DNA of 36,127 nt. Origin: Thermoplasmata archaeon (GTDB taxonomy: Archaea; Thermoplasmatota; Thermoplasmata; Lutacidiplasmatales; UBA184). The notes beneath the pieces were generated by a model, which searched no databases, was not told where the DNA came from, and was given only the letters and a program-made list of their open reading frames with translations. This document shows positions 1-36,127 of the stretch, piece after piece. The stretch lies in NCBI GenBank assembly GCA_030040865.1, contig JASHSX010000013.1, positions 1 to 36,127 on the forward strand, written 5' to 3'. Positions within the stretch are counted from its first letter, which is position 1. Every line of letters begins with the position of its first letter. A program made the translations under genes and the position numbers.

Positions 1-3000
1 GGCCCGTCGACCGGGACGCCCTTCAGGTGGATGCGGAAGATGTCGCGCCGCGCGGCGAGGTCCGGCGGAGGCACGTAGAAGATCTTGTCGAAGCGGCCCG
101 GCCGGAGCAGCGCGGGGTCGAGGGTCATCGGCCGGTTGGTCGTCGCGATGATCATGACCTTGTCCTTCGGCCGCAGCCCGTCCATCTCCGTCAGGAACTG
201 GCTGACCGCGCGCGAGACCTCGGGCGTGCGCATCGACTCCTTGCCCGCGAGGGCATCGATCTCGTCGAAGAACACGATGGACGGGGCGTTCTCGCGCGCC
301 CGGTAGAGGACGTCGCGCACCGCGGCCTCGGACTGGCCGGCGAGCGCGCTCACGAGCTCGGGGCCGTTCACGATCTGCATCGGCACGTTGAGCTCGTTCG
401 CGGCGGCCCGCATGATGTGCGTCTTCCCGCAGCCGGGCGGGCCGAACAGGAGGATCGCGCGGCCGGTCTTGATGCGGTAGCTCTCCATGAGGTCCGGCTG
501 GGTCAGCGGGAGCTCCACGTACTCCCGGATCGCCTGCTTCGTCTCCTCGAGCCCGCCGACATCGTCCCAGCCGACCACGACCTTGCGCTCGGTCCGGACC
601 GACTGGTGCATCTTCCGCTCGTAGTCGAGCTTCATCGTCTCGTACTCCGCGATCATGCGGAGCGAGATCGACGGCTTGACGCGCGGCAGCACGGTCAGGA
701 AGTCGGCCATGGTGATCGGGGTGGTCGCGCCGCCCTCGTTGCCGCTCTCGATCTGGCGCCGGACGGCGACCGTCGCGGCCTCGCGGACGATGTTCGCGAG
801 GTCGGCGCCGCTGAACCGCTCCGTGCGCTTCGCGAGCTCCTTGAGGTCGATGTCCTTCGAGACCGGCCGGCCCGCGAGGTGCACCTGGAGGATCTCGGCG
901 CGCTCGACGATGTCGGGGGGCGGGACGTAGATGATCTTGTCGAGGCGGCCCGGCCGCATCAGCGCCGGGTCGATCAGGTCGGGCTTGTTGGTGGACCCGA
1001 CCACGATCACTCCCGACGACTTGTCGAGACCGTCCATCTCGGAGAGCAGGATCGAGAGGAGGCGCGGCGTCACGTCGTCCGCCGTGTACATGTCGCGGCG
1101 CTTGGCGATCGAGTCGATCTCGTCGAGGAAGAGGATCGTGGGCGCCCGCTCGCGGGCCGTCCTCAGCATCTCGGCGACCCGATTCTCGCTCTCCCCGTAC
1201 CACTTGCTCATCAGGTCGGAACACTTCGCGCTGATCATCTCGACGCCGAGCTCGCTCGCGAGCGCCTTCATCAGCATCGTCTTGCCGCACCCGGGGGGAC
1301 CGAACAGCAGGATCCCCTTGGGCGGGTCGAGCTTGAAGCGGGTCGTGACGTCCTTGCGCATGAGCGGGATGATCATCGACTCCTTGATGTCCGCCTTGAC
1401 ATCGTGAAGGCCGCCGACCATCTCGAACGTCACCTTGTTGCTCTGCAGGCCCTTCATCTCGGCCACGCGCGTGCCGACGGACGAGGCGCCCATGCGGCTC
1501 GTGAAGTACGACTCGAAGGCGTCCCGAATCACGAGCGAACCCGCGACGGCCGTGAACATCGCCGGGATGAACAGCAGCACGACCAGCGCCGTCCAGTTCG
1601 TGTAGCCCTGCAGCACGAAGGCGACGAGCGTGACGCCGGCCACGGTGCCGCCGCCGATCACCGACACCGAGGTCACGCGGTCGCTCGTCTGGAACGTGCG
1701 GTCCTTGAGCAGCGTCACCGCCAGCCAGCAGGCGAAGCACCAAGCGCCGATCTCGATGAGCGGGAGCGCGAGGCCCCCGAGCCCGCTGCTCCCCGCTCCG
1801 AACGAAGAGAAGTCGGGGCTGACGACGTTCGCCCACGCCGAGCCGATGCTCGTGAACGAGAAGTACGGGATCGGCAGGGTCGGGAGGAACGCCGCGGAAT
1901 GCCCGGCGATGAGGCTCGGTCGACCGGAGCCGCTGGGCCCGACCAAGTACCCCAGGACCGGGAGATTCCCCAACGTGACGAACAGCGAGATGAGGATCCC
2001 GCCGGCGACGGCGATCGCGATCCCGAGGTACAGCGAGAAGACCAAAGCGACGATGACGGGGACGACGAACGAGATCCCGATCGGCGCCAGGAAGAGCGCC
2101 AGAAAGACCCCGACGCCGAACTTGAAGTCCATCATCGCGGCGAAGAGGATCGGCAGGGCCGCGAGGAGGAAGACGAGACCCATCGCGCCCGACTGGTACC
2201 CGACCTCGGGCACGACCAGGAGCACCAGCGCGAGCAGCGAGAGCTGCGGGAACCGCCAGGCGATCAGCATCACCGCCGGGGTGATGATGAAGATCACGTA
2301 GGGCCACGGGTAGAACGGCTCGAAGAAACCCCCGAAGAGCGCGAGCGCGCCCATGACCCCGATCTCGAGAGGCTTCGGATCCTTCGTCTGAGCCCGGATC
2401 CACTTCTCGATCCGTCGCGACCAGAGGATCGCGCCGACGATGCAGAGCGCTCCCAGCGCCGTCAGGAAGTAGAAGAGGTCGTCATAGAGCGGCGCCGGAT
2501 ACGCCTGGATGTACTGGGGCCCGATCGCCACCGCGCTCGGCCCGCTCGCCCCGGTCGCGATCGCGTTGTTCGTCGCGTCGGCCTGGGCGTCGAGCGTGAG
2601 GTACGTCTGGCCGGCGTACGGCCCGCCCGGCAACTTCTGCTGGACCACCGTGAAAGTGAGCACCGCCACGTGCCCCGCCGTGATCCAGGTGGGATCGCCC
2701 TGGATGGTGGCGAAGAGGTTCGCCGCGAGCGTCGAGTACTGCGTACGTTGGGCGGGCGCGAGCGACGCGATCGACGCGAACGTGAGGCTCGTCGTACCTG
2801 TGGTCGCACTGTACTGGACCTGGCTCACCGTGTCCTTGATCACGACGGTGTCCCCGGCGGCGAGCCCGCCGGAGGTGAGGTAGACCACCGAGAGCGCGTT
2901 CGAGGTCGTCATCTTGGCGCCCGAGCTCGTCAGGAACTGCTCGGCGGTCTGGGCGTGGACCACGTCCGGATAGAACGTCCCGATGAGGGCGACCCCGGTC

Positions 3001-3335
3001 CCGGCGAGGATGATCCCCGCGAGGAAGAGCGCCCAGAACATCCGCCGTCCCGCCTCGCCCTTCTTGGGGATACGGGACGTGGGGGGACGCCGCGGGGCCG
3101 CGGCCGGTCGGGCCGGGGCCTTCGCGACCGGCTTCGCAGCCGCCGGCGTGACGGCCGCTCCCGGAGCCGCGGCCGGGGCCGTCGACGCCGCGCCGGCGGC
3201 GGTCGGCGCGCCGGACGTGGCCGACGGGACGGACCCCGAGGGCGCGGAGGTTCCGGCCGTCGACGGACCCGTCGAGGGCTGCGGCCCCGAATCGTTCGGT
3301 AGGGAGGTGCTCTGGGTCTTCGCTGCTTCGCTCAT
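1..3335 (-). CDS. Membrane-embedded tandem AAA+ ATPase (Cdc48/p97-clade modules). Ala/Pro/Ser-rich N-terminus, one TM plus a ~170-aa external domain, roughly 10 more TM segments, then two AAA domains. 3' end lies outside the window.
   Basis: Translated by hand from ATG 3335-3333 (MSEAAKTQST...), open to base 1 (1111 codons). AAA1: VTFEMVGGL, GILLFGPPGCGKT (~1278-1315), ILFLDEIDS, STNKPDLIDPALMRPGRLDK. AAA2: VGWDDVGGL, AILLFGPPGCGKT (~420-460), IVFFDEIDA, TTNRPMTLDPALLRPGRFDK. Long hydrophobic tract ~1530-2480. Confidence 0.95.
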   Translation of the reverse strand, partial: MSEAAKTQSTSLPNDSGPQPSTGPSTAGTSAPSGSVPSATSGAPTAAGAASTAPAAAPGAAVTPAAAKPVAKAPARPAAAPRRPPTSRIPKKGEAGRRMFWALFLAGIILAGTGVALIGTFYPDVVHAQTAEQFLTSSGAKMTTSNALSVVYLTSGGLAAGDTVVIKDTVSQVQYSATTGTTSLTFASIASLAPAQRTQYSTLAANLFATIQGDPTWITAGHVAVLTFTVVQQKLPGGPYAGQTYLTLDAQADATNNAIATGASGPSAVAIGPQYIQAYPAPLYDDLFYFLTALGALCIVGAILWSRRIEKWIRAQTKDPKPLEIGVMGALALFGGFFEPFYPWPYVIFIITPAVMLIAWRFPQLSLLALVLLVVPEVGYQSGAMGLVFLLAALPILFAAMMDFKFGVGVFLALFLAPIGISFVVPVIVALVFSLYLGIAIAVAGGILISLFVTLGNLPVLGYLVGPSGSGRPSLIAGHSAAFLPTLPIPYFSFTSIGSAWANVVSPDFSSFGAGSSGLGGLALPLIEIGAWCFACWLAVTLLKDRTFQTSDRVTSVSVIGGGTVAGVTLVAFVLQGYTNWTALVVLLFIPAMFTAVAGSLVIRDAFESYFTSRMGASSVGTRVAEMKGLQSNKVTFEMVGGLHDVKADIKESMIIPLMRKDVTTRFKLDPPKGILLFGPPGCGKTMLMKALASELGVEMISAKCSDLMSKWYGESENRVAEMLRTARERAPTILFLDEIDSIAKRRDMYTADDVTPRLLSILLSEMDGLDKSSGVIVVGSTNKPDLIDPALMRPGRLDKIIYVPPPDIVERAEILQVHLAGRPVSKDIDLKELAKRTERFSGADLANIVREAATVAVRRQIESGNEGGATTPITMADFLTVLPRVKPSISLRMIAEYETMKLDYERKMHQSVRTERKVVVGWDDVGGLEETKQAIREYVELPLTQPDLMESYRIKTGRAILLFGPPGCGKTHIMRAAANELNVPMQIVNGPELVSALAGQSEAAVRDVLYRARENAPSIVFFDEIDALAGKESMRTPEVSRAVSQFLTEMDGLRPKDKVMIIATTNRPMTLDPALLRPGRFDKIFYVPPPDLAARRDIFRIHLKGVPVDG

Positions 3336-3369
3336 CGTTCTTCTCGTCGATCCCGGAGAGTCCGCGCCG

Positions 3370-5190
3370 TTACCCGAGCGTCACCCTCCGTTGTTCGGCC
3401 TGGGCCTTCGCCCGTCGTTCCCGGAACCACAACACGATCGCCGGCGCCGCCACGGCGACCGCCACGAGCCCCCCGACCTCACCGGCCTGGAGGCCCGGGA
3501 CGGCCGACCAGACGTTCGAGGGAAGGGCCGACGACGCGACGTCGAACACCAGCACGGTCGGTCCGGCGCTCGACACGACGATCGCGCCGGACGGGTCGTT
3601 GCCGTAGGCCGAGATCGTCACCGAGTAGGCCCCGTAGGCGAGCGGGAACGGAGCGCTTCCCCCGCCGGGCGAGACGACCGTCGCGAACCCGAGCGGGGTC
3701 CCGACGGCGGTCTCCGACCAGCTGCCGTTCTGGATGGTGAAGTGGAGCGACGGCAGGAGCTGACCGGTCGAGAGGTCGACCGCCTCGATGAACACGAGGC
3801 CGTAGCCGGGCAGGGGCGACGTCGCCGGGCCCCCCGACTCCGAGTACGAATAGTTCCCCGAGCTGACCGCCGTTCCGAAGATGTCCTTCGCGACCACGGA
3901 GAAGGTGATCGCCCCGCCCGACGGAAGGCCCGGCAGGACCGAGTAGGAGGTGTTGGCGTCGGCCGCCGTCATGGGGAGGAGGCCCGAGAGCGTCCCGACC
4001 GCGTCGTGGTAGACGAACGCGACCGCCGCCGAGGCGATCGTCACGTTCGGGAGCGGGGAGTGGACCGTCACGTTGACGGGATCGTTCGTGGGGAGCGTCG
4101 CCGTGCCCGTGAGCACGTTCGGGCTCGCCGACAGCACGAGGTTCGCATCGAGCCCGCGCGTCGGATACCACCAGCCGCCTTGGGACGTCCAGTTGATCGC
4201 GTAGTCGCTGCTCCAGATCGGGTCGACCTCCCCGCCCGACCACAGCGACCAGGCGACGATCCGGAAGTGGAGGGTATCTCCGGCGTACGGCCCGATGGGC
4301 GCCGTCAGATTGACCACCGTCCGGTTCGACGGCGTGAAGTACTGGTTGAACGGACCGCCGGGCGTGGACCCGGTCAGGTTGAAGAACACCTCGGCGGCTC
4401 CGATCGGCGGTGGAGTGCCGCCCCCGGCTCCGATCGAGGTCAGGGTGATGTCGAGCGCCTGGTGGGCGTTCGGATCGTAGAGCGTGCCCGAGCCGATCGC
4501 CGACGGCGTGGTGCTGACGTCGATATCGTCGCCGAAGGTCGGCGTCGGCCAGGTCGACGCGACCGTGAACATCCAGGTCCAGTTGTCGACGATCCCACCG
4601 TAGTTGTACGGATTCGAGTAGGCGTTCGCGGAGCGGAGGGAGTTCGGGATCCCGACGCTCGAGTTCACCGTGACGTTGAAGTACACTTCGCTGCCGGGCC
4701 AGAAGTAGCGGAACGTGTTCAGGAAGAACGAAGCCTCGTTCGGCTGCGAGGGGGAGACGTACATGGGGAACAGGGCCGGGGTGACCGGCGAGAATCCCGA
4801 GACGGGCACCGTCTGGTTCCCCGCCGTGGGCCAGCCGGTCGCCCACAGCGCGATGTTCGCGTCCAGGATCGGTACGGTCGTCGAGAAGTTGAGCCAGATC
4901 CCCGGCGAGTCGCTCGGCAGCGTGTTCGAGCACGGCGCGATCTGGAAGGCGGAGTCGGAGAGGGCGGGATCCCCGACGACCGTGATCTGGGGCTGAAGGC
5001 TGACGAAGAAGTTCGAGGAATCCCAGGTCCCTCCGTTGGTCGGCGTGGGACACGAGGGGGCGGCTCCCGGGCTCACGGTAGCGCGCGGCCCCGCGGTCGT
5101 CGCGGACGCGCCGCCGACCGCGAGCCCCCCGAGGACCGGGATCGCGACCAGGGTCGCCACGAGCACGACCCACGCGAAACGGCCCGTCAC
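3370..5190 (-). CDS. Exported, C-terminally membrane-anchored beta-rich protein of unknown function (606 aa); paralogue of the upstream gene
   Basis: Part of track ORF 3370..5670. The GTG at 5190 overlaps the upstream TGA (GTGA) and opens a signal-peptide-like stretch (VTGRFAWVVLVATLVAIPVLGGLAVGGASA). S/T/N/P-rich body with many N-x-S/T sequons. Ends with a TM helix plus WFRERRAKAQAEQRRVTLG. Confidence 0.88.
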   Translation of the reverse strand: MTGRFAWVVLVATLVAIPVLGGLAVGGASATTAGPRATVSPGAAPSCPTPTNGGTWDSSNFFVSLQPQITVVGDPALSDSAFQIAPCSNTLPSDSPGIWLNFSTTVPILDANIALWATGWPTAGNQTVPVSGFSPVTPALFPMYVSPSQPNEASFFLNTFRYFWPGSEVYFNVTVNSSVGIPNSLRSANAYSNPYNYGGIVDNWTWMFTVASTWPTPTFGDDIDVSTTPSAIGSGTLYDPNAHQALDITLTSIGAGGGTPPPIGAAEVFFNLTGSTPGGPFNQYFTPSNRTVVNLTAPIGPYAGDTLHFRIVAWSLWSGGEVDPIWSSDYAINWTSQGGWWYPTRGLDANLVLSASPNVLTGTATLPTNDPVNVTVHSPLPNVTIASAAVAFVYHDAVGTLSGLLPMTAADANTSYSVLPGLPSGGAITFSVVAKDIFGTAVSSGNYSYSESGGPATSPLPGYGLVFIEAVDLSTGQLLPSLHFTIQNGSWSETAVGTPLGFATVVSPGGGSAPFPLAYGAYSVTISAYGNDPSGAIVVSSAGPTVLVFDVASSALPSNVWSAVPGLQAGEVGGLVAVAVAAPAIVLWFRERRAKAQAEQRRVTLG

Positions 5191-7217
5191 AGCGTCACCC
5201 GCTTCTCCTCGGCCTGCCGGCGAGACCGCACGCGCCGCCACCACGCGTACACGGGGATCGCCATCAGGCCGCCCGCGATGAGCCCGACGAGCCCCGCGAT
5301 CCCGAGCGCCCCGGTCGACGTGGTCGCCGGGGGGGCGGCCACGAGACCCGGTGGCGTGGCGTTGAGATAGAAGAGGAACGCGTTCCCTTCCTGGACCACC
5401 CAGTAGTCGCCGCCCACCTCGAGCGGTCCCCGGTTCGTGGGCACGTGCGGGATCGAGACGATGAGGCTGACGTTGCCGCCGGAGAGTCCCCCCGCGGGGA
5501 CCCAGAACGGATCGAGCACGGAGATCCGATACGTGGAGTTCGCCGGAACGATCGCGGGCGTCAGGACCTCGCCGCTCACGTTCGGGTAGGCGACGCCGTA
5601 GCTCGTCGGCGTCTCGATGTTGACCCCGTCCGAGAGGCCCGTGATCTGGACGTGGGCGCCCGAGACCCACGACTGCGTTCCGTTGTCGAAGACGTACACG
5701 TAGAAGAACGTCGCATTCCCGGGGAGGACCGGGACCAGCTCAGAAAACGTCGGGACCGAGAACGAATAGACGGACGAGACGTCCTCGTGCTGGACGAAAT
5801 CCCACGCTTCGACCGAGAAGGAGACCTGCGAACCGATCGGGAACGGCGGGATGACGCCGTTGAACACGGTCGATCGCTCGCGGACGAGGGGGAGGATCGT
5901 CGTCGCGGTCTCTCCGAGCGCCGGGTAGGAGAAGGCGATCGACAGCTGCGCGGCGAGGATCGAGGTCCCGGGGGCGATGCTCGTGAGCGTTACGGGGACG
6001 GCGACGCCCGGTGCGACCGTGGCGTTGGAGGAGGTGAGCACGGAGCCCGGCGCGACGGCCAGCGCGAGATCGTCCTGGAACACTCCGGTGCTGAAGCTCC
6101 CGTTCCCGCCGACGGTGTACGACTGCGGGGCGGTCGCGATGCGATCGTCGTAGGTGTCGTAGACGACGAACTGGTAGTCGACGGTCGCTCCCTGGATCTG
6201 CGCCCAGCTCGCCGGGAGGGTGATCGAGGTGACCGATTCGCCCGGAGCCCCGAGCGTCGAGCTCACCACCGACGAGCCGGGGAAGGTGAGGGTCTGCGCC
6301 TGGAGGACCGAGCCGTTCGGGGTGTACTCCTCCACGATCCAGTACGCGCGACCGATCGTGGCGTTGACGGGAGGCCCGTCGGCCGCGGTCGTGTTGAGCG
6401 TCGCGGTCACTGAGTCGTTCCAGTTCGGCGCCTGCGGGACGATGGAGACCCCGACGTCCTGGCTCGCCGCGCCGGACCCCGCGTACTGGCTCGAGCCCGG
6501 GTACGGCGAGTACGCCCAGGCCCCGGCGTAGGTGAACTGGAACGTGGGGCTCGTCCAATGGGTGAGGACCGATCCGTTGTACGTGTCGAACGCGATCCAC
6601 CAGGTCACGTGCATCCCCGCGTAGAAGTTGGGGGCCGAGCCGATCGCTTCCTGGGCCGTGAACTCGAGGTTGTACCAGTAGGGGTACGAGGCGTTCGCCA
6701 CCGGGTTCGCGGCGGGCCACCACCAGTGGCCGGACTTCGTCGTGTTGTCGGCGTGCCATACGTTGCCGGAGTAGACGCTGTAGTACGGGTTGCCGTTCCA
6801 GGAGACGGCGGTCACGTTGAGCTGCATGACCGAGTTGGGACCCGCCCACGGGCCCATCGTGCTGTAGTCGAGCTTCGTGTGCGACTTCACGTACAGATTG
6901 ATGTTGATCGTGGGGTTCGGCTGCGACGTGGCCACGTAGCTACCGGTCGGAGGGAGGATGTTCGGCTGGGAGGCGTTCGCCATCGAGACGCAGATCCCCG
7001 AGGCGATCGCGTAGCACGGCGGATTGTATCCGGACGACGGCGCGATCGCCGCACCCGGGTCGCTGTCCGACGCCGGGCGGGACGCGGCGCCGACCGGAGA
7101 GGAGGGGCCGGCGCCGAGGACGTACGCCGTGGCGATCAGCGTCGCGACCGCCGCAAGCACGGCGAGCCGTCCGGCGAGAGCCGAGCGACGTCCGCTGCGA
7201 TGCCGGATGCTACCCAC
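5187..7217 (-). CDS. Exported, C-terminally membrane-anchored beta-rich protein of unknown function (676 aa)
   Basis: Part of track ORF 5187..7676. GTG at 7217 has GGAGG ~10 nt upstream, then a basic plus hydrophobic leader (RRSALAGRLAVLAAVATLIATAYVLGA). Ends with a TM helix plus WWRRVRSRRQAEEKRVTL. Confidence 0.88.
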   Translation of the reverse strand: MGSIRHRSGRRSALAGRLAVLAAVATLIATAYVLGAGPSSPVGAASRPASDSDPGAAIAPSSGYNPPCYAIASGICVSMANASQPNILPPTGSYVATSQPNPTININLYVKSHTKLDYSTMGPWAGPNSVMQLNVTAVSWNGNPYYSVYSGNVWHADNTTKSGHWWWPAANPVANASYPYWYNLEFTAQEAIGSAPNFYAGMHVTWWIAFDTYNGSVLTHWTSPTFQFTYAGAWAYSPYPGSSQYAGSGAASQDVGVSIVPQAPNWNDSVTATLNTTAADGPPVNATIGRAYWIVEEYTPNGSVLQAQTLTFPGSSVVSSTLGAPGESVTSITLPASWAQIQGATVDYQFVVYDTYDDRIATAPQSYTVGGNGSFSTGVFQDDLALAVAPGSVLTSSNATVAPGVAVPVTLTSIAPGTSILAAQLSIAFSYPALGETATTILPLVRERSTVFNGVIPPFPIGSQVSFSVEAWDFVQHEDVSSVYSFSVPTFSELVPVLPGNATFFYVYVFDNGTQSWVSGAHVQITGLSDGVNIETPTSYGVAYPNVSGEVLTPAIVPANSTYRISVLDPFWVPAGGLSGGNVSLIVSIPHVPTNRGPLEVGGDYWVVQEGNAFLFYLNATPPGLVAAPPATTSTGALGIAGLVGLIAGGLMAIPVYAWWRRVRSRRQAEEKRVTL

Positions 7218-7297
7218 GGGCCTGTTCCCTCCGTCTAGCGGACCCTCGCCCCGGTGCGACCCGAGTTCCGACCGAACGTCACTTCGTCGACCTCCGA

Positions 7298-9451
7298 TCA
7301 CTCGAACCGCCCGAGCGACGGCCCCTCGACGGCCGCCTTCTCGAACTTCGATTGCATGGGACCCGCCTTCATGGCCATCTGGAGCGCGATCGGCCGATTG
7401 CGCATCATGACGCGGACGAACCCGGCCCCGAGGAAGCCGGCCGCCGTCGCCTGGAGCGAGACGTTGGCCGCGCCGACGTTCTGACCGATCCCGATCTGCT
7501 GGATCACGGGGACCGGGGCAGGCGCCGCGATCGGCAGGGCGGGTACGCCTCCCGGTGGGGGCGGCGCTCCCCCGCCCCCGGCCACGCCGGTCGGCAGACC
7601 TTGGACGTCCACGGACGCGAGCGGGAACGACTGGGTCACGACCGTGGTGTTCGTGTACGGAAGATAGTTCGCCCACGTGTAGAGGCCGTCGACCGCCGCG
7701 CTCCCGCCGACCGTGCAGAAGACAGTCGTGCAGGCGTCGACCGGGACCGTGCCGAGCGGCGGGCCGGTCGACTCGACGTTGAACGAGGCCGTCCAGGTAT
7801 CCCCGAGCTCGATCGAGTTATTGTTCGGGAACTTCGACCAGTTCCACGCGAGATAGACGAGGCTGCCCTGCTGGTGGAGCTCGCCCGGCGCGCACGCCAG
7901 GAACAGCTCGCCGTTGCGGTCGCAGGTCGTCACCAGGTCCAGGCTCGCGCCGGGCGCGAGGGCGATGTTCCCGAACGGCACGAACGTGAAGATCGGCAGA
8001 CCGGCCACCCCCTGCGCCAGGACCGTGTTCACCACGGGGCCGAATCCGATGTGGTCGATCGCATTGAGTAACCACGGATTGTTCAGATTCGGATTGTCGA
8101 GCGGTCCGTGGGGCACGAACTGGAGATTCCCCTGTTGACCGTCGGGGCACGCGAACCACGCCGGTCCGTCCCAGGAGCCTCCCGTGGCGGCGGCCATCTC
8201 GCAGCCGGCGAGCAGCACACGCTCCACGTTCTCCTGGATGATCAGCTGCGCCGTCGAGCCACCGCCGTCCGGCTCGTGGTTGGGCCACCAGCCGGGAGAC
8301 GTGGGGTCCGTCGGCGTGGTCCACAGATCGATCACGTCGATCGTGCACGTTCCCCCGATGGCGTTCGTGCACATCGGCGAGGTCCGAGCGAGCGCGGCGA
8401 TCGAGTCGTTCGGGTTGCCGTCCTGGCTCGTGATCCAGCCCTCGCAGTTCGGGCTCACCTCGCCGGAACCGAACGCGTACGACGGCTCGCAGGTCGGCGA
8501 CTGGCAGGCGGGGCTGAACAGGCTCGCCTCGGTCTGAGAGCCGCAGTAGGAGTAGCTGGCCCCGTAGTTCTCCGAGAAGCCGGGCGCCCTCGGCGCCGAG
8601 GAGGTCATGAGCACGATCACGTGGTGGGTGTTCGGGGACCAGTCGAGCCCGAACCCCTGGATCGTTCCGTACAGCTCGGTGATCATGTCGCTGTGGAGGA
8701 AGTTGTCGGCCATCCCCGAGTCGCAGTACGTCCAGCCGTTGTCGCAGGCGAAGAGGTTCGCCTTCACCTGGAGCGCGACCTGGCCGAAGTCCTGCACCGG
8801 CACGAAATCGGGAGTATCCACGTGGAAGGCCGGATCGTCCCCGTCGTCGATGTAGTCGTGGGTCGCGAACCCGTCGATGAGCGCGAACGAGACCGTGGTG
8901 TGGGGGTTCTCCGCCTGGATAGCGTTGGCGACCCGTTGAGCGTTGTACATCAGGAACTGCGGCCCGTTCGCCTCCTCGCACATCCCGTCGCTCGAGCTGC
9001 TCGTGTCGCAGATGTCGGGCCCGCACCCGCTGTAGCATCCTGCCCCGTCGTAGTTCGTCGTCTCCAGGATGAACGCGACCTGGACGGCCGGCCACGAGTC
9101 GGCGACCGGCGTCGGCGTGGCGGAGACCGTGACCCGGCTCTCCCCGGTGCCGGCGGCGCAGCTGGCGACGCCGTAGACGCAGATGCTTCCCGGGGCGGCC
9201 GAGATGCCGAGGTCCAGGTCGCCCGAACTGTTGACGGCGGGTGTGACCGACGGGCTCGAGGCCGGTGAGACCCCCGCCGATCCGGACGACGAACCCGCGT
9301 TCACGACGAGAGCGTTCGACTCTCCCATCGCCCCGACGCACAGCAGGGCGAAGATCCACCCGATCCCCAGGGCGAGGGCGATGCGACGCCCCCGGCTCCC
9401 CGGCGGTCGGATCCATCGGTCTCTCGGGCCCGGGCGCTGTGCCGACCTCAT
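7298..9451 (-). CDS. Exported Cys-rich protein with a degenerate von Willebrand factor A-like domain, Pro-rich linker and atypical C-terminal tail (717 aa)
   Basis: Part of track ORF 7298..11683. ATG 9451 overlaps the upstream TGA (ATGA). Leader RRIALALGIGWIFALLCVGAM. vWA-like strands VQVAFILETT, TVSFALID and WSPNTHHVIVLMTSSAP. About 20 Cys after the leader. The CDS is secure; the vWA call is by resemblance only. Confidence 0.8.
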   Translation of the reverse strand: MRSAQRPGPRDRWIRPPGSRGRRIALALGIGWIFALLCVGAMGESNALVVNAGSSSGSAGVSPASSPSVTPAVNSSGDLDLGISAAPGSICVYGVASCAAGTGESRVTVSATPTPVADSWPAVQVAFILETTNYDGAGCYSGCGPDICDTSSSSDGMCEEANGPQFLMYNAQRVANAIQAENPHTTVSFALIDGFATHDYIDDGDDPAFHVDTPDFVPVQDFGQVALQVKANLFACDNGWTYCDSGMADNFLHSDMITELYGTIQGFGLDWSPNTHHVIVLMTSSAPRAPGFSENYGASYSYCGSQTEASLFSPACQSPTCEPSYAFGSGEVSPNCEGWITSQDGNPNDSIAALARTSPMCTNAIGGTCTIDVIDLWTTPTDPTSPGWWPNHEPDGGGSTAQLIIQENVERVLLAGCEMAAATGGSWDGPAWFACPDGQQGNLQFVPHGPLDNPNLNNPWLLNAIDHIGFGPVVNTVLAQGVAGLPIFTFVPFGNIALAPGASLDLVTTCDRNGELFLACAPGELHQQGSLVYLAWNWSKFPNNNSIELGDTWTASFNVESTGPPLGTVPVDACTTVFCTVGGSAAVDGLYTWANYLPYTNTTVVTQSFPLASVDVQGLPTGVAGGGGAPPPPGGVPALPIAAPAPVPVIQQIGIGQNVGAANVSLQATAAGFLGAGFVRVMMRNRPIALQMAMKAGPMQSKFEKAAVEGPSLGRFE

Positions 9452-12400
9452 CTTTCTTCTCCCCCTTCGTCCGTCGCCGGGCGGGCCTCGCGGGCCGGAC
9501 GGGTCCGGCGACCGCGCAGGCGCAGCCCAAGGATCGTCGCTCCGACACCCCCGATCGCGGCCGCGGTCACGATCAGGAGCTCCCATCCGCCCAGGGAGAT
9601 AGCGCTCCCCGACGACGGGCTCGTGCCCGGCATCCCTCCGAGCGCGAGGACGACCGAGCCCGTGGACCCGGTGGCGTCCACGCCCTGGCGGAGCGTGACG
9701 TAGCCGAGCGCCGACGCATCGAACGTGTACTGTCCCTCGGGAAGCACGATCCGGAACGTCCCGTTGGCGCTCGAGACGAACGACAGCTGGACGGAGTGGC
9801 CGTCGACGGCGACTCCCTGCACGGTGACCTGGGCCCCGACGATCGGGAGCCCGCTGGTCTGGTCCGCGACGAGCCCGTAGATCGCGGTCTGCGGAGGGAG
9901 AAGGTCGATCGGCAGCGATTGCGCCGCCCCGTCGATCTGGATCGGGAAGGTGACCGGGGCGTACGGAACGGTCGAGCTGGGCGCGGGGACGGCGCGGATC
10001 GACCAGCTCCCGTTCGGCAGTTCGGTCGAGAAGGAACCGTCCGCTGCGCTGGTGGCGAGCGGAACCCAGGTGCCGTTCGCTGCCACGAGTCCGATCGATA
10101 CGTTCGCGAGCCCGGCGCCCGTGTAGCCGTCGGCGACGATACCGCTCACGTCGTAGGTCTGGACCGACAGCAGCAGGTCCCCGAGCGAGGTCGGGGACGA
10201 GACCTCCATCGGTTCCGCGAGCACGGCGAATCCCGGAAGGAAGATCGACAGCACGTACTCCCCCACCGAAGCGGAGAGCTGGAACGAGCCGCTCGCCCCG
10301 GTCTCGGTCGAGAAGGCCGGCGTGCCGTTCACCAGGAGCGCGACGACGGCGCCCCCGAGCGGCGACCCGCCGACGCCGAACGGACCGGAGGCGGTCTCGA
10401 CCCGACCGGAGACCGTGTACGCCACATCCTGGCCGAGCGGCACGAGATCGATCGGGGCGGGCAACGTGACAACGGCTCCCGACAGGACGCCCACGGTCCC
10501 GAAGTCCGTGGCGTACCCAGGAGCGGAGACGATCAGCTGGGAGGCTCCCGCCGGGCCCTGCACCGCGAAAGCACCGGAGGCGTCCGAGAGGCTCTGGGGC
10601 GCGCAGGACGCGCCCGTGGCCGTTCCGCAGAGGAGCACCTGGGCCCCGACCACCGGGTCGCGAGTGGCAGAGTTGACGACCGAACCCTCCACGGTACCGA
10701 ACTCGTTGAGGAAAATAGTCCCGAGATCGAGGCTCTCGCCGGGGGTCAGCACGATTCCGAGCGAGGCGGGCGAGAAGCCCGCGGCGCTGACGTCCATGGT
10801 GTACGTGCCCGGAGGTTCGACGTCGACGATGCGTCCCGCCGAGTCGCTCAACGAGGGCGCGAAGCACGCCCCGGCCGCTGCACAGACCTGGACCTGGGCA
10901 CCGACGATCGGGTAGCCCGCGGGCAACCCGAGCACGAGACCGGAGAACGAGGCGAAGGCGTCCAGGTGGATCGCTCCGGCCAGGTGTTGCCAGCAGTCCG
11001 AACAGAGCTTGAGCTCGGTACCGTTCGAGTCGAAATCGGTCGCGGAGACGTTCACGAACACCGTTCCCGGCGCGGCCGCGACCCAGAAGTCCCCGCTGAT
11101 GTTCGACTCGGCCGACGGACAGATCGTCTCCCCCGGCGAGCACGCGACCACGAGCGCCCCCGAGATCGGCGCGTTCGAGGGGTAACCGATGACCTGCCCG
11201 GCGATCACGCCGTCCCCGGTCAGGTTGACACTGGTCACGTTGGTGAACGCCCCGGGATGCACGTTCAGCGCCAGCACCACGCTCTCGTAGGCGGGGTGGC
11301 TCACTGTGAGGAGATCGTCCTCGCCGGCGGGGGCGTTCTCGAGGAATTGTCCCTCTTCGTTGGTCGGCTGAGGATTCAGGCTCGCCGAGGTGCCGCCCGA
11401 GTTGGTGACGTCGATCTCCGCATTCGGGAGCGGCTGGTGGTTCGCCGCATCCTTCACGCTCGCGAGCACCGGGGTCGAGGAGGAGTTGACCTGGGAGCTC
11501 GCGGTGTAGCCGAACGACTGCAGGACGATCGCGCCGAGGTGGATCCCCGACCCCCCGGCGGCGAACGTGGTCCGGCTCGGGGAGACGTTCAGGTAGAAGG
11601 TGGTGGAATTGAACGGCCCCTCGGAGTCCGCGCTCACCAGCAGCTCGACGTGGTCTCCCGGGGGAGCGGTCGTATTGACCCACCCGTTCTGGTTCCCGAT
11701 GCCCGACGACGCCTCGTAGCTCCCGGAGGTCGCCAGCACCGAGGAGAACACGCCCGGCGTCGGGACCGGCGCTCCGTTCGAGGAGACGACCCGGAACTCA
11801 ACGTATCCGTAGTGCTCGAGATACATGGTCGGCATGGCGATCGACTGACCGGGCTCCCCGGCCGAGCTGTTGTCGTAGTAGGCGGCGCCGCTCACGTAGG
11901 CGTTCGGCGTCGTCGCGAGCACCTGGATGAGGTGACTCCCGTCGTGGTCGGGGTCGCCCGTATAGGGCGACGCGAACAGCACGTAGTACCCCTGAGCGCT
12001 GGCCGGACCGCTCGCCGTGCCGCCCCGGGTGCCCGGTCCGCCGACCTGGATGCTCACGGGAGCGTAGCGGACGCCCTGCCCGTTGCCCATCGTCTGGTCC
12101 ATGACGTAGCCGCTGTACGACGAGAAGTCGCCCATCTGGAACGTGGCGATCGACTGTCCCGAGACGTTGACGCCCACGATCGTATAGCCGAAGACGAACC
12201 CACCGCCTCCCGTGTACGGTCCCCCCCCGAGCCCGATCGCGCTCACGTTCATCGGTCCGAGGCTCGGCGACTGGACACGATAGTACCCGGTCCCGTTGAG
12301 GTAGGTCGACTCGACGGGCTGTTGGGAGCAGACGAAGACGCCGGAGGCCGTGCATACGGTGACCTGCGCCGGCGGAGCGAGGTCGAAGTGCCCCACGGGG

Positions 12401-15330
12401 GTTGCGATGTCGAACCACGGGGTGGAGGTGACGTTGCCGGAGATCCACGGCAGCGGTTCCAAGGGCAGGACTCCCACGTCTACCGCCAACGCGACGGAGG
12501 CGTTGATGAACTCCGAGAACGGTTCGTAGCCGGGCACGGAGAGGTTCAGGTAGAAGAGGCCGGACGGGATTGACTGGTTGAAGAATCCTCCGGTGTTCGC
12601 CCCCGAGGAGAAACCGACCCCGCCGATCGCGCCGGGGCTCGTGAGCACGAACTCCGTCGCCTGCACCGCCACCCCCCACCCGGTGGAGGCGTCGACGACC
12701 CGCCCGGTGAGCCAAGCGCCCCCCGCGTTCGAAGCGGACGACGGCGCCGAAGCCGCACTCGCCGAAGCGTCCGAGGCGGTCGAATTCGCGTTCGCCCCGA
12801 CCGGCTGGAGGACGATCGGCGGAAGGACCGTCGTCTCGTTGGACGTCACGTTCGCCCAGGTCCAGTCGGTCGAGTAGCCGGACGCGGTGACCTCGATCTT
12901 GTACGTGGATCCGGGCAGCCAGCCTCCCGGGAGGAGTCCCAGGTACTGGCCCCCGGTCGAGACCCGGCCCGATCCGAGGATCGTCTCACACACCAGCTGG
13001 GCGGTGATCGGACACACGCTCGCGTGGGCGTCGAGGATCGGCTGTCCCTCCGGGTCGAGGACGAGACCGGTCAGCGTGCCGAGGGGCGTGAGAAAGATCG
13101 GTCCCACCGACGTCGTCCCCTCGCTCGAAACGTTCGCCCAGACCGTGTTGGGCGCATACCCCGATGCCGAGACGGTGATGTACCCCCACCCGGGGGGCCC
13201 CGGGACATCGAAGGTACCGTTGATCAGCGTCACGTTCGAGAAACAATTGAGCCCGTCCAGGGGGCAGATCTCCAGGGACGCGAACGGGACCGGCTCGGTG
13301 CCGCCCGCCTCCTCCACCAGTCCTGAGACCATCACCGAGCCGGTGAGATTGATCGATTGGACGTGTTCGTTGTTGGCGGTCGAGAGCGCCAGCGGGAACT
13401 GCTTCGTGTCGCAGCATAACGACTCGGTGCTGGCCCAGGTGGTGTTCGAAGCGGACTCGGCGCCGGACGCCTCGATCTGGACGGGTCCGGGGGGAGCCGG
13501 CACGCAGAACGCCGTCGCCGTGTCCACGTACGGGGAACAGTCGAACGCGCTCAGTTGGTCGACGTACGAATAGGAGACTCCCGGGGACACGGTGTAGCTC
13601 GTCGACGTGGCGGTGACGACGAACCCTCCGGGGGGCGCCTCGTTGGTACCTTGAAGGTAGACGTTGCCCGCGATGTACGTGCCGACGGGCATGGACGCGT
13701 TCACGTACGTCGTCTCGTACGGCGTCACATTGGCCCACGCCGTCGTCGGATAGACCGGGAGGTCCCCCGGTATCGGCCAGGTGGGATACGGCGGATCACA
13801 GAACGGTGTGTAGTCGGGCGTGATCAGGATGTAGTTCTGGAGCGGCAACGCGGCGAGCTCACCCGGCTCTCCGACCTGCTGGCACCCGCCCGAGATGCAG
13901 TTGGAGATGCTCGTGTTGATGACGACCTCGGTGTTCTGGATGACACCGGCCACGATCGTGCCGACCTTGTAGCCGTCCGCGCTGCAGACGCTTGCGCGCC
14001 AAAGTCCGGTGTGGAAGTCGTTCTCGAGCGACGTGACGTTCGCCTGGTCTTGCGGGTTCGAAGCGTCGTAGTCGAGACTGACGGTGAGCTGGACGGTACC
14101 CGGGGGAGTGAGGTAGAAGGCACCGAGGTTCACGACCTGGCCCGGATTCTCCTTGGCGACGAAACCGATCGACTGGGTGAGCTGGACGTATCCCTCCGCC
14201 TGGAGGATGATGTAGTCGTTGCCGGGAGGGCCGAAGGCGCTCAGTTCGCCGGTCTGGCTGGCGGCGCCCTGTTCGGCGCATTGGCCGCTGATCGAGCTGC
14301 ACACTTGGAGCGAGGCCCAGCTGCCCGAGATCAACTGCCGCGTGGCGGCGTCGTAGATGGAGGCCCGGAACGAGTCGTACGCCTCAAGGTAGATCGTGCC
14401 CAGATCCACCGAGGCCCCGGGCGTCGCATTCACCCAGGTGAAATTACCCTGAAAGGCGTAGAACGGCGACTGGAACTGGACCGTCGAGGGGACCGGCGGC
14501 ACCGCCGCGGTGAAGCTCCCGTTCTCCGTCGTCGTCCCGATCGGGGTGCCGACCTGCGTGTCGTTCAACGACGCCGAGGAGACGACCACCCCGGGGACCG
14601 GCTGAGGTATCGGAGTGTCGGTCATCACATAGCCGGTGATCGTCGCCTCGTGGACCAGGTAGGTCGTCCCGGAATAGGTCGTCGAATCGTTGGCGACCGT
14701 GGCGTACGACGTGTTGGACAGGTAGTAGTTCGCGGTGAAGACCAGGTAGTCGGTCCCCACCGGCGCGACCACGTTGAAATACCCGGTCGCGGAGGAGCTT
14801 CCGGCCACGCAGATCTGCGGGGAGCAGAGTTCCCCGCTGAGCGAGTACGCCTGCACGGCAATGCCGGAGAGTCCGAGGCGCTGCCCGATCGAGTTCGCGA
14901 CCGACGTGTTGACGAAGCCGCTGAGGCGCCCCGTGAGCTCGCTCTCGTCCTTCGTGAGGCGCGCGCTTGCCGCGGCCCGGGTCGCGTTCTCTTGGGCGGC
15001 TTCGGCCCGGAGCGCGCTCGTGACGGTCAGGTTGTGGAACTCCTCGGCCTGGGCGAGTTGCGGCGAGTTGCTGTAGACGCCCGTGGGATGCGCGCCGGGG
15101 AGCGCCGAGGAGGAGACCGGGGCACTCGGGACGGACGGGGCGGGCGCGAGCGGCGACACCGAACCGGCGCTGCCGGTCGAGGTCACGAACTCCCCGGACG
15201 GCACCGCGCTCAGCAGCATCGCCGCAGCGATCCCTACGATCGCGGCCACTTCGAACGCCATCGACCGCTCCCACCGAACCGAGGCGACCGTCCCACCCGA
15301 GGAAGAATTGTGGGAACGGAAGGCCCCCAT
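9448..15330 (-). CDS. Giant surface protein (1960 aa) of tandem carboxypeptidase-regulatory-like / prealbumin-fold repeats with a C-terminal TM anchor
   Basis: Track ORF 9448..15336; ATG at 15330 preferred over TTG. N-terminal hydrophobic segment. Recurrent ~85-95 aa unit GxxxGxV...PxxGAxV...G.F...V[S/T]AxGY...LGxIxL. Ends LLIVTAAAIGGVGATILGLRLRGRR. Confidence 0.92.
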   Translation of the reverse strand: MGAFRSHNSSSGGTVASVRWERSMAFEVAAIVGIAAAMLLSAVPSGEFVTSTGSAGSVSPLAPAPSVPSAPVSSSALPGAHPTGVYSNSPQLAQAEEFHNLTVTSALRAEAAQENATRAAASARLTKDESELTGRLSGFVNTSVANSIGQRLGLSGIAVQAYSLSGELCSPQICVAGSSSATGYFNVVAPVGTDYLVFTANYYLSNTSYATVANDSTTYSGTTYLVHEATITGYVMTDTPIPQPVPGVVVSSASLNDTQVGTPIGTTTENGSFTAAVPPVPSTVQFQSPFYAFQGNFTWVNATPGASVDLGTIYLEAYDSFRASIYDAATRQLISGSWASLQVCSSISGQCAEQGAASQTGELSAFGPPGNDYIILQAEGYVQLTQSIGFVAKENPGQVVNLGAFYLTPPGTVQLTVSLDYDASNPQDQANVTSLENDFHTGLWRASVCSADGYKVGTIVAGVIQNTEVVINTSISNCISGGCQQVGEPGELAALPLQNYILITPDYTPFCDPPYPTWPIPGDLPVYPTTAWANVTPYETTYVNASMPVGTYIAGNVYLQGTNEAPPGGFVVTATSTSYTVSPGVSYSYVDQLSAFDCSPYVDTATAFCVPAPPGPVQIEASGAESASNTTWASTESLCCDTKQFPLALSTANNEHVQSINLTGSVMVSGLVEEAGGTEPVPFASLEICPLDGLNCFSNVTLINGTFDVPGPPGWGYITVSASGYAPNTVWANVSSEGTTSVGPIFLTPLGTLTGLVLDPEGQPILDAHASVCPITAQLVCETILGSGRVSTGGQYLGLLPGGWLPGSTYKIEVTASGYSTDWTWANVTSNETTVLPPIVLQPVGANANSTASDASASAASAPSSASNAGGAWLTGRVVDASTGWGVAVQATEFVLTSPGAIGGVGFSSGANTGGFFNQSIPSGLFYLNLSVPGYEPFSEFINASVALAVDVGVLPLEPLPWISGNVTSTPWFDIATPVGHFDLAPPAQVTVCTASGVFVCSQQPVESTYLNGTGYYRVQSPSLGPMNVSAIGLGGGPYTGGGGFVFGYTIVGVNVSGQSIATFQMGDFSSYSGYVMDQTMGNGQGVRYAPVSIQVGGPGTRGGTASGPASAQGYYVLFASPYTGDPDHDGSHLIQVLATTPNAYVSGAAYYDNSSAGEPGQSIAMPTMYLEHYGYVEFRVVSSNGAPVPTPGVFSSVLATSGSYEASSGIGNQNGWVNTTAPPGDHVELLVSADSEGPFNSTTFYLNVSPSRTTFAAGGSGIHLGAIVLQSFGYTASSQVNSSSTPVLASVKDAANHQPLPNAEIDVTNSGGTSASLNPQPTNEEGQFLENAPAGEDDLLTVSHPAYESVVLALNVHPGAFTNVTSVNLTGDGVIAGQVIGYPSNAPISGALVVACSPGETICPSAESNISGDFWVAAAPGTVFVNVSATDFDSNGTELKLCSDCWQHLAGAIHLDAFASFSGLVLGLPAGYPIVGAQVQVCAAAGACFAPSLSDSAGRIVDVEPPGTYTMDVSAAGFSPASLGIVLTPGESLDLGTIFLNEFGTVEGSVVNSATRDPVVGAQVLLCGTATGASCAPQSLSDASGAFAVQGPAGASQLIVSAPGYATDFGTVGVLSGAVVTLPAPIDLVPLGQDVAYTVSGRVETASGPFGVGGSPLGGAVVALLVNGTPAFSTETGASGSFQLSASVGEYVLSIFLPGFAVLAEPMEVSSPTSLGDLLLSVQTYDVSGIVADGYTGAGLANVSIGLVAANGTWVPLATSAADGSFSTELPNGSWSIRAVPAPSSTVPYAPVTFPIQIDGAAQSLPIDLLPPQTAIYGLVADQTSGLPIVGAQVTVQGVAVDGHSVQLSFVSSANGTFRIVLPEGQYTFDASALGYVTLRQGVDATGSTGSVVLALGGMPGTSPSSGSAISLGGWELLIVTAAAIGGVGATILGLRLRGRRTRPAREARPATDEGGEER

Positions 15331-15426
15331 GGTCAACAGCGGGCGCTTCGACCACTCGGGTCCCCGCGTGGCGGGTGGACACCCCGATGAGGCCAGACGG
15401 GCATCCTCGGTTCCACACTGCGATGG

Positions 15427-15434
15427 TACATAAG
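15427..15434 (-). promoter_or_regulatory. Candidate TATA box for the surface-protein/AAA cluster
   Basis: CTTATGTA on the - strand in a GC-rich background, ~100 nt upstream of ATG 15330. Imperfect match to the consensus. Confidence 0.3.
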
Positions 15435-15558
15435 GTCTGCGAAATCCGGGCGAGCGAGACCTCGACTCTGGGCAGACTGATGACTATCCCAACGGGAAAT
15501 TGGCACAGTGTTCGTGACCTCGAGCGGAGCGGCCATGGGACCTCGCCGGTGGCTCCGG

Positions 15559-15747
15559 GAACGGGAACCCCGTAGAATCCCGTTCGGAAATTCCGACCTG
15601 GGATACGGGCGCCACCCTCGGCGGGAGCCGGACCGGCTCCGAGCCCCGTCGCGACGTTCAGCGAGCGACCTAGCGGACCGCTCTCGGCGAGTTCGGACCG
15701 CGGTTTTCCGGAGACTCCCCTTGTCGAACCGTTCGACAGAACGGGAA
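15559..15747. repeat. Cluster of short perfect inverted repeats in an intergenic region
   Basis: GAACGGGA-n11-TCCCGTTC (15559-15585), TCGGAA-a-TTCCGA (15584-15596), GGAGCCGG-a-CCGGCTCC (15624-15640), CGTCGCGACG (15647-15656), TGTCGAAC-c-GTTCGACA (15722-15738). GAACGGGAA is repeated directly at 15559 and 15739. Confidence 0.6.
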
Positions 15748-15909
15748 AAACTTGGCGTTCAGTAGTTGGGTTCCCGGGGCACCGCCCCACGGTTCGAGGC
15801 CGGGTCAGAGTCGCGTGCCGACGGTCGCAAGATCGAGGGAGTCGACGGGGACGTGGTGTCCGATCGGTCCGCTTCCCGCCGTTCCGTTCCCTCGGGAGCC
15901 CGGCCGACG

Positions 15910-18900
15910 TTAGGGAGGCTCGGTATCCTGAGAGGGAGGAGCGGTTTTCGGGCCGGTCGGGTCGCCGCTGGCGGGGCTCCGACGCGGGGGAGGTCCGCGC
16001 GGAGCCGAGCGGCTCCGGTTTCGAAGGACGAGCGCGATCACGATGACGGCCACGAGAACCCCGAATCCGGCGTACGCGAGCAGGGCCGAGGGCCCGAGCC
16101 AGGGCTGCGAGGTCCCCGACCCGGACGACGAGGTGGTGAAGCTCACGGCCTCACTCAGCGACTGGTCCGAGACGGTGACGGTACCCGAGACCGGCAGACC
16201 GACGAAACCGGACGGCCCCTGAACGGCGTAGGAGAAGTCTCCCTCCGGCTCGACGAACAGCACGGAACTCGTCGACGAGTCGTGGCTGACCCCGGCGAGC
16301 GTCACCGACCAGTTGGCGCCGGGCGGAAGCCCGGATTCCACGAACGTGACGTAGTACTCGATGAGCTTGAACGAGATGTTCTCGGCGATGGCCCCGCCCT
16401 GCACGGTGAGCGATCCCGAGGACGGATCGCAACCGTAGCCCGAGATCGGGGCCACGACGTAGAGGTAGGTACCGTTCGGAAGATCCCAAAGGACGGAGCT
16501 CGACGTGGACTGGTTGCTGGTCCCGTTGAGCGTCACCGACCAGGCGACTCCCGGTTGGAGACCCGACTCTTGGAAGACCACGGGGTACTCGGTGGCCGTG
16601 ACGCGGACGAAATCGACCAGGATCGAGACCCGGCTCCCGGTCACGGAGAACCCGGCCGCAGCCGGGCTCGGGCGGTACCCCGACACAGTGCCGATGGTAT
16701 AGTCGTACGAGCCGTTCAGTTCCGAGAAGGCGACCGAGGAGCCCGTGCTCGCCGAGCGGGAGTCGTTCACGGTCACGGACCAGCTCGTCCCGCCTGGTAG
16801 CCCGGATTCGTTGAAGTCGACGTCGTACGTCTCGTTCGAGCGGAACTGGAGGATCGAAACGGTGCCGTTGACGGAGTTCGCCACGTAGAGCGCGCCGGTG
16901 TCCGGGTCGTAGGCCGCAGCGTTCGGGCCGGCTCCGACCGAGAGGGTGGCGAACGTTCCCCCGGAGCTCGCGTTCAGCGCGGTGATCGATCCCGAGAGGT
17001 AGTCGGCGACCACGACCTCGTCCTTGTTCGGCACGGCCGTCGCAGCGGCCGGACCGGCGCCGACCTTGGCCGTGGAGAGGACGGTGTCGTCGACCGTCGA
17101 CAGGACGGAGACCGTGTTGGAGCCGTTGTTCGCCACGAACGCCTCCTGGAGGCCAGGCATGACGGCCACCGCGTCGGGGGAAAGCCCCACGTCCACGTAC
17201 GGCCCCGGGGAACCGGTGGCCGCGTCGAGCACGCTGATTTGGTTCGTCGTGTCGTCGGCCGTGAGGACTTCCTGGTCCGAGGTGTCGACCGCGAGGCCCA
17301 CGGGGAACTCTTCGGCGGCGATCCCTCCGCCGACGACCACGTTCCGGGTGTCGTTGATGACCGCGACGGAGGCACTGCTGTTCCCCCCGACGAACACCTC
17401 GCCCAACTGGGGGTCGTATCCCAGAGCAAGCGGAGAGTCATCCACCGCGATATTCGCAGTCACCGTGTCGGAGGCGTCATTGATGACGCTGACCGTATCG
17501 GAACCCGAGTTCGCTACGAAGATCTCGTGCTGCCCCGCATCGTAGACAACGCCGACGGGAAGGGACCCGACGGCGACCCGGGCCACGATCGCGTTCGAGG
17601 CGTCCGAGACGACGTCGACCACTCCCGCGGCCTCGTCCGAGACGAACAGCTGGTGCGTCCCCGCGTCGAAGGCGATGCCGGCCGGCTTTGCCCACAAGGA
17701 GATGTTGGCCACCACCCGGTCCGTAGTGTCGGAGATCACGGACACGAAGCCGGTGGCGCGGCTCACGATCCAGACCTGGCTCCGTCCGCTCACGTACACG
17801 ATGCCGAACGCGTCGTTCCCGGCGACGACCGAGGCGACCGATTTGTCGGTCGTCGCGGAGACCACGGTCACGTTGTCCGACCCGATATTGGTCACGAAGA
17901 TCTCGGACTCGCCCGAGTCGTAGGCAAGTCCCGTCGGGGCCGACCCCACGGCGATCTTTGCGACGACGGCGTACGTTTGCGCGTCGATCGCCCAGACGGA
18001 GCTCGACCCGGAGTTCGCGACGAAGATCTCCTGCAGCGTGGGATCGTAACCGATGCCGTACGGCTGGTCGCCGACCGGTATCGTCTGAACCACTTGGAAG
18101 TCGGTGTCGTTGATCACCGACACGAGGTTCGTTCCCCAATCCGTGACGAACACCTCCCCGAGCTGCGGGTCGTAGGCGAGGGCGAACGGTGTGCTCCCTG
18201 CCCCGAGCGGGATGTTCGCGAGAATCGCGTTCGTCGTGGCCGAGATGATCGTCACCTCCCCCGCGTCGTCGTCCGCGACGAAGACCTCCCCCTGACCGCT
18301 GTCGTAGAGCAGCGCCGGGCAGCCGCTCTGGTCGGGCGTCGGGAGCGCCGCCACGACCTGGCCCGAGGCGGCGCGGATCACCTGGATCTCGTTCGACCAG
18401 TCGGCGCCCACGAACCACTCGTTCTGCACGGGGTCGAACGCGAGCCCGAGGGGGTGCTGCCCGGTGGGTATCTGGGCAACGACCGCGTCGGTGGTGTCCG
18501 AGATTTCGCTCAGGGCGTTCGAGTACTGATCGCCGACCACGACCACTCCGGTGTCGGGGTCGTACGCGGCGAAGTACGGAGTGATCCCGTTGGGAGACGA
18601 GAAATTGCCGGGGATATCCGTACCGTTGCTGAGGACCAGCGTGTTCGCCACGTACGGGGCCTCGAGCCCGACCGGGCCACCGAGGGGAGTGGCAGCCGCC
18701 CGACCAGTAACCGGGCCCGGGTGGGAGGACTCCGGCGCCGCATCGATGGTCGGGACAGACCCTCCGCTGCGGAGGGGGGATACCGGGAGTGCACCGACCA
18801 GGGATGAGACCGAGCCTGAGACGAGAAATACGATCGCAAGGACGAGGGCCGCCACGAGGGTTGGGACCGACCCACAGGTACGGGAGCGAGAAGATCCTCG

Positions 18901-18936
18901 TCGGTCGCCACGCGAGCGTCGGGCTGATGGTACCAT
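15910..18936 (-). CDS. YVTN/YncE-type beta-propeller surface protein: 14 blades, three Thermoplasmata-type Ig-like repeats, C-terminal TM
   Basis: 14 counted repeats of Pxx[L/I]AYD...E[I/V]FV[A/T]NxxSxxVSVI. Three VxFxESGLxxGxxWSVT units. Signal-like N-terminus, and a TM helix plus basic Pro-rich tail. Confidence 0.93.
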   Translation of the reverse strand: MVPSARRSRGDRRGSSRSRTCGSVPTLVAALVLAIVFLVSGSVSSLVGALPVSPLRSGGSVPTIDAAPESSHPGPVTGRAAATPLGGPVGLEAPYVANTLVLSNGTDIPGNFSSPNGITPYFAAYDPDTGVVVVGDQYSNALSEISDTTDAVVAQIPTGQHPLGLAFDPVQNEWFVGADWSNEIQVIRAASGQVVAALPTPDQSGCPALLYDSGQGEVFVADDDAGEVTIISATTNAILANIPLGAGSTPFALAYDPQLGEVFVTDWGTNLVSVINDTDFQVVQTIPVGDQPYGIGYDPTLQEIFVANSGSSSVWAIDAQTYAVVAKIAVGSAPTGLAYDSGESEIFVTNIGSDNVTVVSATTDKSVASVVAGNDAFGIVYVSGRSQVWIVSRATGFVSVISDTTDRVVANISLWAKPAGIAFDAGTHQLFVSDEAAGVVDVVSDASNAIVARVAVGSLPVGVVYDAGQHEIFVANSGSDTVSVINDASDTVTANIAVDDSPLALGYDPQLGEVFVGGNSSASVAVINDTRNVVVGGGIAAEEFPVGLAVDTSDQEVLTADDTTNQISVLDAATGSPGPYVDVGLSPDAVAVMPGLQEAFVANNGSNTVSVLSTVDDTVLSTAKVGAGPAAATAVPNKDEVVVADYLSGSITALNASSGGTFATLSVGAGPNAAAYDPDTGALYVANSVNGTVSILQFRSNETYDVDFNESGLPGGTSWSVTVNDSRSASTGSSVAFSELNGSYDYTIGTVSGYRPSPAAAGFSVTGSRVSILVDFVRVTATEYPVVFQESGLQPGVAWSVTLNGTSNQSTSSSVLWDLPNGTYLYVVAPISGYGCDPSSGSLTVQGGAIAENISFKLIEYYVTFVESGLPPGANWSVTLAGVSHDSSTSSVLFVEPEGDFSYAVQGPSGFVGLPVSGTVTVSDQSLSEAVSFTTSSSGSGTSQPWLGPSALLAYAGFGVLVAVIVIALVLRNRSRSAPRGPPPRRSPASGDPTGPKTAPPSQDTEPP

Positions 18937-19211
18937 CCTAGCGGTAGCTCCCGAGTGAGTCGTCTCGAACGTCTAGTCCCTTTTATCGCTGTCGCGCAGG
19001 CACCCCCGCCTCGGCCGGGCGCTCTTACCAATTCTCGGACTCGGATTCCTCCTAAGGACAGGAATATCGCGGGATTTCTGTCGTACCGTTGAATGGCTCA
19101 CGGAGGAGGGCCACTTCCCGTCGGGCCGCGACGGTGGTAGGCGGGGTGGGCCGGGCGGGTCCCGCCGACGCGTTCGACGACCCGGACGCCTACGGAGCTC
19201 GTAGGTCAGCC

Positions 19212-19643
19212 CTACGCGCCGACTCCGATCTTGGGCTTCTCGCCCTCGGAACTCTCGGGCCCCTCGCGATCGAAGAACGAGAACGCGGCCAGGAACCCGA
19301 GCGTAACGGCCAGCACGATCGCGACGATCGACGAAAGCGGGAAGGAGGGAACCGAGTACGTCAACCCCTGCCCTACGAAGGGAATCGGGTTCTTCGGGCC
19401 CAGGAAGGCGAAGATGCCCCAGGTGATCCCGATGAAGATGACCGTGATGGCCGTGTCCCCCTTGCCGTACGGGTAGCTGTCGGGCAAACGGCCGTAGCGG
19501 GTCGCGAGATAGGCCAAGACGATGATCAGCGTAATCACGAGGGCGAAAACGAGGTAGACAGCGAGCGCGAGGTACAGCAAGGCGAAAAGGAAGAGCGCCA
19601 TCGCGTAGACGGGTACGTCCATCTCGACTCCGGGACCGCTCAC
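19212..19643 (-). CDS. Small integral membrane protein of unknown function (about 4 TM)
   Basis: 143-aa ORF with long hydrophobic stretches. AGGAG upstream of GTG 19643; an alternative start is the downstream ATG (MDVPVY). Confidence 0.8.
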   Translation of the reverse strand: MSGPGVEMDVPVYAMALFLFALLYLALAVYLVFALVITLIIVLAYLATRYGRLPDSYPYGKGDTAITVIFIGITWGIFAFLGPKNPIPFVGQGLTYSVPSFPLSSIVAIVLAVTLGFLAAFSFFDREGPESSEGEKPKIGVGA

Positions 19644-19809
19644 CTATGTCGCACTCCTTGATAAGACCGCACGGTCGGTTTCGGCGAGGTGCCCAAAGTC
19701 CGACCCGTGATTCGGAAATTTGTTCGGGCGGATGGGGGGACCGCCCACCGGGCCACTCCGAACGTTGTCGACACGCCGAATGGGCTGGCCTCCGGCCCCG
19801 CGCGAGGCG

Positions 19810-20664
19810 GTGACGACCGTTCCGCGTCGGGGTTCGAGGGCGGCCCCGTCCGCCGGTGGCACCGTTGTGATCGTCGGAGGCGCCGGAGCGATGGGCCGGT
19901 GGCTCGCCCGATTTTTCGAGCGACGGGGCCACTCGGTGAAGATCCTGGACCCCCGTCGAGATTCCTCCGGTCGTGCCCGAGTCCCGACGATCGAGATCGG
20001 AGCACGATCCGCCGAGGTGGTGGTGTTTGCCACCCCGATCGCTGAGACGGCTCCGCTTCTCGCGAAACTCGTCGCTACGGGAACCGACGCGCTGGTCTTC
20101 GACGTCCTGAGCCTGAAGAGCCCCATCCTTCCCGCGGTCCGTCGTGCCGCTGCTGCGGGGCTCAAGATCACGAGCGTTCACCCGATGTTCGGTCCGACGG
20201 TCCGACGCCTTCGCGGTCGGAATCTGCTCGTTCTCTCCTGCGGCAACCCGAGCGCGGATCGGGCGGTGGGCCGACTCTTTCGGGGGTCTGGGCTCACGAT
20301 CTCCCGTTCGGCGATCGAGGGGCACGATCGGCTGATCGCCGAGACCCTCGGGCTCCCGCAGGTTCTGGACCTGCTGTTCCTCCTAGTGCTCGGATCCGGT
20401 CGAACCGCCCCGCCGCATCTCGCACGGGCGGCCGGCACGAGCTTTCGACGGCACGCCGCGTCCGCGCGAGCCCTCCTTCGACAGAGCGCAGCGTTGACGT
20501 TGCAACTTCAGGTGGGGAACCCGTACACCCACGCCTCGCTGCGCCGGATTCGGGCGAACGTCGACCGTCTGGCCCGCCTCCTCCGGGCGGAGGACCTAGA
20601 CGCCCTGGAGGTCGCGATCGATCGCGGATCTGACCGTTTGAGAGCGGTCCGCCCCCGCGATTAG
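19810..20664 (+). CDS. tyrA: Prephenate/arogenate dehydrogenase (divergent, Arg-rich)
   Basis: Rossmann motif VVIVGGAGAMGRW, FDVLSLKS, catalytic SVHPMFGP, HDRLIA. Start uncertain: GTG 19810, ATG 19779 region, or track start 19720. Confidence 0.85.
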   Translation: MTTVPRRGSRAAPSAGGTVVIVGGAGAMGRWLARFFERRGHSVKILDPRRDSSGRARVPTIEIGARSAEVVVFATPIAETAPLLAKLVATGTDALVFDVLSLKSPILPAVRRAAAAGLKITSVHPMFGPTVRRLRGRNLLVLSCGNPSADRAVGRLFRGSGLTISRSAIEGHDRLIAETLGLPQVLDLLFLLVLGSGRTAPPHLARAAGTSFRRHAASARALLRQSAALTLQLQVGNPYTHASLRRIRANVDRLARLLRAEDLDALEVAIDRGSDRLRAVRPRD

Positions 20665-22182
20665 CGCAGGCCCTTCGCCGAGCGCCGAATACCCAGGAGA
20701 CCGCGCGCCGCCTCCGGTGGGCCGGTACGGAGAATCCCGGACGGGAAGCGGTCGAACCCTCGACGACGCCCGATTGACGGCAACGGCCACGAAGAGTCGC
20801 GTCGCGCGAAGCTTCTCCACGGTGGCGCTGAGGCGCTCGAGCGGGACGTCAAAGCGGAGCGACCGGCCGTCGCGGGTGGATCTTCCGAGCTCCCCGAGGA
20901 GGCCGTCCCACGCCGGCCGGGGTCCCCGGGGGCCCTCGCGAAGGATCGCGACAACTCGGGCTCGCCCGGCGGCGGGCACGGTGAGACGGGAACGTGCACG
21001 GCGGAGGACGGCAGGATCCGACGGACCGCTCCGTCGTATCCGCGTACCCCCACGGCGCCCGACCGGGATGTCGATACCGATCACGCGAACCCGGAGTCCG
21101 GGGGGAATAAGTCGAAGGGCTTCTCGGGAGACCAGCGGACACCCGCCCTCCGCCAGCCGTTCGAGGTCGTCGGCATCGATCTCTCGCACCACGGGACCCC
21201 CGGAACACAGATCGGGGTCGGCGAAGAGGAGGCCCGGGACGTCCTTGACCAACGCCACTTCCTCAGCCCGGAGCAGTCGACCGAGGGCCACGGCCGTGAC
21301 GTCACTTCCCCCGCGCGGGAGGAGCGCCGGACCCCCCTGCCGATCGACGCCCACGAATCCCGGCAGGACGATTACCGACGCGTCCCCGGGCGTAAGGAGA
21401 GCGCGAACTCGGGGCCGGCTGCGGGCGAGATCCACCTCAGCGTTCCAAGGGCCCCCCCGGAGCACGAGCGGCCAGCCGGCGTCCTCCGGGACGACCAGCC
21501 GGGAGACGATCCCCCGCGCTCGAAGATGGGTGTCGAGGACCCGGGCCCCGAGTTCCTCGCCCCGCGCCAGAGTACGGAGCGACGCGGAGCTGGCTCCCGA
21601 CGACGGGATCGACGGCAGAAGTCCGAGGATATCGTCGGTCAGAGTCCCCGGGGCGCTCGCGACCGCGATCACGTTCCCGCGTCGGGCACACCGGGCGATG
21701 AGATCGACCGCCCGGGCCACACGGGCGGGGTCGCCGGCGATGCTTCCCCCGAATTTCAGGATCCGCGTCGGACGTCTCCGGCGGGACGGGGGGGACCGCG
21801 CTCGACGGAGCTGTGCTCCGATCCGTGGGACGATGCGAGGCACCGGCGGCTCGGGGCTAGGTACCGAACGTTGGGCGCGTACGGACTCGTCGATAAGCCA
21901 ATCGGCAAGAACACTCGAACGCTCGCTCGTCACGCCGAGCGTCCCGAGAGCCTGTTGCCAGCGCTGGTGAACCTGGGCCTCGACCGGGCGGTTCCGGATC
22001 GGGAGTCCCACGCCCTTCTTGTAGCACCCGATCGACCGCGCGACCCGCAATCGTCGCTCGATGGCTCGCTGGAGGGCGCGATCGATCCTCGCGATCTGGA
22101 GTCGGAGCTCCGACAACTCGAAATCCGTCCCGTCCGACTCGACCGGGAAGCTGTCGCGGGAGGTCTGGTCCGCTCCGCTCAT
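20596..22182 (-). CDS. AroQ-type chorismate mutase domain fused to aspartokinase
   Basis: ATG 22182 (MSGADQ) after GGGGAAGG. CM: LSELRLQIARIDRAL..IERRLRVARSIGCYKKGVGLPIRN..VEAQV...ESVRAQ. AK: ILKFGGS, AVASAPGTLTDDIL, ARGEELGA, LPGFVG, PRGGSDVTAVALG, KDVPGLLFADP. One frame with no stop between the domains. Confidence 0.85.
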   Translation of the reverse strand: MSGADQTSRDSFPVESDGTDFELSELRLQIARIDRALQRAIERRLRVARSIGCYKKGVGLPIRNRPVEAQVHQRWQQALGTLGVTSERSSVLADWLIDESVRAQRSVPSPEPPVPRIVPRIGAQLRRARSPPSRRRRPTRILKFGGSIAGDPARVARAVDLIARCARRGNVIAVASAPGTLTDDILGLLPSIPSSGASSASLRTLARGEELGARVLDTHLRARGIVSRLVVPEDAGWPLVLRGGPWNAEVDLARSRPRVRALLTPGDASVIVLPGFVGVDRQGGPALLPRGGSDVTAVALGRLLRAEEVALVKDVPGLLFADPDLCSGGPVVREIDADDLERLAEGGCPLVSREALRLIPPGLRVRVIGIDIPVGRRGGTRIRRSGPSDPAVLRRARSRLTVPAAGRARVVAILREGPRGPRPAWDGLLGELGRSTRDGRSLRFDVPLERLSATVEKLRATRLFVAVAVNRASSRVRPLPVRDSPYRPTGGGARSPGYSALGEGPALIAGADRSQTVRSAIDRDLQGV

Positions 22183-22432
22183 CCTTCCCCCGAATGGGAG
22201 GCGGCCCGGAACCCACCCGGACCTTCCGATCCGGCGGGGGAGCGCGGGCCCTCGACTGTCGGAATTCGGCGGCGGCGAGCTTCGCAGTCCCTCCGACCGG
22301 CCGCACACGGGCCTTGCCCGATGAGTGGCTCCGAGCACGGAGCCGTCGGAGCTTCGCCACGGCGGGTCGGGGACGTTACTGGGCCAGCGCACCCGGCCGG
22401 CGCGCACTGTATTGGCGGGACATCACCGACCT

Positions 22433-22462
22433 TGCTATGGTCTAGCACGGCCCCTACTTTAA
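22433..22462 (-). promoter_or_regulatory. Candidate promoter and operator upstream of the CM-AK gene
   Basis: TTAAAGTA on the - strand (22462-22455), followed by the inverted repeat TGCTA-n5-TAGCA (22433-22447). Confidence 0.45.
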
Positions 22463-22553
22463 CTCGTCGGTCGCACGACCGAACGGGACGGCGACGCCCA
22501 TCGGGAGGCGGGCTCGCATGCGTGTGCTCCTCCCCGGCGGGCTCGGCGCAGAG

Positions 22554-23633
22554 TCATCTCGGCCCGTCCGGCCGGGCTCCCCCTCCGACGTCGCTTACGA
22601 ACGTCCGTGGATTCGAACCCACTTCCCCGAGCGAAGCGACGAGTGACGCGGCGACGTCCCGGGCCCGTTCCGCGCTGGAGAAGGCGAACACGGCTGGTCC
22701 GCTCCCGGACAAGCCGGCGCCCCACGCTCCCGCGCGCCGGGCCGCGCGGCAGGCCCGGGCGAAACCGGGCACCAGAGACGCCCGGTACGGTTCGGCGATC
22801 CGATCGGCGAGGCTCCGGCCCACCTGATCGAGATCACCGGTGAGCAGCCCGTGTACGAGGCTGCACGCTCGTCCGATGTTCTCGCTCGCATCCGCGAGGG
22901 GGACGGTCGCCGGGAGCACGGAGCGCGAGAGGCGGGTGCTGAGCGGTGTTTCGGGCACGGCGAGCACGACCTTGAGCCGCGCGGGGGGCACGATGCGCAG
23001 GACGACGAGCGGATCGACGGACTCCAGGAACGTGAATGCCCCGGCAAGACTCGCCACTACGTTGTCGTAGTGGGCGCTCCCCGCCGCTGCAAATTCTCCC
23101 CCCACGGCTGCGCATCTCAGGATCTCGCGAAGTACCGGGTCCGAGGTGAGCGGAAGCCCCAGGGCGATCGCCCCGACCAGGGCACCGCCCAGAGCCGAGG
23201 CACCGCTCGATCCGATCCCGCTCCCGCCGGGCCCTCCCTTCCGTATCCGCACGACGCCGGACGCGACGCGCCCGGCCCTGGCGAAGATCGCGGTGAGAGC
23301 GGCCGAGGCGGCATTCGCCCCCGGCGTCGTGGGGAGCGACGCGTCGCCTTCGACCTCGACCGAGAGCCCACCGTCCGTTCGGGGCTCGAACTCGATCCGG
23401 TCCTCGATCGCCGCGAGCGAAAGCCCGAATCGGTCGAAGCCGGGCCCGACATTGGCGATGCTGTACGGCACCCGAACTCGTATGGTCCCGGTATGGTCGC
23501 GAGACCGCCACAGTTCGGAGAGATCCGGAACGGCCCCTCCGAATACCGGGGGGACCGTTTCTCGCCCGAGCGGGAGCTCACGAACCGACGCGACGAGATC
23601 CCCGATCCGAGTCGCTGCCGCGTCCGAGCTCAT
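22554..23633 (-). CDS. thrB: Homoserine kinase (GHMP family) with a ~45-aa N-terminal extension
   Basis: ATG 23633 overlaps the hom stop (ATGA). VRVPYSIANVGPGFD, GSGIGSSGAS, HYDNVVAS, IAEPYRASLVPGF, LSGSGPAVF. Confidence 0.93.
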   Translation of the reverse strand: MSSDAAATRIGDLVASVRELPLGRETVPPVFGGAVPDLSELWRSRDHTGTIRVRVPYSIANVGPGFDRFGLSLAAIEDRIEFEPRTDGGLSVEVEGDASLPTTPGANAASAALTAIFARAGRVASGVVRIRKGGPGGSGIGSSGASALGGALVGAIALGLPLTSDPVLREILRCAAVGGEFAAAGSAHYDNVVASLAGAFTFLESVDPLVVLRIVPPARLKVVLAVPETPLSTRLSRSVLPATVPLADASENIGRACSLVHGLLTGDLDQVGRSLADRIAEPYRASLVPGFARACRAARRAGAWGAGLSGSGPAVFAFSSAERARDVAASLVASLGEVGSNPRTFVSDVGGGARPDGPR

Positions 23634-24835
23634 CGACGGAGACCCCGGGCCGTGTGCCCACCGATCCGTAGCGTAGCGATCCGCGACGGGGGTGCCACCG
23701 GGCCCGATCTTGGGATCGGTGTCTTCGCGGCGACGTCGGAGGGAGGGAGGTCCGCGGGACGGCGCCTCCACGACGCGCGCGCGCCACGCTCGAGCGACTC
23801 CAGTTCGGCCAGCAGTGCGGTCGCGACCTCGTCCGGACCGGCGCCCGGTCCTCGGAGCCAGAATGTTCCCGAGTACCGGGTCTCGACGCGGGCGAGACAC
23901 GTCGAACCCGGTACGTCCCACTCCCCTCCCTCGCGGATCCTGCGCAGACGGACTTCCGCCGCGCCCGGGAGGATCGTGGTGACGCTCGCGTAGCGTACGC
24001 GCCCCCGTTGCTCGGGCGGGACGCGTCGCGCGGTGTCCGCCGTGACCCGGTCGCACGGGATCGCCTCGGGAGCGAGCTCCGACCCGAAGAGCGCCTGATG
24101 GACGATGGCGGCCTTCAGGCTCGCATCGCGGCCGTCCAGGTCCCAGCTCGGATCGGCCTCGGCGATACCCAGACGCTGCGCCTTCCCGATGGCGTCCTCA
24201 AATCCGACGCCCCGCGCGAGCTCCTGCAGGACGAAGTTGGTCGTGCCGTTCAGGATCGCATCGACCCGAACCGGCGCCGCGGCCGCGAGCAGCGTCGGCG
24301 CGAGGGAGAGCAGCGGCACCGCTCCTCCGACCGTGGTGCCAAAGCGCACCGAGCGTTGGCGGCGTTGGGCCTCGTCGAGGATCGGAGCGTAGAACCGGGC
24401 GATGGGACTCTTGTTCGCCGTGACCACGTCGGCGCCCACGGCGAGCGCCCGGAGGATGTGCTCGGTCCCCGGCTCCCCCGAGACGACTGCTCCGCGGGTG
24501 AGCTCCAGGACCACATCGGGACGTACGCGCTCGAGCACCTCGCCGACCGTGCCGCGCACCGGGCCGCGATTCCCCAGTCGTCCCTCGCGGTCCTTCTCGC
24601 CGAGGGCCGCGACGAGGTCGATGCCGTTCGGGTCGGTCCACGCTCCGCTGGTATCGAGCGCGGCCACCACGCGCCAGCGTCGAGAGCCGCTCCAGCCGTT
24701 CTGTTGTTCGAGTCGTCGGGCGAGAGCGCGCCCCACCCGCCCGAATCCCACAATCGCCAGATCTCGGGCGCGGAGAGGCTCGCGGTCGCTCTCGGAGGGT
24801 GTGGGTGCGATCGCGGGAACGGGGGTGGCGCTCAT
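23630..24835 (-). CDS. hom: Homoserine dehydrogenase
   Basis: ATG 24835 overlaps the upstream stop (TGATG). IVGFGRVG, VVTANKSPIA, TVGGAVPLL, ILNGTTNFVL, AEADPSWDLDGRD, GPGAG. Confidence 0.94.
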   Translation of the reverse strand: MSATPVPAIAPTPSESDREPLRARDLAIVGFGRVGRALARRLEQQNGWSGSRRWRVVAALDTSGAWTDPNGIDLVAALGEKDREGRLGNRGPVRGTVGEVLERVRPDVVLELTRGAVVSGEPGTEHILRALAVGADVVTANKSPIARFYAPILDEAQRRQRSVRFGTTVGGAVPLLSLAPTLLAAAAPVRVDAILNGTTNFVLQELARGVGFEDAIGKAQRLGIAEADPSWDLDGRDASLKAAIVHQALFGSELAPEAIPCDRVTADTARRVPPEQRGRVRYASVTTILPGAAEVRLRRIREGGEWDVPGSTCLARVETRYSGTFWLRGPGAGPDEVATALLAELESLERGARASWRRRPADLPPSDVAAKTPIPRSGPVAPPSRIATLRIGGHTARGLRR

Positions 24836-25122
24836 CAGAACCCGGCTCCCCCGGCGACCGCGGGGATGAGGTCGATCCGCGAGTCTCGAGTCACCGGAGT
24901 CGCGGCCCCGCCGGCATACCGGATATCGACGCCATCGACGTAGACGGCAAGGACACCGCGGAGTTGATCGCCGTCGAACAGAAGCTGGCGGAACCGGGGC
25001 CCCCCCACGACGGAGATCTGGGTGAGGAACTCCCCCACGGTCCCTTCGAATTCCGCGAACCTCCGGAGGTCCACGCCGAGTGCCGCCTGACGAAGGACCG
25101 ACCCGAGCGTGACCGTCACCAT
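24835..25122 (-). CDS. MoaD/ThiS/SAMP-family ubiquitin-like (beta-grasp) protein, 95 aa, ending ...IPAVAGG-AGF
   Basis: ATG 25122 overlaps the thrC stop (ATGGTGA). EGTVGEFL, LAVYVDGVDIRYAGG.ATPV..DSRIDLIPAVAGG is the typical MoaD-like pattern. Confidence 0.9.
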   Translation of the reverse strand: MVTVTLGSVLRQAALGVDLRRFAEFEGTVGEFLTQISVVGGPRFRQLLFDGDQLRGVLAVYVDGVDIRYAGGAATPVTRDSRIDLIPAVAGGAGF

Positions 25123-26492
25123 GCCCGAGCCTCCCCCGGAGCGTCGTCCCGGCCGTTGAGCCATCGCGCAATCTCGTCCGCGTCGAAGCGCCGCGGATCC
25201 AACACGAGGGAGGGCAGCGACGACTCGGCCTCGATGCCGACGTCCGGGACCTTCCAGCCGGCCCCCGTCAAGAAAAGGACCACCCGATCCGACCGGGATA
25301 GGACCCCGGAGGCACGCAGCCGCCGGGCGGTCGCGATCACGGTCCCTCCCGCCGGTTCCACCCAGAGTCCCTCCCGGTGGCATGCGGCCCGAATCGCGTC
25401 CGTGACCTCGCCCGCACTCGGGGCGTCCGCCACCCCGCCGCTCCGTCGGATCGCGCGCAAGGCAGCCGGGCCCGACGCCGGGTCTCCGATCGCCAGGCTC
25501 TCCGCGATCGTGGTCGGGGTCTGCACGGGTTCAGTTCGGTCCGCACCGCGGTGGAAGGCGTCGACGATCGGGGTACAGCCCTCTGGCTGGGAGCCGATCA
25601 GCCGGAGCCCGCCGCCGGGCGACCGGTCCAACCATCCGAGGGAGGTGACCTGACGTTCGGCGCGCGCCGTGGCTGCGAGGAGAGCACCGGACCCGAGCGG
25701 GACGATCACCGCCTCCGGCGGAGTCCACGAGAGTTGCTCGAGCACCTCCAGCAGGACGGTCTTCGAGCCCTCGGCGTAGTAGGGGCGGAGGGTCACGTTG
25801 ACGAATCCGATCGGCAGCCGCTCGCCGACGAGGCTCGCGATCCGATTCGCGTCGTCGTAGGTCCCACGGACCTCCACGATCCGTGCCCCATACCGACGGG
25901 CCGGTGCGAGCTTCGCGGCCGGAAGACCGCGCGGTACGACGGTGAGGCACGGGGACCCGACGCGGGCGGCGGACCGTGCGGTCGCCGCCGCGAGGTTGCC
26001 GGTGGACGCACAACCGAACGCGGTGAAGCCCCGGCCGAGGCCAGTCGCCACGGCGACCGACGCCGGCCGATCCTTGAACGAACCGGACGGCAGCACCGAG
26101 TCGTCCTTGATCCAGAGGTCGTCGAGCCCCAGCAGCTCGCCGAGGCGACGGGCGCGGCGAAGCGGGCTTGACTCCACGGCAAGCCCCTCCTCGACGGCCC
26201 GGTCGATGGGCGGAAGCAGTTCCCGGAACCGCCAGAGGGTACGCGGCCGCCGACCGAGCAGCGCCACAGGATCGCTGCCGACGAGCGGTCCGAGGTCGTA
26301 GGCGACGTCGAGCGCCCCCAAACACTGGCCGCAGGCGGCCGCCACCTCGAGAGGCCCCGCAGCCCCGCACACCTCGCACGTCAGTCCCGAAGCGAGGCTC
26401 GTCGGGACCTCGGCCGTCGAAGAGGATCCGGGGTAGGTGAGGGGGGTCGGCGGTTCGGTGAGGCTCTCCGGCGGTCGGACGGGGGCGGTCAT
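25116..26492 (-). CDS. thrC: Threonine synthase family PLP enzyme with an N-terminal Zn ribbon
   Basis: ATG 26492 after GGAGG/AGGTG. CEVCG..CGQC, LWRFRELLP, PLP-lysine motif PSGSFKDR, CASTGNLAAA, YYAEGSKT, PLGSG, EGLWVEPAGG, LTGAGWK. Confidence 0.92.
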   Translation of the reverse strand: MTAPVRPPESLTEPPTPLTYPGSSSTAEVPTSLASGLTCEVCGAAGPLEVAAACGQCLGALDVAYDLGPLVGSDPVALLGRRPRTLWRFRELLPPIDRAVEEGLAVESSPLRRARRLGELLGLDDLWIKDDSVLPSGSFKDRPASVAVATGLGRGFTAFGCASTGNLAAATARSAARVGSPCLTVVPRGLPAAKLAPARRYGARIVEVRGTYDDANRIASLVGERLPIGFVNVTLRPYYAEGSKTVLLEVLEQLSWTPPEAVIVPLGSGALLAATARAERQVTSLGWLDRSPGGGLRLIGSQPEGCTPIVDAFHRGADRTEPVQTPTTIAESLAIGDPASGPAALRAIRRSGGVADAPSAGEVTDAIRAACHREGLWVEPAGGTVIATARRLRASGVLSRSDRVVLFLTGAGWKVPDVGIEAESSLPSLVLDPRRFDADEIARWLNGRDDAPGEARAW

Positions 26493-26523
26493 GGGGCACC
26501 TGAACCTCCTCGAGGAGACCGCG

Positions 26524-26560
26524 GCCATAATCGTGAGTGCACCAAAAATTCCTATAGGAC
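26524..26560. promoter_or_regulatory. AT-rich divergent promoter region between thrC and the HTH-CBS gene, containing the palindrome TCCTATAGGA
   Basis: GCCATAATC...CCAAAAATTCCTATAGGA in an 86-nt intergenic gap. Perfect 10-bp palindrome at 26550-26559. Confidence 0.55.
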
Positions 26561-26578
26561 TGGCTCGTCGGGTCGCGC

Positions 26579-27163
26579 ATGCCTTCCGATCCGCGAGTGT
26601 CCAGCTTTCCGGACCTCTCCGAGGTGCGGCGGCGACGGGTCCACGTGGGGCTCAGCCAGGGCGCTCTCGCCCAGGCGGCCGGCGTGAGCCAGTCGCTCGT
26701 CGCGAAGGTCGAGCGCGGCCGGGTCGAGCCGTCGTACCGGATCGTGCAGGCGCTCTTCCAGGCGCTGGAACGCCACGAGCGGCACGCGAAACCCGAGGTC
26801 TCGGTCCGGCACCTCATGTCGAGCAATCTCGTCACCGTCGCGCCGACCGCGCTCGTCGGGGAGGCCGCCCACCTCCTCCGGCGTCACTCGATCAGCCAGG
26901 TCCCGGTGCTCGAGCACGGGTTCAGCGTCGGCTCCCTCACCGACCGGGTGGTCGTGAGCTGCCTCGCCGACCCGTCCCTCGTGGACCGCCTTGCGAGCGT
27001 GCGGGTCCGTCAGGTGATGCAGGAGCCGTTCCCTCAGATCGACGAGTCGACGTCACGGTCGGTCGCCGTCGCCCTGCTGGGCCACGTACCGGCGGTGTTG
27101 GTGACGCGGGGCGGCCGGCTCGCCGGTATCCTCACCCAATCGGACCTGTTCAAGGAACTGTAG
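26579..27163 (+). CDS. XRE-type HTH plus CBS-pair predicted transcriptional regulator (COG3620-like)
   Basis: RRRRVHVGLSQGALAQAAGVSQSLVAKVERGRVEPSY (HTH). VRHLMS..., ISQVPVL..VGSLT and GILTQSDL (two CBS motifs). Confidence 0.93.
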   Translation: MPSDPRVSSFPDLSEVRRRRVHVGLSQGALAQAAGVSQSLVAKVERGRVEPSYRIVQALFQALERHERHAKPEVSVRHLMSSNLVTVAPTALVGEAAHLLRRHSISQVPVLEHGFSVGSLTDRVVVSCLADPSLVDRLASVRVRQVMQEPFPQIDESTSRSVAVALLGHVPAVLVTRGGRLAGILTQSDLFKEL

Positions 27164-27211
27164 ACGGCCCGGCGGAGCGGTACCGGTCCGGTCGTTCCGT
27201 CCGGGGCAGGA

Positions 27212-30200
27212 TCACGTCGAGCGTCGACGCCGCCACAGGAACACCGCGGCGAGCACGGCCGCTCCGGCGAACACGAGGCCGCCCACGATCGCCGCGACGT
27301 CCGTCGAGCTCAGCGCGGGCGAGGCCGCCGCGGGAGCCGACGTCGTCTGAAGCGCCGAGAGCTGGATCGTGATCGAGGTGGTCGTACCGGGAGACACCGT
27401 CACGTTGTTGCTGTAGGGCGCGTAGCCGCTCGCCGACGCAGTGATCGAGTGGACCCCGGGCGCCAGCGTGAGCGAGAACGTGCCTCCGGAGCTTGCGACG
27501 ACGGCGCCGTCCACCCAGACGTTCGCGGCGGCCGGGACGACGGAACCCGCGAGCGTCCCCGGCTGGGGCGTGAAGACGACCGCCTGGTAGCCGCCCGAGG
27601 TTCCGACCGTGATGGCTCCCGAGGCGGGGGCGACCGTGTAGCCGGCGACATTCGGCACGGAGAACGAGTAGTCCCCGGCCTTCACCTCGGTCACCTGGAC
27701 GCTCGCGTTCGACGAGAGCGTGGTGCCGTAGAACGAGACGGACCACGTCGTCCCCGCCGTGAGGCCCGTCTCGGCGAACTCGGCCAGGTAGAGGCCGCCC
27801 GAGCCCGTCGAAGTAGGTTGCGAGTAGTCGATCGTGGTCGGGGACGCCCCGCCGAGGACGGTGATGTACCCGACGGGATCCGGACTCTCGTAGCCGGCCA
27901 CTGCGCCGGCGGTGAAGTTGTAGGTACCGTTCGGTAAGGCGAAGATGATCGGTTGGCCTGCGGCTGCCGACCCGGTCCACGGCGGAACGGCCACGCTCCA
28001 GGTCGCGGTCGAGGGCAACCCGGACTCGACGAAGTCCACCGGATAGGTGGTCGTGGTGAGGCTGAGCGGGCAATAGTCGCCGCCGTCGGCGATATCCCCC
28101 GAGTCCGTGAAGGGGAGCGGCGTCCCCGACAGGTAGTTCCCCCAGTAGTTGCCGCACTGGGTGTAGCCGTCCACGATGCTCCCCGAGAGCGCGTAGCCGT
28201 CGACCTCGCGGACCTGCGTCGCGGGCTCGACCCCCGAGAGGTTCCACCAGTCGAGGTTCGTCTGGCCGGCCCCCGTGACGAAGTTGCCGTTCGGGGCGTA
28301 GGCCTCGTAGGTGGTGGTCACGTAATTGTCGTAGATGAGGTCCCCCGGCTCGAAGCTCGAGATCCCGATCTCCTCGCCGTAGCCGTCCTCGCTCGAGGTC
28401 TGGAGTCCGGGCACGATGTGGTTCCCCCAGACGACGTTCCCGCCACCCTGCAGCATCAGGATCGACACCCCTTGATCGACGAAGGTGTTGTCGCCGATCA
28501 GCGAGTCCGTCGCGCCCCAGAGGATCATCGTCACCAGCGGGAATTCGAGCGGCGAGAGCGGGAAGATGTGCCCGGTGTTCCCGAACCAGCCCGTGATGTC
28601 CGATCCGCCCCAGACGACCACGTTCGCCACATCGTAGAGCTCGAACTGGAGCTCGTTGGTCGTCGGAAGCCCGACCTCGGCCATCTGGACCGCGACCGCG
28701 GGCGGGTAGTCGACCGTGAACGACGGAGGGTTGTTGAGATCGACATGGACCGTCGAGTTCGTGAAAAAGACCCCGGAGAACACGGGGAACCAATCGTCGT
28801 TGATCTGCGCGAACAGCGGATCGAGCGGCGCGGTCTCGGTATTCTCGATCTCGTACGGCGACGCGGCCGTCCCCGCGCCCGATGTGGCGAGCGCCGCGTA
28901 CTCCGAGTTGTCCCACGCGTAGAGGGGCGTGTAGATCCCCTGCGACGGGTCCTGCGAGAGGGCGATGTCGTCGGCCGAGACGGGCGTCGCGCTGAAGAGG
29001 AGCGGTTGCGGGTCGTAATCGCTGAGTTCCGCGACACCGGCGTACTCACCGGGCGGCAACGTGTACGAGTACGAGGATGCCGTCTCGGTCGGCGCCCAGC
29101 CGGCGGTCGCCCGGTCGAGCGACGACCCGGGATTGATGAACACGAACGAATTCGCGGGAGTGATCGACCCGGTGAGCTTCTGCGCGCCGACGTTGCCGCC
29201 GGGGGTCTCGTTCCACATCGGCTCGACGATCGACGGCCCGGCCCCGAGCTCCATGGTCCCCGGGGTGGTGTAGTACTCGGCGATCCCGTCGGACGTCTCC
29301 GCCGTATCGACGCCGGCGTCGAGCGCGGACGGGGCGTTCTGATAGTCGTGGGTCGTGGAATTGTAGTACCGCAGGGTCGAGCTCGCGTTGAGGCCGAAGA
29401 AGTTGATGTTCGAGCCGGATCCGTCTCCTCCGAAGACGATCTCGGAGTCGTACGGGAGTCCCACCGGCGTGAGCTGCGAGCCGTCCACCAGGAACTGCGG
29501 GACGGGAGTGCTCCCGACGGCGGTGCCGGAATTGAATTCGACGGTGTCGAACACGCCTCCCCAGAGCTCGGCGCCGGAGAGGGTGCCGAGTTCGTAGCCG
29601 AAGCGGACGGTCGGGTAGGCGATCCCCCCCGACACGGTCAGACTGGAGTTGATGTAGAGGTTCGCGACGAAGGGGAACGGTAGGGTGTAGCCGGGTCCGG
29701 CGTCCCCCCAGAGGTACGGTTCGGCGCTGCCGTTCTCGAGCGGAGACGGGTGGAACGTGCTGACCGGTTGCGTCGCGCCGGAGTTCGAGAAATTCCAGAT
29801 GTTGTCGACGAAGCTGACGGAGTCGGTCAGCGGACTGACCCCGAGGACGTCCTGCGTCCAGAAGTCGTTGGTCGTATTGCCGTAGACGGTCGTGTTCGCG
29901 AGCACCGTGTTGAGCTGCACCGTGAACACGTCGTCGGCCCCGTCGAGGTAGAGCGAGTTGGCGTTGAGGATCGTCACCGAGGCGGTCCAGCTCGTGGTGT
30001 TGAGGGTGTACGGTTGCGCGGTCCCTGTGGTGTTGCGGACGCCGATGTCCCCGATCCCCATGGGGGCCGGGCTGCTCGGATACAGCGGATGGACGAACGC
30101 CTCAGGGGTAGTGCTGCGGTCGAGGAAGTTCGGCAGGAAGACGTCGTGCGGGGAGAACCGCCCTTCCTGCGTGACGCTCGAGAGGACGCTCTTCTCCAGC

Positions 30201-30415
30201 GACGCCGAGGCGGAGCCTCCGGCCTTCGCCTCGAGAACGGGGCTCGACGAGGTCGCCGGCGCGGGACCGGAACGGGCGAACGCCGACGCCGAAACGTGCG
30301 ATCCGACCCCGGAGGCGATCGCCCCGATCACGGCCAAACTGCTGAGGAGGACTGCCCAGCAGACGGCGTTCCGCCTGTGAATGCCGGTTATCGAGGATAT
30401 TCTGGCATCTTTCAT
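27212..30415 (-). CDS. Membrane-anchored thermopsin (peptidase A5) with a beta-helix-like region, ESGL-type Ig-like repeats and a PEGA-like domain
   Basis: PAPMGIGDIG, VQLNTVL, FWTQDV, FVDNIWNFS, YDSEIVFGGDG and DTAETS are thermopsin motifs. VDFVESGLP and AEFAETGLT repeats, ANVWVDG..PGVHSITASASGY, then TM plus WRRRRST. Start is ATG 30415 or GTG 30424. Confidence 0.92.
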   Translation of the reverse strand: MKDARISSITGIHRRNAVCWAVLLSSLAVIGAIASGVGSHVSASAFARSGPAPATSSSPVLEAKAGGSASASLEKSVLSSVTQEGRFSPHDVFLPNFLDRSTTPEAFVHPLYPSSPAPMGIGDIGVRNTTGTAQPYTLNTTSWTASVTILNANSLYLDGADDVFTVQLNTVLANTTVYGNTTNDFWTQDVLGVSPLTDSVSFVDNIWNFSNSGATQPVSTFHPSPLENGSAEPYLWGDAGPGYTLPFPFVANLYINSSLTVSGGIAYPTVRFGYELGTLSGAELWGGVFDTVEFNSGTAVGSTPVPQFLVDGSQLTPVGLPYDSEIVFGGDGSGSNINFFGLNASSTLRYYNSTTHDYQNAPSALDAGVDTAETSDGIAEYYTTPGTMELGAGPSIVEPMWNETPGGNVGAQKLTGSITPANSFVFINPGSSLDRATAGWAPTETASSYSYTLPPGEYAGVAELSDYDPQPLLFSATPVSADDIALSQDPSQGIYTPLYAWDNSEYAALATSGAGTAASPYEIENTETAPLDPLFAQINDDWFPVFSGVFFTNSTVHVDLNNPPSFTVDYPPAVAVQMAEVGLPTTNELQFELYDVANVVVWGGSDITGWFGNTGHIFPLSPLEFPLVTMILWGATDSLIGDNTFVDQGVSILMLQGGGNVVWGNHIVPGLQTSSEDGYGEEIGISSFEPGDLIYDNYVTTTYEAYAPNGNFVTGAGQTNLDWWNLSGVEPATQVREVDGYALSGSIVDGYTQCGNYWGNYLSGTPLPFTDSGDIADGGDYCPLSLTTTTYPVDFVESGLPSTATWSVAVPPWTGSAAAGQPIIFALPNGTYNFTAGAVAGYESPDPVGYITVLGGASPTTIDYSQPTSTGSGGLYLAEFAETGLTAGTTWSVSFYGTTLSSNASVQVTEVKAGDYSFSVPNVAGYTVAPASGAITVGTSGGYQAVVFTPQPGTLAGSVVPAAANVWVDGAVVASSGGTFSLTLAPGVHSITASASGYAPYSNNVTVSPGTTTSITIQLSALQTTSAPAAASPALSSTDVAAIVGGLVFAGAAVLAAVFLWRRRRST

Positions 30416-30453
30416 GGGCCCCACTTGTCAAACCGACCATGTAAGGACTCCCG

Positions 30454-30461
30454 ATTATAAA
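30454..30461 (-). promoter_or_regulatory. Archaeal TATA box of the thermopsin gene
   Basis: TTTATAAT on the - strand, 30-40 nt upstream of the candidate start codons. Confidence 0.75.
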
Positions 30462-30611
30462 GGTCGCGAACCGGCTCGGGGCCGCGTTCGCTCGCAGGGT
30501 ACCTGCTCGGGCGGCGGGTCAGACCCGGAGCGCTCGCGTTCTGCCGGCGGCGCACCGGGCACGGAGAGCTCGGCGCGGCTACGGGCCGTTCCGCGACGAT
30601 CTCGACGGGGC

Positions 30612-31235
30612 TCAGACGGAGGCGACCAGGAGACCGGGGAGAGAGAGGAGCGAAGGGTCGAGTCCGTAGGCGATCGTCGCCGCGCCGACCACCGTGAGCA
30701 CGATCACGACGATCAGGTTGAGGCGACGCTCGTCGACGCGCGATCCGAGCCGAGAGCCCAGGACGACGTCCCAGGCTGCCACGCTCACGAGCGCCACCGA
30801 GCCCGCGACGAAGACGACGAGCCATCCCCAGTCCGCGACAAAGACGATCTCGAAGATCATCGTCGTGTCCCCGATCTCGAGCAACAGGATCGTGAGGAAC
30901 GCCGCGAGAACCCCCGTACGGACGACCTTCACTTCCTCCGCCGTCTCCGGACCGCGGTGGAGGTACAGCCAGAGCGCGTAGACGATGAGGAACGTTCCGC
31001 CCCCGACGCGAAGCCAGCCCAGGTGATCGACGCCGAGGAGCGCGACGAGGGCCGCGCCCACGCTCACCGCGAGCGCGGTCGTCACCACGAACGCTGCGGC
31101 CCCGCCGGCCCACGTCGGCCGGGGCGGGTTGCGGGCCGCCAGCGCGATGAGCGCAAAGCTCGTCCGGTCGAACAGCTCGAACCCGCCGACGACGGCGAGG
31201 ACGATCAGGAAGCCGCCGAAGGCACCGAGGTCCAC
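30612..31235 (-). CDS. TMEM165/GDT1 (UPF0016) family cation transporter
   Basis: About 6 TM in two homologous halves, with ELFDRT and EIGDTT (family motif E-x-G-D-[KR]-[TS]). Confidence 0.85.
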   Translation of the reverse strand: MDLGAFGGFLIVLAVVGGFELFDRTSFALIALAARNPPRPTWAGGAAAFVVTTALAVSVGAALVALLGVDHLGWLRVGGGTFLIVYALWLYLHRGPETAEEVKVVRTGVLAAFLTILLLEIGDTTMIFEIVFVADWGWLVVFVAGSVALVSVAAWDVVLGSRLGSRVDERRLNLIVVIVLTVVGAATIAYGLDPSLLSLPGLLVASV

Positions 31236-31253
31236 CGCCCGTCCTGCGGCTCC

Positions 31254-31715
31254 CTAGGCCAGGTGCTGACGGAAGTCGTCGACGACCCGCTCGCAGTAGG
31301 CACAGGCGAGAACGACCGGCCGTCGGCTCTCGACCGCGAACTCGCTCTCGACCGGCTCGGGCTGGTGCGTGATGCAGTTCGGATTGGGGCACTTGAGCAC
31401 GCCGACGATACGGTCGGGGAGGTCGACGTTCCTCTTCGACTGGACCTTGAAGTCGCGGATGATCGAGATCGTGGCGGTCGGCGCGATGAGCGCGATCGCG
31501 TTCACCTTGCGCGGCGAGAGCTCCATGTTCTCGACCTTCACGATGTCCTTCCAGCCGTGCTTCGCCGAGCGGACGTGCATGGCGATGCTGACGGTCGAGT
31601 CCTTGTCGAGCGACTGCACGTTGATGATGCGCAGTACCTCGAGCGCGAGACCGTTGTTGATGTGATCGATCACGGTCCCGTTCTTGATCGGGACGATCTT
31701 GAGCTCGCGGACCAT
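31254..31715 (-). CDS. pyrI: Aspartate carbamoyltransferase regulatory chain
   Basis: IKNGTVIDHI, KDIVKVE, ALIAPTATISII, Zn ligands CPNPNCIT and CAYCE. GGTGA RBS. Confidence 0.98.
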   Translation of the reverse strand: MVRELKIVPIKNGTVIDHINNGLALEVLRIINVQSLDKDSTVSIAMHVRSAKHGWKDIVKVENMELSPRKVNAIALIAPTATISIIRDFKVQSKRNVDLPDRIVGVLKCPNPNCITHQPEPVESEFAVESRRPVVLACAYCERVVDDFRQHLA

Positions 31716-31719
31716 CGAC

Positions 31720-32658
31720 TCACCCCTTCCGTTTCGGCTCTCCGAGGACCGCGTCCAGCAGGGCCATCCGGACCGGGACGGCGAGGAACGCCTGACGGAA
31801 GTACGCGGCGTGCGGCGTCGCGTCGACCTCGGCCGCGATCTCCCCTGCCCGGGGCAGCGGATGCATCACGATGAGCCGCGGCTTGGCATGCGCGAGGACC
31901 GAGGCGTCGATCCGGTACGATCCCGCGACCTTCCGGTACTCGGCCTCGTCGGGGAACCGCTCCTTCTGGATCCGGGTGACATAGAGCACATCCGCGTCGG
32001 CGACCGCTCTCGCGATGTCGGGCTCGGTCGTTACCTTCGCTCCCAGGTGCTCGAGCGGCGCCTTGAGCTCCTCGGGAAGCCCCAGGGTCGGGGGTGACGT
32101 CAGGACGAGGTCGGCTCCGAACAGGGCGAGAGCGTAGGCGAGCGAGTGGACCGTGCGTCCGAAGCGGAGGTCCCCGAGCAGGACGACCCGAAGCCCCGCG
32201 AGGGTACCGAACGCTTCCTGCATCGTCGCGAGGTCGAGGAGGGTCTGCGTCGGGTGCTGGCCGGCGCCGTCGCCCGCGTTCAGGACCGGCTTCGCCGAGA
32301 CCCGGGCCGCGAGCCGGGCCGAACCCTCGTTGGGGTGCCGGATCACGATCGCGTCGGCGTAGCCGCTCAGCATGTGGATCGTGTCGGAGAGGCTCTCCCC
32401 CTTCCGCATCGAGGTGGCGCTCATGTCGGCGATCGTGATGCACGAGCCGCCGAGTCGCTGGACCGCCGACTCGAAGGAGAGCCGCGTCCGGGTGGACGGT
32501 TCGAAGAACGCCATCGCCACGATCTGATCCGCGAGCGGCCGGGACACCTTCGACCCCTCCGCGTACGGGATCATCCGGCGGCCCGCTGCGAGGATCTCCT
32601 CGATCTCCTCCCGCGAGAGGTCCCGGATCGAGATCACGTCGCGGCCCCGCAGCGACAT
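31720..32658 (-). CDS. pyrB: Aspartate carbamoyltransferase catalytic chain
   Basis: ATG 32658 (MSLRGRDVISIRDL). FFEPSTRTRLSFE, KGESLSDT, NAGDGAGQHPTQTLLD, YVTRIQKERF, MHPLPR. Confidence 0.98.
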   Translation of the reverse strand: MSLRGRDVISIRDLSREEIEEILAAGRRMIPYAEGSKVSRPLADQIVAMAFFEPSTRTRLSFESAVQRLGGSCITIADMSATSMRKGESLSDTIHMLSGYADAIVIRHPNEGSARLAARVSAKPVLNAGDGAGQHPTQTLLDLATMQEAFGTLAGLRVVLLGDLRFGRTVHSLAYALALFGADLVLTSPPTLGLPEELKAPLEHLGAKVTTEPDIARAVADADVLYVTRIQKERFPDEAEYRKVAGSYRIDASVLAHAKPRLIVMHPLPRAGEIAAEVDATPHAAYFRQAFLAVPVRMALLDAVLGEPKRKG

Positions 32659-32682
32659 CCGGGGCGCGACGGAGGCTCCCCC

Positions 32683-32688
32683 CATAAA
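32683..32688 (-). promoter_or_regulatory. TATA-like box of pyrBI; spacing suggests a leaderless transcript
   Basis: TTTATG on the - strand, ~25 nt upstream of the pyrB ATG, with no clear RBS in between. Confidence 0.55.
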
Positions 32689-32765
32689 GGCTCGGGACGC
32701 GCCCGAGTCTCCGGCGGGAGCGCTCGGCCCGAAACGCCTATGCGAACGCGCCGGCCCCCGAGCTC

Positions 32766-33710
32766 GTGGCGGACGGCGGATGGTCCTGGACCGCTCGCCT
32801 CCTCTTCCTGGTCGTTGTCGTCGCCTGGGGGCTGAATTACCCGTTCGTGAACGTCGGCCTCCACGACGCGAGCCCCCTGTGGCTCGCCACGCTGAGGGCG
32901 TCGTTCGGCGCGATCGCAATCCTTGCCATCGTCACCCCGATGCGCGCGTGGGGAAGGCTCGACGCACGAGGTCGACGGGACGCCCTCCTCCTCGGCATTC
33001 CGAACACCGCGCTGTTCTTCGGCCTCTGGTTCGTCGCGGCGCAGTCGGTGCTCCCGGGGTTCGCCGCGGTCGTGATCTACACCTTCCCGCTGTGGGTAGC
33101 GCTCCTGTCGGCGCCGGTGCTCGGCCAGCGACTCGGGGTCGGCCACGGGCTCTCCGTCGCGCTCGGGTTCGTCGGCGTGGCCCTCATCTCCCAGATCTGG
33201 GCCGTCGCGGGCGGCGGCGTAGCGATCGCTCCGCTGGTCGAACTGCTCGCGGCCGCGATCGCCTGGGCGATCGGCACGGTGCTCTTCCAGCGCCGGTTCC
33301 ACCGGGACGAACTCCCCGAGGCGAACGCGTTCCAGCTCTTCGGCGGAGCGGCCGCTCTGCTCGTCGCGACCCTCGTCATCGCCCCGACGCCGCTGCCACA
33401 CCCGAGTGTCACGTTGTGGATCACCGTGCTGTGGCTGGGAGTCCTCGGGACCGCCGTAGCCTACGCGATCTGGTTCCGGCTGCTCGGGCAGACGCGGGCG
33501 GCCACCCTGAGCGCGTATGTCTTTCTCGTCCCCGTCGTGGCGCTCGCGGCGTCGGCGATCCTGTTCGGGGAACGCCTTTCGATCGTCCAGCTTTCCGGCG
33601 TCGCGCTCGTCCTCCTTAGCATCTACGGGATCGCTCGGGTGCCTCGGGAGGGGAACCGGCAGGCCGCGTCCGAACCGACGCCGACGAAAAGCACTTCTTC
33701 CGGGGGTTGA
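32766..33710 (+). CDS. EamA/DMT family transporter (10 TM)
   Basis: AWGLNYPF, SPLWLATLR, VIYTFPLWVALL, LGTAVAYAIWFRLL, FLVPVVAL...LFGERL. Confidence 0.95.
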   Translation: MADGGWSWTARLLFLVVVVAWGLNYPFVNVGLHDASPLWLATLRASFGAIAILAIVTPMRAWGRLDARGRRDALLLGIPNTALFFGLWFVAAQSVLPGFAAVVIYTFPLWVALLSAPVLGQRLGVGHGLSVALGFVGVALISQIWAVAGGGVAIAPLVELLAAAIAWAIGTVLFQRRFHRDELPEANAFQLFGGAAALLVATLVIAPTPLPHPSVTLWITVLWLGVLGTAVAYAIWFRLLGQTRAATLSAYVFLVPVVALAASAILFGERLSIVQLSGVALVLLSIYGIARVPREGNRQAASEPTPTKSTSSGG

Positions 33711-33721
33711 ATGGCCGCCCG

Positions 33722-33916
33722 ATGTGCGAGGGGTGTCTTCGGGACGCGACCGAGGTCCTGTCGAACAAGCCCGCGTGCCGGTGCCGGAATTGCCGGGCCG
33801 GTGGGTATGTGATCCCGATCGATTGGGCGCCCGAGACCGGCCGGGTCGGACGCGCGCCGTGGTGCGCGTCGTGCCATCACTACATCTCCCCCAGCGGGCC
33901 GCCGGGCCGGAAGTGA
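33722..33916 (+). CDS. Small Cys-rich protein (64 aa), probably metal-binding
   Basis: MCEGC...CRCRNC...WCASCHH. Starts 11 nt after the EamA stop and fills the gap up to the convergent HAD gene. Confidence 0.55.
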   Translation: MCEGCLRDATEVLSNKPACRCRNCRAGGYVIPIDWAPETGRVGRAPWCASCHHYISPSGPPGRK

Positions 33917-33941
33917 TGGGTCCGGACCGGCTCCCCCACCA

Positions 33942-34712
33942 CTACTCGAGCCACCGGAGGAGCTGCGGATCGTCGAGTCGATCGAGACACGGGACGCCCG
34001 CCCGCTCCGCGTCCTCGCGTCCGAGGACCGGGTGCTCCTCGGGCGGGCGGCGGTCCCAGAGTCCGGTGTAGAGCACCGCCCCGAACCGCGCGTCTAAGGC
34101 GCCCCGTGCGTCGCGATCCCATCGGTCCCCCACGTGGAGGATGACTTCGGGGGCCAGGCCGAGGCGTCGCGCGGCCTCCCGAAAGATCGCCGGGTGGGGC
34201 TTGGCGTGTCCGACTTCGCACGAGGTCACGATGTACCGGAAACCGATCCCGCCTCGAGCCCGGAAGAACGCCTGCCAGCTCTCCTCCCGTCGCGCCGTAT
34301 CGGATATGGCCACCACCGGCACCCCGAGCGCGTCAAGTTTCGCGACAAGGGTCCGGGCCTGCGGATTCACCTCCGGCGGGTCGTCCAGAAGTCCGACCGC
34401 GGAGTACGTTCGTCCGATCTCGGCGAAGCTCTGAGCGGGACGGGTCCCGAGCGCGTCGACGTAACGACGAACGAGGTCCGCGGGGTCGACCTCGATCGCG
34501 TCGACCCCCCGGGTACGCAGGACCTCGTGAGTCTCTCGGATCGCGCGATCGAGGTCCTCGGAGGGGACCGGGCCCCGGCCCGGAGTGCCGAGGCTGTCCT
34601 GAAGGAAGCGGAAACGGGCCGGGTCGAGGGGCCCGTACGGCCCGGGACGCTCGATCACGGTGGTCGACCAGAGGTCCAGCGAGAGGGCCCGGAAGCGTCG
34701 CGAAGGGTTCAT
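33942..34712 (-). CDS. HAD-superfamily hydrolase
   Basis: ALSLDLWST (motif I variant), VAISDT (II), AKPHPAIF (III), LHVGDRWDRD (IV). Start is ATG 34712 or 34736. Confidence 0.9.
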   Translation of the reverse strand: MNPSRRFRALSLDLWSTTVIERPGPYGPLDPARFRFLQDSLGTPGRGPVPSEDLDRAIRETHEVLRTRGVDAIEVDPADLVRRYVDALGTRPAQSFAEIGRTYSAVGLLDDPPEVNPQARTLVAKLDALGVPVVAISDTARREESWQAFFRARGGIGFRYIVTSCEVGHAKPHPAIFREAARRLGLAPEVILHVGDRWDRDARGALDARFGAVLYTGLWDRRPPEEHPVLGREDAERAGVPCLDRLDDPQLLRWLE

Positions 34713-34856
34713 GTCCGCCGCGAGACGTCGACGCATCCCAGGATATCACTCCGGAGCCGTGCTGCCCGGTGGCCTTTGGGCCCAGGCGGTCGGCGAGGGG
34801 CTCGCTCCGGGCAGCAAGCCCCATTACGAGTCGAGCCCTCTCGCACCTTCCCCACC

Positions 34857-35891
34857 ATGGCGGCCCGGCCCCGCGTGCGCGCTCAACTCCTGCGTCGGCT
34901 CGAGCGTTCCCCCGAGTCCTCGATTCGGTGGAGGACCCGAGTTCGCGTCCTCGGCGAGCCTCGGGAGCGTGCCGGTATCCGCGAACTCGAGCGAACGATC
35001 CGGTCGTCGCCCCGGACCACCGCTCTGCTCCGACGGGCGTCTCAGCCCTCCGCTCCCGGGACATTCGGGGGAATCTACCGCTACTGGCAGGGCATCCATT
35101 GGGCGCTCACGGCGCTCGCTGACCTCGGGTATCCCGATGGGGATGCGGCGCTGACACCGGTACTCCAGCGCGCGCTTGGGATGTGGACCCGGCCCGACTA
35201 CGACCGAACGGTCCGGGTGACCGCCGCTACCGCCCGGCGACCGCAGCGGGGCGTGCCGATCTTGAACGGTCGGTATCGACGGTGCGCGTCGCAGCAGGGC
35301 AACGCCCTGCTGTATGCGTCGCGGCTGGCCCGGGCCGAGGAACCGGCGCAGCACCTCGCCGACCTGCTCGCCCGCTGGCAATGGGACGACGGGGGCTGGA
35401 ACTGCTCGCGATCGGCCTCGGCCCACGTATCGTCCTTCATGGAGACGCTGACGCCGATGCGGGGGCTCGCCGCGTATTCGACGGCCACGGGATCCTCGAA
35501 ATCCCTCTCGGCAGCGAGGCGGGCAGCGGAGATCTTCCTGGAGCGTCGCCTGTTCCGTCGTCGGAAGGACGGCTCGGTCATGCGGCCCCGGTTCCTCGAG
35601 CTCCACTACCCGTTGTACTGGTACTACGACGTGCTGGGCGGCCTCAAGGGAATGGCCGAGGTCGGCCGCATCAACGACCCCCGGTGCACCGAGGCCCTCG
35701 ACTGGCTGGAGGGGCGCGAGTTACCGAGTGGGGGGTGGCCGGCGGACGGCCGCTTCTACCACGTCTCGAGCGCGTACGAGCACGGGGCGGAGTACGTCGA
35801 CTGGGGCGCGCCGTCGCGCACCCGGGCGAACGATTGGGTCACGACCGACGCCCTCTTCGTGCTTCAGGCGGCCGGCCGTCTCGCGGTATAG
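34857..35891 (+). CDS. Conserved protein of the prenyltransferase/squalene-cyclase-like alpha/alpha-toroid type, function unknown
   Basis: ATG 34857 within track ORF 34134..35891. QW-like motifs WQWDDGGWNC and ELPSGGWP, plus QGNAL, SSFMET, LHYPLYWYYDVL, DPRCTEALDWL. Confidence 0.8.
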   Translation: MAARPRVRAQLLRRLERSPESSIRWRTRVRVLGEPRERAGIRELERTIRSSPRTTALLRRASQPSAPGTFGGIYRYWQGIHWALTALADLGYPDGDAALTPVLQRALGMWTRPDYDRTVRVTAATARRPQRGVPILNGRYRRCASQQGNALLYASRLARAEEPAQHLADLLARWQWDDGGWNCSRSASAHVSSFMETLTPMRGLAAYSTATGSSKSLSAARRAAEIFLERRLFRRRKDGSVMRPRFLELHYPLYWYYDVLGGLKGMAEVGRINDPRCTEALDWLEGRELPSGGWPADGRFYHVSSAYEHGAEYVDWGAPSRTRANDWVTTDALFVLQAAGRLAV

Positions 35892-35929
35892 GGTGTCGGG
35901 CGGGTATCGCCCCGGCGGTCGCCCGCCGG

Positions 35930-36127
35930 AGCGGCCAGGTCGTGGTAGTAAGCCCCGTTCTGTTTCAGGCAGCATTCGACTGCGCGCTCTCCTCGACGGT
36001 CGGGGAGACTCCTCCTCCCGTCGGTCAGGGCTTGCTCCCGGGGAGTCGGCCGTTTCACCAGATCCCGGTGGAGCCTCCGGGGCGGCCCCATCACCGTCCC
36101 ACCGGGCTGTGTCGTTTCTGCTCCGTG
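35930..36127 (-). ncRNA. rnpB: Archaeal RNase P RNA, 3' portion (5' part lies beyond the window end)
   Basis: The - strand reads, in the expected order, GCAGAAACGACAC ... UGAAACGGCC-GACUCCCC-GGGAGCAAG ... CGCAGUCGAAUGCUGCC ... ACAGAACGGGGCUUAC (35963-35948), matching conserved regions of archaeal RNase P RNAs. The exact 3' end is estimated. Confidence 0.88.

Follow-up and report, generated by a model that had tools for sequence, protein, structure and literature searches.

What might a Cdc48-like ATPase do when it is built into the membrane of an archaeon and encoded in one row with genes for large surface proteins? The window analysed here, a whole stretch of 36,127 nucleotides, begins with such a row. 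An earlier note on it had described five co-directional genes joined by ATGA and GTGA overlaps and by gaps of 80 and 34 nt, and the coordinates agree (Table 1), including its end for gene 1, which is the ATG at 15330. The ATGA overlap is formed by the gene 1 stop (9448-9450) and the gene 2 ATG (9451-9449), and the GTGA overlap by the gene 3 stop (5187-5189) and the gene 4 GTG (5190-5188). The 80-nt gap (7218-7297) contains GGAGGG, 9 nt ahead of GTG, and the 34-nt gap (3336-3369) lies between genes 4 and 5. No 8-mer with at least seven A/T is present in any of the four gene junctions, in line with the reported lack of an obvious internal TATA box, and the sole minus-strand oligo-T run of five or more in 1-19000 lies between an upstream propeller gene and gene 1. 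This placement, together with the junctions, is consistent with a single transcription unit, though not proof of one; the oligo-T is likely the end of the upstream transcript, and the spacer ahead of gene 1 is the probable start region of the cluster. The proposed operon of five genes is incomplete in the window: the window starts where the contig starts, truncating gene 5 by about 105 C-terminal codons, and a sixth gene lies beyond. The genome is otherwise rich in anchored surface proteins, with propeller paralogues on many contigs, and a thermopsin gene (surface acid protease) is found in the same window at 27212-30424.

Table 1. Coordinates of the cluster genes, their parts and the upstream spacer in the window.
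Feature	Position	Strand	Details
Spacer 5′ of gene 1	15337..15909	-	573 nt; contains oligo-T at 15746-15750
Gene 1 (P0001)	9448-15336	-	TTG start at 15336; alternative ATG at 15330
Gene 2 (P0002)	7298-9451	-	717 aa
Gene 2, vWA-fold region	8027..9100	-	About residues 118-475; model aligned to beta-I / vWA domains
Gene 2, C-terminal segment	7301..7474	-	AAGFLGAGF hydrophobic stretch, RNRP, about 30 residues, ...GRFE end
Gene 3 (P0003)	5187-7217	-	676 aa
Gene 3, cytoplasmic tail	5190..5249	-	...WWRRVRSRRQAEEKRVTL-COOH
Gene 4 (P0004)	3370-5190	-	606 aa
Gene 4, cytoplasmic tail	3373..3423	-	...RERRAKAQAEQRRVTLG-COOH
Gene 5, double-AAA ATPase, partial	3-3335	-	
Gene 5, N-terminal part	2466..3335	-	Head residues 1-98, TM1 100-118, ectodomain about 121-290
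Gene 5, polytopic membrane core	1524..2465	-	Residues 291-604; invariant PFYPW, YQS, D403, N457, W532
Gene 5, linker from last TM helix to D1	1410..1523	-	...RDAFESYFTSRMGASSVGTRVAEMKG...
Gene 5, D1	621..1409	-	Walker A GPPGCGKT, pore loop K-W-Y-G, Walker B DEID, RPGR arginines
Gene 5, D2, partial	3..620	-	Walker A and B intact; pore loop A-L-A-G, without aromatic

The gene 5 product had been described as a multi-TM double-AAA ATPase with its own external domain, and it does consist of an N-terminal TM helix, an ectodomain, about nine more membrane helices and two AAA modules. PF00004 matches it in two stretches (E 1.1e-84), which identifies tandem modules of the classical clade, and among solved structures it is nearest to VAT, Cdc48 and p97 (E 3.5e-128 and weaker). 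D1 aligns best to D2 of VAT/Cdc48; its Walker A and B motifs, arginines and K-W-Y-G pore loop do not vary among 38 sequences, and in distant clades D1 is intact while D2 is degenerate. Full-length relatives of the ATPase are 1200-1216 aa long and end in ...F-I-x-x-Y-G-T-R-x. Four of them finish in YGTRG, YGTRN, YGTRS and YGTRA, each with Arg as the penultimate residue, and across 38 sequences the Y, G, T and R hardly vary. The HbYX motif is defined, in the excerpt of the source consulted, as a small or hydrophobic residue, Tyr/Phe and any residue at the extreme C-terminus (PMC3493965); the ...YGTRx ending of this family is thus not a proteasome-activating HbYX.

The part ahead of the AAA modules resembles little that has been classified. 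In residues 1-640 nothing matches a Pfam family at E <=5, and the membrane core has no NCBIfam match at E <=0.1. The head (residues 1-98) is disordered, rich in Pro/Ala/Ser/Thr and cytoplasmic. The ectodomain is beta-rich; Foldseek returned only weak OB-fold-like rows (E 0.2-1), and no homology to the gene 4 family is detectable. A search with the membrane domain recovered just 53 representatives in 1.84 billion proteins, and among ten representatives of the polytopic core that were scanned six carry PF00004 and one a KaiC-type ATPase. Solved folds gave no clear match to the membrane domain, the model of which contains low-confidence stretches: Foldseek found none at E <=0.001, and the best VIA alignments, those to RibU (3p5n_B; Z 9.6, rmsd 4.6 A, 144 residues) and to other S components of ECF transporters (Z 7-8.5), fall under the helical-bundle noise level of the tool. 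The linker leading to D1 has a mean top-residue frequency of 0.84 and is modelled as one long helix leaving the membrane.

Gene 1 encodes a giant repeat surface protein (1962 aa from the TTG, about 1960); it begins with a signal anchor, and near its C-terminus a TM segment is followed by a basic tail. The repeat stalk proposed for it takes the form of CarboxypepD_reg in seven stretches (Pfam, E 1.3e-57), with further PEGA and SpaA-type prealbumin-like matches. The products of genes 3 and 4 are likewise exported and are anchored C-terminally, their TM-like segments lying at residues 18-36 and 638-656 (gene 3) and 8-26 and 571-589 (gene 4). N-x-S/T sequons are approximately threefold enriched in all three proteins, with 44 observed against 14.7 expected in gene 1, 17 against 5.9 in gene 3 and 14 against 5.6 in gene 4; the signal anchors and this enrichment point to an outside location of the partner proteins. 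A sixth conserved surface-protein gene (PKD) follows the ATPase gene in 33/33 close loci. The C-terminal tails of the gene 1 homologues and of this downstream protein are unconserved.

The gene 2 product is also exported. It possesses an N-terminal signal anchor and 21 Cys. Its vWA fold lies within a beta-sandwich; a Pro-rich stalk and then a hydrophobic segment rich in Gly follow, and the cytoplasmic end is conserved. No Pfam family, VWA included, and no NCBIfam family matches it, and none of its 296 homologues has a name. The predicted model (AlphaFold, pLDDT 71.7) nevertheless contains a Rossmann-like vWA/beta-I domain, as expected for the Cys-rich vWA-like protein that had been suggested. 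Foldseek gave 126 matches to this model at E <=0.001, among them the solved structures of PitA (7w6b, E 1.9e-10), SpaC (2e-9), Mfa5 (4.8e-8) and integrin beta3 (4.3e-7), and VIA aligned it to integrin beta8/beta6 with Z 15.0 (rmsd 3.1-3.6 A, 206-212 residues). The vWA part precedes the C-terminal hydrophobic segment and, judged from the sequence, is predicted to lie outside the cell. Its MIDAS site does not read as the canonical D-x-S-x-S; the family has E130-T131-T132-x-Y-D135-G136, in which E130 and G136 are invariant and T131, T132 and D135 near-invariant. At the other end of the protein, G-[RKHG]-[FWVML]-[EDG] closes 28 of 29 homologue tails.

That genes 3 and 4 encode two paralogous anchored proteins with a common tail is supported by BLASTP (E 6e-6), by hhalign of gene 3 against the gene 4 family (probability 97.9, E 5e-13, 387 columns) and by the near-invariant cytoplasmic ending ...RR[VI]TL that both share. 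At about 16 residues the tails are short, and they are prone to form helices. A C-terminal [KR][VI][TS][LV] is present in 40/40 gene 3-like rows, the stop of the L047 row being common with a gene 4 row, and in 40/43 gene 4-like rows; the mean top-residue frequency in gene 4 is 0.83 for the tail versus 0.60 for the ectodomain. Among the 5584 frames of at least 150 aa in the genome, the combination of TM segment and tail ending is restricted to genes 3 and 4. An interface between ATPase and partner is weakly predicted. Gene 5 (residues 95-910) with gene 4 (470-606) scored 0.56, against 0.00 for the best of three controls, and across the runs at least 77% of contacts agree, with partner pLDDT of at least 61. 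The mark was passed by 58 of 80 solved complexes and by 2 of 110 mismatched pairs; both of those mismatches, and seven of the 80 solved complexes, passed with scores of <=0.60. At scores like this one, passes are false more often than true without a high prior, and the prediction points weakly to contact.

The gene order that the earlier note expected around homologues of the ATPase membrane domain does recur. In 46 close loci, taken from one genome per species and counted upstream wherever the flank sufficed, gene 4 is present in 31/31, gene 3 in 28/28, gene 2 in 21/24 (absent in three) and gene 1 in 22/24; the same order is found in all six congeners examined separately. Across the conserved loci the partner proteins are just 35-50% identical. 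These counts are inflated by shared ancestry, because the loci all come from one phylum and mostly from one order, and in a second group of loci genes 1 and 2 were not found in five of eight. The cluster is restricted to some Thermoplasmatota, its gene order recurring in Lutacidiplasmatales-type Thermoplasmata; the ATPase family is narrow and patchy, occurring in 35 of the 301 genomes sampled from the phylum and in 0/36 and 0/35 of two well-sampled families. The host of the present locus, an uncultured archaeon of acid soil or peat, is itself of the Lutacidiplasmatales type, which agrees with the Thermoplasmata assumed in the earlier note.

More distant Thermoplasmatota carry fused forms. There the N-terminal ectodomain of the ATPase is homologous to the gene 4 family, as hhalign reveals for P0267 (probability 95.4, E 2e-8, 303 columns) and P0268 (96.7, E 4e-10, 318 columns), and the fused proteins share the polytopic core with gene 5 (hhalign E 4.1e-56). 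In loci L099 and L109 the gene 4-type ectodomain is split from the ATPase again. A vWA-protein gene lies immediately upstream in 13/16 distant loci, and P0269, the distant counterpart of gene 2, reaches 46.4 bits with Pfam VWA (cut-off 23.8). The partners are tied to the motor by three links: the common tail, the gene 4-type fusion and the upstream vWA gene of distant loci.

We tentatively favour the view that the cluster encodes a dedicated envelope complex in which the motor takes hold of the partners' tails. Its centre would be a hexamer-type double-AAA unfoldase of the Cdc48/VAT clade, the hexamer being assumed from the family, in which a membrane module (TM1, ectodomain, TM2, polytopic core) replaces the soluble N domain; with the module in that position, the D1 ring and its K-W-Y-G loops would sit directly beneath the membrane. 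The gene 3 and gene 4 products would most likely serve as fixed outer subunits, docked via the TM helix and the ...RR[VI]TL tail, the same outer ectodomain being covalently part of the ATPase in other lineages. Since the fused forms indicate that a gene 4-type module can belong to the ATPase permanently, they argue against the products of genes 3 and 4 as threaded clients. The vWA protein, which has a conserved ...GRFE end of its own, the gene 1 product and the downstream PKD protein may form an adhesive or capture surface. We surmise that the motor grips the cytoplasmic tails of anchored partners and pulls, an action by which it would extract the surface assembly, retract it or turn it over, much as membrane proteins are dislocated by FtsH, Msp1 or Cdc48 in ERAD. 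Against this reading speak the unconserved tails of the gene 1 product and the downstream PKD protein, the lack of an aromatic residue in the D2 pore loop, the absence of a protease gene from the neighbouring stretches examined and a C-terminus other than HbYX, as well as the loci in which gene 2, or both genes 1 and 2, are missing.

A bolder form of this proposal, which we regard as unlikely, would make the ATPase a dislocon plus motor in a single polypeptide, the core and the Cdc48-type rings reeling a polypeptide from the outside to the inside. The vWA/Ig-like assembly would then be an ATP-driven retractable adhesin, pulled in by its conserved tails, or, alternatively, captured extracellular protein would be imported. 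Were this true, the cluster would be a functional counterpart of pilus retraction made from unrelated parts, and a prokaryotic membrane-integral analogue of Hrd1/Derlin-Cdc48 retrotranslocation.

The fusion of a gene 4-type ectodomain to the ATPase would also suit a fixed machine of another sort, namely a stable transmembrane adhesion and mechanotransmission complex, in which the ATPase, with no threading, uses ATP-driven movements passed on by TM helices and tails to switch the outer vWA/Ig-like assembly from one state to another, as in MacB/FtsEX-type mechanotransmission or the inside-out activation of integrins. The beta-I-in-hybrid-domain topology of gene 2, known from integrin beta and tip adhesins, and its conserved cytoplasmic end would agree with such a complex, as would the short, helix-prone tails and the degenerate D2 of distant clades. 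However, AAA rings of the classical clade that keep the aromatic pore loop intact are known to act as polypeptide translocases, and D1 has such a loop; the MIDAS of gene 2 is non-canonical, and we know of no AAA+ protein that works purely by mechanotransmission to an ectodomain. On balance this explanation, too, is improbable.

It is decidedly unlikely that the ATPase is a general quality-control unfoldase for membrane proteins, standing in for FtsH/Msp1 in archaea and maybe feeding a protease, with neighbours that are non-specific. The succession of TM, ectodomain, TM and AAA recalls FtsH, the FtsH_fam and PAN models of NCBIfam match the AAA part under their cut-offs, the genome encodes many anchored surface proteins (the propeller paralogues and the thermopsin among them), and the gene 1 and downstream tails lack conservation. 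Against this, the gene order is kept despite partners so divergent in sequence, other lineages join a gene 4-like ectodomain to the ATPase, the tail motif is limited to genes 3 and 4 in the genome, and the patchy distribution of the family would be odd for a housekeeping function. The Pfam lists of the full-length relatives include no protease domain, and these proteins have no HbYX.

An export or assembly motor, by which the ATPase pushes or chaperones giant and Cys-rich partners across or into the membrane (compare Bcs1) or builds a surface fibre from them, is very unlikely. Its clients would be unusually large (1960 aa, about 1280 aa) or Cys-rich, the modelled polytopic core could be a conduit, and predicted archaeal secretion loci, in the portion of the source consulted, pair vWA and Ig-like proteins with an AAA+ ATPase, although one of the MoxR clade (PMC5898192). 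The pore loops, however, would meet a substrate from the membrane side only for inward movement, and each of the four partners starts with a signal anchor of the ordinary N-terminal kind, so that Sec export suffices. Least probable of all is a protein-import (feeding) machine, whose outer proteins would capture polypeptides for the motor to reel inward through the polytopic core: the orientation of the motor, the use of peptides by the order and the surface acid protease gene in the window would suit it, but the model bears no sign of a wide enough pore, the conserved partner tails would be without a role, and no precedent for such a machine is known to us. The peptide use in question is described, in the part of the source consulted, as serving organoheterotrophic growth (PMC9287336).

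The locus offers a testable system. Its motor is defined, its polytopic domain represents a new family, two tail motifs are the expected docking sites or handles, and natural fused and split forms tell which parts belong together. AAA+ unfoldases tethered to the membrane, FtsH, Msp1 and Bcs1 among them, play a central part in the turnover of membrane proteins, and to our knowledge archaea are generally without FtsH. A motor that extracts anchored proteins would bear on the pre-eukaryotic beginnings of Cdc48-driven dislocation and on how abundant uncultured archaea of acid soil and peat build and remodel their surface. The literature searched describes no Cdc48-clade protein that is integral to the membrane and has surface partners dedicated to it.

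Nor did that literature yield a published description of the gene cluster, and in the searches of Pfam, NCBIfam and PADLOC it matches no characterised system; a membrane-integral Cdc48-type ATPase beside anchored surface proteins is a combination without a described counterpart. In NCBIfam at E <=0.1, genes 1-4 gave nothing besides a chance SusC row. Comparison with known anti-phage defence (PADLOC) returned only generic AAA rows for the ATPase (IetA, TRIP13, others) and none for genes 1-4. As an operon it resembles the arCOG01314 secretion system, one of the predicted archaeal loci for which the consulted part of the source lists an AAA+ ATPase together with a vWA/Ig-like secreted protein and with membrane proteins that are Ig-like and of S-layer type (PMC5898192; Makarova, Galperin and Koonin 2015). 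According to the same part, its ATPase is a soluble MoxR/GvpN-type protein (COG0714), whereas here a Cdc48-clade double AAA is joined to a polytopic domain; no flavodoxin-like arCOG01314 protein was seen at the cluster. The best families of gene 5 are PF00004, CDC48, PAN and FtsH, and the MoxR-clade AAA_3 is not in the best 25 of 43 Pfam matches. A MoxR-vWA pair would share one compartment, while the gene 2 vWA is predicted to be extracellular.

In its vWA domain inserted into a beta-sandwich, gene 2 resembles PitA, SpaC, RrgA, GBS104, Mfa5 and integrin beta (VIA Z 11-15), with only 6-14% sequence identity to these tip adhesins and integrins. It further resembles integrin beta in the succession of vWA, stalk, TM-like segment and conserved cytoplasmic end. 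The five proteins contain no Gram_pos_anchor/LPXTG signal and match no sortase family, which leaves a likeness of fold to the sortase-assembled pilus tip adhesins; the conserved motif stands after the TM segment at the C-terminus and not before it, unlike that of archaeosortase substrates (PGF-CTERM and kin).

Among membrane-bound AAA proteins, MBA has been reported from thermoacidophilic Crenarchaeota. Sulfolobus MBA forms, in the excerpt of the source consulted, a membrane-bound archaeal cluster separate from Vps4, PAN, AMA and CDC48 (PMC3493965). By this description it is like gene 5 in being an archaeal membrane-bound AAA protein. Msp1 pulls on the short cytosolic ends of anchored proteins; Msp1/ATAD1 and Bcs1 share with gene 5 a membrane-tethered AAA ring acting on membrane proteins, but have a single TM and a single ring, without operon partners, ectodomain or polytopic core. 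FtsH likewise places TM, ectodomain and TM ahead of a membrane-held AAA ring, and its partners HflK and HflC are two paralogous single-pass proteins with large outer domains, as the gene 3 and 4 products are two paralogues with large outer domains. Gene 5 differs by at least eight additional TM helices and by its pair of AAA modules, it scores 410.2 bits with FtsH_fam against a cut-off of 600, and the M41 protease (PF01434) is absent from the Pfam lists of the full-length ATPase relatives; the partners differ from HflK/HflC in being anchored C-terminally, and they are not known to be SPFH proteins.

With Cdc48, p97 and VAT, the soluble double-ring unfoldases of which Cdc48 works with Hrd1/Derlin in ERAD dislocation, gene 5 shares two classical-clade AAA modules with Walker motifs and arginines intact. 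Its score with the CDC48 family (NCBIfam TIGR01243) is 493.2 bits against a cut-off of 802.65, for a query that is about 105 C-terminal residues short. In place of the N-terminal double-psi barrel and beta-clam of CDC48/VAT, the model has TM helices and a small beta-rich ectodomain, so that a polytopic membrane module stands where the N domain would be. The aromatic pore loop is in D1 and not D2, and the C-terminus of the family is ...YGTRx and not HbYX. Finally, membrane conduit and motor would here be a single polypeptide.

A membrane-integral ATPase of the Cdc48 clade and a set of exported, anchored partner proteins form a conserved module. In the window it appears as five minus-strand genes (genes 1-5), the last of which, encoding the ATPase, is cut by the start of the contig (C194; assembly of 1.75 Mb in 205 contigs, ~80% complete). 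The ATGA overlap (9448-9451), the GTGA overlap (5187-5190) and the gaps of 80 and 34 nt, from which the earlier note had proposed a five-gene operon, are all seen in the sequence. No AT-rich 8-mer was found in the four junctions between genes 1 and 5, and the sole minus-strand oligo-T run of at least five within 1-19000 (15746-15750) lies past the upstream propeller gene and ahead of gene 1. As read from the sequence, this layout would be compatible with a single transcription unit. Bacterial consensus searches, which are uninformative for an archaeon, gave one promoter-like site (0.9 expected) and six terminator-like sites (6.1 expected). When four peat-metagenome runs were compared with positions 1-4000, one X1 record continued 655 nt beyond the left end, with no difference; in the contigs of these runs the AAA-coding part is broken up over numerous related variants, none of the listed pieces covering it whole.

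Coordinates of the cluster, its neighbors and related features in other contigs and loci
Feature	Location	Strand	Product or remark
Gene 1	9448-15336	minus	P0001, 1962 aa; the earlier note took the ATG at 15330 as start
Gene 2	7298-9451	minus	P0002, 717 aa
Gene 3	5187-7217	minus	P0003, 676 aa
Gene 4	3370-5190	minus	P0004, 606 aa
Gene 5	3-3335	minus	P0005, 1111 aa, cut by contig start
Propeller gene upstream of gene 1	15910-18936	minus	1008-aa YNCE/NHL beta-propeller surface protein, C-terminal anchor
Thermopsin-family acid protease	27212-30424	minus	1070 aa, PF05317 E 2.6e-50
Second ATPase copy (L113)	G000:C126:19174-21489		residues 445 to end; window counterpart 3-2003
Two surface proteins downstream of second copy	G000:C126:11131-18768	minus	~1220-1280 aa each, anchored
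Congener ATPase (L031)	G010:C2:182268-184141		N-terminal part matched as three pieces in different frames
Distant fused ATPase P0267	L092:8756-12910
Distant giant Ig-repeat protein P0270	L111:162-7313

The propeller protein has paralogues on many contigs of the same genome, and the fetched flanks of congeners contain no strong (>=150 bits) match to it. The thermopsin-family protease carries C-terminal CarboxypepD_reg/PEGA domains; a surface protease of this type is compatible with an acidophile performing extracellular protein digestion. Other window genes, read as amino-acid biosynthesis, specify two kinases (one an amino-acid kinase that carries a chorismate-mutase domain, the other of the GHMP family), a PLP-dependent enzyme and an Asp/Orn carbamoyltransferase; a further gene specifies a prephenate-dehydrogenase-like protein. 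No signs of mobile elements were found in the window, the remainder of which is ordinary chromosome. Its GC content is 66-72%, and the organism fits Lutacidiplasma as published (~69% GC, ~2.1 Mb; PMC9287336).

The product of gene 5 begins in the cytoplasm with a disordered head (residues 1-98) and crosses the membrane through TM1 to a beta-rich ectodomain (~121-290). TM2 then leads into a conserved polytopic core that extends to residue 604, and a 38-residue linker, likewise conserved, connects this core to two AAA modules, the membrane-proximal D1 and D2; the multi-TM double-AAA ATPase with its own external domain described in the earlier note is thereby upheld. Walker A, Walker B and the arginines are retained in both modules, and the pore loop reads K-W-Y-G in D1, where it is invariant, and A-L-A-G in D2. 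The closest solved relatives are VAT (E 3.5e-128), Cdc48 and p97; the protein falls under the CDC48 family cut-off (493 versus 802.65 bits), and the Cdc48 N domain is absent. Proteasome docking was considered and rejected, the full-length relatives ending in ...F-I-x-x-Y-G-T-R-x with no HbYX motif. For the membrane part no family was found in Pfam (E up to 5) or NCBIfam (E up to 0.1), and Foldseek returned nothing from the PDB at E up to 0.001. The best VIA matches were ECF S components, at a Z of at most 9.6, which lies under the tool's noise level for helical bundles and may be due to chance. The small ectodomain gave weak OB-fold Foldseek matches (AspRS, RPA, SSB; E 0.2-1) and no homology to the gene-4 family by hhalign (probability 0.5).

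A word-indexed search with this membrane part returned 100 proteins. Every one derives from a metagenome bin of Thermoplasmata or 'Candidatus Lutacidiplasmatales', and the names given at source go no further than 'AAA family ATPase' or 'transitional endoplasmic reticulum ATPase'. When 1.84 billion representative proteins were searched exhaustively with a profile, just 53 proved to carry the membrane domain, 35 of them at E up to 1e-30. Ten of the 53 were scanned, six having PF00004, one a KaiC-type ATPase and three no listed ATPase; among these ten, the polytopic core accompanies a ring ATPase wherever a partner domain is seen. The membrane module may be paired with differing ring ATPases. In the 557-aa protein P0310 the match to the core is weak but library-wide significant (E 3.1e-8), and in place of an AAA module the C-terminal half holds an ATPase of KaiC/RecA type (PF06745, E 6.4e-35). 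An even sample of the phylum, in which 'not found' differs from 'absent', gave matches in 35/301 genomes (16/214 of high quality), and their distribution is patchy: 4/5 in the window's family, 18/24 in another, 0/36 and 0/35 in two others.

Gene 1 matches CarboxypepD_reg in seven stretches (E 1.3e-57), with further PEGA and SpaA-type matches; with a signal anchor at the N-terminus and a TM segment at the C-terminus, its product contains 44 N-x-S/T sequons where 14.7 are expected. Genes 2-4 belong to no family in Pfam (E up to 5) or NCBIfam (E up to 0.1). The earlier description of gene 2 as Cys-rich and vWA-like is borne out by its 21 Cys and by its AlphaFold model (42 homologues, pLDDT 71.7), which predicts a beta-sandwich with an inserted vWA fold. 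The top Foldseek matches of this model are PitA (E 1.9e-10), SpaC (2e-9), a Catenulispora vWA protein, Mfa5 (4.8e-8) and integrin beta subunits (from 4.3e-7), and VIA-align against integrin beta-I domains gave Z 15.0 and an rmsd of 3.1-3.6 A over 206-212 residues. Since its MIDAS position reads E-T-T-x-Y-D-G, this site is non-canonical. ESM Atlas leads placed gene 2 with VWA/tip-pilin clusters (0.87), as the fold search later confirmed, and gene 4 with Ig-like/CarboxypepD_reg clusters (0.79). Genes 3 and 4 both specify signal anchors and C-terminal TM helices, with sequons enriched about threefold (17 versus 5.9 and 14 versus 5.6 expected, respectively). That they are paralogous anchored proteins with a shared tail, as had been claimed, is confirmed by BLASTP (E 6e-6) and hhalign (probability 97.9, E 5e-13, 387 columns reaching the very end). 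Relatives number 296 for gene 2 and 40 for gene 4, every named one being labelled hypothetical.

The earlier note proposed recurring synteny around ATPase homologues as a check, and the gene order does recur. It is found as 1-2-3-4-5 in 6/6 congeners fetched with flanks; the tally behind this includes one unpublished genome (G019), which contributed nothing else. A one-genome-per-species scan yielded 75 loci, which were sorted by ATPase identity; counts refer to loci with sufficient flank, and the downstream PKD gene was scored if on the same strand and within 3 kb. Among the 46 close loci, gene 4 is present in 31/31, gene 3 in 28/28, gene 2 in 21/24 (missed in L040, L057 and L059), gene 1 in 22/24 (missed in L051 and L058) and the PKD gene in 33/33. 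The corresponding values for ten 'second' loci are 9/9, 9/9, 3/8, 3/8 and 2/8. As the partner proteins are only 35-50% identical across loci, the order has outlasted considerable divergence, though the loci are all kin. The downstream gene encodes a ~1280-aa PKD/InlB-B-repeat surface protein. In L040, L057 and L059 no gene-2 homologue is detectable between genes 1 and 3, and L058 and L110 have 2.6-4 kb inserted between genes 2 and 3. The L031 ATPase gene is either frameshifted or affected by long-read assembly errors.

The same assembly holds a second membrane ATPase copy on contig C126 (74.6% protein identity to the window copy), truncated by the other end of that contig, inside the gene. This copy may mark a second full locus; no second copy of genes 1-4 is found in the assembly. 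Downstream of this paralogue are two more surface proteins bearing both PKD domains and divergent InlB B-repeats, the gene for the first of which is the one kept behind the ATPase in close loci; it is not visible in the window because the contig ends there. The database protein P0008 (1216 aa) is identical to the window copy over its first ~810 residues and to the C126 copy over the rest, and therefore either one assembly is chimeric or recombination has occurred.

In the upstream flanks of 19 distant loci tblastn detected none of genes 1-4; weak gene-3/gene-4 matches in L092, L103 and L109 cover a fused ATPase ectodomain or a split ectodomain gene. The ATPases of the distant loci are ~1290-1390 aa long. 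The extra N-terminal ectodomains of two of them, P0267 and P0268, align with the gene-4 family (hhalign probability 95.4, E 2e-8, 303 columns, and 96.7, E 4e-10, 318 columns reaching into the TM helix, respectively) and are followed by the same polytopic core (E 4.1e-56). A natural fusion thus links a gene-4-type ectodomain with the ATPase; L099 and L109 show the split form, with the ectodomain encoded on its own immediately upstream of a shorter ATPase. In 13/16 distant loci the directly upstream gene encodes a protein of ~467 aa in which Pfam recognizes a VWA domain (46.4 bits, cut-off 23.8) and which has a short motif in common with the gene-2 family (hhalign probability 96.3, only 36 columns). 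This gene usually adjoins one for a giant protein of Ig repeats (14 Big_7 stretches, and Big_13). From the close and distant loci together, a core emerges that recurs across the phylum: the polytopic ATPase, the gene-4-type ectodomain either fused to it or free, a surface protein of vWA type, and giant repeat proteins. By sequence reading, the distant ATPases keep all motifs in D1, and their D2 lacks the Walker B acid or the Walker A Ser/Thr; the membrane-proximal D1 ring is therefore the conserved motor. The giant Ig-repeat protein P0270 has a cytoplasmic tail of ~150 residues past its TM helix. Such tails in distant loci contain a helix-hairpin-helix/RNA_pol_A_CTD-like domain (E 5.2e-6), a nucleic-acid-binding type of domain on the inner side of a surface protein, and a conserved end, ...LMxSVMDAELPSDK[DE]; the L092 and L094 ATPases end in a similar Lys-rich helical motif.

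Three partners bear dedicated conserved cytoplasmic ends. In the families of genes 3 and 4 the tails are near-invariant, the TM helix being followed by W, a basic cluster, A-E-A-E-Q-like residues and [KR]-R-[VI]-T-L-COOH. The ending [KR][VI][TS][LV] occurs in 40/40 gene-3-like sequences (that of L047 duplicating a gene-4 entry) and in 40/43 gene-4-like sequences, the exceptions being L073, whose frame ends differently, and L092 and L103, where a weak match lies inside the fused ATPase gene. It also occurs in the second group, where the ectodomains are only 25-30% identical, and conservation in gene 4 is 0.83 for the tail versus 0.60 for the ectodomain. Among 5584 long frames of the genome, only genes 3 and 4 combine a TM segment with this type of ending. 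The ending ...G-[RK]-[FW]-E is shared by 28/29 gene-2-like proteins. No conservation was found among the tails of gene 1 homologues or of the downstream PKD proteins. Interface prediction with custom alignments of ATPase residues 95-910 and gene-4 residues 470-606 gave a score of 0.56 (runs 0.57, 0.56 and 0.22; best of three controls 0.00), with contact agreement of at least 77% and partner pLDDT of at least 61. The mark used is reached by 58/80 solved complexes and 2/110 mismatched pairs, scores of 0.60 or less comprising just 7/80 solved complexes and both passing mismatches; the predicted interface is thus weakly supported.

We tentatively suggest that genes 3 and 4 form fixed outer subunits, docked via TM helix and tail, of a motor that pulls anchored clients by their cytoplasmic ends. 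Going by what is established for classical AAA proteins, the ATPase would assemble as a hexamer and thread polypeptide, from the membrane-facing side, through a D1 pore ringed with aromatic loops. It would grip the ends of the vWA protein and perhaps of the giant repeat proteins, and the surface assembly would thereby be extracted, retracted or turned over. Against tail pulling, neither gene 1 nor the downstream protein has a conserved tail, no protease or HbYX link is seen, and D2 has no aromatic loop. A complex for mechanotransmission or adhesion, in which nothing is threaded, is unlikely, and a general quality-control unfoldase that happens to lie within a surface-protein island is distinctly so. 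That the ATPase drives export or assembly is improbable, and import of polypeptide, one of the activities first proposed, is very improbable.

For a motor pulling on anchored clients, FtsH, Msp1 and Cdc48 in ERAD are closest in proposed working, and the cluster belongs to none of them. Features that define CDC48, FtsH, HbYX activators, MoxR-vWA pairs, sortase pili, archaeosortase substrates and PADLOC systems were sought in it and not found, PADLOC giving generic AAA matches only. In the literature searched no published description of this system was found, in line with the earlier remark that it matches no recognizable archaeal pilus, archaellum, bindosome or ESCRT locus. The nearest prediction in that literature is the arCOG01314-vWA-MoxR archaeal 'secretion system', whose ATPase is soluble and of a clade other than that of gene 5 (PMC5898192). 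Set against the systems compared here, the cluster resembles membrane-bound AAA+ unfoldase systems, and its membrane-domain family and partner set appear to be new.

Follow-up and report, generated by a model that had tools for sequence, protein, structure and literature searches.

We found that a member of the Thermoplasmata encodes, in a single open reading frame, a large polytopic membrane domain followed by two AAA modules, and that this gene lies directly behind two genes for anchored Ig-like surface proteins. The stretch of DNA analysed (the window) is 36,127 nucleotides long. The ATPase adjoins anchored surface proteins, or is fused with them in some relatives, which suggests that it drives an undescribed machine of the cell envelope. 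Our main reading, to which we give a probability of about 0.45, is that the protein is the motor subunit of an uncharacterised envelope complex of the Thermoplasmatota that grips anchored surface proteins and extracts or remodels them.

A membrane domain and two AAA modules in one frame

The ATPase frame occupies positions 3..3335 of the window, encodes 1111 amino acids and runs off the sequence at the 3' end; it lies on the minus strand, as do all features given below. The contig begins at window position 1, so the C-terminus of the protein is missing. From N to C, the protein consists of a low-complexity tail, a first transmembrane helix (TM1), an outside domain, a second helix (TM2), a ten-helix core, a linker and the AAA modules D1 and D2.

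The fusion of membrane and AAA parts, proposed in a first-pass annotation of this DNA, is borne out by relatives. We compared 95 relatives of the membrane part, some on contigs reaching 1.25 Mb. The frame is uninterrupted in 84 of these, which span 1093-1354 residues. The core was detected in 61 of the 301 class genomes and 35 of the 251 phylum genomes sampled, in open frames of 855-1439 aa. All 13 fetched loci have the order variable N-terminus, core, D1, D2, and the ATPase frames at fetched loci, from independent genomes, contain no internal stop. Two apparent stand-alone membrane domains, P0070 (705 aa) and P0083 (711 aa), proved to be frameshifted, their ends being out-of-frame translations of D1. 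Both short forms that were read are thus broken genes, and the two parts were not found as separate genes in relatives.

It could be argued that the membrane and AAA parts are separate genes joined through misassembly or a frame error. Both copies in the host genome, the window gene and a paralogue on contig C126, break off at contig ends. In addition, P0003 (1216 aa), from another assembly, is a chimera that follows the window protein to residue 808 and the C126 copy thereafter. However, this crossover falls inside D1, away from the membrane/AAA joint, and the lengths of the relatives and the stop-free independent loci refute an artefact for practical purposes. The C126 copy continues ~105 residues beyond the point where the window protein is cut and ends in ...TYGTRG*. 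P0003 did not supply the end of the window gene since it is chimeric, and the last ~105 residues of that gene are still missing.

The N-terminal tail (residues 1-98; 3042..3335) is of low complexity, rich in Ala, Pro, Ser and Thr, and predicted to be cytoplasmic. It ends in a basic cluster, with a mean of 6.7 Lys+Arg in residues 70-98 among 37 relatives. TM1 (residues 99-121; 2973..3041) was placed by hydropathy and corresponds to helix 3-31 of the AF2 model. The outside domain (residues 122-285, ~165 residues; 2481..2972) is an alpha/beta domain whose strands and helices were modelled by AF2 with pLDDT mostly above 85. It was matched only in genomes of the window's taxonomic family; it had no Pfam match, and its Foldseek rows were weak and OB-fold-like (E > 0.2). 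TM2 (residues 286-306; 2418..2480), placed by hydropathy, AF2 and charge counts, is followed by the basic cytoplasmic segment RRIEKWIRAQTKDPK. The ten-helix core (residues 307-603; 1527..2417) was defined by three alignments and a profile search. It has the outside-facing motifs PFYPW (340-344), YQ (380-381) and GN (456-457), and an outside loop of ~60 residues (457-519). A linker of ~30 residues (604-632; 1440..1526), F..YFTS.LG...VGTRVAEMKG, connects TM12 to D1. It is invariant in 37 sequences at F607, F611, T612, S613, G616, V620, G621, R623, M627, K628 and G629, and is also kept across subfamilies.

The membrane part had been described as having about 11 TM segments. It is indeed polytopic, and the number becomes 12 by hydropathy, AF2 (pLDDT 82.3, pTM 0.78 for the membrane part) and counts of charges and sequons. 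Among 37 relatives, the loops assigned to the cytoplasm carry 6.7, 4.6, 1.0, 1.0, 2.6 and 4.0 Lys+Arg per sequence, and the short outside loops carry 0-0.3. Nearly all N-x-S/T sequons in the same relatives fall in two places, with 1.43 per sequence in the outside domain and 0.76 in the large loop on the same side. The 61-residue hydrophobic run 407-467 is assigned three helices because the chain must end in the cytoplasm. With this topology, the AAA rings are predicted to be cytoplasmic and the conserved motifs of the core to be outside.

We searched for known relatives of the membrane part by sequence and by fold. When a profile of the core was run against 1.84 billion proteins, 30 representatives scored E <= 1e-30. 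Residues 95-620 matched no Pfam and no NCBIfam family even at E <= 10. Foldseek with residues 95-625 gave no match in the PDB at E <= 0.001, and no solved fold matched the TM region convincingly; a search of the ESM Atlas with residues 300-625 gave no usable match. VIA-align offered the S component of ECF transporters (a six-helix fold) as a lead, not a convincing match. At the level of the whole protein, searches of Pfam, NCBIfam and the literature did not place the architecture in a characterised family, and the literature searches, supplements aside, turned up no description of it. Whatever the function of the ATPase, its ten helices define a new protein family. One of the weaker profile matches (E 3e-15), whose matching helices are unchecked, is to a protein with a KaiC/RAD55-type ring ATPase. 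This hints at a wider role for the ten-helix domain, possibly as a general adaptor that links ring ATPases to the membrane.

Across subfamilies, the invariant columns of the core are limited to P, F, Y, Q, G, N and R, with no polar or catalytic residue that would reveal a mechanism. We had thought of a sortase- or protease-like core, since the partner proteins described below carry a C-terminal helix and a basic tail. This idea was ruled out because not one Cys, His, Ser, Asp or Glu column stays invariant when subfamilies are compared. D403 of the core is nearly invariant, but lies on the cytoplasmic side.

Two D2-like modules with different pore loops

D1 (residues 633-907; 615..1439) has GPPGCGKT, LDEID, Arg fingers, a lid and the last helix KPSISLRMIAEYE; Pfam finds two PF00004 stretches in the protein, of which the one in D1 spans 675-805, and places AAA_lid_3 at 828-864. 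D2 (residues 918-1111; 3..584) has lost its lid and C-terminal helix to the start of the contig. Both modules had been called D2-like, and for each the best match does lie in the half of the CDC48 model that represents D2: D1 alone aligns with model positions 448-726 of 733 (282 bits) and D2 alone with positions 450-640 of 733 (220 bits). The motifs reported earlier are likewise present in both modules, with GPPGCGKT twice as Walker A, LFLDEID and VFFDEID as Walker B, ALMRPGRLD and ALLRPGRFD around the Arg fingers, and DKIIYVPPPD and DKIFYVPPPD for DKIxYVPPPD; VKPSISLRMIAEYE follows D1.

The two rings differ in pore loop 1. The membrane-proximal ring has the aromatic loop MSKWYGESE (residues 709-717) at 1185..1211, earlier put at ~1185-1210, with a double-aromatic K-W-Y-G. 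The distal ring has the non-aromatic loop NGPELVSALAGQSE (residues 988-1001) at 333..374, earlier put at ~327-370, with A-L-A-G. K711-W712-Y713-G714 of D1 is invariant in 37 of 37 relatives and in all 14 divergent members examined. Walker A and the SRH of D1 are also identical in these 14, and the Tyr of pore loop 2 is present in every one; in three of them, Walker B of D1 has D-D in place of D-E. A995, L996, A997 and G998 of D2 are invariant among the close family and are not kept in distant subfamilies. D2 of the window protein has intact Walker A, Walker B and Arg fingers. Among the 14 divergent members, D2 has lost Walker B in five and the first Arg finger in three, and its pore loop 1 is unconserved.

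In p97, D1 has the non-aromatic SKLAG loop and D2 carries the substrate-gripping aromatic loop. The first-pass annotation had therefore called the pore loops reversed relative to p97. This is correct as a statement about the sequences. As to what it means, we prefer a division of labour like that of NSF, because in distant subfamilies D2 loses Walker B as well as Arg fingers. That is, D1 would be the polypeptide-threading motor, and D2 mainly a scaffold or regulatory ring. By analogy with other AAA proteins, the D1 ring of a hexamer would sit just under the membrane.

Surface-protein partners and the proposed machine

The ATPase is the third gene of a tightly packed operon, behind two anchored Ig-like surface proteins. 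Partner A (606 aa, P0098; 3370..5190) has a signal-like N-terminus, tandem beta-sandwich domains, a C-terminal TM helix and a conserved basic tail, ...WFRERRAKAQAEQRRVTLG, and its stop is 34 nt from the start of the ATPase. Foldseek matched its AF2 model (pLDDT 81.8) to the MG domains of complement C3 and to adhesins with Ig-like repeats in tandem, with E down to 2e-11. Partner B (676 aa; 5187..7217) is a paralogue of partner A, 23% identical in an alignment, and ends in the same way (...RRQAEEKRVTL). The stop of partner B overlaps the GTG start of partner A (GTGA). The consensus of the two tails, WFRERRRKAEAEQRRITL, is kept over 43 sequences. The operon lies within a surface-protein island that includes large surface proteins of 1962, 1008 and 1070 aa. 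These three and both partners have a signal-like hydrophobic N-terminus and a membrane anchor at the C-terminal end.

The association is conserved: one or two type-I surface proteins with Ig-like repeats accompany the ATPase gene, or one is joined to it. A homologous anchored Ig-like protein, with a signal peptide and a C-terminal anchor, is encoded directly upstream of the ATPase in 11 of 14 informative loci. In three of the 14 (L022, L023 and L034; BLAST E 8e-27 to 2e-13) the Ig-like protein is fused to the N-terminus of the ATPase, which argues that partners A and B are subunits and not degraded substrates. A small two-helix membrane protein is co-encoded in relatives and beside the paralogue in the host genome, and anchored proteins with a vWA domain are co-encoded in other subfamilies. 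A complex prediction that paired the core plus D1 with partner A's anchor and basic tail scored 0.00, which counts neither for nor against binding.

The first-pass annotation had suggested a single-chain channel-plus-extractor. Given the operon with two Ig-like proteins, fused to the ATPase in some lineages, we favor a multi-subunit envelope machine instead; the membrane helices matched no channel-like fold. In this machine, the protein would assemble as a hexamer, and the D1 ring under the membrane would thread polypeptide by means of the double-aromatic K-W-Y-G of pore loop 1 and the Tyr of pore loop 2, with D2 serving mainly as a scaffold or regulatory ring, as in NSF. The Ig-like proteins would be stable outside-facing subunits whose anchors pack against the core. 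The motor would grip cytoplasmic segments of anchored surface proteins and then pull, and this pulling would extract or remodel the glycoprotein coat. Such a dislocase would be comparable in logic to Msp1/ATAD1, or to Cdc48 in ERAD, and would have no protease of its own.

The same partners could serve a machine that threads nothing. ATP-driven ring movements might be relayed through the ten helices to the domains outside, in the manner of MacB, FtsEX or LolCDE, and we regard this as unlikely. It would fit stable partner subunits, fused in 3 of 14 loci, core motifs that point outward, and a linker to D1 that is short and conserved. The effect of such a mechanotransducer would be a change in how the Ig-like or vWA surface subunits adhere or act as enzymes, and the vWA proteins of other subfamilies suit this reading.

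A motor working in the outward direction seems highly improbable. It would push an unfolded chain from D2 to D1 to a channel, and so secrete or assemble giant surface proteins. The gripping ring does adjoin the membrane domain, and very large surface proteins abound in the cluster. However, the signal-like N-terminus and anchor of the five surface proteins whose ends were read mean that Sec export would suffice. In addition, D2, which would be the entry ring, is degenerate in many members, and no channel-like fold was recognised.

It is also possible, though in our view rather unlikely, that the protein is a general quality-control unfoldase for membrane proteins, which would draw damaged ones from the bilayer and pass them to a separate protease (the 20S proteasome or membrane LonB). 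It would stand in for FtsH, which archaea are not known to possess. An unfoldase of this kind shares the motor features of the envelope machine. The partners, as a paralogous pair that cross the membrane once and have large domains outside, are reminiscent of HflK/HflC and would act as regulators. The host genome encodes Cdc48 (contig C101, 996.8 bits) and PAN (576.7 bits), which makes a proteasome system plausible. However, the gene always lies within a surface-protein island, and no protease gene is among the conserved neighbours. Its occurrence is patchy, with no copy found in 240 of the 301 class genomes sampled, many of them 99% complete, which would be odd for a housekeeping role.

The C-terminus also argues against delivery to the proteasome. 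The HbYX motif is a hydrophobic or small residue, Tyr or Phe, and any residue at the extreme C-terminus, as given in the portion of PMC3493965 available to us. The C-termini of full-length relatives and the paralogue (...YGTRG, ...YGTRA, ...YKVRK and ...HNVRL) have Arg as the penultimate residue, and none has the motif; the end of the window protein itself is missing. HbYX docking was therefore ruled out. In sequence, the end ...F..SYGTRG resembles the helix with which classical AAA modules ordinarily finish; the lists for some relatives include Vps4_C (PF09336), which was also matched in P0186. The earlier observation that no protease domain is visible within the window extends to one full-length form that was scanned and to the Pfam lists precomputed for the 95 relatives. 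The 25 Pfam families listed for the window protein include no peptidase family, and the ~105 residues of the C126 paralogue past the window's cut contain no M41 peptidase.

The envelope motor remains our preferred reading. A more specific form, which we put forward tentatively, is a self-contained dislocation machine, invented independently in the Thermoplasmatota, in which outside-facing Ig-like receptors, a ten-helix conduit and a threading AAA ring form one complex that extracts or recycles the coat. If so, prokaryotes would have a machine equivalent in logic to ERAD or Msp1, one whose channel is covalently joined to its motor. More generally, if surface proteins are extracted or remodelled by this ATPase, it would show how archaea renew an anchored glycoprotein coat, and a single operon would provide a compact model for an AAA motor that hands polypeptide across or out of a bilayer.

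Comparison with known AAA systems

The membrane-anchored AAA unfoldases known to us (FtsH, Msp1, Bcs1 and LonB) have one or two helices and use separate channels or none. The ATPase described here instead joins a putative threading ring to a conserved membrane domain of large size, and it is genetically locked to probable outside-facing subunits across the phylum.

The closest likeness is to Cdc48/VAT/p97 (reference set TIGR01243 and PDB entries 5vc7, 5g4g and 6oaa), which likewise consist of a tandem pair of AAA modules of the classical clade, and Walker A, Walker B and the Arg fingers are found in each. In its lid and last helix, the ATPase resembles Cdc48 D2. The best solved relatives are the VAT structures 5vc7 and 5g4g (E 3.5e-128 to VAT). 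CDC48 (TIGR01243) is the top NCBIfam model for the window protein, at 493.2 bits, below the curated cut-off of 802.65 that the host's true Cdc48 exceeds. The Cdc48 N domain (double-psi barrel plus beta-clam) is absent, and the polytopic membrane domain stands in its place. The pore loop of D2 is non-aromatic, whereas the host Cdc48 is aromatic in both rings; in the Cdc48 of the host and five relatives, K-[YF]-Y-G is found in 7/7 D1 and K-W-V-G in 7/7 D2 modules.

For comparison of the modules, a quick tree was built under LG+G4; it held 48 modules, taken from six genomes and the family loci. The best tree groups both modules apart from Cdc48 D1, Cdc48 D2 and PAN (SH-aLRT 97.6). AU tests do not firmly reject alternative groupings, with p = 0.046 for D1 with Cdc48 D1, 0.093 for D2 with Cdc48 D2 and 0.106 for D1 with Cdc48 D2.

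In NSF/Sec18, D1 is the active motor and D2 a non-hydrolysing hexamerisation ring. The ATPase is similar to this arrangement in that its N-proximal ring is conserved and aromatic and its distal ring is degenerate in many members. NSF itself is soluble, has an N domain and disassembles SNARE complexes via adaptors.

FtsH has two paralogous single-pass partners, HflK and HflC. As in FtsH, TM1 and TM2 flank an outside domain ahead of a classical AAA module. The ATPase scores 410.2 bits against the FtsH model (TIGR01241; cut-off 600). Unlike FtsH, it has no M41 peptidase, and it has a second AAA module and ten extra helices.

The MBA proteins are crenarchaeal, with a single AAA module and few helices. 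By description, they resemble the ATPase in being archaeal AAA proteins bound to the membrane. The portion of PMC3493965 available to us names MBA as the membrane-bound AAA group of archaea and separates it from Cdc48, PAN, AMA and Vps4 in a cluster analysis.

Msp1/ATAD1 is similar in being a membrane-anchored AAA ring that faces the bilayer and has no protease domain. In the part of PMC7018516 available to us, the double aromatic W187/Y188 in pore loop 1 of Msp1 is linked to its grip on membrane-protein substrates. Pore loop 1 of the ATPase has the same form, K-X1-X2-G with W then Y, going by that part of the paper. Msp1/ATAD1 has one N-terminal helix and one meiotic-clade AAA module, whereas the ATPase has 12 helices, two modules and outside-facing partners.

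The ATPase gene and its membrane core

We found that the ATPase is encoded on the minus strand by a single open reading frame (positions 3..3335) that begins with an ATG at 3335, is open past the contig start, and specifies 1111 residues. Contig C194 belongs to a genome bin of 1.75 Mb that is 80% complete, and the window spans bases 1 to 36,127 of this contig. The DNA is 68-70% GC overall with many overlapping open frames. Third-position GC of the frame at 3..3335 is 0.95, and we therefore regard it as the real one. Pfam detects two AAA domains (PF00004) and one AAA_lid_3 in the product, and the top NCBIfam model is CDC48, at 493 bits, under the cut-off of 802.65.

We assigned the membrane part from hydropathy and from AlphaFold2, run on residues 95-625 (76-sequence alignment; pLDDT 82.3, pTM 0.78). 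All of its elements are encoded on the minus strand. A first transmembrane helix (TM1, residues 99-121) is followed by an alpha/beta domain of 165 residues, a second helix (TM2, residues 286-306), and a helix block (residues 324-603) that includes a disordered loop of ~60 residues (457-519). In the sample of genomes from the class, the outside domain that follows TM1 had matches only in f1, the taxonomic family of the window. Short forms of the ATPase, of about 890-905 residues, begin with the core itself, the conserved ten-helix membrane block. In a subfamily from family f17 (L024:9373-10131, minus strand), the outside domain is replaced by an N-terminal extension with a cytoplasmic acidic region and double zinc ribbons (Zn_ribbon_3 and DZR).

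The first-pass annotation had proposed that two AAA rings are fused to a membrane domain in one chain, and saw no protease domain within the window. The motifs it quoted are all in the translation, in place or a few bases off, and the fusion is upheld by relatives. A search with residues 95-620 returned 95 proteins, 84 of which span 1093-1354 residues, on contigs of up to 1.25 Mb. The other 11 are flagged as partial at the source, come from short contigs or contain a frameshift; the two whose sequences we read (P0070 and P0083) both finish in an out-of-frame D1, the membrane-proximal AAA module. Precomputed domain lists contain AAA families for all 95 matches except two short ones (P0015 and P0070). 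Organism names, where given, are only Thermoplasmata, Thermoplasmatota or 'Ca. Lutacidiplasmatales'. The core is present in 61 of 301 genomes sampled from the class (a tally that takes in one unpublished genome, G212, used for this count alone), representing 21 of 88 genera. A phylum-wide sample of 251 genomes has it in 35. Contig-end fragments excepted, every genomic match lies in an unbroken frame of 855-1439 residues. In all 13 loci that we fetched, from several taxonomic families, the order is variable N-terminus, core, D1, and D2 (the distal AAA module).

The last ~105 residues of the window gene lie beyond the contig start. A second copy in the same genome (G000:C126:19174-21489, locus L002; compared with window 3-2000) is open at its 5' end, encodes 771 residues, and has 74.6% protein identity to the window copy over the overlap. 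The C126 copy breaks at a contig end and the window copy at the start of C194, and they could be two paralogues or come from two co-assembled strains. P0003, a protein of 1216 residues from another assembly, is identical to the window protein as far as residue 808 and to the C126 copy from residue 779 on. P0003 is thus chimeric or recombinant, with the crossover between the two copies inside D1 (residues 779-808). The C126 copy terminates in ...FIHTYGTRG*, and full-length relatives have only a lid and a final helix there. None of these ends carries a further domain.

Two unequal AAA modules

The two modules are conserved differently. In 14 of 14 divergent members, D1 keeps Walker A, the SRH, the first pore loop (S-K/R-W-Y-G-E-S-E) and the Tyr of pore loop 2. 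The Walker B pair of D1 reads D-E in 11 members and D-D in three. D2 is intact in the lineage of the window save for its A-L-A-G loop, which is not aromatic. The D2 of other subfamilies has lost Walker B (5/14) or the first Arg finger (3/14), and its pore loop is not conserved. Because of this difference, and because the Cdc48 of the same organism has aromatic pore loops in both rings, the reversal of pore loops relative to p97 that had been claimed for this ATPase is real.

By analogy, the arrangement is best described as NSF-like, with a putative motor ring beside the membrane and a putative scaffold ring beneath it. NSF has one motor ring and one scaffold ring. The ATPase would form a hexamer with the D1 ring beneath the membrane, and D1 would thread polypeptide. 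The K-W-Y-G of D1 also resembles the Msp1 loop in being double-aromatic (W then Y), a feature of Msp1 that its structure paper ties to the grip on membrane-protein substrates (PMC7018516).

Aligned singly to the CDC48 model, both modules fit best in its D2 half, D1 at positions 448-726 (282 bits) and D2 at 450-640 (220 bits). We placed 48 modules (14 family D1, 14 family D2, 7 Cdc48 D1, 7 Cdc48 D2 and 6 PAN) in a quick maximum-likelihood tree. Each group formed one clan except Cdc48 D2, from which one member separated, compatible with one origin. A branch with SH-aLRT 97.6 separated the family D1 and D2 modules, as one set, from the Cdc48 and PAN modules. In the AU test, p was 0.046 for family D1 with Cdc48 D1, 0.093 for D2 with Cdc48 D2, and 0.106 for D1 with Cdc48 D2. 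Origin of D1 and D2 by internal duplication is favoured by these sequences but not established.

We confirmed the identity of PAN, which is encoded in this genome on contig C22 (L036:1474-2685, minus strand) and scores 576.7 bits with TIGR01242 (cut-off 500). According to a survey from 2012 that covered 81 archaeal genomes, PAN is missing from all Thermoplasmata (PMC3493965). The uncultured lineages here depart from the PAN-less Thermoplasmata of that survey.

Anchored partners and the surface-protein island

Two anchored proteins with Ig-like repeats are encoded directly upstream of the ATPase, both on the minus strand. Partner A (3373-5190, 606 aa, identical to P0098) ends 34 nt before the ATPase start, and partner B (5190-7217, 676 aa) is directly upstream of A. 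The B stop and the GTG start of A overlap as GTGA (5187-5192), a typical sign of translational coupling. Both begin with a signal-like segment, contain many sequons and close with a C-terminal helix and a basic tail, nearly the same in the two, that ends RRVTL(G); across 43 sequences the tail has the consensus WFRERRRKAEAEQRRITL. The 42 relatives of A are all 'hypothetical' Thermoplasmata proteins without Pfam domains. The model of A (pLDDT 81.8) is a row of beta-sandwich domains plus an anchor helix, with structural matches to complement MG domains and to the tandem Ig-like repeats of adhesins.

Partner homologues lie directly upstream of the ATPase in 11 of 15 loci, counting the window. In three others (L022, L023 and L034), the ATPase carries a homologous ectodomain with its anchor as an N-terminal fusion (BLAST E 8e-27 to 2e-13), and the last (L033) is cut on the partner side and is uninformative there. 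Because of these fusions, we take A and B to belong to the machine and not to be its substrates; they would be stable outside subunits.

A small two-helix membrane protein is probably a fourth component. It lies 3' of the ATPase in four f1 relatives (112-124 residues), as an 84-residue form in a fifth, L029, and as a 121-residue protein after the C126 copy (loci L028, L029, L030, L032, L033 and G000:C126), about 100-215 nt past the ATPase stop (~100 in most). Its conserved C-terminal motif is S-F-E-[IV]-[YF]-x-P (SAELYSP in the C126 copy). Other subfamilies have a protein of 116-117 residues after the ATPase. The corresponding position in the window lies past the contig start.

Large anchored surface proteins, with CarboxypepD_reg repeats, an NHL propeller and thermopsin, form an island in the wider neighbourhood; islands of relatives also include PKD and vWA. 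In the window, three such proteins are encoded on the minus strand: one of 1962 aa (9448-15336) with seven CarboxypepD_reg stretches, one of 1008 aa (15910-18936) with NHL and beta-propeller matches, and one of 1070 aa (27212-30424) with a thermopsin protease domain and a CarboxypepD_reg/PEGA domain. All three begin with a signal-like segment and finish with a helix and a basic tail at the C-terminus. Beyond the island (30612-32919) are ordinary housekeeping genes: a GDT1-family cation transporter, followed by pyrI and pyrB, which encode the regulatory and catalytic chains of aspartate carbamoyltransferase. Operons of other subfamilies also code for a von Willebrand A protein that is anchored and has a stalk rich in proline (L022:10151-11581 and L024:13683-15554). 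A vWA protein together with an Ig-like type-I protein with short tails is loosely like integrin-like pairs.

The sequence data establish the domain order and its conservation, the unequal rings, the membrane topology, and the genetic linkage to the Ig-like proteins with their occasional fusion. The reading we prefer, at a little under even odds (roughly 0.45), is that the ATPase is dedicated to extracting or remodelling anchored surface proteins, its candidate substrates. It is unlikely to serve instead as a general quality-control unfoldase, and less likely still to be a mechanotransducer resembling MacB. That it exports the surface proteins seems very improbable, because all five cluster proteins whose ends were read (A, B and the three large ones) start with a signal-like segment.

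Wider occurrence and comparison with known systems

A profile of the core, searched against 1.84 billion representatives, matched 51 proteins at E <= 0.001, 30 of them at E <= 1e-30. Weak matches occurred in three other contexts (P0169, 557 aa; P0179, 617 aa; P0185, 928 aa). In one, a protein named 'Ca. Nezhaarchaeales' (E 3e-15), the match is joined to an ATPase of the KaiC/RAD55 type; of the other two, one has a single AAA module and one, from 'Ca. Micrarchaeota', has two. It is possible that the core is a general membrane adaptor for ring ATPases.

A search of article full texts found no description of this ATPase family. We compared it with Cdc48, FtsH, the HbYX proteasomal ATPases and Msp1, and it belongs to none of these four. 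The ATPase differs from Cdc48 in having no N domain and a score below the cut-off, and from FtsH in having no peptidase. Its C-terminal tail does not fit the HbYX motif as defined in PMC3493965, and it differs from Msp1 in its numbers of helices and modules. We rate it as a putative membrane-anchored AAA unfoldase, distinguished by a new membrane domain and by partners of its own.

Follow-up and report, generated by a model that had tools for sequence, protein, structure and literature searches.

Two adjacent genes of an uncultured soil archaeon (Thermoplasmata), here called A and B, encode membrane-anchored surface proteins whose C-terminal tails resemble each other more than the proteins themselves do. 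They lie beside a gene for a membrane-embedded ATPase, AAA-1, in a stretch of 36,127 nucleotides (hereafter, the window). What keeps the two tails alike, and what might read them?

A shared C-terminus in two paralogous surface proteins

Gene B encodes a signal anchor at the N-terminus, then an all-beta ectodomain, and at the C-terminus a transmembrane (TM) helix with an 18-residue tail (table 1). Its frame stops with TGA at 5187 and terminates ...AIPVYAWWRRVRSRRQAEEKRVTL, that of gene A stops with TAA at 3370 and terminates ...AIVLWFRERRAKAQAEQRRVTLG, both on the minus strand and both exactly as the first-pass annotation had placed and read them. The products match database clusters P0001 (B) and P0070 (A), and the GTG start of A overlaps the last sense codon and stop of B within CTGTGA. 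Pfam and NCBIfam scans of B matched no family. Its AF2 model (pLDDT 84.2) consists of beta-sandwiches and a lone helix, and a Foldseek search with this model returned generic macroglobulin/Ig-like arrays only. The bodies of A and B share 26% identity over 293 columns (BLASTP, E=6e-6) and are, as judged from sequence, distant tandem paralogues. With 17 N-X-S/T sequons in B and 14 in A, the ectodomains are likely glycoproteins, hard to extract from the membrane; that the tail is cytoplasmic is indicated by the signal anchor, by these sequons and by basic residues clustered behind the TM helix.

Table 1. Coordinates of the genes and C-terminal elements discussed, counted from the first nucleotide of the window.
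Feature	Position	Strand	Description or basis
AAA-1, membrane-embedded double-AAA ATPase	3..3335	-	Pfam AAA, fold match
D1 pore-loop-1 of AAA-1, SKWYGESE	1185..1208	-	residues 710-717, membrane-proximal ring
Gene A	3370..5190	-	B paralogue, 606 aa
A TM+tail module	3373..3471	-	last 33 codons
A tail, WFRERRAKAQAEQRRVTLG	3373-3429	-	with one-residue Gly extension, subclade-specific
Gene B	5187..7217	-	predicted type I surface glycoprotein, 676 aa from GTG start
B TM+tail module	5190..5285	-	last 32 codons; alignment, conservation profile, chance control
B cytoplasmic tail, 18 aa, WWRRVRSRRQAEEKRVTL	5190-5243	-	
Gene U	7298..9502	-	Cys-rich anchored protein upstream of B; start codon uncertain
Giant CarboxypepD_reg-repeat surface protein	9448..15336	-	cluster head; Pfam PF13620, E=1.3e-57
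Beta-propeller protein	15910-18936		unrelated basic or low-complexity tail
Thermopsin	27212-30424		unrelated basic or low-complexity tail

The impression that the tails are closer than the bodies holds up in numbers: 10 of 18 tail residues are identical, and 7 of the last nine. The other 14,167 six-frame open reading frames (ORFs) of the same, Arg-rich genome reach at best 7/18 and 5/9 at their C-termini. Only three of the 14,169 ORFs in the 1.75-Mb assembly end in R[VIL]T[LIVM]G?, namely A, B and an ORF of 88 aa judged to be spurious. As had also been claimed, the other anchored proteins of the window carry unrelated tails, basic or of low complexity; the giant protein, for instance, has a TM helix and a basic tail unlike those of A and B.

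The tail had been proposed to be under specific selection as a recognition, sorting or degron-like handle. The selection itself is supported by the sequences, and acts strongly on the peptide, whereas a portable sorting tag does not survive scrutiny and a degron is not favoured (see below). In the B family the tail ranks second among 666 stretches of 11 residues for conservation, with a majority identity of 0.85 against 0.585 for the ectodomain, and it is retained where bodies have diverged to 27-31% identity. The similarity could instead reflect a DNA- or RNA-level signal, or recent gene conversion between tandem genes, given that the tails directly precede the start of the following gene and that the B stop overlaps the A start. 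Yet A and B of the same genome use different codons at 47 of 82 identical residues; the invariant Arg is written with five different codons, of both the AGR and CGN types, and Ser at position -2 with both TCG and AGC. At the nucleotide level, the two tails of one genome agree at just 13-22 of 33 positions in 11 same-genus genomes, and at 27-28 of 33 in two loci of family f2. This nucleotide-level explanation, already contradicted, is scarcely credible.

What is conserved is longer than the eight-residue tag first described: the unit spans about 32 residues, TM helix and tail together. In alignments it reads G-L...P-L..W-W, then an 18-residue tail with an acidic block that ends R[VI][TS][LV], an ungapped module with G-32, P-22, W-18, E-7, R-4, [VI]-3, [TS]-2 and a C-terminal [LV]. 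Across 168 sequences aligned without gaps from the C-terminus, G-32 (91%), P-22 (84%) and W-18 (88%) stay in register, E-7 occurs in 92%, R-4 in 100%, and position -2 is Thr (92%) or Ser in all. The AF2 model of B renders TM helix and tail as one unbroken helix (638-675). R[VI][TS][LV]-COOH closes 164 of 177 unique family C-termini, and 4 more carry an added Gly. The shared RVTL ending of the first-pass annotation needs a second correction: A ends RRVTLG, and its trailing Gly is genuine, marking the subclade to which the window belongs and found in 5 of 29 A-family proteins (P0070-P0074).

Distribution, neighbourhood and fusion

A profile of TM helix plus tail gave strong matches in 65 of the 186 genomes of the order and in 0 of 391 genomes sampled across the phylum from other families. 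The check proposed at the outset, co-occurrence with the AAA gene, came out positively: the tail is confined to the order, and the N-terminal ectodomain of the AAA protein, present in 61 genomes of the order, accompanies it in 60 of the 65 tail-bearing genomes, counts that include two unpublished genomes (G019 and G189) and that overstate the number of independent events because kin share ancestry. Match tables place tail and ectodomain on one contig in 51 of these 60. In the checked genomes two tail matches lie about 1.9 kb apart, except where assemblies are incomplete or broken between contigs.

Against 1.84 billion representative proteins the module profile yielded 77 matches. All 65 long matches with a body match have an A/B-type body, and the 2 long matches without one also lack the motif. 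Since every judgeable long match sits on an A/B-type body, the module marks the A/B family and is not a portable sorting tag.

The tail might also be read by a cytoplasmic factor encoded elsewhere, such as a PDZ-type C-terminal peptide binder or a protease. Class II PDZ ligands end in hydrophobic-x-hydrophobic-COOH, and V/I-x-L/V-COOH closes the same 164 of 177 unique C-termini, that of B included; the genome encodes two PDZ-domain proteins, one of which we take from its motifs to be HtrA-like and the other an M61-like peptidase. However, such proteins occur in 14 of 14 control genomes, yet the tail is patchy within the genus (48 of 150 genomes), so their co-occurrence is uninformative and provides no specific link. 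Moreover, the ...TLG end of the window's own A and of four relatives would block carboxylate-dependent binding. Fusion and linkage evidence indicates the AAA protein instead, and we regard an outside reader as very unlikely.

Gene order is U-B-A with the AAA gene directly next in 9 of the 11 loci examined from the genus; the remaining 2 run into a contig end first, and there the AAA gene lies at the edge of another contig. U is syntenic in all 11, and four loci (L020, L026, L027, L029) have the giant gene upstream of it. A resemblance of U to vWA proteins (atlas score 0.86) is a lead only. The AAA protein supplies the only folded cytoplasmic domain in the cluster, and no protease gene was found in the cluster core.

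This neighbourhood offers other partners for the module, which could serve assembly among accessory proteins or with the membrane: the A and B helices might pack against each other, against U or against a small 2-TM protein that relatives encode 3' of AAA, or the charged helix might lie along lipid head-groups. The conservation of one TM face (G, P-L, W) suggests helix-helix packing; U has a conserved C-terminus of its own, which reads G[RK][FW]E in ten of the 11 loci of the genus and GHME in L024, the 2-TM protein has a conserved cytoplasmic end, and B-A translational coupling fits a heteromer. Nevertheless, the A and B modules are near-identical rather than complementary, the residues at the extreme C-terminus are the most conserved, which is unusual for a lipid-facing helix, and other lineages have ectodomain and TM helix fused to AAA, which suggests that the packing partner is the membrane domain of AAA. 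All these assembly variants together seem to us quite unlikely.

That fusion emerged from a search with an HMM of tail-less A/B bodies. Within the AAA protein itself it matches the N-terminal ectodomain in five loci (L035, L051, L052, L054 and L057; E 1e-27 to 1e-40) and separate genes directly upstream of AAA in six (L036, L053, L055, L056, L058 and L060). Related Thermoplasmata thus join an A/B-type ectodomain and the AAA protein in one chain, where a cytoplasmic linker leading to the membrane domain of AAA takes the place that the free tail has in the split forms. Genus g193 has two split A/B-like partners upstream of the same kind of AAA, with tails unlike each other and unlike RVTL (WKLY..TEEGKQERSLVK and ...GLAEGG/GLALEG); the RVTL tail is therefore not required for the partnership generally.

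The membrane ATPase as putative reader

The contig ends inside the second AAA domain (D2), leaving 1111 aa of AAA-1; the open frames of its orthologues run to about 1208-1240 codons, stop to stop, and end ...YGTRG. A disordered N-terminus is followed by TM1, an ectodomain of about 170 aa, about nine more TM segments, D1 and D2; the TM count, about ten per chain, was estimated by eye from the sequence and model helices. Pfam AAA matches in two stretches (E=1.1e-84), both domains have Walker A and B motifs, and the NCBIfam CDC48 model (TIGR01243) scores 493 bits, below its cut-off of 802. The D1 model matches p97 and VAT with Z 27-29 and 38-45% identity, against Z 19-25 for FtsH, Msp1 and ATAD1. 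Pfam left the N-terminal 640 aa without a match, and we read them, from sequence and model, as a polytopic membrane region. No protease domain was found in AAA-1 by Pfam or NCBIfam. Of 401 genomes sampled from the class, 71 encode the membrane AAA domain.

The tail is nearly unchanging, of fixed length, confined to the A/B pair and almost always beside AAA; thus, it probably couples the pair to the motor, as a putative means of attachment. We tentatively favour a docking role, a reading to which we give a little less than an even chance: A and B would be paralogues that serve as the extracellular subunits of a cell-surface machine conserved in Thermoplasmata, with the adjacent polytopic, Cdc48-like double-AAA ATPase, presumably a homo-hexamer, as its motor. 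The 32-residue module would act as a single rigid unit, a TM helix conserved along one face (G-32, P-22, L-21 and W-18) running into a charged 18-residue helix. The latter would be a fixed-length spacer that offers E-7 and R-[VI]-[TS]-[LV]-COOH for binding at the cytoplasmic side of AAA, the reader that linkage suggests, and binding would be a stable dock. In favour of this reading we count the conservation of the peptide, its fixed geometry, its confinement to the family, its linkage and co-occurrence with AAA, the fusions in other lineages, and the fact that AAA alone in the cluster has a folded cytoplasmic domain. With the same module on very different ectodomains, A and B would occupy equivalent sites on the motor, and the fixed length is what a docking ruler, rather than a flexible degron, would be expected to show. 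Counted against docking are that operon linkage speaks of shared function and not contact, that the split partners of g193 manage with other tails, that the Gly after Leu in the window's own A keeps the terminal carboxylate from being strictly what is read, that the invariant aromatic pore loop of D1 fits polypeptide threading, and that no other cytoplasmic peptide encoded in the cluster is as conserved as the tails of A and B.

The main rival to docking is a threaded handle or degron: AAA would grip the free C-terminus of A or B in the D1 pore and pull, which could extract the protein for turnover or transmit force that resets the ectodomain. Threading has analogues in ssrA/ClpX, FtsH and Msp1. 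The loop K-W-Y-G-E-S-E is invariant in 14 of 14 aligned sequences, distant ones among them, and D1 is the membrane-proximal ring, whereas its D2 counterpart, ALAGQSE, has no aromatic residue; some 35-40 residues between the last TM segment and D1, modelled with pLDDT below 50, would give a tail enough space to get to the pore. Threading also fits the C-terminal, cytoplasmic position of the tail and its tolerance of one added Gly, and the co-occurrence evidence is common to both readings. A degron, on the other hand, needs neither a fixed ungapped length of 32 residues nor a conserved TM face; the cluster has no protease domain or gene, the ...YGTRG end of the orthologues lacks a penultimate Tyr, the fused ectodomain has no free C-terminus from which to thread, and ectodomains with 14-17 sequons would be difficult to extract. 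Fixed length, lack of a linked protease and fusion in other lineages leave the degron role not favoured, and we hold threading as a whole to be unlikely.

In a further reading the fixed-length tail would be a rigid connecting rod: the membrane-proximal D1 ring of the membrane-embedded, Cdc48-like motor would hold the last residues of the charged helix, and ATP-driven motion of the ring would pass through single TM helices to the large ectodomains, making this an archaeal machine that does mechanical work across a membrane. An alternative form would be Cdc48-based handling of surface proteins in an ERAD-like layout. We attach only a small likelihood to the two forms jointly.

Comparison with known systems

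Several known systems approach this arrangement. FtsH with HflK/HflC, and the m-AAA protease with prohibitins 1 and 2, each combine a membrane AAA protein with a paralogous single-pass pair bearing large extracytoplasmic domains, as here; yet A and B have no SPFH domain (Pfam, none) and are anchored at the C-terminus, whereas AAA-1 has two ATPase rings, no protease domain and an estimated ten or so TM segments per chain.

The HbYX tails of proteasomal ATPases (PAN, Rpt and archaeal Cdc48) place Hydrophobic-Tyr-X at the extreme C-terminus. The likeness lies in a short C-terminal peptide of fixed position by which one part of an AAA machine docks at equivalent positions around a ring-shaped partner, as proposed here. 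However, our tail reads R-[VI]-[TS]-[LV], follows a TM helix and belongs to the non-ATPase partner; there is no 20S-type partner, the ATPase itself ends ...YGTRG, and with Thr or Ser at position -2 in 168 of 168 aligned C-termini the HbYX motif is absent.

In the ssrA-ClpX, FtsH and Msp1/ATAD1 systems AAA pores engage cytoplasmic C-terminal tails. A and B would likewise present such a tail near the membrane to a membrane-facing classical AAA ring (D1 Z 19-25), at the extreme C-terminal position typical of degrons (164 of 177 unique sequences end at the motif). Theirs, however, is built in genetically, of fixed length and confined to two operon partners; no peptidase-coupled ATPase is evident from AAA-1 domains, cluster-core genes or orthologue ends, and in sister lineages the ectodomain is fused to the motor.

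The MIT domain of Vps4 recognises MIM1 helices of ESCRT-III, and here too charged C-terminal helices on dedicated partners would be recognised, putatively, by a classical AAA ATPase. Pfam scans of AAA-1, and of its N-terminal 640 aa up to E=10, returned no MIT domain, and the tail lacks the Leu-rich MIM consensus.

PGF-CTERM and PEP-CTERM signals, processed by archaeosortase and exosortase, place PGF or PEP before a TM helix and a short Arg-rich end. The three-part layout is similar (conserved residues at the TM start, TM helix, basic cytoplasmic end), and in both cases it was co-occurrence with a polytopic membrane protein that drew attention to the C-terminus. The PGF or PEP signature is absent from A and B, whose tail has 18 residues, an acidic block and a conserved extreme end; nor is this tail shared among many cargoes, the strong matches checked being one pair per genome from a single protein family.

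With Cdc48, VAT and p97, AAA-1 shares tandem classical AAA domains. It differs in that a polytopic membrane domain replaces the N-domain (Pfam being blank over these 640 aa, no double-psi-barrel was found), in that the aromatic pore loop is in D1 and not D2, and in falling below the CDC48 cut-off.

That C-terminal peptides couple partners or substrates to AAA+ rings is a known principle, as HbYX, ssrA and MIM illustrate; the difference here is that the peptide follows a TM helix on extracellular, likely glycosylated proteins, with a double ring of Cdc48 type, integrated in the membrane, as its candidate reader. In the portions of the full-text literature covered by our search (PMC5070193 and PMC6393860 among them), no description of such a machine was found. 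The tail offers a concrete and cheap entry to an uncharacterised, widespread envelope system of Thermoplasmata, one that may bear on how Cdc48-type motors arrived at membrane work.

Architecture of the gene row and its shared C-terminal module

The neighbouring surface glycoproteins A and B lie in a tight, all-minus-strand row with a giant repeat protein, the Cys-rich anchored protein U and AAA-1, a membrane-embedded double-AAA ATPase (table below). The contig (C194) belongs to an assembly of 1.75 Mb in 205 contigs, ~80% complete and with a G+C content of ~69%, and homologous proteins carry the source labels "Thermoplasmata archaeon" or "Candidatus Lutacidiplasmatales archaeon". The GTG start of A overlaps the last sense codon and the stop of B within CTGTGA, and 34 nt separate the stop of A from the AAA-1 start codon; we infer that B and A are translationally coupled. 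At locus L026, A starts at the last base of the final codon of B, in an ATGA-type overlap. The Leu codon CTA, presumably rare in this G+C-rich genome, is the final codon in six B orthologues and one A orthologue (loci among L020, L021, L024-L027 and L030).

Features of the gene row, of the ATPase and of related loci
Feature	Position	Strand	Remark
Giant CarboxypepD_reg-repeat protein	window 9448-15336	minus
U	window 7298-9502	minus
U, C-terminal region	window 7298-7435	minus
B	window 5187-7217	minus
CTGTGA, B/A overlap	window 5187-5192
A	window 3370-5190	minus
AAA-1, membrane-embedded double-AAA ATPase	window 3-3335	minus	runs off contig
D1 aromatic pore loop	window 1185-1208	minus	in membrane-proximal D1 ring; invariant
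D2 loop ALAGQSE	window ~327-350	minus	without aromatic residue; variable in distant relatives
Second membrane-AAA copy	G000:C126:19174-21489	minus	cut by contig end
Small 2-TM protein	L020:16581-16931
Small 2-TM protein	L029:16802-17185
Small 2-TM protein	G000:C126:18767-19048
Fused ORF, A/B-type ectodomain + TM helix + membrane AAA	L035:8559-12692
PDZ-domain protein	G000:C152:5009-6073
PDZ-domain protein	G000:C41:797-2734	minus

A and B are built alike, with an N-terminal signal anchor, an ectodomain bearing N-X-S/T sequons (14 in A, 17 in B) and, behind a single C-terminal TM helix, a short basic-acidic tail; they are distant paralogues (26% identity over 293 columns, E=6e-6). Neither Pfam (up to E=10) nor NCBIfam gave a match for A, B, U or the N-terminal 640 aa of AAA-1. 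The AF2 model of B (pLDDT 84.2) shows beta-sandwich domains in a string, with TM helix and tail forming a single continuous helix (residues 638-675); Foldseek returned only generic macroglobulin/Ig-like arrays (TM-score ~0.15), and an atlas search only weak leads to beta-sandwich proteins (0.79). For U, the atlas search led to vWA-domain proteins only (score 0.86). Its C-terminus, preceded by a hydrophobic patch AGF.G.G, reads G[RK][FW]E in 10 of the 11 same-genus loci L020-L030 and GHME in L024, and U-like proteins of 430-480 aa precede the ATPase at distant loci (HMM E 2e-7 to 8e-3, the HMM omitting L021, L022, L023 and L029).

The endings of A and B are exactly as the first-pass annotation gave them, and the giant, beta-propeller and thermopsin proteins of the window do have unrelated tails. 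The 18-residue tails share 10 identities, seven of them within the last nine residues; the remaining 14,167 six-frame ORF ends of the genome reach 7/18 or 5/9 at best. Only three of 14,169 ORFs have the ending R[VIL]T[LIVM], with or without a final Gly: A, B and an 88-aa frame judged spurious. B orthologues turned up in 12 of the 36 genus members sampled first and in two of four genomes of a second family, and across 13 wider loci all 27 intact A and B C-termini bear the tail; 26 stop exactly after [LV], the extra Gly being confined to the A of the window. In the databases, the ending [KR][KR][VI][TS][LV] is shared by 66 of 69 B-family homologues, the exceptions being P0005 (EKVIR), P0006 (KRVTQ) and P0051 (QRVTL). 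The same holds for 22 of 29 A-family proteins; of the other seven, the five from the window's own subclade (P0070-P0074) have RRVTLG at the end, one has RRVAGT and the last is truncated. For both P0006, the only B ending KRVTQ, and P0075, the only A ending RRVAGT, the longest contig listed has 14,975 bases, so they may come from one source organism in which both tails diverged together. Two metagenome scans recovered no contig bearing both.

An alignment of 63 B rows (from the 69, P0005, ending EKVIR, P0017, P0035, P0063, P0067 and P0068 were omitted) ranks the final 11 residues second in conservation among 666 windows of that length; their majority fraction is 0.85, whereas the ectodomain has 0.585 and the TM helix 0.50. 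The pooled C-termini (189 sequences, 177 unique, leaving out P0157, P0162, P0164, P0167 and P0168, which have no motif, the truncated P0098 and the frameshifted A of L030) comprise 164 ending R[VI][TS][LV]-COOH, four with an added Gly and nine that differ, six of these being near variants such as KVTL, KLTL and RITI. Stacked without gaps from the C-terminus, the 168 motif-bearing sequences stay in register over 32 residues, both on the TM side (G-32 91%, P-22 84%, W-18 88%) and in the tail (E-7 92%, R-4 100%, T-2 92%, L-1 96%). Thus the conserved unit is a fixed-length TM-plus-tail module rather than an eight-residue tag.

Could this likeness arise at the level of nucleic acid? When A is compared with B within a genome, 47 of the 82 residues that agree are encoded by different codons, and the invariant Arg uses five. 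A DNA or RNA signal and recent gene conversion are therefore rejected, and we give an explanation of this kind next to no credence. Selection acts on the tail peptide, in keeping with the specific selection that the first-pass annotation had claimed.

Distribution of the module and linkage to the ATPase

A 45-position profile of the TM-plus-tail module found strong matches (E <1e-9) in 65 of the 186 genomes of the order, weaker ones being confined to the hydrophobic part. In every genome checked the tails are paired, ~1.9 kb apart, save in incomplete or contig-broken assemblies. When 401 genomes were drawn evenly from the phylum, matches occurred only in the window's own family, with two per genome in six of nine genomes and in the window's own assembly, and in none of 391 genomes of other families. 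A search of 1.84 billion representative proteins yielded 77 matches at E up to 1e-3. All 65 that were long enough to judge and returned a body match have A/B-type bodies, some with only 27-31% identity; ten were too short to judge, and two long ones without an A/B body also lacked the motif. The idea of a portable sorting tag is accordingly rejected.

The search with a TM-plus-tail HMM and the comparison with the membrane AAA gene, both proposed with the initial observation, bear out the expected association. The order U-B-A-AAA is kept at 9 of 11 same-genus loci; at the two that remain, the contig breaks off beyond A, and the ATPase sits at the edge of another contig. With the AAA ectodomain as a specific probe, that ectodomain was detected in 61 of 186 genomes of the order: tail and ectodomain were found together in 60, tail only in five, ectodomain only in one and neither in 120, counts that include the unpublished G019 and G189 (58 of 184 with both, without them) and carry no statistical test, related genomes being non-independent. 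Of the five tail-only genomes, three are assemblies 56-64% complete and two belong to family f2, where the probe had no match (G037 has the ATPase directly after A; in G042 the contig ends after A); in the genome with the ectodomain only, G110, the gene starts at a contig edge. Tail and ATPase share a contig in 51 of the 60, as read from match tables, and lie on different contigs in nine, in at least five of which no more than ~170 bases separate the start of the AAA match from a contig end.

A small 2-TM protein (~100-125 aa) directly follows the ATPase at nine related loci and on contig C126 of the window's own assembly, and is probably a further component of the cluster; two translated copies carry a cytoplasmic C-terminal motif like F[EQ][IV]YRP.EDD. 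Three few-contig assemblies have broken cluster genes, which could reflect decay or assembly indel errors: at L030 (G025:C23) A is frameshifted before the tail, B is split and the ATPase is in pieces; at L023 (G010:C2) the ATPase is spread over three frames; and in G194:C2 the tail-bearing frames measure only 197-216 aa.

The ATPase, its fused relatives and the role of the tail

AAA-1 comprises a disordered N-terminus, TM1, a ~170-aa ectodomain, ~nine more TM segments (estimated from sequence and from helices of the structure model), D1 and D2, with Walker A and B motifs in both AAA domains. An origin of its N-terminal TM-ectodomain-TM module in common with A/B was rejected (hhalign probability 0.9%). 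On C126 the assembly has a second copy of the membrane AAA, perhaps a paralogue, perhaps a co-binned relative, with 74.6% identity to AAA-1 over 668 aa; it is followed by the small 2-TM gene and by three surface proteins (open frames of 1284-1585 codons) without the RVTL tail.

Of 401 genomes sampled from the class, 71, spread over at least nine families, encode the AAA membrane domain. At 13 loci outside the order (L035, L036, L051-L061), an HMM of the A/B bodies with the last 50 residues removed matches separate proteins directly upstream of the ATPase at L036, L053 (two), L055, L056, L058 (two) and L060, and the N-terminal ectodomain of the AAA polypeptide itself at L035, L051, L052, L054 and L057 (E 1e-27 to 1e-40). 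The fused proteins measure 1377-1386 aa at L035, L051 and L052 (one genus) and ~1300 aa at L054 and L057 (another family); L061, too, has a match in an adjoining frame, and L059 is cut by a contig end. Fourteen open frames 1289-1387 aa long, from two families, came out of a class-wide search, and five of these were inspected. Since the fusion occurs in two families, this Rosetta-stone evidence suggests that A/B-type ectodomains work as parts of the AAA machine. In the L035 fusion the TM helix of the ectodomain is joined by a ~45-aa cytoplasmic linker to the first helix of the AAA membrane domain, and the linker occupies the topological position of the free tail in split forms. Conversely, the tails of the two split partners in genus g193 (L053, L058) differ from RVTL and from each other, which argues against a universal role for the RVTL tail. 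At these loci four or two tandem anchored proteins precede the ATPase, the two nearest matching the A/B-body HMM at E 1e-91 to 1e-98; one paralogue tail, W-K-L-Y-x-[IL]-T-E-E-G-K-Q-E-R-S-L-V-K, is kept in both genomes and spans 18 residues from the Trp.

What, then, might the tail do? We tentatively favour a stable docking element held by the ATPase, because the module is constant in length and one face of its helix is conserved, because two paralogues with divergent ectodomains carry it in identical form, and because sister lineages fuse the ectodomain to the ATPase; A and B would thus occupy equivalent sites on a homo-oligomeric AAA. When the 45-aa TM-plus-tail of B was modelled in complex with residues 285-905 of AAA-1, the prediction scored 0.01 (mark 0.32) and weighs on neither side, a monomer being unable to show a pore site. 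That the tail is instead a handle threaded by the motor, or a degron, we consider unlikely. In favour of that reading, the aromatic pore loop of D1 (K-W-Y-G-E-S-E) is the same in all 14 aligned sequences, including distant ones, the stretch that joins the membrane domain to D1 has low model confidence, and the tail tolerates an added Gly. What speaks against degradation is that the cluster has no linked protease and that the ATPase ends ...YGTRG, which is not HbYX-like. A module serving to pack the accessory proteins against one another seems distinctly unlikely, and a reader encoded elsewhere, for instance one or other of the genome's two PDZ-domain proteins, improbable. Of these, one carries GNSGGP, which suggests an HtrA-like serine protease, and the other HEYFH, which suggests an M61-like metallopeptidase. 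Docking to the ATPase remains our preferred, if provisional, reading.

A full-text literature search found no description of a membrane-embedded Cdc48-like ATPase with tail-bearing surface partners, and the portions of PMC5070193 and PMC6393860 consulted describe no such system. The present analysis adds the definition of a fixed-length 32-residue module, a global test of its specificity, an order-wide table of co-occurrence, and the evidence from codons and from ectodomain-AAA fusions. Among known ATPases, the D1 model (from a model of residues 285-905 of only middling quality, pLDDT 69.5, 14-row alignment) matches p97, VAT, Vps4, FtsH, Pex1/6 and Msp1/ATAD1 at Z 19-29; the matches listed in a wide search (VIA) with the same model were taken up by AAA domains, and AAA-1 scores below the NCBIfam CDC48 cut-off. 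Its aromatic loop lies in D1 and not in D2, which we take to be the reverse of p97.

Follow-up and report, generated by a model that had tools for sequence, protein, structure and literature searches.

AroQ-type chorismate mutase (CM) domains fused to DAHP synthase occur in Bacillus, Listeria and Geobacillus and serve as the model for a sensor role of this domain; in Bacillus the sensor-type AroQ coexists with a dedicated CM. AroQ-TyrA fusions of the T-protein type carry the same domain at the N-terminus, followed by a short linker, and AroQ has been described as often fused to genes of the aromatic pathway (PMC1173090). Aspartokinases are likewise found fused to biosynthetic enzymes, as in ThrA and MetL (homoserine dehydrogenase) and in the fusion with DAP decarboxylase (NF006515). 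Here we analysed 36,127 nucleotides from an uncultured Thermoplasmata archaeon of peat (contig JASHSX010000013.1, referred to as the window), in which a CM and an aspartokinase-like protein, AK2, are joined in one gene (Table 1). The reading we favour, and hold to be rather likely, is that of a bifunctional, lineage-specific fusion whose CM feeds the neighbouring TyrA and whose C-terminal part is AK2, and which arose by a local rearrangement cutting a CM-TyrA gene.

The fusion gene runs from the ATG at 22182 to the stop codon at 20596-20598, and the encoded protein (P0001) consists of a CM_2 domain, a linker, the kinase, an ACT-like domain and a disordered tail, in this order. The 25 NCBIfam matches listed for P0001 (the best 25 of 31) were all to aspartate kinase or chorismate mutase models, and its AlphaFold2 model had a mean pLDDT of 80.8 and a pTM of 0.72. 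The first-pass annotation, which was made from the letters of the sequence, had described a CM, a Pro/Arg linker and an aspartokinase in one frame, and this description is borne out by the open frame, the Pfam matches and the contigs that bridge the junction.

Table 1 Features of the fusion locus in the window
Feature	Position	Strand	Basis and remarks
CM-AK2 fusion gene (P0001)	20596..22182	-	528 aa; one stop-free frame, two Pfam domains above cut-offs, junction bridged by two samples
AroQ-type chorismate mutase domain	21871..22107	-	Residues 26-104; PF01817, three-helix model, tree placement
Pro/Arg/Ser-rich interdomain linker	21769..21870	-	Residues 105-138; pLDDT about 50
Aspartokinase-like amino-acid kinase domain	21028..21768	-	Residues 139-385; PF00696, AK models, PDB aspartokinases, AK2 clade
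Single ACT-like domain	20770..20964	-	Residues 407-471; beta-alpha-beta-beta-alpha-beta in AlphaFold2 model, pLDDT 77-95 per block
Unconserved disordered C-terminal tail	20596..20763	-	Residues 474-528; pLDDT <50, poorly aligned among orthologues
AT-rich TTAAAGTA box	22455..22462	-	Within the 371-nt thrB-fusion gap; read from sequence
tyrA (prephenate dehydrogenase), without CM domain	19720..20664	+	PDH_N 35.9 bits; NF006409 90.7 bits, under cut-off
thrB (homoserine kinase)	22554..24056	-	NF002288 246.8 bits (cut-off 194)
hom (homoserine dehydrogenase)	23630..25171	-	PF00742 99.7 bits and PF03447; NF004912 217.7 bits, under cut-off
PLP-dependent enzyme, putative thrC	25116..26528	-	PF00291 214.4 bits; thrC name from context

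A chimeric join, or an error in a homopolymer, could falsely merge two genes, and the metagenome-assembled genome (MAG) is fragmented (205 contigs), a G7 run (21788-21794) lies inside the linker, and the contigs of X1, the probable source run, break at 21912/21914. The junction was checked in Logan contigs assembled from four sequencing runs of a single peat-metagenome study (depth 3-15), which are assembled contigs and not raw reads. Record 9 of X3 (791 nt), which stems from a different sample than X1, matched 21394-22184 at 0 differences, a stretch that holds the entire CM, the linker with its G7 run and some 125 aa of the kinase, so an independent contig crosses both the linker and the homopolymer without indels. 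Record 1 of X1 covers 19600-21912 and record 15 of X4 also crosses the G7 run, and no indels or joints over the fusion locus were reported in the contigs of the four runs. Moreover, a one-base shift at the G7 run would strip the kinase of any start codon, and the same join is found in P0024, a protein that is only 61% identical. An assembly or sequencing artefact is thus largely refuted already and extremely improbable; the CM-AK fusion is confirmed as a real single gene.

The codons leading up to ILKFGGS contain no ATG, GTG or TTG, and the closest in-frame candidate, GTG 21841-21843, is also the only one from the CM up to the kinase motif. Lacking a start codon beside its KFGGS motif, AK2 can be translated only as part of the fusion. 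Upstream of the fusion gene, the TTAAAGTA box is a possible candidate for an archaeal TATA box.

In the CM half, PF01817 (CM_2) matched at 42.7 bits (cut-off 27) over model positions 1-79 of 80, and TIGR01791 (CM_archaeal) scored 43.7, below its cut-off of 66.95. The AlphaFold2 model showed helices at residues 17-57, 65-80 and 86-105 with pLDDT 86-98. We take the AroQ active site to consist of R11, R28, K39, D48, E52, S84 and Q88 (E. coli numbering), and in an alignment with the P. furiosus CM (1ybz) and 14 CM-TyrA proteins of congeners, R27, R44, K55, R63, E68, S100 and Q104 were present; the Asp position is N64, and the CM-TyrA of one congener (G014) carries the same replacement. The domain was 43-50% identical to the CM of congeners, and in the CM tree it fell inside a 98/93 clade of the CM domains of their CM-TyrA proteins. 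It was the single CM_2 match in the whole genome, and no CM_1 domain was found in this genome, which is 79.65% complete. Because it is the only CM found and the aligned catalytic residues are kept, we read the fused CM as a probable catalyst, and the role of a sensor instead of a catalyst, which the first-pass annotation had considered, is for the same two reasons unlikely.

In the kinase half, PF00696 (AA_kinase) matched residues 139-368 at 98.5 bits (cut-off 24.9). The NCBIfam kinase models matched the kinase domain alone; the best of them, NF005159, aligned residues 141-387 with model positions 5-252 of 406 and scored 120.8 against a cut-off of 379, and TIGR00657 scored 91.8 against 208.7. 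The domain holds KFGGS and RGGSD motifs, and K143, G145, G146, S176, T182, R290, G291, G292 and D294 were invariant in 14 AK2 sequences. Foldseek placed aspartate kinases on the top 42 ranks (E down to 2.7e-19, 353-417 aligned columns). In the kinase tree the fused kinase paired with P0024 (100/99) and then with P0002 (98/95), whose genome, a possible source of the layout before the fusion, lies outside the 180 genomes of the family and the 401 of the class that were compared. Both pairings fall within an AK2 clade (100/99) that does not include AK1, the other aspartokinase of the genome analysed here. Among the 401 class genomes the AK2 clade was found in 6, G000 included, all in family f1. 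Behind the kinase, no Pfam ACT match was found in P0001, and the model shows one ACT-like unit, which is conserved across AK2 orthologues, so the earlier statement that a canonical ACT pair is absent was correct. With one ACT-like domain, AK2 may lack the usual effector sites.

The aspartate kinase equivalogs all score far below their cut-offs, so the substrate of AK2 is deduced from the best hits, the fold and the neighbouring genes in relatives. These low scores, and the divergence and restricted distribution of the AK2 clade, would also fit a kinase that phosphorylates something else within the amino-acid kinase superfamily, but the best sequence and structure matches are all aspartokinases, and the gene sits after dapA-dapB in relatives (before lysA in G022) and after thrC-hom-thrB here. 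We consider another substrate very unlikely, and AK2 appears to be a diverged paralogue of aspartokinase, with a single ACT-like domain and putative aspartokinase activity.

A tyrA next door had been claimed, and it was confirmed as convergent with the fusion gene, whose last 69 nt overlap the tyrA end; it shares 40% identity with the TyrA region of the congeners' CM-TyrA. An in-frame stretch ahead of its Rossmann motif looked by eye like the last CM helices, and this candidate remnant was rejected, as an hmmsearch profile of CM plus linker from 14 congeners gave only negative scores (E>0.4) in the six frames of 19000-20000. On the other side, the true start of thrB is probably near 23480, since the listed ORF aligns with its family model only from residue 193 onwards; the true start of hom is probably internal to its listed ORF, and the PLP-dependent enzyme is probably thrC, a name taken from its context. 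The hom gene lies two genes upstream of the fusion, with thrB between. An Rfam search of 19600-22600 at E<=1 returned one chance lncRNA match and nothing else.

Genome-wide analysis showed that the prediction of AroA'/AroB' in place of DAHP synthase held. AroB' (DHQ synthase II) scored 255.4 bits, the adjoining AroA' (an ADH-synthase-like aldolase) reached 209 bits where the equivalog cut-off is 299, and searches for both types of DAHP synthase found none in the genome (79.65% complete). AK1, the canonical, ACT-bearing aspartokinase, matches TIGR00657 over its full length (218 bits, cut-off 208.7) and lies on a contig with the order aroA'-aroB'-aroE-aroC-asd-AK1-trpE; the aro-asd-AK1 order is repeated in a congener (G002). 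Such a conserved aro operon with asd and an aspartokinase is expected if aspartate semialdehyde is the entry to aromatic synthesis. But the aspartokinase of the aro operon is AK1, and AK2 follows thrC-hom-thrB here and dapA-dapB in relatives, which speaks against the aromatic-linked role implied earlier for the fused aspartokinase. No dapA, dapB or lysA was found in the genome by tblastn with the relatives' DapA, DapB and LysA, and no prephenate dehydratase was found either. As the MAG is 79.65% complete, these absences and the single CM are not proofs of absence.

A joint CM-AK match was found in 0 of 149 congeners. These genomes gave 28 CM matches at E<=1e-10, 25 of them in open frames of 370-503 aa, and all 14 frames extracted were CM-TyrA, which puts the number of congeners with this fusion at about 25. 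AK2 orthologues starting at the kinase were present in nine congeners (36-45% identity), in all of which a DapB-like C-terminus ends at the AK2 start codon; Pfam confirmed DapB and DHDPS upstream of AK2 in 4 of the 4 loci tested, and the context in relatives is thus dapA-dapB-AK2, with lysA following in G022. One other CM-kinase join was found among 1.84 billion representative proteins, namely P0024, a 236-aa fragment that spans residues 67-302 of the fusion. Of the aligned residues, 25/38 are identical in the CM (66%), 109/164 in the kinase (66%) and 8/33 in the linker (24%), and in both proteins the conserved motifs on either side of the linker stand 36 aa apart. The gene call of P0024 begins within the CM although the contig extends about 1.2 kb further; the CM may be truncated in this lineage, or the start may be miscalled. 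A scan of metagenome contigs for more fusions gave 1 locus, an unrelated asd plus short aspartokinase, and in a scan of genome contigs none of the best 80 of 539 relatives matched residues before 107. In the word-index search no shorter fusion proteins were found, and residues 20-200 matched the query alone among proteins of near length; a search of the ESM Atlas for such fusions returned amino-acid kinase clusters only (scores 0.80-0.82). The first-pass annotation knew of no described CM-AK fusion, and none was found in the titles and abstract openings of the literature. In the same titles and abstract openings, co-mentions of aspartokinase and chorismate mutase stem mostly from the name of the ACT domain. 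The combination of CM and aspartokinase is very rare and lineage-specific, a new domain architecture made from known parts.

In the window CM and TyrA are encoded apart, the kinase lying in between, and relatives have CM-TyrA, a likely origin that had gone unnoticed in the first reading. We suggest that an ancestral CM-TyrA gene would have been cut within its linker by a local rearrangement. If the segment from tyrA to AK2 were inverted once, a CM-tyrA gene converging on AK2 would become a CM-AK2 gene converging on tyrA; AK2 would then be translated from the CM start codon, and the region that once lay upstream of AK2 would precede tyrA. Read from the layout, this inversion would explain the locus. 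The pre-inversion layout was found in no genome compared, and the synteny around CM-tyrA in two congeners (G002 and G013) was not conserved with the window. An inverted repeat at the predicted breakpoints (19834-19856 and 21778-21805, score 25) was rejected as no better than chance: only 9 of 300 shuffles reached this score, but so did 78 of 1468 random window pairs and 111 of 1349 region pairs of real sequence. A general repeat search gave nothing at these positions either. A dapB remnant in the linker was also considered and rejected, since nothing of the kind was seen in the window in the frame where 9 relatives have the DapB C-terminus. After such a rearrangement both enzyme activities would be retained, the two domains would work independently on a flexible linker, and the CM would be the chorismate mutase of the organism.

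One half of the fusion might instead be non-functional: the CM could be a remnant retained only to start translation of AK2, for example, or the kinase could be dead while the CM still works. The P0024 gene call at the equivalent of residue 67, inside the CM, would fit this, as would the somewhat longer end branch of the CM (0.71, with a median of 0.42 for relatives) and the failure to find the relatives' AK2 partners dapA, dapB and lysA in the genome. But the aligned catalytic positions are kept in both halves, the C-terminal helices of the CM are as conserved as the kinase between the two lineages (66%) while the linker drifted to 24%, and tyrA is retained next door though no other CM was found, so we regard decay as very improbable.

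The possibility that prephenate or chorismate, bound at an N-terminal AroQ dimer, alters aspartokinase activity, with a CM that may also be catalytic, was weighed as well. The layout of N-terminal AroQ, linker and catalytic domain is that of AroQ-DAH7PS, the genome has AroA'/AroB' and no DAHP synthase was found, AK2 has a single ACT-like domain, and the CM half is conserved as much as the kinase in the second lineage (P0024). On the other hand, the linker is long (33-36 aa), predicted to be disordered and poorly conserved; the aro-linked aspartokinase is AK1; and the fused CM is the only one found, while the sensor-type AroQ of Bacillus has a dedicated CM beside it. The origin by rearrangement accounts for the fusion without regulation, and the fusion is extremely rare. 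A complex prediction of the CM dimer on the kinase plus ACT part scored 0.00 (mark 0.32), which counts neither for nor against such regulation. Regulation of this kind is in our view rather unlikely, and an AroQ that doubles as a prephenate/chorismate sensor gating AK2 is quite unlikely. If it were true, the state of the aromatic pathway would be coupled to aspartate-family flux in an organism that builds the ring from aspartate semialdehyde, and the AroQ, in place of the missing second ACT domain, would give aspartokinases an allosteric module of a new type. The fusion in any case offers a defined protein for asking whether AroQ can regulate an aspartokinase.

With the bifunctional fusion as our preferred reading, the case shows how a protein with two enzymes from two pathways could come about through one local rearrangement and be kept afterwards, and one genus displays the pieces, the probable parent (CM-TyrA) and the unfused orthologues (dapB-linked AK2). 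Among the known systems close to the fusion, AroQ-TyrA, including the CM-TyrA of congeners, shares with it the N-terminal AroQ and the clade of its CM; the difference is that the partner here is an aspartokinase and no aromatic-pathway enzyme, and TyrA is a separate gene on the opposite strand. In AroQ-DAHP synthase, too, an N-terminal AroQ is joined through a linker to an enzyme early in a pathway that feeds aromatic synthesis, but the partner there is a TIM barrel and not an amino-acid kinase, and in the fusion the linker is longer and disordered and no second CM was found. In ThrA, MetL and NF006515 the fused partner is C-terminal and stays within the aspartate family, whereas the CM of the present fusion is N-terminal and joins a different pathway; the bifunctional-aspartokinase models matched only the kinase of P0001, far below cut-off. 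Like AK2, the short aspartokinases TIGR02078 (AspKin_pair) and PRK08373 consist of a kinase and a small C-terminal regulatory part without a tandem ACT pair, but AK2 scored 51.3 and 66.2 against their cut-offs of 242.4 and 237 and forms its own clade in one archaeal family.

The source genome of contig C194, which is the window, is metagenome-assembled (1.75 Mb, 205 contigs, 79.65% complete), and its protein P0001 joins an AroQ chorismate mutase (CM) domain to a divergent aspartokinase (AK2), both above their Pfam cut-offs. All 25 of the NCBIfam matches listed (of 31) were aspartate kinase or chorismate mutase models, and the kinase models aligned only to the kinase domain, with scores far under their cut-offs (best 120.8 against 379). 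The AlphaFold2 model (38 aligned sequences; mean pLDDT 80.8, pTM 0.72) showed three long helices (residues 17-105), a low-confidence linker (106-138), a kinase fold (139-385), one beta-alpha-beta-beta-alpha-beta unit (407-471) and a disordered tail (474-528), and aspartate kinases filled the top 42 ranks when it was compared with the PDB by Foldseek. Because frame, profile matches, fold and Foldseek results agree, the fusion described in the first-pass annotation was correct; its statement that no clear canonical ACT pair is seen also held, but was refined by the single ACT-like domain at residues 407-471.

Features of the window and aro operons of two genomes
Feature	Location	Strand	Remarks
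CM-AK2 fusion P0001	ATG 22182 to stop 20596	-	single frame, 528 aa
CM_2	P0001 residues 26-104	-	Pfam 42.7 bits, cut-off 27
AA_kinase	P0001 residues 139-368	-	Pfam 98.5 bits, cut-off 24.9
tyrA	19720-20664	+	without CM; convergent with fusion
Very long ORFs (1461 aa, 1962 aa)	7298-15336	-	
Beta-propeller (YNCE/NHL) protein	15910-18936	-	large, secreted or surface
thrB-fusion gap	22183-22553	-	371 nt
TTAAAGTA box in gap	22455-22462	-	
HTH_3 + CBS-domain protein	26579-27163	+	divergent from thrC-hom-thrB
Thermopsin-family protease with PEGA/CarboxypepD_reg domains	27212-30424	-	large, secreted or surface
pyrB-pyrI, aspartate carbamoyltransferase catalytic + regulatory chains	31254-32919	-	
Archaeal RNase P RNA	35937-36127	-	108.6 bits, gathering score 84; cut by window end
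aroA'-aroB'-aroE-aroC-asd-AK1-trpE	source genome, contig C34 (L042) 1525-11462	-	one strand
aroA'-aroB'-aroE-aroC-asd-AK1-trpE	congener G002 (L130) 1694-11626		same order as source genome

The host of the window is an archaeon, since an archaeal RNase P RNA and a thermopsin-family protein are present. The C-terminal repeats of the beta-propeller and thermopsin-family proteins resemble the surface protein preceding CM-tyrA in congeners G002 and G005. The HTH_3 + CBS-domain protein is a candidate ligand-sensing regulator of thrC-hom-thrB. The thrB-fusion gap gave no Rfam match. The fusion frame is open upstream to GTG 22407, and a start there would add 75 Arg/Pro/Ser-rich residues, with a second-position GC (0.72-0.76) that is high, unlike the coding part.

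The first-pass annotation had pointed to coverage of the linker and its seven-G (G7) run. The P0001 region was present in Logan contigs from four runs of one peat-metagenome study (contigs, not reads; depth 3-15). Record 1 of X1, the likely source run, spanned 19600-21912, and record 9 of X3, from a different sample, spanned 21394-22184 with zero differences, a stretch that holds the whole CM, all of the linker including its G7 run (21788-21794) and ~125 residues from the start of the kinase. The junction is thus bridged in another sample's contig, and no insertions, deletions or joints were reported over the fusion region. Samples differed by nine single-base variants, all substitutions (3 synonymous, 6 non-synonymous); four of the six non-synonymous ones were grouped at 21053-21070 (residues 371-377), a poorly conserved loop from the kinase to the ACT-like domain. 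As read from the sequence, GTG 21841-21843 is the sole in-frame ATG, GTG or TTG from the CM to the ILKFGGS motif, and with a one-base error in the G7 run no start codon would be available to the kinase.

No match with CM and kinase together was found in 149 other genomes of the genus, a tally that takes in the unpublished G019 merely as one of the fusion-less genomes. When residues 1-200 were searched by phmmer against 1.84 billion representative proteins (139 matches at E<=0.001), P0024 was the only protein besides the query joining CM and kinase, which answers the architecture search proposed in the first-pass annotation; other sequence searches gave no additional joins, and no earlier description of such a fusion was found in the literature, part of which was available to us. 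P0024 (236 aa, on a 1918-nt ENA contig) aligns to P0001 residues 67-302; identical residues number 25/38 across the CM helices, 8/33 across the linker and 109/164 across the kinase, and the conserved motifs on either side of the linker are separated by 36 aa in each protein. Because both domains were conserved while the linker drifted, this comparison indicates that selection has acted on both from the time the lineages parted. The P0024 gene call starts within the CM domain though its contig has space upstream, so the first CM helix lies outside the called protein; the CM may be truncated or the start miscalled. CM-AK2 is a real, very rare domain architecture made of known parts.

Its evolutionary origin is also visible. 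Congeners carry the CM at the N-terminus of a CM-TyrA protein about 370-460 aa long: 25 of 28 congener CM matches (E<=1e-10) lay inside open frames of 370-503 aa, and 14/14 extracted proteins aligned as CM-TyrA. Residues 13-94 of the G002 CM-TyrA match the window fusion (45%) and residues 110-376 match the window tyrA (40%). In the tree, the window CM was nested inside a 98/93 clade of congener CM-TyrA CM domains, and the fused kinase belonged to the divergent clade AK2 (support 100/99), found in 6 of 401 class genomes including this one, all of family f1 and nowhere outside it. In nine congeners AK2 begins at the kinase, immediately after dapB, with a DapB-like C-terminus ending at its start codon (9/9); DapB and DHDPS were confirmed by Pfam at 4/4 AK2 loci tested, and the gene following AK2 in congener G022 is read from its sequence as a putative lysA. 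Among full-length relatives P0002 is nearest, at 51% identity, and it lacks CM. Ahead of the window tyrA a CM remnant was searched for, and none was found. From the layout we infer that the ancestral order would have been thrB, then CM-tyrA converging on AK2, and that a single inversion from the CM-TyrA linker to the AK2 5' end would have given the present order. No genome with the pre-inversion layout was found, and the repeat at the predicted breakpoints was not significant.

An entry into aromatic synthesis by AroA'/AroB' rather than DAHP synthase had been predicted; AroB' (DHQ synthase II) is indeed encoded beside an ADH-synthase-like aldolase (AroA'), and neither type of DAHP synthase was found, in a genome whose 79.65% completeness leaves absence unproven. 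The operon order was compared in 2 genomes only. AK1, the other aspartokinase, is full-length and canonical (TIGR00657, 218 bits, above cut-off), and its place with asd in the aro operon is consistent with aromatic synthesis starting from aspartate semialdehyde. The prediction is borne out for AK1, but not for the fused AK2, which follows thrC-hom-thrB and not aro genes. Neither dapA, dapB and lysA nor prephenate dehydratase was found in the genome (80% complete, absence not proven).

The fused CM was the sole CM_2 or CM_1 domain found in the 79.65% complete genome. It retains the positions that align to the P. furiosus enzyme and to congener CM, except for N64, which replaces Asp, as also in the CM-TyrA of congener G014; the kinase retains the residues invariant across AK2. 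Because of these features P0001 is read as a putative bifunctional chorismate mutase/aspartokinase whose halves probably act independently on a flexible linker. In AroQ-fused DAHP synthases the CM domain has an allosteric role, and a like role is conceivable, but less probable, for the CM of P0001.
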